Source: Paramicrosporidium saccamoebae KSL3 (Eukaryota > Fungi > Cryptomycota). From it: a stretch of 32,000 nucleotides of DNA. Below the pieces are notes generated by a model. That model worked only from the letters and a program-made list of their open reading frames with translations, was not told the origin of the DNA and did no database searches. Below, piece by piece: positions 1-32,000 of the stretch (positions are counted from its first letter, which is position 1; each line of letters opens with the position of its first letter). The stretch spans positions 16,704 to 48,703 of the forward strand of contig MTSL01000184.1 in the NCBI GenBank assembly GCA_002794465.1, read 5' to 3'. The position numbers were made by a program, and so were the translations under genes.

Positions 1-2
1 TG

Positions 3-194
3 CTGACGGCAACAGTGCACAAGATGCCGGGATACGAACACATGGACACTATCTGGGCTCATGATGCCAATATTTTGGTGTTTCCCCATATTCTTGAATT
101 CCTCCAGCAGCATGCTCCCCACCATTCCAGCAAAGTAGGTCGGGCCGAACCGTCACAACTTGCCTGGCCGCCCCTCTCCATCAATGCTTCTTAA
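3..194 (+). CDS. 3' end of an alpha/beta-hydrolase lipase (steryl ester / lysosomal acid lipase type), truncated by the window edge
   Basis: Frame 3 reads LTATVHKMPGYEHMDTIWAHDANILVFPHILEFLQQH...INAS* with TAA at 192-194. YEHxDxIW..D....VF..IL..L matches the catalytic-His C-terminal motif of Tgl1/Yeh/LIPA-type lipases. Not in the ORF track. Confidence 0.65.
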   Translation: MTATVHKMPGYEHMDTIWAHDANILVFPHILEFLQQHAPHHSSKVGRAEPSQLAWPPLSINAS

Positions 195-228
195 TAGAAA
201 TTATAAACTCTCATGGTACGTTTAGTTA

Positions 229-552
229 TTATTGCGACCAATCGTTAAAACTGCCGCTATAGCAAATGGCGTCATAGCCAAGCCCCTTGGCAGTCTCCGC
301 CGCCGACATTGCCCGCACCCCTTTTTGGCACGAAAAGATCAGACTGCTGCCAGAGGCGGGCTTACTGAATCCGTAACGTTGGCTAAATTCTTCCGACGCC
401 AAATTGAGTGCAGAGGAAAGTGCAGGGAGCGGAATGTTGTGAGAGGTGGGAATGGTGCCGCCTTGGAGTTCCGCTGGATTGCGGACATCAATGATAACTG
501 GATTTCCAGTCTCTACGGCCTTTTTAACGCCCTCCTTGTCGACTGTCTTCAT
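229..552 (-). CDS. Single-domain rhodanese / sulfurtransferase (Rdl1-like), 107 aa
   Basis: IIDVRNPAE, GTIPTSHNIP, active-site loop CQKGVR, YSGSFNDW. Start placed at ATG 552 because the upstream in-frame stretch (553-750) is occupied by the non-coding-looking 38-nt element duplication. Confidence 0.85.
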   Translation of the reverse strand: MKTVDKEGVKKAVETGNPVIIDVRNPAELQGGTIPTSHNIPLPALSSALNLASEEFSQRYGFSKPASGSSLIFSCQKGVRAMSAAETAKGLGYDAICYSGSFNDWSQ

Positions 553-580
553 CCGAGTGGGGTTTGCAGTTGTGTTGGTG

Positions 581-662
581 GTAAAGACCCTCCCTCCCCG
601 GGCCGTAGTTTGTAGACTGTAAGAGTAAAGACTCTTTATCCCCGGGCCATGGTCCGTAGACT
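581..662 (-). repeat. Two tandem copies (44-nt period; 581-618 and 625-662) of a dispersed 38-nt element
   Basis: Minus strand reads AGTCTACAAACTACGGCCCGGGGAGGGAGGGTCTTTAC and AGTCTACGGACCATGGCCCGGGGATAAAGAGTCTTTAC. The second is 34/38 identical to 29387-29424. Confidence 0.85.
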
Positions 663-737
663 GCAGTCTGTGAATATACTTTATCATGGCAGTAAAGACC
701 ATTTTGCAGTCACAAAGTCTCTCTAGGTATAATTTTT

Positions 738-867
738 TATACCCCCTCACAATCCCAGTCCATCGATATACCCCTTCAGTTCCTGAATATACTCTCCCAA
801 TCTCCGCCTACGGATATACCCCTCCCCACAATCCCAGTTTATGGATATACCTCCTCACAATCAGTGG
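738..867. repeat. Degenerate intergenic tandem repeat, 5 units of 21-31 nt
   Basis: Units start TATAC at 738, 767, 788, 815 and 846. Consensus is approximately TATACCCCTCACAATCCCAGT..GGA. Confidence 0.75.
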
Positions 868-880
868 CGATTTTAATCAA

Positions 881-2370
881 TTATGCTTGATAATTAGTAG
901 AGCTAGTGGTCCCGCCCTGCCCTGTCCAATTCACGTGTTTGTAAACACCAGGATTATCAAGGAGTTCAAAAGTGTGGGCTCCAAAGTAATCGCGTTGTGC
1001 CTGTAAAAGATTCGCAGGCAGTCTCTCACAACGATAGCCATCGTAAAAGGCGAGGGCAGAGGAGAGTGCAGGCACGGGGAGGCCAATGAGGATCGATTCT
1101 GAGAGGATCAGACGCCAGCTGGGATGGGCCTGGGCGAGCGCCTGAGTAAAGAAAGAGTCAAAGAGGAGGTTTTCAAGATTCGGGTTGCGATCAAAGGCCT
1201 TTCTAATGTCTCCAAGGAACGCACTCTTGATAATGCAGCCGCCCTTCCACATGGTGGCAATGGCTCCCATGTTCAGATTCCAATTAAAAGTTTTAGAGGC
1301 CTCGCTGAACAGCATGAATCCCTGTGCGTAGGAAATAATCTTGGCTCCATACAGGGCCTTTTTTAGATGCTCCAAAATTTCAGTCTTGTCCTTTGTGAAC
1401 CCAGCAGTCTTGGGGCCGACGAGGATTTTGCTTGCACGAAGCCGCTCTTCTTTTAGGGCCGAGAGGGATCGTGCAAACACGGCCTCGCTGACCAAAGTCA
1501 CGGGGATTCCCATGTCAAGAGACGCCTCGACAGTCCACTTTCCCGTTCCCTTTTGTCCCGCAGCATCTCTTATCCTGTCCACCAGGTAATGCCCGTCCTG
1601 TTGGAACTTGAGAATATCGCTTGTAATTTGGATCAGGAAAGATTCTAATTCTGACTTGTTCCATTCCCCAAACACTGCTGACATTTCTTCATAGCCCAAA
1701 CCCAGACCATCATGCATCAGATGGAATGCCTCGCAGATTAGTTGCATATCGCCGTATTCGATCCCATTGTGCACCATTTTGACGAAATGACCGGCACCGC
1801 CCTCGCCCACCCAGTCACAGCACGGGACACCGTCTGCCTTTGCTGACACTGCTTGCAGCATTTCACGGAGATGCGGCCAAGCACCCGGAGAGCCGCCAGG
1901 CATCATGGACGGGCCATAACGCGCACCCTCCTCTCCTCCACTGACACCACAGCCTACAAAATGCACTCCCTGTGCTGACAGCGTCTTGACACGCCGTTCA
2001 GTGTCCGTGTAGAGAGAGTTTCCTCCGTCAATGATAATGTCGCCAGCAGTCAGGTGAGGCAGTAGCTGGTTGACAAAGTCGTCCACTGCACTGCCTGCCT
2101 TTACCATTAGCAGCACCCTTTTCGGTGACTTTAGCTTCTCCACCAGCTCGGAAACTGAATGCGCTCCCACAACCTTGGTGCCTGCCGCTTCATTGGCGAG
2201 GAAGGCGTCCACTTTGCTGACAGTGCGATTATATGCGCAAACTGTGTAGCCATGGTCGTCAAAGTTGAGGATCAAGTTTTGGCCCATTACAGCCAGTCCT
2301 ATCACTCCGATATCCGCCTTCCTACACAATTATTATTGCCGTTGGGCGACAATTACGCATCAGATGACAT
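881..2370 (-). CDS. GND1: 6-phosphogluconate dehydrogenase, decarboxylating (484 aa, 1 intron)
   Basis: IGVIGLAVMG, AYNRT, GHFVKMVHNGIEYGDM, QAQRDYFGAH. Exon 2370-2357 (MSSDA), 35-nt GT-AG intron 2356-2322, exon 2321-881. Confidence 0.97.
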
Positions 2371-2389
2371 TGGCATTACGAATAATTTA

Positions 2390-3418
2390 TTAATCTTTCG
2401 GAATCTCCGATTCGGGCAGGAAGGGAATATCCACTCCATTCACGGCGAGCACATTTCTGCTCAAATCAACGCAACACTGATGTCTTCTGAGCATGTCCAG
2501 TCCCAACAACATGTCAGGCCCGTCGCCCTCAATGACAGTGATTGTACATGGCAAAAAGAGGCCGCCCATCTCCAATTGCACAGAATGAACCCGACCAAGA
2601 ATGCGACTCGTCCCTACGCCCTTGGCAATTCCTGCAAAGCGCGTATCCAGCAATCTATCTAGGCCGCTGCGTTTTGCACATCGTTCCGTCACTATATTGT
2701 CAGTCGATGGTCCATAGTACTGATTGTCGTCTGAGCACCGCAGTCAACAAAGGCTTTGAGTCGATACTCGTTCACACAGCACGGAATATACAACATTGTG
2801 ACGCTTCCAAACGACTCGGGATGGTATTCCATGGCAGTGGCCAAGTTTTCTTCAACATTCTGCTGCCGGATCTGCGCTTCAATGCGTTCCTGCGACTGGG
2901 CATCAAGTGGATGGTCTGTTTGCTGACCGGGAAAGACGGACGAACGGAGCGATTGAAGGATTCGGGCAAATTCACTGGGATTGTTTTGTGCTGCCTCTAA
3001 CAGTTCAGGTCGAGACTACATCAACTTAGACAGCGCTATAAATATACTTGCTGCAAACGAGCCCGTGTAGTAGCGTCATTTAGGACATGTTGCCGGACAC
3101 GCTCAACTTCTGCGTCAATTTTTGTGGGACGGCCCTTGCGCAGAAAAAGCATGTCGTTTTCCTTGATGCCGCAATTCTGCAACGTCTTGCTGCCTTCATC
3201 GATGATTTTTCCCTCGTGGAATAGTTGAATAAAAGAAGACTCTAATCCCGTCTACTATAAACATTACCGGCGCAGTGTACCTCGGCTGCTAAAATGGACA
3301 AAAAGTCTGAAATCTATTCCATCTCAATCAGTCACTGCACCGATGCAAGTACTAGAAACTGCGGGTCCAAATCAAACGAATGCACCTGCTCTTCCTCAGT
3401 CAAAACGGTCAAAATCAT
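2390..3418 (-). CDS. DDI1: DNA damage-inducible protein 1 (UBL + helical domain + retroviral-like aspartyl protease, no UBA), 299 aa, 4 introns
   Basis: Exons 3418-3353, 3313-3281, 3251-3048, 3015-2721 and 2691-2390 splice in frame (introns 39, 29, 32, 29 nt). Motifs EYHPESFGSVTMLYI, KAFVDCGAQTTIM, RFAGIAKGVG, DMLLGLDMLRRHQCCVDL. Confidence 0.93.
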
Positions 3419-3426
3419 GGCGCCAA

Positions 3427-3431
3427 CCAAT
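3427..3431 (+). promoter_or_regulatory. CCAAT box in the 27-nt spacer between divergent DDI1 and septin starts
   Basis: AACCAATCAC lies between ATG(-) 3418 and ATG(+) 3446 and matches the NF-Y/HAP consensus. Confidence 0.5.
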
Positions 3432-3445
3432 CACAGCCGTCATAA

Positions 3446-4310
3446 ATGCACGTCTACGGTCTTGCAAACATCCCCAACCAAGTCCATCATGTCGTCTGTC
3501 ACCGTCCCTTTACCTTTAACGTGCTGCTAATGGGTACTAGCTTGAGCATAGCCAACTGGTAGGCGAGGTCAGTACTGGAAAGACGGGATTTGTGAATCGT
3601 GTGCTGAAAAAGGCCGTGTTTGAGAATGATTTGCCCGCCTTCTTTGAAGGTCGAAATGACCCGGGAACCATAATCCGTATAAGGGAACAAGGCACAGCTG
3701 TCTATTCTGTTTAAATATGGTAGATTTGGAGGAAAATGGTGTAAATGCAACCATTCGCCTAATTGATGCTCCGCAGGTGGGATATTCTGTGCGCAAGTCG
3801 GTGGGCTATCAGGCGCTCTCCGATTATACTCGCGATCAGCTGTTCCGGCACGCCCAGCATGAGCTCGATATTGATCGTGCCGTCACCTCCTACCGTGATC
3901 ATCGTGTGCACGTGTGTCTGTATTTTGTGACGGCCCAGGAGCTGTCGCACCAGGACGTACAATCTCTGGGCGAGCTTTGCAAGTTGACCAATATCATTTT
4001 GGTGGCCGGGAAGGCGGACATGTTGACAGAGGAAGAACTCCAGCTCCAGGAAAAGCGCATCTTGCAGCAGTGTAAAGAAAATGGAATCCAACTGTTTGAT
4101 TTGGAGGCACCACGAGTATTCCCCGTCCATCGTCGTTCAGATCTCTATGAAAAGGAGGATGGTCTAGAGTCGGTCTTTATCAAAAAATACCTGCCCGTTT
4201 TGATTGAACGCTCTCAGTCTCAACATTATCGTGACCTACAACAGCACCTGGTCAAAGAGAGTGGTACTGCAACCATCAATCATGCTATTGAATCTCTTAC
4301 CATCCACTAA
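3446..4310 (+). CDS. Divergent septin-family GTPase (about 262-267 aa, 2 introns)
   Basis: GLANIPNQVH..FTFNVLLMGEVSTGKT, LEENGVNATIRLIDAP, HRVHVCLYFV, NIILVAGKADMLTEEE. Exon 3446-3533, intron 3534-3562, exon 3563-3691 (or -3676), intron to 3723, exon 3724-4310. Confidence 0.85.
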
Positions 4311-4711
4311 TTGCTGCCAAAGATCCGTCCATCCCTATTCATCACTGTTGGTTGTGTTATTAAATTTTTATCCATCCCCATCCTGTTCCTAATCACCAAT
4401 TGATTATAATGTTGAAATCTCATCACTGTTAACCGCCATTGATTTAGTATACTCTTGGGGCTCGCCAATGTATAGCATTACACGAATAGTTAAAATACTA
4501 CAACTCCAAATGTGACGTAAGGAATCTTTCACTTATGTACAAAACCATTACTCCGCTCCGTATCATTAAGCCGACACTTGCGTCCACTTGTATCTCTTCA
4601 TCCTCACCTATTTGACTTCTTCCCGCTGTAGATCGACTTATCCAACTCCCTCGCCCCACCCAACTCGGGGCCCTCTTATAATTTAATAACACGGCTCTTT
4701 TGCTGGCCATA

Positions 4712-7022
4712 ATGCTATTGGTTGTTAGCAAGTCTCCTAGTGATGCATTGGCTTTGACTAATTGCATAATCCTCAATCCGAGTGACGCACGTCGTCTCAA
4801 CACACAATATGCTCTCGTCTCTCAAAATTACATTATGACGCTGCGGGCGGAAGAGGTCATGGCTGAGGGCCAAATTGGACTCTCCTCCACCCACCGAAAC
4901 TGGCTGCAGTTGGCGCTGGCTGATAAAGTGTCGGTGGAACCATTCGACCCGGACAGCTTTACACAAGACTGCTATCTGGAGACTATACGAGTGGAGGTTG
5001 ATGTGCTCAAGAAACAGGCACAGACGGCTTTAACCTTTGATACGGTTCGGATGGCCGAAGTGTTCCTCTCCAACTATCAGCGACAGATATTCTCCCTTGG
5101 GCAGCCCTTTGTTATGGACTTTGCGGGTCACAACTTGCTGTTAAAGGTGCACAGTCTGGTGAACATTACAACCGGCTCTCCCCGTCAAGAATCTGCCACC
5201 GAATGGGGCGCATTACTTCCAAAAACTGAGGTTCGGTTTTCCCGCGCTCCCGATTCGCTCATCAAGCTGGTGGGCGAGGCTCAAATCAACACGAATGCCG
5301 TCATCCAGCCAGATTTCAAGTTTGAAGATATGGGCATTGGAGGACTGGACAAGGAATTTTGGCTCATTTTCAGGAGAGCATTTGCATCTCGGATCTATCC
5401 GCAGGATCTGGTGCAAAAGTTGGGAATTAGACACGTTAAGGGACTAGTGCTGTATGGACCGCCAGGAACAGGCAAGACGCTGATGGCCCGACAGATTGCA
5501 AAGATGCTGCATGCAAGAGAGCCCAAAATTATCAACGGACCAGAAATTCTCAACAAATATGTCGGCCAATCCGAGGAAAACATCAGAGCCCTTTTTAAGG
5601 ATGCCGAGGCCGAATACAAGGCAAAGGGAGATAATAGCGAACTACATATCATCATATTCGACGAACTGGATGCCATCTGCAAGCAGCGTGGAGGAAGGAA
5701 CGATGGGACCGGCGTCGGCGATTCCGTTGTCAATCAGCTACTCGCCAAGATGGATGGTGTTGAGCAGCTAAACAATATCCTCGTGATTGGAATGACAAAT
5801 AGATTGGACATGTTGGATGAAGCCTTGCTCCGTCCCGGTCGCTTTGAGGTACAGCTCGAAATCGGGCTTCCAAATAAGGAAGGCCGTTGTCAGATTCTCA
5901 AGATTCACACCAACACTGTAAGACTACAAATTCCGTCACCATTCTAACTTTTAGATGAGAGAGAATAACATTTTGGACACGGATGTGGATTTGGAAGAGC
6001 TAGCGGGATTATGCAAAAACTTTACGGGTGCCGAAATTGTGGGACTGATCAACTCGGCCACCTCCTTTGCCCTCAATCGACACATCAAGGTGGGTAGCAC
6101 GGTGGAAGTCGCAAAGGATGCCTCCACGATGCGTGTCACAAAGGACGATTTTTTCCGTGCTCTCAGTGAAGTGCACGCAGCCTACGGAGTGGATGAAGAC
6201 GAGTTTGCCTCTTGTGGACAGGATGGAGTCCTAGTGTACTCTGATGAAGTCCAAACGCTCTTTAGTCAGGCAGAGTTGGTCATTCGACAGGCAGCCAACA
6301 GTGAAAAGTCAGCATTGAGTGGCATAATGCTCTACGGAGTGACTGGCAGTGGAAAGACTGCAATCTGTGCCAAGCTTGCAACTGAGAGCAATTTTCCGTT
6401 CATCAAGCTACTTTCCACCCATACGCTTGTTGGACTCTCTGAGCAGGCCAAAGTCCAGGCCATTGCCAAGGTATAGAGATAGCAATTAGTGATTACCTTA
6501 TAGATGTTCACGGACGCGTACAAGTCGGAACAGAGTCTGATCGTAGTGGACGACATTGAAGATTTAATTGATTATGTCGCCATTGGACCACGTTTCTCCA
6601 CAGTTCTCCTCCAAACATTCCGCAATTTCTTCAAAAAGGTGCCTCCCGAGGGCCGTCGGCTTGTGGTCCTTGCCACCACCCGCAACAAACGTCTCATGGA
6701 CCAACTGGGTCTCTCCCAGCATTTCCGCACCCACCTTCACTGTCCCAATATTAACACAGTTGAGGACTTTCGCCACCTCCTCCACCACAACACCACCCTT
6801 CTTGAGGAAGATCGAACCCGGATCTTGGAAGAGGTCCGGAGGGTTGCAGCACGTGGGAGTGCATTCTCAGTGCCGGTCAAGATCCTCCAAGAGTTGTTGG
6901 AAGTATGTGCACAAGATCCAGAAGAACCCGTGCTACGGTTTATGGATGAATTTCAACAATTTGTCCTCAACTTGACCTCGGCTACGCTGGACGACGTAAT
7001 TCCCAATATGGAGGGACTATAG
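4712..7022 (+). CDS. SEC18: Vesicle-fusing AAA+ ATPase Sec18/NSF (746 aa, 2 introns)
   Basis: N-domain SPSDALALTNC, MGIGGLDKEFWLIFRRAFASR, Walker A GPPGTGKT, Walker B IIFDELDAI, D2 GVTGSGKT. Introns 5918-5954 (37 nt, CTAAC branch) and 6471-6503 (33 nt) join the three ORFs in frame. Confidence 0.97.
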
Positions 7023-7133
7023 GCTTTATTATGTAATGACAATCCAAAATTTAGTGCACTATTGAGTAGTAATCTCACAATGGCAGTCTCATAAAACCCG
7101 CCAGTTCCAGCAAATCTACAAAAGCCATCAGAT

Positions 7134-8169
7134 TCAGCAGTCCCAACAGTTTCCAAGGGGTTCTATAATCGGCTGGACAGGCTCGAAATTATTGCCCTCG
7201 GCAGGGTAGATTTGAAACTGATCATTGACATGACGAAATACGACCTCTGGATCTGCCGAGTTTGCATCGGCCATGGCATAGAATACTTTGTTGGCCAGCT
7301 TGTCACGATAATTTGACACTTTTTCCAACATGTTCAAAATAAATGGTCTCGGGCTGTGCGCCAGGTACCGGACTTTTGAACGGTCCTCCGACGGGGTTAT
7401 CCGTGTTGCTGCCCGCAGGTTCAGTCGACTAGTCTGTTCAAATGTAGTCGCAACATTACGAATGCCTTTTCGGAGTTCCTGGTCCTCGACGCATTCTCCC
7501 AACCAGCCAGAGTTGAGATGCTTAAAGTGTGTCAGTAGCTGCTCCCAATTCATCGTCTGCTTCAATCCCTCACGACAATATGTACTCAGCTGCTCCTGTG
7601 GATCGATAAGGGCGAGCAGATCAACAGCGACACGTGGTCCGTAATCATAGCCCTTGGGCGGCTTGTAGGCTGGAGATTCTCCAGATTTGTGCCAATACAT
7701 CGGACTACCCGCTTCGATGGAATCGACCAGCTCTGTCGAAAAGTCATACGGGTTGCCAGCGTGAGATATTCTGAGGATGTACTCGAACGCCGCTTTGTAA
7801 TCTCCCGCCCTTTGCAGGATCCTGTACATTTGTCGCTTTACCTCCTATACTAATTAGAATCACACCGACGAGTACAATTGATGCGTTTTCTGACAATGCC
7901 ATCATGGTTACCATCGCCTTCCGGTTAGAGTCGTTATCAGAAAATGCCCACTGCTCACTCATCACACCCACCAAGCTAGCCATCGACACACAAGTATGCT
8001 TTGACATGGTTCGCTCGATTTCAGTGGATGCAATTCCAGCAGCCAATTGCTCGAGCAGCTCAGAGTGCACCCGGTCTGGATCGCACAATGTTTTTCTACT
8101 AACCATTCTTTTAAAAACTCTCGACGCCCCGACATAGGTTAAAAGTGTAATTACAGTGAAAGGACGCAT
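7134..8169 (-). CDS. Orphan predicted secreted protein A (334 aa), paralog of 8319-9405
   Basis: Signal-peptide-like MRPFTVITLLTYVGA/SR. Exon 8169-7876, 31-nt GT-AG intron 7875-7845 with CTAAT branch, exon 7844-7134 join in frame. Aligns along its length to the neighbouring gene. No family recognised. Confidence 0.8.
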
Positions 8170-8210
8170 AATGTTGTGACGGTTTATGGGACCATTCAAG
8201 CCTTTACTAA

Positions 8211-8228
8211 TGCGTGCTGTGAACCAAT
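8211..8228. promoter_or_regulatory. CCAAT-containing motif shared with the promoter of the paralog
   Basis: TGCGTGCTGTGAACCAAT, 42-59 nt upstream of ATG 8169; 16/18 identical to 9452-9469. Confidence 0.6.
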
Positions 8229-8318
8229 AAAATGAACCGCATTTTGGGTGGCTCTTCATTCATGTTAGTTGTTCCGTACTACAGATCCTATTCCAGACTT
8301 TTTATTTATTTTGGGGCA

Positions 8319-9405
8319 CTACGCCAAGTGCGTGGCTGATCTCCAACCTCTCTGCGTCGAATTGGCTGGTTGAGCTGGTCTAGATGACTGAGCCGGTCGG
8401 ACTGATTGAGCTAGCGGAGCTGGATGAGCCGGTCTGGCTGGTTTAGAAACAATACCATTGGCAGGATAGGATACAAACTGACGATTGACGTTGCTCAATA
8501 CAGCTGATGGATCGTCCGTGTCGGCATCGACCACAGCCTGAAGCAAAGTGTTGGTCACTGCGGCAACATAGTCCTTTGCGCGCTGTAATATGTCTGTGTG
8601 TTCCTGGTTCTGGCCGCTCAGATTCTTTTCCGCAAAATGCAGCGTCCGAGATGCCGTATGCAGTCTCAGCTGACTGGCCCGCTCAAATGCAGTAACAGCA
8701 TCGTGCATAACGTCTCGGAGTGTTGGATCAGACACGCAACGTTTTACCCAGGAAGTGTTAGAACCATCAAATTCTTTCAGCAACCAAGTCCAATTTCCTA
8801 CATCCTCCAAGTCTTCGCGACACGTGTCAGACAGTTGGTCCTGAGGATCGAGAATGGTGAGCAGATCATTGATAACCATGGGCTGCCGGAATGGGTAGCC
8901 CTGAGGCTTTTGGAGGACCAACGGACCGTACATGAGATTGTCCGCGTCGAGAGATTCAAGCAGTTCCGCCGAAAAGTCGCGGGGGTTGGTGGCGCGGGCT
9001 ACTTTGAGAATGTATTCATAGGCCCTCTTGAAGCCACGGGCCCGTTTCAAAACCTGATAGACTTGTCTTGTACTCTCCTACACTAATCAGAAAAGGGACC
9101 ATCCGTACCGTTGAAACGCTGCTACTCTCAGCCAACGCGGCCAAAGTCTCCGCCACCCGTGAGAAATTGTCTGCATCCCTCCAGTCTCTACTTTCTTCAT
9201 GTATCTTATTGATCAGAGTAGCCAGCGTCACGCAGCTTTTATTCTTGTGCAAAGCTGCAGAAATATCAGAGGGTGTCCCTCCATAGATCATCTTTTCATA
9301 CAGATTCTGATGCACTTTATCAGAATCGCATTCTTTTGCGCCCAATTTAAGAAATCGACTGGCGCTGACACAAGCTAAAAGCGCAAAGATAGTAGTTAGA
9401 TGCAT
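8319..9405 (-). CDS. Orphan predicted secreted protein B (351 aa) with Pro/Ala/Gln-rich tail, paralog of 7134-8169
   Basis: Signal-peptide-like MHLTTIFALLACVSA/SR. Exon 9405-9109, 31-nt intron 9108-9078 at the homologous phase-0 position, exon 9077-8319. Confidence 0.8.
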
Positions 9406-9451
9406 AGTGCCACAGCCAGTCGCACATCTTGCTTTTAATTTGTTCTGCTAC

Positions 9452-9469
9452 TGCATGCTGCGAACCAAT
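9452..9469. promoter_or_regulatory. CCAAT-containing motif shared with the promoter of the paralog
   Basis: TGCATGCTGCGAACCAAT, 47-64 nt upstream of ATG 9405. Confidence 0.6.
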
Positions 9470-9602
9470 CAAGCATTCATGTGTACTATGAGCGTCGCGT
9501 ATTGGGGGTCACTACGATTGGTGGGCCAATCATAGGAATGACCTGATTAACAATTAATGCAGCAAGCATTAAAGGAAAAAAGGCATCAGAGCATCGACAG
9601 TC

Positions 9603-10247
9603 ATGCCGACCGCTACTATTCCTGTGCACCACATGATTGGTAACAAACTTCCTACAGTGCATCTCCCCATTGTCGCTCCAGGTAAGCGGGTGGCAGTGTT
9701 TGCTGGTAGCTCTGCCACCTGTCCTGCCCACTATCGTGATGAAGCGCGTCGATTCGGTGCCATGCTGGCTTCCAACGGATGTGCATTGGTGTATGGCAGT
9801 GGATCGTGGGGGTTGATGGGAGAGGTGGCTTTGGGAGCTGCGGATGCACCGATAGTTGGGGTGGTCCCCGAATTTATGCTTGCAACAGCCGGTGAGCTAC
9901 ATGGTCAAACGATTGTTGTACCCAATATGGCGGAGCGTAAATATGTAATCAACGAGCTAGCCGAGGTGTTTGTTGGACTGCCTGGAGGCTTTGGAACGCT
10001 GGACGAGATGAGCGAGATGCTCACATGGAACCAAATCGGCGTCAACAATAAGCTTATCGTGTTTGTTAACATTGCCGGCTACTATGACCAGTTGGGAGCG
10101 TGGGTGGAGCGTGCCCTCTCTGACGGATTCATACGACGCGAGCAAATGCAGAATTACGTGATCGTCGACACTCCCGAAGCGGCAATCCAAGTCATCTTAA
10201 CCCGCGAGCCGCAAATTGTACCAGGAAAATTCCGTACCAAGGCCTAA
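9603..10247 (+). CDS. LOG1: LOG-family nucleotide 5'-monophosphate phosphoribohydrolase (lysine-decarboxylase-like fold)
   Basis: VAVFAGSS, LVYGSGSWGLMG, MAERK, signature LPGGFGTLDE, TWNQIG, NIAGYYDQL. The start could also be ATG 9633. Confidence 0.9.
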   Translation: MPTATIPVHHMIGNKLPTVHLPIVAPGKRVAVFAGSSATCPAHYRDEARRFGAMLASNGCALVYGSGSWGLMGEVALGAADAPIVGVVPEFMLATAGELHGQTIVVPNMAERKYVINELAEVFVGLPGGFGTLDEMSEMLTWNQIGVNNKLIVFVNIAGYYDQLGAWVERALSDGFIRREQMQNYVIVDTPEAAIQVILTREPQIVPGKFRTKA

Positions 10248-10332
10248 CTAACACACTGGTACAGTTATGATCCTAAATACTTTGTCCCTTAATGAAGGAT
10301 TAGTACTATAAATATCCCACTCTGAATAAACT

Positions 10333-11970
10333 TTATTTGTGAATTCGACGTTGACGTTCCTTAATAATGCGGTCCATGCCCTTTGTACGTTTAAAGGACG
10401 GGTTGGAAGGATCCAGAGCAAAGGCAGGCTCTTCATAGACTGCCTTGAAACGTTCATCATCCACACTGACAGTGACATCCTTTCTATCCTCGTCGTCAGT
10501 GGCGTCTCCATCCACCAATAGTTCAAGACTGGCATCTGGGGCGTGTTTCCGTTTCTTGTCTTTTGACTTGGGTTCTTTCTGTCCCTTTCGCTCCTTGTTG
10601 GCATCTTTGCGAGCTTTGCGACGCGCCATGTACTTGTCGTAGGGAGTCATGTCGGTATTCTCCTTGTCAGCTTCCTCTGTAAAGGTAGCCTCCATGTGCA
10701 CATCGTCTTCATTATCGGGCTTGAGCGCCGAAGTAAAGGTGATTTGCAATTCATCGCCGTCTTCTTGTTTCTTTCCAAAAACGTTAGAGTCTCCCCCCGA
10801 GAGGAGGAGCTGACGATACTTGTCGGCATCATCTTCCTCATCCTCGTCGGTAGAGGCCAGATATGCACGTAAATCGGCCTCCTCCTGGTCCATCTTTGGC
10901 CTACCTGTGACTCTTGTGCGCTCGCAGTCATCAGCATCCCAAGTCAGCTCCACTTTGCTCATCTGTAGAGCTGCCGTCACCAGATTGGGCTTGGCGTGGT
11001 AGTTCTTTGGCAATTCTATGCAATGGTCCTTTGCAACTCCGTCAAAAGTGGTCGTGTCGGGAATGTAGCGCAAATCAATGAAATTTGCACTTTTTTCAAA
11101 CTCTGTCCCATCGCAGTTTCGATAAATGTGTGCTGCCGTCACTGCCGAATCACATTCAATCACAGCATAATAATAGCGGAGACGTTCTAGCTGGTATTTT
11201 CGCAGGGCAACCGAATCAAAATCCTCCTCTTCTTCTTGAGGAAAGTCTGCGTCCGAATCATCTGATGCCGAGTCCTCGGCCAAGTCTTCTTCCACCTTGG
11301 CCTTTTCAAACAGTTCACGAGGAGGACCTTCGAGAGCCTCACGCTGCATCCGTTCCTTGCCAAATTCACTCGGCCAAATAGTAACCGAGTTGATTGTCCC
11401 TGTGGCAGGTTTGAATCCATGCAAAAGAGTGTAAATGTCATCAGCGCGAATCTGATCCCAATCTATATTCACTAATGCGAGCCTGTGAGTCGCCTCTCCT
11501 GTGGGAATATCCTGTGCAACCAAGGGATGGTTGGACAAGACTGTATCCATGACATGATCAGACTCTGTGTCCGTATCGGTGCTCGAGTCTGTATCGGTGC
11601 TCGAGTCTGTATCGGTGCTCGAGTCTGCATCAGTGCCCAAGTCTGCATCCGTGTTCGAGTCTGTATCAGTGCTCAAGTCTTGGTCTGTATCCACACTCTC
11701 TATACCCTCTACACTCTCTACACTGTCCTCATCCTCATCCTCATCAACACCAACATTTTCCACACTCTCAGTGGCTGCTGCCTCGTCGAGACGGTAGAAA
11801 CGTTCGAGATCCTTACGCTCCCGGTCCGCTACCACTTTGCGGCCATATTTGTCCACCTTGACCGGCTTCACAAATTCCTCATCCTCAAACATCGCCTTGA
11901 ACCGGCCATCCACAGTCACCTGTGTCGCTTTTTTGCCAGCACGACGGAACCGCGGATCCACTTTGGTCAT
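10333..11970 (-). CDS. ESF1: Pre-rRNA processing protein Esf1 (545 aa)
   Basis: VDPRF, KVDKYGR, THRLALVNIDWDQIRADD, LRKYQLERLRYYYAVIEC, EFEKSANFIDLRYIPD, NUC153-type DERFKAVYEEPAFALDPSNPSFK. Confidence 0.95.
   Translation of the reverse strand: MTKVDPRFRRAGKKATQVTVDGRFKAMFEDEEFVKPVKVDKYGRKVVADRERKDLERFYRLDEAAATESVENVGVDEDEDEDSVESVEGIESVDTDQDLSTDTDSNTDADLGTDADSSTDTDSSTDTDSSTDTDTESDHVMDTVLSNHPLVAQDIPTGEATHRLALVNIDWDQIRADDIYTLLHGFKPATGTINSVTIWPSEFGKERMQREALEGPPRELFEKAKVEEDLAEDSASDDSDADFPQEEEEDFDSVALRKYQLERLRYYYAVIECDSAVTAAHIYRNCDGTEFEKSANFIDLRYIPDTTTFDGVAKDHCIELPKNYHAKPNLVTAALQMSKVELTWDADDCERTRVTGRPKMDQEEADLRAYLASTDEDEEDDADKYRQLLLSGGDSNVFGKKQEDGDELQITFTSALKPDNEDDVHMEATFTEEADKENTDMTPYDKYMARRKARKDANKERKGQKEPKSKDKKRKHAPDASLELLVDGDATDDEDRKDVTVSVDDERFKAVYEEPAFALDPSNPSFKRTKGMDRIIKERQRRIHK
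11573..11680. repeat. Coding minisatellite 6 x 18 nt in ESF1 (DSSTDT-type acidic hexapeptides)
   Basis: GTATCGGTGCTCGAGTCT x3 exact, then 3 degenerate units. Confidence 0.9.
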
Positions 11971-11985
11971 ACCCCGGTCGCGGAG

Positions 11986-12306
11986 ATGGAGCGGGTTGAC
12001 AAGTTACTGTATGGCTCACTGGCTGGTCTGGTATTAGGAGTGGGATGGACAACACGGATCCAGAGAAATGCACCACTAATCGCGAGAATGTCGACCTGGG
12101 GACTGGCAGGACGTGCACTGGTCATCTCGAGCATTATCAGTGTCAGTTCATTTGGTGTGGCAACGGCAGCGCTGGCAAAGTATCTGCAGGTGGGCTCCAT
12201 TAAGGAATTTGGAGCATACATGACCAAACACTTGGAGGGTTTGGCTCCAAAGACAGACCAGAGTGAAAAATACGTAGAATTTTTAATGTCTGAAGCAAAG
12301 AAATAA
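11986..12306 (+). CDS. Small membrane protein, TMEM242/Aim11 (DUF1358)-like, 106 aa
   Basis: Two hydrophobic segments. GLAGRALVISS...LQVGSIKEFGAYM resembles LALRAL...GVxSxxEF..KM of TMEM242/Aim11. Real start is ATG 11986; the ORF extension to 11485 is just ESF1 antisense. Confidence 0.6.
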   Translation: MERVDKLLYGSLAGLVLGVGWTTRIQRNAPLIARMSTWGLAGRALVISSIISVSSFGVATAALAKYLQVGSIKEFGAYMTKHLEGLAPKTDQSEKYVEFLMSEAKK

Positions 12307-12449
12307 ACCGTACCGTGCTACTGGATTTAGCTAAAGGACGCAGTTAAGAGGATGTAGTACAACAAAACACGTTGCGTCATTTAAACGAGTCATATTTAAA
12401 TGCACACGGTAGCAGTTTTAAGATACCCATTCAATCAATATTATTTAAT

Positions 12450-15400
12450 TCAAACATCAAAGGTGTCTGATTTCTCTTGTAGCGATAATCTCCGCATATC
12501 TGGCACTGCAACAGATGAATGTTCTTCTGACCTCCTCCGTCCCGTGTCCCAATGTTCTGTATCTGTCGCGCCTTGGTCTTGGTTATCTTTTGTGCTTTGG
12601 TCTTTATACTCGGCTGTGCTTTGATCATGGTGGCTTTTCATGTCATCTGCCATTTCATTTGTCGTGTCGCCCTGCGCTCTCTCTTCCACATCACTCCGAG
12701 CCGCCTCTACATCACTCCGAGTCGTCTTTACATCACCCCGAGCCGTCTCTATACCACCCCGAGTCGTCTCTCCCATCGTGACATTCTTTTTCGTTTCAAC
12801 CGGCATCTTGGCCGTGGCCACGTGGATAATCGACTCTTTAAAGTTTGGCATCACCGGATCCAACAGTCTCCACGTCTCATCCCATAGTGTCGATTTTTCA
12901 TCGGGACCCGACGGCCTTAGATAACCGGCTGCAGCCATTACCATCAGCATATTCTTAATGGTCTCAGGAATGGATTCCTTTAACAAATCACCGCGTCCTC
13001 GAAGAAAGGTCAACATGTGTGTCAGGAGAGTCGTCATTAGGGTGGTCGTAGTCATCAGTGTGGTCGTGGTGCCCTCATAATTACAATCAGCCTGTGGCTC
13101 TGCAAAGAGGACAGACAGATTGGACAACAAAATTCGCGTTACCACCGACGTTGATCGTACCTGCAATTCTTCCAACCCCTCCAAGGTGCGCAACTCTGGT
13201 CGTTGTAATTCTTCCAGTAGAGGGAACAAGACCAGTTGGAATTCTTCATACAATGTTTCCACACCTTGCATCCCAAAGTCCACCCCCAGAATAATCCTTT
13301 GCAGCAACGGCAGGGCCTGTTGACGGATCTCCCTAATCGGGTGGTAACATTGCTGTGCCACGGCACAATGCACCGGAATGATATAATCAGGCCACACCCG
13401 ATCCAGGGGGATGGTGTTGGAGACGGCAAGGCGTCTCACGTTGGCCTCTAACAGAGCAAATTTGCCAAGGGCCTGGCCAGCAAGTTCGACAGGCGAGGGC
13501 ACAATGTCTCCAGAAGCCGACAATGGAGAAGAGGGCAGCGGAGCAGCAGTGGAAGAGGCCACAAAACCGCTCAGCAAATCAACATATTCAGAGTAAAATT
13601 CGAGGGGGAAGAGCAAATCATTTTCGCGTACAATGGTGGTCAAAAGACCAAAGGAATAAGGTCCACAGGAACGAGAACGACCAGCCAGAGCGAGGACTGT
13701 AAAGTAATGGGGCCAAATGGCAGTACCGTGGAGAATAGGCGGATCGAGTTCGACAATGCGCAGAACAATTGACAGTGCGGGTTCAGCGAGATGTTGGAAG
13801 GACTCGGGGGGCACATAACACAACAGTTGGAAGAACTGCACCACCTCCTTCTGCATCTCTGGTCGATCGGCAAAACGCAGCGATAGTCGTCCCAACCCGA
13901 GAATAACGTGTTCTCGGATAGCCACGGGAACGCTCAAATCTTTGGCCAACTCGGAGAAGCGCGTAAAAAGGACAGTCCAGAAGACGGACATGCGATCACG
14001 ATTAATCCAGGCGGTGTGTACCACCAGATCAACCAAAAACACCAACGTCTCCACTTCCCAACCCAATGGGCGTGTAACCACTAATTGTTCGGCCATGGCT
14101 GCAATCAACTGCTTCAAGGAGGCCTCTGGTAGGAAACGCGAGTCACGCAAAATCTCCTCCAACTTGCAGGTGCGCACAAACTCAGTGGCGCGATCGCGAG
14201 TCTCCACATCCACCCCCGACGCATCTCCTGGACTTGACACCAAATATTGAGATAGGGCTGAAAAGAGCCCCGACTCGTTACGATCGCTCCGGGGCGAATT
14301 AGCTGTGGACCGAGATATCACCCCTGACAGACCGCCTGCCTCTACTTCAAATGTCGCCAATGTGACAATTGACGATTGTACCAACAACAACACGTGGCGT
14401 ACAAAGGATCGCCAGGCCTCAGCCAGCTGGGAGCCATGGAGACGATACAGATCAAAGTAACATTTAACCAGCGTTCGGAATAGCTCAGATCGTGCCAAAT
14501 ATCGGGGTAACTGATTCCCTGCAGGATTTGATGCAATCTCGGAAAACGCCAAACATTCCACCAACACTGCAGAGAGCTCATCCAAATGCGTCGCATCCAG
14601 GAAGCGGCCCGACAAATTTCCCAGTTCAAATAGCCCCCTCACTGCCAATCGTGATCCCGTATCGCTCTTTGGCGATAAAATCACTAGTAATTAGCATAAA
14701 ACCCATAGTGTTACAGGAGCGGAAACAGGTCAGAAGTGGACCCCACAATAGTTTCATAACATCAGATACATAGCCGTCCAGTAGAAACACGGGCGGTACT
14801 TCGGAAGAGGGATACTTTTTCAATTGCTCATTCCAGGTGTAATGAAAGGCCGTCTCGCCGGCTTGCTCTTCAGGTAGAACAATTTCTTTGCTTTGGATAG
14901 CATGAAAAATGCGGCGCAGGAAAACTTCGTCAAAGCTGGCTCCGTCATTGATACCGCGATTGTTGCGGATAAAGTCGTCCACAGTCATCCGGTGTCGGAC
15001 CTGCTTGTTGTGCTGATCCGTGTTCAACATGATAATGCTATAGGTAAGCACAAAGACTGCGTCTTCACTGCGAAAGATGGCGTCGGTTTGTGCGCGATAG
15101 TACACCTGAGCCAGTGCCTCCATGATGCGACTGATCTGTTGTGACTCCCCAGGTAAACGGAAACTTTCCAACACCACCCGCAATGCCTCGTCAATTTGCA
15201 GTCCCGATAAATTAAAATCGGCCAGAAACTCGTTCAATAAATCCAAATTGGCTGGTTTGGAGACAATTTCACCAATGACGCGCTTGTCCAGTCCAGCAGT
15301 GCGACGCAGATACTGTGCTGTCTCTTTTGGAGTAGCCGGTGTGCTAGTCAGACCATTTTCTTCCAGAAAGGCAAATGCATCTTTTGGGTTCTGATTGAAC

Positions 15401-16944
15401 AGCTCTGCTGAATGACGCATCAGTAGCTTTAACTTGCGGTCGGTGCACAGTCTTTCTGGATCTGGAGTGCATTCTGCCACTGTACCAGCTCCATCTAGGG
15501 CCTGTAGAACCATAATGATAACTTCCAAGGCAAAGAAATAGTCTTGGCCCGCATTCTGTTTCGGTTCCAGTTGCACTGTGGCCACCAAACCAGCGACAAA
15601 TTCCGTCAGCGTATAACCAAACCGTGGATTGCACTCGTATAGGACGTACATGTCTGCCAAAAAGGTCGGATCCAGACAGAAATGCGCCAAAATGTCCAAA
15701 TAGTATTCCCGTGAAACACGTGGCTGCTTCCCAGGAGGCGGCTTATGGATCAGCAATGTCACCAATGTGTAAATGAACAGCTCAGTTGCAGCCAATAAAC
15801 GACGTCGGAACCGTCCAAAGACGGCCAATACTGCCTCGTGCAGAGTGGTCGTCAGCAGAGGCGACTCGTTCAATAGCAGTTGCACCAACACCCTTGTTAG
15901 TCTGGTGGAAATCAAATCCCAAACCAGACCTAAGGACGGCAGTTGCTCCTGATTTTTCTCCACAAAGTCAGTCAGCACTAATAGACAAAGAGACCGCATC
16001 CGATCCGTATTTCGACTCTCTCCGACCTCCAACAGGCGGATCAGATGCGCAAGTAATTCCATCACCAACGCCATCGAATAGGGCGCAACTGTCTCTATCG
16101 GCGTCTCTGCCACCATAATGTCCTGAATTTCCGTGTCACCAAGACTGGATATAGGGCTCTTTGCCGACAAGGGCGGTCGTAATTCCGTTTCGGCCGTCTC
16201 CCCACGCTCATTGGACTTTTCCAATGACTTTTCCTTCTCAAGTTCGGCTTCCAATGCGGCCAATGCGGGTGGTAACGGCTCCGGATCATCAGCTCGTGTC
16301 CCAGGATAGGAAATTTTCAGTGCTCCCATCATCGGCATAGCCATGGTAAAACCTTCATCCCGTACCCTTTCCAGCAAAATCGCACAAAGCTCCATACATG
16401 CCACCTCGGTCTGGCGTCGGAACAGCTCTCCAATCCGCGGCATAACGCACATGGAGAATGCCAATTCTACCACTGCACAAACCTCCGCATCACCCAGCAT
16501 TCGACCCAGCGGGGAGCGCATGGCAAGCAGAACAAAGTCGAGTAATCGTTGCAACGTCGTTTCATCACCACTAAGTTCGCCTACATCCACCCGACACTGC
16601 ACAATCATCATGACCAATCGTCGAAACTCCAAAATTGTCTCCTCCTCTGCAAACAGAGCGAAAAAGTCTCTTCGAAACAGACGCGTCACGCATGACAGAG
16701 CGCCTCCCAATATAAGACAGCTGCACTCGGGGGTGGCAAAGACGGCCCGGAATGGGGCTAAACATGCATTCAGACTGGGCACGTGGGTTGACCGTAGCTG
16801 TCTTCGTAGCGTGCTGAACAGGTGCGTCGTCTCTGCCAATTTGTTGTCATCACTAAAAAACCGCACTCCTGTTCCTTGTCGTTTAATAACCTGCAACATG
16901 TGGAATAGCTCCGGCTGGAGCAGTACTGCAATACTGCGTTCCAT
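12450..16944 (-). CDS. GEA2: Large Sec7-domain ARF guanine-nucleotide exchange factor, GBF1/Gea type (1487 aa, 1 intron)
   Basis: Sec7 domain with glutamic finger FRLPGESQQISR and YSIIMLNTDQHN, upstream DCB/HUS-like helical region, HDS region QCYHPIREIRQQAL. The 31-nt intron 14714-14684 joins the two ORFs in frame. Confidence 0.9.
12688..12771. repeat. Coding minisatellite 4 x 21 nt in the GBF1/GEA C-terminal tail
   Basis: ACATCACTCCGAGCCGCCTCT-like units encoding (T/A)R(G/S)(D/G)(V/I)(E/K)x heptads. Confidence 0.85.
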
Positions 16945-17245
16945 AATAATACGAATAATCTATTAAATTAACTTTTTGAGAGGGGTGAGAATTCTTACGA
17001 CATGAGTGGAATGTTGTTATGAGGATTATTAGGGTTATGAGAGCTATAGAATCTATGAAAATTACGTGAGCTATGTAAAGTCTTGCGAGCTTTTGCTTCC
17101 AATAAAGGACATTACCTCTGAACAGCTCCTCTGATCAACACCTCTAATCAACGGTTAGTGTCCCAATCATAATCTCCATGTTTTAACTACACCCCCCCCG
17201 TGCCATACCATAGTACATCACACTGTATAAAATATAAAAATCTTG

Positions 17246-19783
17246 TTAATCTAGGGCGGTGCCAATAGAATTCCCACATTGCACCAGCGTTTCCAAGTGT
17301 TCCAAACTATTGGAAATCAGATCGGCATCAAAGACCACCGTGTTTGGGGGAAAGAGAACCACAATGGTCGATCCACCAAAGGCAAAATATCCCAACTCGT
17401 CCATGCGGGCAATATGCGCGCCGCCCGTGGCCGTAATGATGATGGAACCAACCATCATGGCGCCAATGGCAACAAATGCGACCTTTCCGTAATGTGTCGT
17501 CTCCAGCAATGCCACCGTACGAGCATTTTCAGTGTAGACATCAATACGCTGACGCACGGCCATGGGATTTACAGTGAAATATGTCCCGGGGATGTGATAG
17601 TACAATGACAATTCTCCATCCACCGGACTATGGAACCGATGATAGTCTTGGGGCGCCAGTCGACACACCATCACTGCCCCTCCCACATAATACTCAGCTA
17701 ATCGCTCGTCTTTCAATAGAGAGGCAATGCTAAAATTGGCGCCTTTAATCCATAATCGCGTGGCCTGATCAATCGTTGCAAAACAGTTCAATCGACAGTC
17801 AGCCGGTGACACACAAATGCGCGGATCTGGTGACGCCACCGTCCTTGCACCGGGCTTCAGTTTCCGGTAAAAGAACTCATTAAAGGTACGGAAAGAGGAA
17901 AGTGGTTGAAGGATCTCGTCCACATTCAACTTGTGATAGCGGATAAATTCGGGAATGTTCTTGACACTGCCTGGATCATCAAATTTACGGCCCTGTTTCA
18001 GCGTCAGCGTCTGGAAGATTTGTCGCACCATGTAAGAGTCAACAGCCCGATTAGACGCTCCGTATTGATGCATCCAACGGATCCCCAGCCGAATGTATGT
18101 CGGCATGCGTTCTTCTAGCAGCTTTCCTGTCCGTCTATCCTGCACCAAAATGTTGCCATTGTTCTTGCCTATCCGGTAGCCCCCAAAGCTCATAAAGGAC
18201 AACAGTTTCATGAACCATTTCCGTGACGCATAATCTTCTGTAATAAAGCCACCCATCACAAAGCGATCCAACTTGCCCGAATCCTTGGCTGCACAAATGG
18301 CCAAATGTGTAATTACATCAATGTCCTCCCGTTGACCCGCCGCAAAGTGTCGGTTGCAGATGGGACACGTCCGCACCAGCACAATATTCTCCTCTTCATG
18401 TTCTGGCAGACGCGCCTTTACTGTCAGCGCCTCCAATGCGGACACTATGTTTCCAATCTCAATTTCGCCCTCCATGTCCACATCCAATTTCTTTATAATC
18501 ACATCCAGCGTGTCTTCAGACAGCGTACTTCCAATCGACTCTAACATTGTCGTCAGCTCAATCCGATTCAACTTTCCATTATCGTCATGGTCATATTGTT
18601 TGGCCAGCACCTCCCAAAAGTTCTTCCGCAGCACGTCATAAGAGATGAAACACGCCTTTACCAGTAGACAACTGTCATTGAATGCATTTGGCGTCGCCAG
18701 TCGGAGCGTCAGGGCCAGCTTTTGAATTTCATTTGGTCGATCCAGCAGCGACGACGCCTTGATGTTTGTGCTGCCCAAACACACGTTATAGCTCAACTTG
18801 TCATAATCATAGACCGAAAAGGTAATGTAATAGGAGGCCTCGGATTCTTTCACGGTAAAGAATAGGCGTTCCTTCCACACGGGATTCACTGTCCGCTTGA
18901 CAACTTTGGTTTTAAACGACTGTTTCCCAAAACTAATGACCACAAAAGGATTGTTTTGGTAATGCACTCGCAGCGTGCGTTTCTGCCTCGGCAGGTTCTG
19001 TGCCGTCACAATTTCCAAGGACACCAAGCCTTTGACGTCCATGGGCGACGGCAGGCGGTCAACAGACACTGTCGAGCCAATGTCTATGTCATCCTCACTC
19101 CTCCCCATGCCCTCCCTCTCCGCCACAATTAGTGTGCTCATCTTGTCTGTTCGCAGCACCGTCACCGGACTGCCTGCCAGCGTAAACTTTTCCAAAAAAT
19201 CCATTCGATGACTTCCCTCTGGCTCTGGTAGCGACCCTAAACATTAATCCAAAAAAGGAAGGTACCCGCACTGGATGAATGATCCAGATTGTAGGTGGGG
19301 GTGGTTTGGACTTCCTCCGAGATGGTGGTGCATAGGGAGGGACAGGGCGACGGTTGGATGGACCGACCCTTTGAATCGAGCTTCTCCACGCGGATGAGCA
19401 GCGTGGCGGCAATAATATCGCCCCCACGGAGCAGCTCAACAATCAGATGATTGTCCATGGTGGACACCAAAAAGGATATGGGGATCTCTGCTTCTCCAAT
19501 AAGAACTCGCTCCTCCGAATTGGGTTTGCTTCGAAACAGCTCCACCAGCAGTAAATGATGACCGTCGCGCACAAAAAACTCGGGCTGGCGGGTAGGCGCT
19601 GTGGTGTGCAACTCTACAAAGGCGCTCTGGTCACGGTCCAAATAGAACCAGATTGCATAACGCGGGTCATCAGTGTTGGGTGTGTAGAGTTCCTGTCGTT
19701 CATTCCGCTCAGTCACTGTCAATGCTACACAATTACCAGCACTGTCAAGACGACCAACCGTCAATGCGCAAAAGAACACCCAT
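17246..19783 (-). CDS. PSD2: Phosphatidylserine decarboxylase proenzyme 2 (C2-C2-EF-hand-PSD; 824 aa, 2 introns)
   Basis: Exons 19783-19759, 19724-19266 and 19236-17246 (introns 34 and 29 nt) splice in frame. C2 domains, EF-hand DHDDNGKLNRIE, FNEFFYRKLK, CRLAPQDYHRFH, autocleavage site FAFGGST. Confidence 0.95.
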
Positions 19784-19847
19784 TAACCGTTTCCTATTGG
19801 CTTGCTCGTTTGCACATTTCCCCTTTGGGTTGCTTATGAGGGTATTA

Positions 19848-19889
19848 AAAGAGCTTTGAAAGAGTTTTGAAAGAATTTGAAGAATTTTT
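19848..19889. repeat. Short degenerate 10-11-nt tandem repeat upstream of PSD2
   Basis: AAAGAGCTTTG AAAGAGTTTTG AAAGAATTTG AAGAATTTTT. Confidence 0.6.
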
Positions 19890-20108
19890 TAGATTTAGTA
19901 AGAATAGCATCTGTGGAAATCATAAATAGGTGATTTACCGTTGGCGATTTGACATTATAAAGTGACTAGATACAAGACAACTTTGAGCAATAGCTCAATC
20001 TACAACCTGTGGATAGCAGCTCAAGGCCAGTAATAGCTTTTCAGCAGGTTGCACACACGACGTAATGTTTATTTCTCAACAAGTCAACAACTTGACAATT
20101 CTACAAAA

Positions 20109-21911
20109 CTATGAAAAATATTCAATCCCAAGATCAGAGACGTATTGCTTCAGCATTGCCATAAACTTATTCTTCCGAGCCGCTCTTACCGCCGCTTCCT
20201 GAAAGTTGGTCTTGTACTCCACGGCTAGGGCAACCACAATCTTTTCCTCCACAACTTCAAACTTGGAGATTTCCACCTTGCCTGTATAGTCTTTGGGCTC
20301 GGATTGCGCAAATTCGGCAAGTCGATCTCGTAGGGTCCAGACATTGTCAATAGAAGTTGTATCAGCCAGGGAAATTTCAATCGTGTCTGACTGAGTGGCA
20401 CTGCGCCGGATGTTGTAAATATTCTTTCCAGAAAGCGCACTGTTGGGAATGTAGACGGCGGTGCCGTCCCAGCGGCGGAAGATGGTGGTAAAGATTTCCA
20501 CCGTCTCCACTGTCAAAAATTCGTCGTCTACAACGACACGGTCGCCCACATCGTAGGCATGCTCGACAAAGACAAAAATCATGGATTCAAAGCAGCTCTT
20601 TGCGGTGCTCTGGAACAGGAACCCAAAGGCCGTCCAGAGCAGTCCATAGATGGCAAAGATGGCAGCTCCACTAATGTTGAAGATGGGCACTGAAAAGGTG
20701 ATTGTGAAAAAGACGGCCACCGCCAACATGATTCCTCCAAGCTTCCTTATAATGTTATTGTTGTTGAGTATGCCCTTGGCCACTGCCTTGCGCTGCTGGT
20801 AGACGTCGAGCACTGCGTCTTTAATCTCTGTGCGGTCAAGATCTCCATGGCCCGCCTTGTCAAACACTCGGAAAGATTCTTCCAAATCTGTCGTCTCAAA
20901 ATAATTGGCAAAATCATCAATGGTCAGATAATCCCGGTTTGTGGGCACCAACTTTTCGTACAGATTGGCAGCCAGGTCTGAGGCGCGCTTCTCGCTGACC
21001 AGTTCACTGAGACGGTCTCGAATGAGATATACCTCGGTTCCCCGCTCAATCTTAATCTTTTTTCCAGGATGGCGAACTGCAGCATGCAGCTTGGTAATGA
21101 CCTGGAAGCGTACATTTAATGCATTAATGCGATCTTCATAAGCCATCCGGTGGAAATTAACCTTGACTAGTTCCACCAGGTAGTTGGCCAATGCATAAAA
21201 GACAGAAAAGATGGCCATCACTAACACGAGACACTCGGCATAGAACCATTCGTTCTGCACTGGTTTAATATCAGCCACAGCCTCGGCAGCGGGCTTCACA
21301 GGCGCCTTACCCAACAGACTACCACCGACAGCATTGATGAAATTGGTGCGATAGAGAAGAGAAGCTCCAGCAACCCCAAGGACAATTAGCCAGATCGCAA
21401 AGGCAAAATAACTCCGGGCCGAGACAAGATGCGCAATGGTGCGTTGTGTAGAGACTGACGGCGTATGGTGTAGCCATTTCATCAACTGCAACATTCTCGC
21501 TGGGAGGGACGAAACTAGCCATTCCACCAACAGAAAGGACATGTATGCAACATAGACAAAAAGACTGATTCGGATAAATTCCATCTGCTCATTGCCCAAT
21601 GGAGAGCCAATTTTGACTTCTGAAAACGTATATTCGGGAAAGCGACCGCACAGCCATATGGCAAATGCCGGTACGAGCATGAGAAATGCCATCACAAACC
21701 CCCAAACGGTCACAGAGACAATGGAGGGCGCATCCTTTGGCGCATTCATCGCCTGCTCAACTTCCATTGTCGAAGATTCATCTGGGCCCTGCATCTCACC
21801 CTCGATCGCACCCTCTGGGAGGGTTTCCTTGGCCTGTACTTGCGGCGTCGTGGCTATCGACGTTGGGGCACGCGTGCCACCTAGTTCGACATCTTGCAGT
21901 CCGTCTGACAT
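20109..21911 (-). CDS. Eukaryotic-type MscS-family mechanosensitive ion channel (Msy1/2-like, EF-hand-like segment), 600 aa
   Basis: Multiple N-terminal TM segments, NFHRMAYEDRI, FDKAGHGDL, FVFVEHAYDVGDRV, IFTTIFRRWDG, IYNIRRS. Confidence 0.9.
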   Translation of the reverse strand: MSDGLQDVELGGTRAPTSIATTPQVQAKETLPEGAIEGEMQGPDESSTMEVEQAMNAPKDAPSIVSVTVWGFVMAFLMLVPAFAIWLCGRFPEYTFSEVKIGSPLGNEQMEFIRISLFVYVAYMSFLLVEWLVSSLPARMLQLMKWLHHTPSVSTQRTIAHLVSARSYFAFAIWLIVLGVAGASLLYRTNFINAVGGSLLGKAPVKPAAEAVADIKPVQNEWFYAECLVLVMAIFSVFYALANYLVELVKVNFHRMAYEDRINALNVRFQVITKLHAAVRHPGKKIKIERGTEVYLIRDRLSELVSEKRASDLAANLYEKLVPTNRDYLTIDDFANYFETTDLEESFRVFDKAGHGDLDRTEIKDAVLDVYQQRKAVAKGILNNNNIIRKLGGIMLAVAVFFTITFSVPIFNISGAAIFAIYGLLWTAFGFLFQSTAKSCFESMIFVFVEHAYDVGDRVVVDDEFLTVETVEIFTTIFRRWDGTAVYIPNSALSGKNIYNIRRSATQSDTIEISLADTTSIDNVWTLRDRLAEFAQSEPKDYTGKVEISKFEVVEEKIVVALAVEYKTNFQEAAVRAARKNKFMAMLKQYVSDLGIEYFS

Positions 21912-21987
21912 GACGCAATCACGATCCTCCGATGACTTTCACCACCCGATAGGTCGATCCGAAACCTGCCTCAAAAGCGGCTCTCCC

Positions 21988-22068
21988 ATTGGTCGGGCCG
22001 TGAACCAATAGCAAAATGGCAATTTGTCCAATTTTAAAGTCGAATTTTAATCGGAATTCGCGCGCGTT
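21988..22068. promoter_or_regulatory. Bidirectional MscS/MCM6 promoter: two opposed CCAAT boxes plus a CG-rich G1/S-type element
   Basis: ATTGG at 21988-21992, CCAAT at 22005-22009, and AATTCGCGCGCGTT at 22055-22068 just before ATG 22073. Confidence 0.55.
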
Positions 22069-22072
22069 CGTC

Positions 22073-24589
22073 ATGATGATGGCTGATAGTCAAAACACGA
22101 TGGTGGGACCTGGTCTGCACCGCCCCTCAGCCATCCTGGGCGGCGTAGAACGTGCAGTTGATGAAACGGGCGAAAAGCTGCGGGAAGAGTTTCTGTCGTT
22201 CTTGGAGAATTACCGGGACAATGGTCTGCGACGGCCAACGTCAGATACGCTGACCTCTGAGCCGCCGTCCATGACCTCGGACCTGCCCTTCTATAAACAG
22301 CAATTATGGGAAATGCGGAATGAGGGGACGCTGACACTGTATGTGGATTATAACCACCTGTTTCGATACAATGACGTCCTGGCAAATGCGATCACGGCCA
22401 ACTTTTACCGCTTTGAACCCTTTTTGAGAACGGCCCTGCACTCTTTTGTCACTGCCAATATGCCATCCTATGCGCGCATCTCCAACTCGAACCAGCCCCG
22501 CGAGTTTTGGATTTCCATTTACGGTCTCGGGGTGATTCATCGGCTGCGTGAATTGACCACCCAAAAGGTGGGCCAATTGATGAGCATCAGCGGAACAGTC
22601 ACCCGCACCAGCGAAGTTCGTCCAGAGCTCTATGTGGGTGTCTTCCGCTGTGCCGAGTGCATGTCCATTGTGCGCAATGTGGAGCAACAATTCAAGTACA
22701 CTGAGCCTTCCATCTGTCCCAACAGCTACTGCCAGAACCGACGCAACTGGACCCTCATCCCCGAGCAATCCACCTTTGTCAATTGGCAGCGGGTGCGGAT
22801 TCAGGAGAATGCGACAGAGATACCGCCGGGCAGCATGCCCAGGTGTTTGGATGTAGTCGTCCGAAATGACATGGTGGAGAGGGCAAAGGCAGGGGACAAG
22901 TGCATTTTTGTAGGCACCCTCGTGGTGGTTCCCGATGTGGCACAGCTTGGACTCCCAGGTAGCAAGCTGGAAAGCAATGCCGAGGGACGTTCTCGTGGGG
23001 CTGGAGAGGGAGTCAGTGGATTGCGTCAGCTTGGAGTCCGTGAATTGGCCTACAAGCTATCCTTCCTAGCAAGCATGGTGCAGCCGTCACATGTCAATCA
23101 TGGGGCAGTGAACATTCGAAATGACGACGACATGGACTGTGATACAGCAGAACAACAAGAGGCCATCTTTTCAGCCGCAGAGTTGGAAGAGATTCACCGC
23201 ATGAGAAATACTCCGCAACTCTATTCACGTTTGGTGGGGAGCATGGCTCCTTCCATTTACGGACATTCCGAAGTCAAAACGGGAATCCTGCTCATGCTGT
23301 TTGGAGGGGTGCACAAGGTGACTCCGGAGGGGATTAACTTGCGTGGAGATATTAATGTGTGCATTGTTGGTGATCCCGGAACTGCCAAGAGTCAATTTCT
23401 ACGCTATGTCGTTGGCTTCTTACCCCGCTCTGTGTACACATCGGGCAAAGCATCCAGCGCCGCGGGTTTGACGGCCTCTGTCCTGAAAGACGATGAGACG
23501 GGCGACTTTACCATCGAGGCGGGTGCGCTCATGTTGGCGGACAATGGGATTTGCGCAATTGACGAATTCGACAAGATGGATCTCCGCGACCAAGTAGCCA
23601 TTCACGAGGCCATGGAACAGCAGACCATTTCCATTGCCAAGGCGGGGATCCAGGCTACTCTGAACGCGCGCACATCAATCCTTGCCGCAGCTAATCCTAT
23701 CGGCGGACGTTATGACCGTCGACGGACTCTGCGACAGAATATTGCCATGACAGCCCCCATCATGTCGCGCTTCGACTTGTTCTTTGTCATTTTGGACGAA
23801 TGTGACGAACAGGCCGATTACAGCATTGCCCGTCACATTCTCAATGTGCATCGGTTACAAGATGATGCCCTTGCTCCCGAATTTTCACCAGAACAAATCC
23901 AACGCTACATCAAATATGCCCGAGCCATTAAGCCACGTCTCACAGAGGAAGCATCAGCGGTGCTGGTGGAGAGGTATCGTCAGCTCCGACAAAACGACGT
24001 CAGTGGCGGCGGTGCGTCGTATCGGATGACAGTACGCCAACTCGAGTCAATGATCCGACTCAGTGAAGCCATTGCGCGACTCCACTCGGACTCTGAGGTC
24101 AAGGCCATCTATGTGCGCGAGGCAGCCCGACTCCTCAAATCGAGCATCATCCGCGTGGAAACGGACAACATTGACCTGGATGCGGCTGAGAAGGAGTGGC
24201 AGCAGGCAGCTAATCAAATGGAGGGCAATCCCATCACAGAGACAGCCTCCACCAAACTATCGCTTCGTTACGAGGATTACGTTCGGATCAGCAATCTGCT
24301 CGTGTATCAGCTCCGTCGCATTGAGGCCATAATCGACACCCAAGACGAAGAGTCCACTAACGAGCCTGGCGGAATGAAAAAGAGCAGTTTACTGGAATGG
24401 TACATGGGCCAGATTGAGGACGAAATGCAAACCGAGGAAGATTTCCATCATCGTCGGCGCGAAGTATCTGCCGTTGTGGAGCGTTTGGTGCACAAAGATG
24501 GCGTCCTGATAGAGCTTGGAGTGCGATCTGAAGACGTTGCCGAATTTGATCCGATCCTTGTAGTCCATCCCAACTATGTGCCCTTATAA
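22073..24589 (+). CDS. MCM6: DNA replication licensing helicase subunit Mcm6 (838 aa)
   Basis: ETGEKLREEFLSFL, VTRTSEVRPEL, zinc finger CAEC...CPNSYC, Walker A GDPGTAKSQ, IDEFDKM, arginine finger MSRFDL, MTVRQLESMIRLSEA, winged-helix tail. ATG 22016 is an alternative start. Confidence 0.97.
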   Translation: MMMADSQNTMVGPGLHRPSAILGGVERAVDETGEKLREEFLSFLENYRDNGLRRPTSDTLTSEPPSMTSDLPFYKQQLWEMRNEGTLTLYVDYNHLFRYNDVLANAITANFYRFEPFLRTALHSFVTANMPSYARISNSNQPREFWISIYGLGVIHRLRELTTQKVGQLMSISGTVTRTSEVRPELYVGVFRCAECMSIVRNVEQQFKYTEPSICPNSYCQNRRNWTLIPEQSTFVNWQRVRIQENATEIPPGSMPRCLDVVVRNDMVERAKAGDKCIFVGTLVVVPDVAQLGLPGSKLESNAEGRSRGAGEGVSGLRQLGVRELAYKLSFLASMVQPSHVNHGAVNIRNDDDMDCDTAEQQEAIFSAAELEEIHRMRNTPQLYSRLVGSMAPSIYGHSEVKTGILLMLFGGVHKVTPEGINLRGDINVCIVGDPGTAKSQFLRYVVGFLPRSVYTSGKASSAAGLTASVLKDDETGDFTIEAGALMLADNGICAIDEFDKMDLRDQVAIHEAMEQQTISIAKAGIQATLNARTSILAAANPIGGRYDRRRTLRQNIAMTAPIMSRFDLFFVILDECDEQADYSIARHILNVHRLQDDALAPEFSPEQIQRYIKYARAIKPRLTEEASAVLVERYRQLRQNDVSGGGASYRMTVRQLESMIRLSEAIARLHSDSEVKAIYVREAARLLKSSIIRVETDNIDLDAAEKEWQQAANQMEGNPITETASTKLSLRYEDYVRISNLLVYQLRRIEAIIDTQDEESTNEPGGMKKSSLLEWYMGQIEDEMQTEEDFHHRRREVSAVVERLVHKDGVLIELGVRSEDVAEFDPILVVHPNYVPL

Positions 24590-24615
24590 CGCGCTCAGCG
24601 AACATTGAATTTTGT

Positions 24616-24791
24616 TTGAGAAATTGGATCTTATTATTCGGGGACTTGGATCCTATTATTTGAGAAATGGGATCTTATCATTTGAGAAATGGGACCTTAT
24701 CATTTGAGAAATTGAATCTTATCATTTGAGGAGCTGAATCTTACAAGTTGAGGAACTGAATCTTACAAGTTGAGGAATTGGATCCTATATT
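24616..24791. repeat. Intergenic minisatellite 8 x 22 nt
   Basis: Units at 24616, 24638, 24660, 24682, 24704, 24726, 24748 and 24770. Consensus TTGAGAAATTGRATCTTATCAT; contiguous, no spacers. Confidence 0.92.
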
Positions 24792-24880
24792 TATTATTTA
24801 AAGAATCTCATCTTTTCATCTCACAGTTAACGTTACCAACTCATGTTCCAATTTTAAGATAATTTAATACTTTGTGTTTT

Positions 24881-26422
24881 ATGAGTTGGCGACAATGGGT
24901 GACCAAGCTCTCTTTTGGGAAGCGTCACGTTGACTGTCCAAACTGCTATCCACTCATCCATTTAAATACCACAGGAAGAGGCACTTTCAAGTGTCCATCC
25001 TGTGAGACACGGTTTGAAGAGCGTTTGGTGGACGGACAACTGGAACTGGAGCCGATTATCCCGCCCATGCCAATGGAGGCTACTCCAAGTAGACGCACCT
25101 GCATTCCGCTTGAACAGGGACGATTGTTGCTGGAGGAACCTGCTCTGTGTCGTACCTGTCTGCACCATCAGACCATTCTGCTGCAGCTCCTCTCTGCCTA
25201 CGAGGGCGATGAGAGCAAGGTCGGACAGTATTCAGAAGATTTAGAGCGACGCTATCCCCTATGCGCGACGTGTCGAACAAGAGTACGCGATAGACTGCGA
25301 GTGGTAGAGTACAAGGTGCGCTGCAAGAGATTAGCAACACGGAGCAAAATTGAACGGCTGACGGGCACTCAAAAGGCCCAAGGCGGCAAATGGCGAATCT
25401 TTGCATTCATAGACATTCTGCTTGTTCAGGGCCTGTTGAGCGGCGTCTTCCTCGTGGAATTTTTCGAGATTGATATTCCCATGGAATGGCGTATTACAAG
25501 ACTGATAAGCGAGCATTTTGTGTGGTATTCGCTGGTCATTCCGCCCGCCATTACGTCCATTTTGGGGAAGCCCTACAGCCCCCTAAATTGCGGATGGACG
25601 CTGTTCCTTCTTCTCCTCAGGATGGCCATGATCAACCTGATTGCAGTCGACCAGGTTTACACACGTAAAGTCTTTCCCCCACCATACGCATTCCTATCGG
25701 TTGCATGTTATGGTCTTCTCTGGCTCATCTACGCCAGTGCAAATAAGCCGGTTAAAGAGATCAAGGCTAAGCCAGCCCCATTTTCCGTCGGATCTTTCTC
25801 TGACATTCCCATGCACAATGTAAAGTCTCAAGACGACATGACCAACAAGCTGGCCAACTGGGACACTGTTTTGGACAAGTTGGACCCAAAGACTCCACTG
25901 ACTACTCGTTTTACTGATCTGAATGCTGCCACTCCTCGATCCTCTCCGTTTTCGATCCCCAACTTGTCTCTGACGGCTTCACGGTCACAGCCAAAGACTC
26001 CCTCGCCATTTGAGACAATGCGGCCCAGTTTGATGGATACCACTCGCGCCAGTGGTCTGGAATCAGTTATGGAGGGATTCAGTCTGGACGAAGGCAAACG
26101 TAAAAGGACCGAATCTGAGCCGCCGATATTATCAATGGATCAGATTGTCTTGACTGCAGGGATCTGTCTCGCCAGGATAGCCGTCAACAAGCAGCCTTCT
26201 CTTGTGGCCATTCTCCTGGTGGTCTCCCTGGGTCTCCGTGGGATGGTCTGGAACAAGTTGGGCTATCCCATGAGATTGAGTCTGAACCTTGTTGTCCTTG
26301 CCAGGCTCTTTTGGCTTGTTTTCCTTTTCAATGCTGATCTGCTCCCCAACATGGAGATTTTGCATGAGCGGGTTCATCAGCTCGAATATGCCATAGATTT
26401 TTCCATCCTCCTGTCACGCTGA
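24881..26422 (+). CDS. IMA1: Inner nuclear membrane protein Ima1/TMEM201(Samp1)-like (513 aa)
   Basis: Ima1_N zinc-finger pattern CPNC...CPSC...LCRTCLHHQ..LLQLLSAY...DLERRYPLCATC, followed by TM clusters and a S/P/T-rich nucleoplasmic loop. Confidence 0.78.
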   Translation: MSWRQWVTKLSFGKRHVDCPNCYPLIHLNTTGRGTFKCPSCETRFEERLVDGQLELEPIIPPMPMEATPSRRTCIPLEQGRLLLEEPALCRTCLHHQTILLQLLSAYEGDESKVGQYSEDLERRYPLCATCRTRVRDRLRVVEYKVRCKRLATRSKIERLTGTQKAQGGKWRIFAFIDILLVQGLLSGVFLVEFFEIDIPMEWRITRLISEHFVWYSLVIPPAITSILGKPYSPLNCGWTLFLLLLRMAMINLIAVDQVYTRKVFPPPYAFLSVACYGLLWLIYASANKPVKEIKAKPAPFSVGSFSDIPMHNVKSQDDMTNKLANWDTVLDKLDPKTPLTTRFTDLNAATPRSSPFSIPNLSLTASRSQPKTPSPFETMRPSLMDTTRASGLESVMEGFSLDEGKRKRTESEPPILSMDQIVLTAGICLARIAVNKQPSLVAILLVVSLGLRGMVWNKLGYPMRLSLNLVVLARLFWLVFLFNADLLPNMEILHERVHQLEYAIDFSILLSR

Positions 26423-26551
26423 CATTGGCGTTTACTGAGAGGTCTGTAGTAAAGACTCTTTATTTAAGATTTTATTGTGTGGTGGGAGTATCATTGAGTA
26501 GAGTAGTGGGGGGGAGACGCTAAAACATAGGTAGAGTGCCAATCTTTCCAT

Positions 26552-26586
26552 CCCTCGCCCCTCGCCCTTTGCCTCTTGCCTCTCGC
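26552..26586. repeat. Degenerate 5 x 7-nt microsatellite between IMA1 and SDH2
   Basis: CCCTCGC CCCTCGC CCTTTGC CTCTTGC CTCTCGC. Confidence 0.7.
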
Positions 26587-26717
26587 TTATGACTCTTTCA
26601 TTTTTGATCCACCATGCATCACTTTTAGCTAACCATTCTACTACTACTGACCCACAATCGTCAAGAGTCTCTTTATTCTTGGCTCATCTGTAAAACGGCA
26701 GATTGATACTCGTGGCT

Positions 26718-27533
26718 TTAAGAGGATTCAGACGCCATGGACTTTTTAATCTCTGCAATGGCCTTTGCCGGGTTTAGTCCCTTGGGGCAGGTACGCGTGC
26801 AGTTCATAATTGTGTGACATCGATAGACCGAGAACGGATCTTGTAGTTTAGCCCTTCGCTCTTTACCGTTTTCGTCTCTGCTGTCATTCATCCACCGGTA
26901 CGCCTGCAGCAGCGCTGCTGGTCCTAGATATTTGTCTCCGTTCCACCAGTAGCTTGGACAGCTTGTCGAGCAGCACGCACACAAAATGCATTCGTACAGT
27001 CCGTCCAGTTTTTTCCTGTCGGCGATGGATTGTCGGTTCTCCTGGCCAGCAGGCTGGGATTTCTGTTGTAGCCATGGTTCGATGGCGCGGTACTGGCGGT
27101 AAAAGTTGGTCATGTCTGGAACAAGGTCACGCACTACATGCATATGCGGCAGTGGGTAGATTTTCATCGTTCCGGAAGCGTCGATTCGACAGGTACAGGC
27201 GAGGGTGTTCTGTCCGTTAATGTTCATGGCGCAACTGCCACAGATGCCCTCTCGACAAGAGCGACGGAACGTCAGCGTTGGGTCCTGCTCATTCTTAATC
27301 TTTATCAATGCATCCAAGACCATGGGTCCACACGCATTCAAGTCCACTTCATATGTTTGCTGCCATGGCTTCTTCTCAGGAGTGTCTGGGTTCTACAATT
27401 AGCACCAGCCACTGAGCAGTACCCAGCGGTACACGGAAAATGTCTTGAGACGCGACTGGCGCGGCGCAGGACGCACAGTAGCCGAGTAGCAGCGCGAATG
27501 GAAAAGGTTTGGTCGGAGTAGAGAGACGCGCAT
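26718..27533 (-). CDS. SDH2: Succinate dehydrogenase iron-sulfur subunit, mitochondrial (261 aa, 1 intron)
   Basis: Arg/Ser-rich acid-free presequence [70 protein letters not shown]. 30-nt intron 27422-27393. Confidence 0.97.
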
Positions 27534-27547
27534 TAAAAAGAGAGTGA

Positions 27548-27552
27548 CCAAT
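27548..27552 (+). promoter_or_regulatory. CCAAT box 14 nt upstream of the SDH2 start
   Basis: GACCAATCAG. Respiratory genes are classical HAP2/3/5 targets in fungi. Confidence 0.5.
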
Positions 27553-27599
27553 CAGGAATGATCATCTGCGACATCCGTATATCGCAGAGAGAGGGCCAT

Positions 27600-28421
27600 T
27601 TATTTACAGGCAACGTTGAAAAATGGATGTTGCAGCAACATGTCTACAGTGTAACGCCGGTCTGCATAATAAAAAGACAATAGGCCACGTTTTCCGTAGA
27701 GCATGTCGAACAGGGCTGAAGGAAATGCAAAAGGAGGATCCGATGGAAACTTTATATCCCTGGCATTTCCTTTGGCATCCTCGAGAATTCGATAGGGAAA
27801 ATGTCCATAGTGGAACTCTGCTGGAAGCTTAAAGTAGCGGGCAAAAATGTAAAAGATGGTGACGCCAACAGACCACCAGTCGCTTGCCTCAGTCAAGGGC
27901 ATGCGGACAGAAGGAAGAAGGACTTCGGGTGACATTGTTCTTGGGGTCCCCACGTTAGGTTTTGCACAATGTATGGGACTCGCCAATCCAAGATCAATCA
28001 GCCACACCAGACGTCCCTCGCGAACCACATTTTCCGGCTTGACATCCATATGCAGGAATCCTGCGCAGTGCAGCGCTCCCACCGCCAAGATTAGTTGTCG
28101 ACAAATCTCCACAAGATCCGTATAGGACAGGCCATCCTCCCGCCTATATGAGAGAAGATCACCATCGCACGCCTCCAAATACATAATCTCACGCCGGGCA
28201 GGGAATTGCATTGTTGGCTGCAGAATTTGGGGGCAGTATCGCACGTGAGAGAGGACCCCAATCTCTGTCTCAAAGTCGGAGGGATTATGGAAATGCTTAA
28301 TAACCACTTTGGCCTTTGAGAGTTGCACAAATCGCAAGCTGGACTGACCGCTGTTAATCTTGTTCAGCGTGTCGGCGTGGATCATTAACAAAGTCAGAAA
28401 GACAAGATTTGTGAGGATCAT
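27600..28421 (-). CDS. Divergent Ser/Thr protein kinase with N-terminal signal-peptide-like segment (273 aa)
   Basis: VVIK, alphaC ETE, HMDVKPEN, IDLGLA, GTPRTMSPE, DWWSVG, LLQHPFF. N-terminus MILTNLVFLTLLMIHA/D. Confidence 0.88.
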   Translation of the reverse strand: MILTNLVFLTLLMIHADTLNKINSGQSSLRFVQLSKAKVVIKHFHNPSDFETEIGVLSHVRYCPQILQPTMQFPARREIMYLEACDGDLLSYRREDGLSYTDLVEICRQLILAVGALHCAGFLHMDVKPENVVREGRLVWLIDLGLASPIHCAKPNVGTPRTMSPEVLLPSVRMPLTEASDWWSVGVTIFYIFARYFKLPAEFHYGHFPYRILEDAKGNARDIKFPSDPPFAFPSALFDMLYGKRGLLSFYYADRRYTVDMLLQHPFFNVACK

Positions 28422-28545
28422 GCCGCACTTTCGTGTCTGTCAATTGACCTTTTCAGGACTAGATATCAGATCAGCTAAATAGGGAGATAAAGACAAATTT
28501 ATTTCACATTATGGGGTGTGCGATGTGAGACATGAGATGGTATAT

Positions 28546-28579
28546 CCACGGACCGGGGATTTTAATAAAGGGTCTTTAC
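28546..28579 (+). promoter_or_regulatory. Variant copy of the dispersed 38-nt element upstream of SKP1
   Basis: CCACGGACCGGGGAT(TTTAAT)AAAGGGTCTTTAC, ending 21 nt before ATG 28601. Confidence 0.6.
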
Positions 28580-28600
28580 TACACACATAAATCTACGGCC

Positions 28601-29182
28601 ATGACAGATTCTGCAAAGATCACACTCGTTACAGAAGATGGACAACGCGTCTTATTGGAAAGAAAGAGTGCTCAGCAAATTGGAATTTTGAAAACAATGA
28701 TGAACTCTCCGAACAATATCTTTCCAGTGCCGGCCGTCAAAAGCACCATCCTCACCAAGGTTATCGAATTCTTGGACCAACATGCAGACGACCCCGTTCC
28801 ATTACCCTCCAAGCAACCCATTGCTTCCAGAGACGGCGATGATGATGACGATGAGGGCGACGACGACGCAGACGTCAGCACTCTAACCCTTGACTCGTCC
28901 GTTTCTAGCGACGACGAGTACATCTATGAGGACTACCTCGCCTCTGTAACTCCCTGGGACCAGCGTTTCCTTGACGTCGACCTACCCACATTGATAGAAT
29001 TGACCAAGGCGGCCAACTACCTGAATGTCCCGGTTCTGTTGGACTTGTGTTGTCGGACAATTGCAAGGCAGATGACTGGATTAAAGGCGGAGGAGCTGAG
29101 GAAGAAATTTAATCTGCCAAATGACTTTACGCCCGAAGAAGAGGCCAAGATGGCCGCCGAATTTGCTTGGATTGAAGAATAA
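28601..29182 (+). CDS. SKP1: SCF E3 ligase adaptor Skp1 (193 aa)
   Basis: ITLVTEDG, PVPAVKSTILTKVIEF, WDQRFLDVD, LIELTKAANYLNVPVLLDLCCRTIA, LRKKFNLPNDFTPEEE. Start at ATG 28601. Confidence 0.95.
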   Translation: MTDSAKITLVTEDGQRVLLERKSAQQIGILKTMMNSPNNIFPVPAVKSTILTKVIEFLDQHADDPVPLPSKQPIASRDGDDDDDEGDDDADVSTLTLDSSVSSDDEYIYEDYLASVTPWDQRFLDVDLPTLIELTKAANYLNVPVLLDLCCRTIARQMTGLKAEELRKKFNLPNDFTPEEEAKMAAEFAWIEE

Positions 29183-29386
29183 AGTTGTATTGTAATCATG
29201 TACCGTGACAAGCAAGGAACTTTAAGAGAGTGCTCCCAAGGATTCAGAAAACTAGTGAAAGGATATATCCGTGGACCAAGAATATCAATGAAAGAGTGTA
29301 TCCATGAATCACGAATAAGAGGTTTCTTGATGATTGTGAGAAAGTATATCATACAATGCTGTATCTGTGAACCCCTCCCAATAAAG

Positions 29387-29424
29387 AGTCTATGGACTAC
29401 GGCCCGGGGATAAGGAGTCTTTAC
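29387..29424 (+). promoter_or_regulatory. Copy of the dispersed 38-nt element upstream of GET1
   Basis: AGTCTATGGACTACGGCCCGGGGATAAGGAGTCTTTAC, ending 22 nt before ATG 29447. Confidence 0.75.
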
Positions 29425-29446
29425 CACAAACTTGCTACGTGACTGT

Positions 29447-30043
29447 ATGTTGGACGCGTTTTGGATAACCATATTGTGGGCATTGTTGGCGTCTCTATTT
29501 GGAGTGGTGGGGTTCGGTACGTTTGCTGAAAAGGTGTCGGTGTTTAAAGGCTGACCTGTAACCTGTAGATTCTCTCGGCATATGCCTTTGTCTTTCAGCG
29601 CAGCAATTATCAGGCGTTTATGCAGTCATGGCGGGCTCTCCGCGCTGCCCGTCACACCCTCTCTGAGATTAGCGCGCAGGATGAATTTGCGAAATGGGCG
29701 CGTCAACAGCGGACGGTAGACAAGCTGCAAGGCGAGTTTGACCGAATTAGTAAGAGGGGAAGGGGGATAAGGCTCATGTTTAGATGGCGAGAGACAGAGG
29801 AGACTAATGGCAAAGCAATTTGGTTTGGGATTGGGTCTGAGAGTATTGTTCTATGCAATGGTGGCATGGTGGATGATGAGTAAATTAACCGTGTCCATGA
29901 TGACCGTGCCTCTGAACGTGTTTGGCCCAATCACTAACTTTTTGGCACTGCCAAAGCTTGCGTCCGGATATCTGAGCGCACCGGCTCTGTTTACTGTCAG
30001 TTTCCTTGCCTTTAATAATCTTGCCAAAACATTCACCAAATGA
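29447..30043 (+). CDS. GET1: Tail-anchored protein insertase Get1/WRB (175 aa, 2 introns)
   Basis: Exons 29447-29533, 29569-29749 and 29784-30043 (introns 35 and 34 nt). Signature ISAQDEFAKWAR..R.VDKL, followed by TM segments. Confidence 0.9.
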
Positions 30044-30552
30044 CACGTGTATATAAAAAGCATATTCTAGAGCTTGTCGGTAATGATACGTGGTAGCTCA
30101 GCACACGTTTAAGTAGTACTAACCCATCGGAGGCAGAACGAGAGCTGGACGGATCCTGCAAGCGCCATAACGGTCTGTCATGTAGTAGGGATAATACCCA
30201 CAGACTTTGTCAGGCGGGAAGAGGGGGGGGGTTGTTTACTGTTAACCCTAGAATAGTATAGATACACATCTCCCTGTCCTCAAATACCCAGCAAAGCGAT
30301 CCCCTCTAGCACACAAAGATGTCTTCTCCAACCTAGGGGACCATCCTCAAATACCCAACCGATCAATCCTCTACGTCACAGTCTACACGAGACAGAACCG
30401 TGTCACTGCTATACATTGCCCTGGATTAGTAGGGGAAAATGCTGCATATTGTCTTTCATTAACAGCTCACAGTCTATAACAGCATTACATTTGCCGTCCT
30501 CAAACACACCAGGCCAATTTGCCATTTAAAAGTAACTTTTAATACATGAGCC

Positions 30553-31197
30553 TTATTGTAGCAACGTGGCCTTGGTTCTTTGCAATTCTGAGCATTTCTC
30601 TTTTAACAGATCAATCGTCACTACAGCAGCATCTACAATATCTGACTTGCTCCCTGGCACCTGTCCATTTGATTCCGTGAGAATATCTCGCAGTTCGTCA
30701 AAAACCACCCGCAGATGCGATCGGCGTTTTCTCTCAGCCAGCTTGTGCAGGTGCTTCAAGCGGGGGGAGCGCGCATATGGATTCTGTGAACAGTTCTCCT
30801 CCAAAATGGTACTCTGGGAACTGGATGGTGAGAGAGAACTGACCGGCGTTGTAGGGGCGCTTACAATAGGACGCATAGGACGGATGGGCGCTGGTGTTGG
30901 GGGCATTGGCATTTTTAGACGCGGTATATAGACGGGCGTAACATACTTGGTCGGCATGCATGCTCGAGCATCCGGGTAACGCACCATGTACGATTGTCCT
31001 CCCGGCCCCTTTGTAAGGTAGACTTGCGATGCAGGCACTCTGCATGCCGATTTGTTCAACATCATAAGCTCTATTCTGGGCAGCGTCTGAGACTGTGGCA
31101 CCACGTGGTATTGGGCTCTTTGCTGTGAACCAGAAACGGGCGGCATCTCCGGGTTGAGTAGCGACTGTACAGACAACGCTTTGCTTGCAGGACTCAT
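30553..31197 (-). CDS. bHLH-leucine-zipper transcription factor (E-box-binding, Myc/Max/Cbf1-like basic region)
   Basis: HKLAERKRR has the H-x3-E-x3-R pattern for CACGTG binding; SKSDIVDAAV helix 2; C-terminal heptads; Pro-rich middle; N-terminal LSVQSLLN motif. ATG 31197 preferred, ATG 31290 possible. Confidence 0.85.
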   Translation of the reverse strand: MSPASKALSVQSLLNPEMPPVSGSQQRAQYHVVPQSQTLPRIELMMLNKSACRVPASQVYLTKGPGGQSYMVRYPDARACMPTKYVTPVYIPRLKMPMPPTPAPIRPMRPIVSAPTTPVSSLSPSSSQSTILEENCSQNPYARSPRLKHLHKLAERKRRSHLRVVFDELRDILTESNGQVPGSKSDIVDAAVVTIDLLKEKCSELQRTKATLLQ

Positions 31198-31295
31198 GAT
31201 TGTGTGAGTGGCACTGCGACAGCAACCGACCAGGGATTTTTGTGTCTTTATGCGTGGCTGTCTCGCGGCATAGCCCTGCAAAAACTCCATCTCTG

Positions 31296-31365
31296 ATTGG
31301 CTAGCCAGTTTCTACTAGAACGTTAGTATTGGCTGTCCGAGGTGTCTTTAGGGGTCACTCATTGG
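31296..31365 (-). promoter_or_regulatory. Three co-oriented CCAAT boxes (AGCCAAT on the minus strand) at 32/33-nt spacing
   Basis: ATTGGCT at 31296, 31328 and 31361, between the bHLH and RMP1-like starts. Confidence 0.65.
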
Positions 31366-31511
31366 CTAGAGCATTTTGCAGACCTCTGCCCAAATTCCAC
31401 GATGGGTCCGGACAATTGTGAACACTGTCTGTTCGGTTAGAGTAATGTTAATTTGAGCACTGTCTGCTGGCTGGTCGTTGATAAAGCAAGTTTGCCAATC
31501 GACCACGGTCA

Positions 31512-31955
31512 ATGGACTCTCCCCTACTCCTCCGAGAACCACCCATAGTTCCTGCCTTTACATCTCGTCTCTTTCCAAACACCATTGCCCTCTGGAACGA
31601 AAGCAAGCTGCTTGCGCGGCTGCTCTACAAGACAAAAAACCAGCACCGGGCCGGACTGTATTACCACCGCATGCAGCAGGTCATGAGAGTGCTCAAGTGC
31701 ATGGCAAGAGAGGAAGTGTACTTGCAGGCCTGCTGGGAGACGGGCGCAGAGTATTCGGTTAACGGCATGGAGTTGCTTTGTGCAAAGCTGAAGAGGGATT
31801 GCGGAAAGGCATACATACTTTTGGAGCATGTCTATAGCGAAGCCTACTTTGTACCACTTGCCGTAACGGGCATGGCCATGCTAGCCCGTCTGCACGCCTG
31901 TGCTCTCCTAGTGGAGAGTGACTTGGATAAAACTGTCACCAGGATAGAAATATAG
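31512..31955 (+). CDS. RNase MRP protein Rmp1 / NEPRO N-terminal (DUF4477)-like protein, 147 aa
   Basis: ESKLLARLLYKTKNQHRAGLYYHRMQQVMR matches the E..LL.RL.YKN.NQHR motif; C-terminal FVPLAVTGMAMLARL. Confidence 0.7.
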   Translation: MDSPLLLREPPIVPAFTSRLFPNTIALWNESKLLARLLYKTKNQHRAGLYYHRMQQVMRVLKCMAREEVYLQACWETGAEYSVNGMELLCAKLKRDCGKAYILLEHVYSEAYFVPLAVTGMAMLARLHACALLVESDLDKTVTRIEI

Positions 31956-32000
31956 AATTGTATATTGTGCAATAGTATCATATGTTTGGGAGGGGGGGGG

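Follow-up and report, generated by a model that had tools for sequence, protein, structure and literature searches.

Paramicrosporidium saccamoebae is a parasite of amoebae. A window of 32,000 nucleotides at the end of its contig MTSL01000184.1 contains three full copies of a 38-nt element (79-89% alike), each lying shortly upstream of a gene: two in tandem before a rhodanese gene (581-618 and 625-662, both minus) and one before GET1 (29387-29424, plus). These are the dispersed copies described in the initial annotation, which had offered three explanations for them. A core-promoter or 5'-proximal module fits best, as the copies are in sense orientation and their boxes recur at orthologous promoters; a composite terminator-promoter is weakly supported, and a relic mobile element was not borne out. 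We lean towards the view that a subset of P. saccamoebae genes use the element as a gene-proximal promoter module.

Copies of the element and their similarity

Intergenic DNA accounts for 12.4% of the window, and 76% of the P. saccamoebae genome is genic. The identities of the genes downstream of element copies (rhodanese, SKP1 and GET1) were upheld; GET1 is a spliced model from ATG 29447 and matches positions 3-152 of 159 of PF04420. The following copies were found.

625 to 662, minus strand: copy A, distal tandem copy upstream of the rhodanese gene, AGTCTACGGACCATGGCCCGGGGATAAAGAGTCTTTAC (exact consensus match; nhmmer E = 4e-14)
574 to 618, minus strand: copy B, proximal tandem copy, whose GTCTTTAC ends 28 nt before the rhodanese ATG at 552 (repeat listing, nhmmer)
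29380 to 29431, plus strand: copy C with its flanks, upstream of GET1 (consensus, nhmmer, collinear promoters of relatives)
28546 to 28582, plus strand: copy D, truncated variant upstream of SKP1, core AATAAAGGGTCTTTACT, ATG 21 nt downstream (nhmmer)
26446 to 26467, minus strand: half copy E, AATAAAGAGTCTTTACTACAGAC, in the 3' spacer between the convergent genes Ima1 and SDHB (repeat listing)
692 to 699, minus strand: lone GTCTTTAC core F; a canonical TATAAAAA box lies 42 nt upstream (motif count)

The full consensus was matched exactly at 625-662 (minus) and 29387-29424 (plus) and in none of 100 dinucleotide shuffles, and an nhmmer profile built from the three copies scored them at E ~1e-14. 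In the repeat listing, A and B form a tandem pair at 44-nt spacing (79% identity; also 80% over 45 nt). Recounting by letters reproduced the reported 34/38 (89%) identity of copies A and C, which are 29 kb apart, and gave 30/38 for both A-B and B-C; the distal copy A is thus nearer to C than to its tandem neighbour. The SKP1 variant, described earlier as carrying a 6-nt insertion, is real (28546-28579; nhmmer match 28546-28582, E = 1.7e-4) and corresponds to consensus positions 11-38 (26/28 identical), with the first 10 nt replaced by GGTATATC. Copy C has its boxes at 29380-29386 (AATAAAG) and 29417-29424 (GTCTTTAC), before the ATG at 29447. Copy B lacks the ATAAAG box, having GGGAGG in its place, and shares the 3' flank CCACCAAC with copy C.

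The distances first given from the GTCTTTAC end to the ATG were reproduced: 28 nt at rhodanese (ATG 552, minus), 21 nt at SKP1 (ATG 28601) and 22 nt at GET1. Also present are the 15-nt half copy (26449-26463) and the isolated GTCTTTAC core (692-699), the former in a convergent 3' spacer and not 5' of a gene. The window contains seven occurrences of GTCTTTAC (0.54 expected), six of them intergenic, and all five promoter copies are in sense orientation, toward the gene. The scan covered 41.8 kb (the window plus another 9.8 kb of its contig) out of the 7.3 Mb genome. Three of the ~20 gene starts in these 41.8 kb have the element, and no copy was detected at the ~17 other starts in the window plus the further 9.8 kb. 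Three of these observations count against a promoter module, namely the missing ATAAAG box of copy B, the location of half copy E in a 3' spacer and the presence of the element at only 3 of ~20 genes.

Several other motifs were detected beside the copies.

724 to 870, minus strand: array of four to five units of a second motif, GATTGTGAGG..GGTATATCC-RYRRAC (repeat listing)
724 to 741, minus strand: palindromic TATA box GGTATAAAAAATTATACC, beside the GGTATATCC array
28539 to 28547, plus strand: GGTATATCC motif fused to copy D; its TATAT begins 31 nt before GTCTTTAC
29261 to 29360, plus strand: GGTATATCC-like motifs GGATATATCCGTGGAC, GTGTATCCATGAATC and GATTGTGAGAAAGTATATCATACAAT, upstream of copy C

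Exact GGTATATCC occurs in the window only at 812 and 843 (minus) and at 28539 (plus). With motif definitions made post hoc, a TATA-like motif is located 31-45 nt upstream of every GTCTTTAC. Upstream ATGs are present in the 5' half of the element and none lies between GTCTTTAC and the start codon, which fits initiation at or after the GTCTTTAC box. Resemblances to forkhead (TGTTTAC), GATA (GATAAG), STRE (AGGGG beside GGTATATCC) and HomolD (TGTGACTG, 708-715) sites were rejected because each involved one mismatch or a single occurrence. Lineage-specific repeat expansions of P. saccamoebae spacers in this window include 22-nt repeats at 24593-24788, the GGTATATCC array (742-870) and 30277-30372.

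Start codon of the rhodanese gene

550 to 552, minus strand: probable true rhodanese start codon

The GenBank model (157 aa, start at 702) translates both element copies, and a 107-aa version is not on record. Under this model the repeats would be coding and would add 50 residues to the N terminus, which could be an organelle targeting peptide. The frame is indeed open from ATG 702, as used in the deposited model, and Ser, Thr, Arg and Lys are abundant in the extension, which contains one acidic residue. However, upstream of GET1 this DNA is non-coding, with a stop in the frame of the ATG, the tandem copies A and B are translated in different frames, and the Pfam rhodanese domain begins only at residue 58 of the 157-aa model. 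We regard a coding role as very improbable, and the annotated start is probably too far upstream.

Conservation in related lineages

Comparisons were made with related lineages (L004, L005, L006, L007, L008, L129 and L130), which include metagenomic relatives with the same gene order; SKP1 is 88% identical in amino acid sequence to the P. saccamoebae protein in L004 and 62% in L008. The GET1 proximal promoter is collinear in P. saccamoebae, L004 and L008. In all three, the starts of [AG][AG]TAAA[GT] and GTCTTTAC are exactly 37 nt apart (boxes and offset were defined post hoc), and the DNA between the two boxes has drifted. The second box, which is GTCTAC in L004, ends 22, 22 and 33 nt before the ATG, respectively.

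At SKP1, a 17-nt core, AATAAAGNGTCTTTACT, agrees at 16/17 positions with its counterpart in L004, the sister lineage, within DNA that is otherwise unalignable, and none of 300 shuffles reached this score. Copy A matches the L004 SKP1 core at 18/20 positions (again 0/300 shuffles scoring so high), and L005 has TTCTTTACC 2 nt before the SKP1 ATG. The distance from core to SKP1 ATG varies by lineage (21, 94 and 2 nt), as would be expected of a factor-binding site more than of an element fixed at the start site. In the distant lineages L007, L129 and L130 only loose CTTTA-type matches were seen, and the SKP1 and GET1 promoters of L004 itself share no significant element (163 of 300 shuffles scored equally well). 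With regard to rhodanese, the sister-lineage contig (L006) starts inside codon 8, without the upstream region, and a 6PGD homology search aimed at the rhodanese upstream spacer found no close relative.

Conservation between lineages is restricted to ~8 + 7 nt, the remaining element sequence being lineage-specific, and the earlier remark that the element is too long for one transcription factor site is fair. The full element, ACYAYGGCCCGGGGANNNRGRGTCTTTAC, had no matches in JGI metagenomes; a 16-nt core had at least 120 single random matches there, none with element context among the matches listed. A literature search on the GTCTTTAC 8-mer and rozellid promoter motifs found nothing relevant, and no Paramicrosporidium cis-regulatory signals are described in the literature searched.

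Repeat and transposon features

Four-fold-site identity to the L004/L006 lineage is ~58% (0.44-0.66). Compared with this value, the 79-89% identity among copies points to recent copying, gene conversion or strong constraint and not to neutral retention. It is possible, if rather unlikely, that we are dealing with a short dispersed repeat or a mobile cassette of promoter size, spread by copy-paste or ectopic gene conversion and largely neutral, whose position at gene starts only reflects tolerated insertion sites. Such a repeat would account for identity above the neutral level, for the closer relationship of copy A to C than to B, and for the other lineage-specific expansions in P. saccamoebae spacers, the orthologous spacers of relatives being much shorter. 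It does not sit well, however, with the uniform gene-ward orientation of the five promoter copies, with the core kept at SKP1 across lineages, or with the low repeat content given in the P. saccamoebae genome paper (only 0.53%, mostly simple repeats).

The anatomy of the element also differs from that of a transposon. No terminal inverted repeats were found, as the ends AGTCTA and TCTTTAC are not complementary, and the only internal symmetry is provided by CCCGGG and TAAAGA-G-TCTTTA. A check for target-site duplications detected none (flanks GACTGC/TCTTAC, TCTTAC/CACCAA and ATAAAG/CACAAA). Nor was an empty orthologous site found: the GET1 promoter is occupied and collinear in L004 and L008, with both boxes in place, and a filled, collinear site in relatives with the same gene order shows that the GET1 copy is not an insertion. 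Like MITEs and other short dispersed repeats, the element occurs as near-identical short copies at unlinked intergenic sites, above neutral identity, but it differs from them in lacking inverted ends and target-site duplications, in its uniform orientation toward genes and in its occupied orthologous site. The proposal of a relic mobile element finds no support in the anatomy (no inverted ends, target-site duplication or empty GET1 site), and the part of it that stands is that some recent copying or gene conversion is still needed for the 79-89% identity.

Termination, boundary and RNA features

A composite terminator-promoter had been suggested with reference to AATAAA or ATAAA in several copies. 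AATAAAG does flank or lie within copies C, D and E, and AATAAA is missing from A and B. The element might then be the terminator or poly(A) site of the upstream gene, possibly bidirectional via the palindromic TAAAGA-G-TCTTTA, at which the next gene begins. Copies A, B and C are located 200-300 nt downstream of a same-strand gene (6PGD or SKP1), the SDHB 3' end carries AATAAAGAGACTCT, and Microsporidia are documented to read through poly(A) signals (PMC2803860). Half copy E reads GTAGTAAAGACT on the plus strand, 25 nt after the Ima1 stop, and is likely to be the Ima1 poly(A) signal; it coincides with a conserved A[A/G]TAAAGACT, and GTA[G/A]TAAAGACT is found at the same Ima1 3' position in L004. 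However, SKP1 has its own AATAAA overlapping the stop codon in P. saccamoebae, L004, L005 and L007, 6PGD has its own ATTAAA 6 nt past the stop, and the AATAAAGAG context is not general across 20 3' ends. The gene upstream of copy D is transcribed divergently, which leaves this copy without a transcript to terminate. With signals near the stops of the upstream genes and no same-strand upstream gene at the SKP1 copy, the terminator-promoter is weak, and we consider a terminator function quite improbable.

In budding yeast, Reb1 opens promoters and blocks read-through polymerase from the upstream gene. By analogy, the element might be the site of a general regulatory factor with both activities. 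A boundary factor would fit the combination of tandem junctions, one divergent promoter and one convergent spacer better than a pure core promoter, and the core-to-ATG distance is flexible between lineages. On the other hand, most gene junctions in the window have no element, and its sequence is not known to match any described site. This role seems improbable. An RNA-level function received no support from fold z-scores of -0.98 to +1.09 (no stable fold), and searches of the element found no Rfam matches even at E <= 1 and no tRNA.

Comparison with known promoter systems

Promoter signals close to the start codon, along with very short 5' UTRs, are documented in Microsporidia (Peyretaillade et al. 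2009, PMC2803860). These signals, a CCC-like or GGG-like triplet and an AAATTT-like box, are present at most genes within ~15 nt of the ATG, and a 5' UTR shorter than ~7 nt would be a further hallmark. Like them, the element is short conserved DNA placed within a few tens of nucleotides of the ATG, and both occur in compact genomes within one wider clade; both have a TATA-like A/T box upstream of a second box, and both are useful against mispredicted start codons. In contrast, the element is a 38-45 nt near-identical cassette, once in tandem, of other sequence and 21-28 nt from the ATG, and instead of most genes it occupies 3 of ~20 starts, with none in 9.8 kb more. A CCC/GGG triplet within ~15 nt of the ATG was found only at rhodanese (CCCC, -12 to -9) and not at SKP1 or GET1; the CCCGGGG of the element itself is >35 nt upstream of the ATG.

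The element may also be comparable to a TATA box with an initiator, with an A/T-rich box (ATAAAG or TATAT) lying upstream of a pyrimidine-rich one by the presumed start and an apparently constrained offset between the two (37 nt at GET1 in three lineages, defined post hoc). However, ATAAAG has one or two mismatches to TATAWAWR, GTCTTTAC misfits YYANWYY, and the offset exceeds the classical 30 nt. A third comparison is the HomolD-box, found in promoters of fission yeast ribosomal protein genes: a proximal box of a gene subset that replaces or aids the TATA box near the start site. The element differs from it in sequence and gene set, and a dedicated factor for the element is only hypothetical.

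A proposed promoter module and its implications

If the element is a promoter module, its functional parts would be two short boxes. Box 1 would be a TATA-like, ATAAAG-type box. Box 2, GTCTTTAC(Y), is located 21-28 nt ahead of the ATG, probably at the transcription start itself or immediately upstream of it; further upstream come GGTATATCC or TATA-like motifs. At GET1 and SKP1 both boxes are old within the clade. Similarity over the full 38-45 nt, with the GGCCCGGGG spacer included, is found in P. saccamoebae only and probably results from recent copying of cassettes between promoters: a tandem duplication in the case of rhodanese, and an exchange between rhodanese and GET1 by either ectopic gene conversion or copy-paste. 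There is, in our view, a slim chance of a further reading, in which unlinked genes retain a near-identical cassette through ectopic gene conversion or copy-paste, with no transposon hallmarks, and the cassette may double as a read-through boundary. If true, this would amount to a promoter/insulator unit that is mobile or evolves in concert, in a fungal parasite of an early-diverging lineage with a very compact genome.

As a lineage-specific promoter module, which it most likely is, the element has its value in annotation and does not amount to novel biology. If such a proximal module can be recognised, it would aid the correction of start codons and provide a starting point for work on transcription initiation in the lineage between Rozella and Microsporidia. 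The contrast between boxes conserved across lineages and whole cassettes homogenised in one genome would also make it a small, clean case for promoter copying in compact genomes.

Gene content of the window

The window forms the final 32 kb of contig MTSL01000184.1 (48,703 nt; assembly GCA_002794465.1). Gene space in the P. saccamoebae genome (accession MTSL00000000) was reported as 76% and repeats as 0.53%, and the genome paper does not mention promoters or motifs (Quandt et al. 2017). Pfam scans together with deposited models placed ~20 genes here, including those for rhodanese, 6PGD, a DDI1-like protein, septin, a Cdc48-like AAA protein, LOG, ESF1, GBF1, PSD, MscS, MCM6, Ima1, SDHB, a kinase, SKP1, GET1, an HLH protein and RMP1. 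The placement of GET1 in the initial annotation was correct: its spliced model from ATG 29447 hit PF04420, starting at profile position 3. Two deposited models are apparent fusions, a 2855-aa product (12450-21911) that covers the GBF1/Sec7, phosphatidylserine decarboxylase and MscS reading frames, and a 470-aa product (26718-28385) that joins kinase and SDHB, which are separate genes in relatives. A gene without Pfam match (7134-9405) carries an internal duplication with 1245-nt spacing (7436/8681 and 7587/8832; identity <=84%), and in-frame coding tandem repeats occur in ESF1 (18 nt, 11551-11694) and GBF1 (21 nt, 12688-12769).

Copies of the element and their positions

The following copies were considered:
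625-662 (-), copy A, distal copy 5' of rhodanese
581-618 (-), copy B, proximal tandem copy 5' of rhodanese
29387-29424 (+), copy C, 5' of GET1
28546-28582 (+), SKP1 variant
26446-26467 (-), half copy in the Ima1/SDHB spacer

Exact consensus matches were found at copies A and C and in none of 100 shuffles, and the claimed tandem neighbor, copy B, was recovered 44 nt from copy A. By letter count, A and C agree at 34/38 positions, as originally stated, versus 30/38 for both A-B and B-C; thus, copy A resembles copy C, at a distance of 29 kb, more closely than it does its neighbor, copy B. Similarity among the copies continues 7 nt beyond the 3' end first proposed (CCACMAAC). The 3' half is palindromic (TAAAGA-G-TCTTTA), and the internal direct repeat described as AGTCT is present but longer, ATAARGAGTCT. 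With an nhmmer profile, the three copies scored E ~1e-14, the SKP1 variant 1.7e-4 and the half copy 0.48, with no other significant match in the window and an additional 9.8 kb of the same contig.

The core GTCTTTAC occurs seven times in the window versus 0.54 expected, and six of these are intergenic, where intergenic DNA makes up 12.4% of the window; the sole genic one falls in the GBF1 tandem repeat. Distances from element to ATG were 28 (rhodanese), 21 (SKP1) and 22 nt (GET1), again as claimed. The element is absent from the ~17 remaining gene starts in the window, several of which have CCAAT boxes in its place; divergent promoters at 21912-22015, 9406-9602 and 31291-31511 have such boxes (e.g., GACCAATGGGAG, GGCCAATCATAGG, AGCCAATCAGAG) and no element.

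A second motif is also common to the rhodanese, SKP1 and GET1 promoters: GGTATATCC, with RYRRAC after it and, in many cases, GATTGTGAGG before it. This motif is repeated four to five times 5' of rhodanese, and exact GGTATATCC was not found outside these promoters in 41.8 kb. In the rhodanese array, AGGGG (STRE-like) precedes three of the GGTATATC motifs. A TATA-like motif lies 31-45 nt 5' of each GTCTTTAC, upstream ATGs occur within the 5' half of the element (e.g., ACCATGG in copy A), and no ATG was found between GTCTTTAC and the start codon. This arrangement fits initiation at or just past GTCTTTAC, which would give predicted 5' UTRs of ~20-30 nt. A perfect palindromic TATA box, GGTATAAAAAATTATACC (724-741), lies 42 nt 5' of a lone GTCTTTAC core at 692-699.

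The deposited rhodanese model (229-702; 157 aa from ATG 702) translates both element copies, in two different frames, and its rhodanese domain starts only at residue 58. ATG 552 (107 aa) is the likelier start, and it is very improbable that the element is coding sequence there.

Alternative identities

Element folds had z-scores of -0.98 to +1.09, and RNA structure was rejected; no Rfam family matched the element even at E <= 1, nor did any tRNA. The initial annotation had offered a promoter module, a terminator-promoter or a mobile relic. The last was not supported by the anatomy: the element has neither inverted ends nor target-site duplications, and the GET1 copy is not an insertion (see below). 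Terminator function is also unlikely, and we give it little weight: AATAAA overlaps the SKP1 stop codon in four lineages, 6PGD has its own ATTAAA 6 nt past the stop, the SKP1 copy lies after a divergent gene, and the AATAAAGAG context is not general among 3' ends. The best fit was the promoter module.

Conserved boxes and drifting spacers in relatives

Metagenomic relatives were identified through SKP1, at 88, 77, 68, 62, 60 and 59% identity. We compared 41.8 kb of P. saccamoebae with ~30 kb from relatives (contigs L004, L007, L005, L008, L129 and L130); the sister-lineage rhodanese contig begins within the gene, its upstream region lying outside the comparison. The order SDHB, kinase, SKP1, GET1 is kept. 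Four-fold sites of the window and the closest lineage showed an identity of 0.44-0.66, and unconstrained spacers were past aligning.

The window, L004 and L008 have collinear GET1 proximal promoters. From the start of an [AG][AG]TAAA[GT] box to that of GTCTTTAC (GTCTAC in L004) the distance is exactly 37 nt in all three, the 27-nt spacer between the boxes is unconserved, and the ATG follows the end of the second box by 22, 22 and 33 nt, respectively. Because boxes and offset were defined post hoc, their chance probability of ~1e-3 per lineage is indicative only. This collinearity argues that the GET1 copy is the ancestral promoter of the gene rather than inserted DNA; the additional 160 nt of P. 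saccamoebae lie 5' of copy C.

At SKP1, L004 shares 16/17 positions of the core AATAAAGNGTCTTTACT, which lies there within otherwise unalignable DNA and 94 nt from the ATG, and copy A matches the L004 core at 18/20 positions; 0/300 shuffles scored as high in either case. L005 has TTCTTTACC 2 nt 5' of the SKP1 ATG, and distant lineages gave loose element matches only. Two weak partial profile matches 44 nt apart in the L004 promoter (2515-2583; the core, then GGGGCCAGGGATAATGGGCT; E 1.2 and 1.9) hint at a degenerate tandem pair there as well. The half copy is kept in L004 as GTAATAAAGACT, directly past the Ima1 stop, and an Ima1 poly(A) signal would be its simplest reading.

A non-coding block at 28422-28516 (kinase/SKP1 spacer) is ~95% identical to L004, versus ~58% at four-fold sites, and is partly retained in L007 (TCAGCTAAAT..GATAAA); it has stops in every frame, matches nothing in Rfam at E <= 1 and holds GTCTTTAT oriented to the kinase ATG, 66 nt off. 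The MCM6-Ima1 spacer (24593-24788) is filled by ~nine tandem 22-nt units (TTTGAGAAATGGGATCTTATCA), and that of L005 is only 30 nt. The GET1/HLH convergent spacer (30044-30552) spans ~510 nt versus ~150 nt in L004, and contains a 29-nt repeat pair (30277-30305, 30344-30372), a poly-G run and two AGTCTAYNNAC-like words (30379, 30470).

The short boxes appear to be selected at orthologous promoters, which points to a cis-regulatory role near transcription start. Although the spacer drifts between lineages, the P. saccamoebae copies agree at 79-89% across it, suggesting either that the three copies were recently duplicated or homogenized, or that a lineage-specific factor constrains them jointly. 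Such similarity could also mark a largely neutral dispersed repeat, which we consider improbable given the boxes; a putative boundary-factor site is less probable still. On balance, a promoter module with recent copying seems the probable identity of the element.

Of the signals described, the start-codon-proximal ones of Microsporidia (PMC2803860) come nearest; they likewise involve compact promoters and help to correct start codons, but differ in sequence, position and fraction of genes, so the element is not classed with them. It probably belongs with proximal promoter motifs in general, among which its cassette-like spread is unusual.

Follow-up and report, generated by a model that had tools for sequence, protein, structure and literature searches.

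Positions 27600 to 28421 of the window (the whole stretch of 32,000 nucleotides that was analysed, taken from contig MTSL01000184.1 of assembly GCA_002794465.1, Paramicrosporidium saccamoebae) encode, on the minus strand, a small protein kinase in which a hydrophobic leader is joined directly to a bare kinase domain. The observation is confirmed as real and above chance, and the gene is genuine, intact and under purifying selection. Its product is probably a small orphan Ser/Thr kinase with a cleavable signal peptide, acting along the secretory pathway or extracellularly. The gene, its two parts and its surroundings are listed here with the evidence for each.

27600 to 28421, minus strand: coding sequence of the leader-bearing kinase, complete in a single exon (list of open reading frames; Pfam Pkinase; AlphaFold2; dN/dS against the L001 orthologue).

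28374 to 28421, minus strand: hydrophobic leader, codons 1-16 (sequence; hydropathy; AlphaFold2; leaders in L001 and other orthologues).

27603 to 28373, minus strand: bare kinase domain, codons 17-273, from beta1 to the last helix (modelled secondary structure; invariant residues; Foldseek).

28422 to 28600, no strand: divergent intergenic region of 179 nt that separates the start codons of the kinase and of Skp1 (alignment with L001).

28601 to 29182, plus strand: Skp1, the divergently transcribed neighbour (Pfam Skp1 and Skp1_POZ; synteny in L001, L003-L009 and L011).

26718 to 27533, minus strand: SDHB, the Fe-S subunit of succinate dehydrogenase (separate exon translations; Pfam Fer2_3 and Fer4).

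The open reading frame consists of 273 codons followed by a TAA at 27602-27600. It is considered a real gene because dN/dS against the L001 orthologue is 0.078, a value obtained from one pairwise comparison. Blastocystis was considered as the source on account of an SDHB intron of exactly 30 nt, and was rejected: introns are few across the window as a whole, a polyadenylation motif described in Blastocystis (PMC5608401) is not enriched in it, with 2 occurrences found against 1.8 expected, and the contig proved to be that of P. saccamoebae.

The kinase domain is recognized by the Pfam Pkinase profile (PF00069) with E = 3.4e-23 and a score of 82.8 bits (cut-off 31.7), and residues 45-268 align with positions 33-263 of the 263 in the profile. 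The motifs are Lys42 in VVIK, Glu53, the catalytic loop His124-Met-Asp126-x-Lys128-x-x-Asn131, which is of the non-RD type, Asp143-Leu-Gly145, and Ser164-Pro-Glu166. In an alignment of 29 divergent family members, K42, E53, H124, D126, K128, N131, D143 and G145 are invariant. The ATP-binding loop, INSGQSS at residues 22-28, lacks the canonical GxGxxG, the three glycine positions being occupied by I, S and S; the loop keeps its normal length, its Gly-Gln is invariant in the family, and a GxGGQG loop is still present in distant members. The I/S/S loop is a variant inside the eukaryotic protein kinase superfamily and leaves membership unaffected. Activity is predicted with some uncertainty because all three canonical glycine positions are replaced; judged from its residues, the enzyme is probably catalytically active.

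The AlphaFold2 model is bilobal (pLDDT 90.2, pTM 0.88), with five N-lobe strands and alphaC. Residue 17 is the first of beta1; ahead of it lies a detached helix, made of residues 1-15, with pLDDT below 50. Foldseek returned at least 500 kinase matches to this model, at TM values of about 0.65-0.74. Neither sequence nor model contains a linker, a transmembrane segment or a regulatory region. An earlier reading of the DNA, made from the sequence only and referred to here as the sequence-only reading, had described an intronless gene (naming no strand) from an early-branching fungal parasite, coding for a minimal kinase domain with all of these motifs, a non-RD HMD, an SPE and an eroded Gly loop INSGQSS, preceded by a 16-residue hydrophobic leader with Ala at -1 and then Asp. 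Each of these points stands, down to the source, which is P. saccamoebae.

The kinase belongs to a family of about 28 clusters of small kinases, set off from all other kinases by a score gap. In a profile search run with no length filter, the core of the family is made up of single-domain proteins of 227-378 residues, and a leaderless subclade of 560-580 residues was also recovered by profile search. Amphiamblys, a metchnikovellid, supplies the single named member, and the family is also found in a marine biofilm metagenome. Giant multi-kinase hits, considered as possible fusions or longer kin, match the profile only in part and were set aside. A tandem pair was seen once only, in a distant relative. 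The gene order Skp1-kinase-SDHB is kept in eight lineages, namely that of the window and seven other uncultured ones, the kinase is single-copy at this locus, and Skp1 is its upstream partner in all orthologous loci.

Specific kinship with solved kinases was sought by single-sequence, profile and fold searches, all of which gave flat lists of generic kinases. Among solved structures the best matches begin with CAMK members, at 75-81 bits, and the scores are flat across CAMK, TTK and ROCK. Given these flat matches and the family score gap, the kinase is not an orthologue of a conserved cytosolic kinase; had it clearly been one, the sequence-only reading would have counted as refuted by its own standard. 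No ROP, FIKK or WNG kinase is found among the best 60 sequence matches, whether of the single protein or of the profile, or among the best 50 fold matches, and Fam20, VLK and POMK are absent from the listed best matches of the sequence and fold searches.

In the favoured reading, the leader would bring the nascent chain into the ER and would be cut between Ala16 and Asp17. A mature bare kinase of ~257 residues, non-RD and devoid of an ER-retention tail, would be released; being non-RD, it may be independent of activation-loop phosphorylation. It would then move through the secretory pathway to the lumen, the parasite surface or the exterior, and phosphorylate Ser/Thr residues in one of these places. 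As regards the substrates, the balance tips slightly towards the parasite's own conserved proteins (secretory cargo, surface, spore or polar-filament proteins) over an arms-race effector of host signalling, because the kinase gene changes slowly, is present in one copy, keeps its synteny and belongs to the core of the lineage. Such a role would resemble that of Toxoplasma WNG1 or of animal Fam20C, and there is a precedent for a secreted kinase which has no normal Gly loop and acts on the parasite's own secreted proteins (PMC6442604).

The sequence-only reading had instead proposed a host-targeted effector, a kinase that would be released from the intranuclear parasite into the nucleus or cytoplasm of the amoeba and would rewire signalling there as ROP and FIKK kinases do. 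This claim is not supported and is regarded as unlikely. P. saccamoebae is indeed an obligate intranuclear parasite (PMC5701793), other intracellular eukaryotic parasites secrete kinases, such as the 20-member cluster of Plasmodiophora brassicae (PMC12503489), and the protein has a leader and a non-RD loop and no retention signal or membrane segment. It also diverges faster than MCM6, Skp1 and SDHB, with 48-50 % identity against 61-88 % in the same genome pairs; however, Ima1 and an MscS-like channel, two ordinary membrane proteins of the same locus, diverge to the same extent. The hallmarks of an arms race (expansion, loss of synteny and raised dN/dS) are absent: the gene is single-copy at its locus, has positional orthologues across the eight lineages, and shows a dN/dS against L001 near that of Skp1 (0.061, with SDHB at 0.014), these ratios coming from one pairwise comparison. 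Moreover, the family lineages must differ widely in their hosts, since they include one from a metagenome of a marine biofilm and one that is a hyperparasite of gregarines. In the best sequence and fold matches nothing but the general kinase fold links the protein to ROP, FIKK or WNG, and no host-targeting motif was found in it.

Secretion towards the host is possible, a suggestion that comes from the lifestyle only, and under host release the P. saccamoebae kinase might go straight into the amoeba nucleus. Also unlikely is the proposal that the kinase is the founding member of an ancient Rozellomycota-Microsporidia family of secreted kinases, released into the host and phosphorylating conserved host proteins.

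The leader consists of 16 residues and bears no charge, with Ile at -3, Ala16 at -1 and then Asp17. Residues 2-14 are hydrophobic, and the best 9-residue Kyte-Doolittle mean, within the 16-residue uncharged span, is 3.10. Cleavage before Asp17 is likely from these features; the Ile at -3 and the missing positively charged n-region speak against a cleaved leader. Across the family, leaders were scored with a home-made hydropathy measure (a 9-residue mean of 2.0 or more somewhere in residues 1-35, or in residues 1-60 for three members) together with inspection. In this way 24 of the 37 members were found to carry a leader; among controls drawn from the same databases the share was 1 % for MCM6 (120 proteins) and 14 % for other kinases (122 proteins). 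The leaders are not alignable with one another, but their hydrophobicity and the small residues before the likely cleavage site are kept; the uncharged spans are mostly of 10-20 residues, and A/G/S/C at -1 and A/V/C at -3 are common. The hydrophobic leader is thus a trait of most of the family, with a sequence free to vary. P0165, P0176, P0198, P0199, P0202 and P0288 are leaderless. No ER-retention tail is present in any orthologue of the alignment.

An uncleaved leader would give a different outcome, with the kinase tethered to the membrane of the ER, Golgi or vacuole or to the outer mitochondrial membrane and its catalytic domain in the cytosol. This arrangement is improbable. It could draw on the uncharged N-terminal spans of 20-26 residues in P0009, P0151, P0155 and P0210, which are potential membrane anchors, and on the window leader, whose orientation is not set by charge as it has no positive n-region. 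On the other hand, the hydrophobic core in most members, at 10-16 residues, is short for a membrane span, and behind it come small residues at -1 and -3. In addition, most orthologues have an Arg in the n-region, so that the positive-inside rule would place the kinase on the luminal side, and in the window protein beta1 begins one residue past the leader, so that a membrane and the fold would have no spacer to separate them. The cysteines bear on the same question. In 14 of 16 cases a Cys directly after the leader occurs together with one at the site that corresponds to residue 71 of the window protein, and this co-variation in the wider family suggests an oxidising compartment, again at odds with a cytosolic domain; the pair is jointly missing from the window protein and its nearest orthologues, which leaves some room for the anchor.

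The ATG at 28421 is the earliest start possible. An in-frame TGA lies 18 nt upstream, at 28442-28440. In the alignment with the L001 orthologue, which is 88 % identical, an indel of 1 nt falls 7 nt before the ATG and shows that the sequence upstream is non-coding in the kinase frame, and only the 179-nt spacer separates the ATG from the Skp1 start. These three observations rule out an upstream exon that would bury the leader, and they bear out the earlier statement that there is no upstream ATG or exon. L001 preserves the window leader in frame, and leaders of different sequence are found in the other orthologues; those of L001 and L006 appear when the genes are read from their first ATG. About 90 nt adjoining the kinase ATG (approximately 28422-28513) are unusually conserved against L001, with a dS of 0.7-0.9 in the flanking genes. 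A small RNA in this block was considered and rejected, the Rfam match resembling a C/D-box snoRNA being insignificant at 16 bits against a threshold of 90. A putative D box in the block is not retained in L001.

The public model on MTSL01000184.1 begins at window position 28385, which is Met13, leaves the leader unannotated and gives a product of 470 residues made of kinase residues 13-258 and SDHB exon 2. SDHB itself has two exons, at 27533-27423 (encoding a mitochondrial-type presequence) and 27392-26718, separated by a GT..AG intron of 30 nt at 27422-27393, and its ATG lies only 66 nt past the kinase stop. In the compact genome of P. saccamoebae, public models fuse adjacent genes and pass over first ATGs.

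It is very improbable that the leader is untranslated and that the protein starts at Met13 as a plain cytosolic mini-kinase, or, in the extreme version, that the kinase-SDHB fusion is real. Besides the public model, the metagenomic JGI call P0001 for the 88 % orthologue starts likewise, several orthologues have a Met near position 13-14, and some family members are leaderless; transcription might begin within the 36 nt from the first Met codon to the second. Yet the earlier in-frame ATG is retained with its leader in L001, leaders are over-represented across the family, and P0004, P0005 and P0006 have no further Met ahead of the beta3 lysine, so that their leaders must be translated. The fusion would lose the end of the kinase domain and the exon of the SDHB presequence and would combine a secretory protein with a mitochondrial one, whereas the two are each complete alone and are separate genes at other loci.

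Secreted or luminal protein kinases are known in apicomplexans, plasmodiophorids and animals. To our knowledge, the secreted kinases known from Rozellomycota and Microsporidia are sugar kinases, and a literature search retrieved no description of a secreted protein kinase for Rozellomycota, Microsporidia, Rozella or Paramicrosporidium. An exact search with the 273-residue product found no match on record, because the public model is the merged 470-residue kinase-SDHB product. With the leader omitted from that model and no literature link found, the leader-bearing kinase is effectively undescribed, which the sequence-only reading had put forward as a possibility.

If the favoured reading is true, the kinase would have arisen no later than the ancestor that Paramicrosporidium-like lineages share with metchnikovellids, and phosphorylation outside the parasite cytosol, whether in the secretory lumen, in the spore and polar-filament apparatus or in the host, would join the biology of the group. 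The kinase would be a defined single-copy candidate for proteomic and localisation data. Release into the host would, instead, make it the first kinase effector aimed at a host to be known from fungus-related intracellular parasites, hidden until now by a merged model. Secretome counts based on the public models of this genome miss such proteins because the models merge neighbours and skip first ATGs.

ROP and FIKK kinases form families of many copies that evolve fast and carry a targeting region or an extension at the N-terminus, and FIKK kinases have the motif that gives them their name. Like them, the window kinase is a divergent kinase with a secretion signal from an intracellular parasite; unlike them, it is single-copy at its locus, syntenic, under strong purifying selection and free of an extension, and its beta3 strand has VVIK and no FIKK motif. 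Fam20C, VLK/PKDCC and POMK are animal kinases which act on secretory cargo in the secretory lumen or outside the cell, and by analogy they may offer the functional model favoured for the window kinase. Structurally they are atypical or much larger, and unrelated in sequence, whereas the window kinase is canonical and minimal.

The CAMK kinases MLCK4, CaMK1, DAPK/DRAK and MELK are the best solved-structure matches in sequence, and the window kinase has in common with them the D-[LV]-K-P-E-N motif of the catalytic loop and, in the activation segment, G-T-x-x-x-x-[AS]-P-E. Identity to them is about 20-25 % at 75-81 bits, with TTK and ROCK scoring similarly. The window kinase differs in lacking a calmodulin-binding or regulatory tail, in being non-RD and in having a leader in place of a cytosolic N-terminus.

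Within the same broad parasite lineage, the hexokinases of Microsporidia are housekeeping-type enzymes with a signal peptide, for which release towards the host has been proposed (PMC4654818; PMC3514677). They are sugar kinases and paralogues of a cytosolic enzyme, whereas for the window kinase no named organism shows a close counterpart in the cytosol. The kinases in the predicted secretome of Plasmodiophora brassicae (PMC12503489) are likewise signal-peptide kinases of an intracellular eukaryotic parasite; they form a cluster of 20 that expanded within a single species, and the lineage is unrelated. The window family, by contrast, has one conserved gene per locus.

The WNG kinases (the WNG1/ROP35 group) have an N-terminal secretory signal and a degenerate or missing glycine-rich loop, and they keep their catalytic residues (PMC6442604). 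They differ from the window kinase in that the WNG loop is missing, whereas the loop described here keeps its length and Gly-Gln, and in that the window kinase has no N-terminal extension; the two come from Apicomplexa and Holomycota, respectively, and no specific homology between them was found in the sequence and fold searches. The substrates of WNG kinases are secreted proteins of the parasite itself, which they modify outside its cell, and the WNG kinases are conserved and not expanded (PMC6442604). The window kinase resembles them in its N-terminal leader, its degenerate Gly loop, its catalytic residues and its conserved, unexpanded gene.

The reading considered somewhat probable for the small leader-bearing gene is that of a conserved, probably active protein kinase with a signal peptide, whose place is the secretory pathway or the cell exterior. 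The gene, taken from the ORF list, and its divergent neighbor are located as follows:

27600-28421, minus strand: kinase ORF, 273 codons, ATG to TAA
28601-29182, divergent from the kinase: Skp1

The sequence-only reading had described a 16-residue leader fused to a bare kinase domain, and the same leader is found at the start of the 273-codon product, with the kinase domain directly after it. The Pfam Pkinase family is matched at 3.4e-23 (residues 45-268, profile positions 33-263). The catalytic and variant motifs listed by that reading were each confirmed in the product, namely, VVIK (Lys42), Glu53, HMDVKPEN, DLG, SPE, and the INSGQSS loop. The loop was accurately called eroded, because I, S, and S occupy the canonical glycine positions, whereas distant relatives keep the glycines and read GxGGQG. 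In an AlphaFold2 model with 13 relatives as input (pLDDT 90.2, pTM 0.88), the N-lobe is complete and the C-lobe is present; residues 1-15 form a helix detached from the fold (pLDDT <50). The N-lobe elements of the model are the following:

Residues 17-23: beta1
Residues 27-34: beta2
Residues 37-44: beta3
Residues 47-59: alphaC
Thereafter: beta4, then beta5

When solved-structure sequences were searched with either the protein or the family profile, the lists were flat (75-81 bits) and headed by CAMK-group kinases (MLCK4, CaMK1, DAPK/DRAK, and MELK) with TTK and ROCK. The fold search returned GRK2, CK2, ULK1, MKK5, and PHKG2 at about 20 % identity and a TM score of about 0.7. Given the flatness of both kinds of list, the protein is classed as a Ser/Thr orphan whose catalytic loop and activation segment are CAMK/AGC-like; it is no orthologue of any conserved cytosolic kinase.

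A word-based search found 16 relatives. The kinase lies between a divergent Skp1 and SDHB in seven distinct lineages, with Ima1, MCM6, the MscS-like channel, and the PS decarboxylase recurring on one side and CHD5 and HLH on the other. These lineages are represented by the following loci:

L001/L002 (L001 holds the 88 %-identical orthologue)
L003/L004
L005
L006
L007
L008/L009
L011

The kinase genes of the seven lineages are positional orthologues with 44-88 % identity. A profile search of a 1.84-billion-protein library, run without a length filter, gave about 28 clusters of single-domain proteins (227-378 residues, 405 to about 136 bits), the remaining matches being generic or multi-kinase proteins. 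A clear gap in score is seen in the profile word search, where family scores are 189 bits or more, against 124 for the next protein and 107 for the first named generic kinase. Only one of the 20 clusters checked for names belongs to a named organism, the metchnikovellid microsporidian Amphiamblys sp. WSBS2006. In its member (P0179, OIR57463.1), the hydrophobic segment comes after an internal Met (position 11), and the annotated start may thus be placed too far upstream. In a rough neighbor-joining tree, the syntenic orthologues form one clade and leader-bearing members are spread throughout; some proteins in a leaderless subclade reach 560-580 residues. The core family showed no fusions to regulatory domains. 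The only sign of duplication seen concerns a distant relative at L010 (9126-10843), a marine biofilm metagenome locus with a different gene neighborhood, where two family genes of 287 and 280 residues, both with leaders, stand in tandem 12 nt apart. The kinase is a member of a new, delimited leader-bearing family of the Rozellomycota-Microsporidia lineage, and this family is unannotated in the reference genome.

The window's MCM6 protein is on record for contig MTSL01000184.1 of assembly GCA_002794465.1, and the Paramicrosporidium saccamoebae genome has accession MTSL00000000; a Blastocystis origin, which the SDHB intron length of exactly 30 nt had suggested, proved wrong. P. saccamoebae is an intranuclear parasite of amoebae (PMC5701793), and its assembly GCA_002794465.1 has been placed among Cryptomycota (PMC6690862), as the sequence-only reading had it in speaking of an early-branching fungal parasite. 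Its proposal of an effector analogous to ROP and FIKK kinases fares less well. Relative to L001, dN/dS is 0.078 for the kinase, 0.061 for Skp1, and 0.014 for SDHB; the kinase is syntenic and present in one copy in the locus. Its identity to three more distant genomes (48-50 %) is like that of Ima1 (45-49 %) and the MscS-like channel (50 %), and higher values are found for Skp1 (61-77 %), MCM6 (78 %), and SDHB (87-88 %). This is the evolutionary signature of a core gene, and it speaks against a ROP/FIKK-type effector shaped by an arms race. Since the parasite lives inside the nucleus, the host nucleoplasm may well be within reach of a soluble secreted protein; a specific host effector is considered unlikely.

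The leader was scored as a 9-residue window of mean Kyte-Doolittle hydropathy ≥2.0 within residues 1-35 (1-60 in three long calls). Such a window occurs in 24 of the 37 family members; in the same databases, 120 MCM6 proteins have it in 1 % of cases and 122 other kinases in 14 %. Of the 13 family members lacking it, most are truncated at the Gly-Gln motif or close to it and a few are truly leaderless; at L001 and L006, a leader is present when read from the first ATG. The leaders are mutually unalignable, and their hydrophobic cores are mostly of 10-16 residues. Small residues are common at -1 and -3, most orthologues have an Arg in the n-region, and no ER-retention motif is found at the C-terminus among orthologues. 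The family alignment also contains a cysteine pair, the first shortly after the leader and the second in beta4, at the position of residue 71 of the window protein. The second is found in 14 of the 16 members having the first, and both are absent together from the window protein and its closest orthologues. This covariation is the pattern expected of a disulfide and thus hints that family members reside in an oxidising compartment; the disulfide would have been lost in the window protein and those close orthologues. Hydropathy, core length, n-region, -1/-3 residues, cysteine pair, and retention observations together are best read as a predicted cleaved secretory signal. An uncleaved anchor is possible in some family members; as a general account of the leader, a membrane anchor is held to be quite improbable.

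The sequence-only reading had found no upstream exon that would bury the leader, and this holds. A TGA stands in frame 18 nt upstream of the kinase ATG, the Skp1 start lies on the other strand 179 nt away (ATG at 28601), and the L001 alignment contains a 1-nt indel just upstream of the ATG, with the leader codons remaining in frame, so the upstream stretch is noncoding in the kinase frame. Judged from these three features, a leader-burying exon is for practical purposes excluded. The sole real alternative start is Met13, 36 nt downstream, which is used by the public model and by the JGI call for the 88 % orthologue (P0001). However, the orthologues P0004, P0005, and P0006 have no Met between the leader and the beta3 lysine, so skipping the leader there would cost the N-lobe.

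About 90 nt upstream of the kinase ATG (about 28422-28513) are approximately 92 % identical to L001, against a synonymous divergence of 0.7-0.9 in the flanking genes. In more distant loci the block has no visible conservation, and the Rfam search yielded no more than a C/D-box snoRNA-like hit that is not significant (16 bits, threshold 90). The divergent pair may have its core promoter or a 5′ UTR under constraint here. Skp1 itself has an acidic insertion between its two conserved domains (an Asp/Glu run and then a Ser-rich stretch), and its ORF start listed at 28532 probably precedes the true ATG, which lies at 28601.

The public model over the kinase runs from 28385 to 26718 (L012 14703-16370), and its 470-residue product matches both kinase and SDHB iron-sulfur families. 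It fits one structure exactly, with three segments:

28385-27648, minus strand: kinase residues 13-258
27647-27393, minus strand: GT..AG "intron" of 255 nt
27392-26718, minus strand: SDHB exon 2

The model lacks the leader, the final 15 residues of the kinase, and SDHB exon 1, which encodes a mitochondrial-type presequence with a conserved YRW at its end and is followed by a 30-nt intron (27393-27422, GT..AG, CTAAT-like element near the acceptor). It looks like a merger of two adjacent genes, probably owing to the spacing of only 66 nt (27534-27599) between the kinase stop and the SDHB ATG; within this gap, the 3′ end of the kinase must abut or overlap the promoter of SDHB. An untranslated leader, or a real fusion with SDHB, is very improbable.

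A second public model (12450-21911; L012 435-9896) has a product of 2,855 residues and covers four long ORFs whose family matches are unrelated to one another: two belong to a GBF1-like Sec7 protein, one to a C2/EF-hand phosphatidylserine decarboxylase, and one to an MscS-like channel. Over-merging is probable here too, as related loci list the parts as separate genes. The two GBF1-like ORFs on the minus strand (12450-14684 and 14626-16944) share 59 nt (14626-14684) in different frames, so a short intron or frameshift must sit there.

The secreted or luminal kinases ROP, FIKK, WNG, Fam20, and VLK were absent among the best matches listed in every sequence and fold search, and their likeness to the window kinase is one of design, not of descent. 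Toxoplasma WNG1 acts on the parasite's own secretory cargo although it has no Gly loop (PMC6442604), and the evolutionary signature of the window kinase fits such a role at least as well as release into the host. Within the secretory-pathway or exterior reading, there is a slight lean toward parasite over host substrates. Secreted kinases of parasites are a known kind, and the leader-bearing family described here is a new variant within it.
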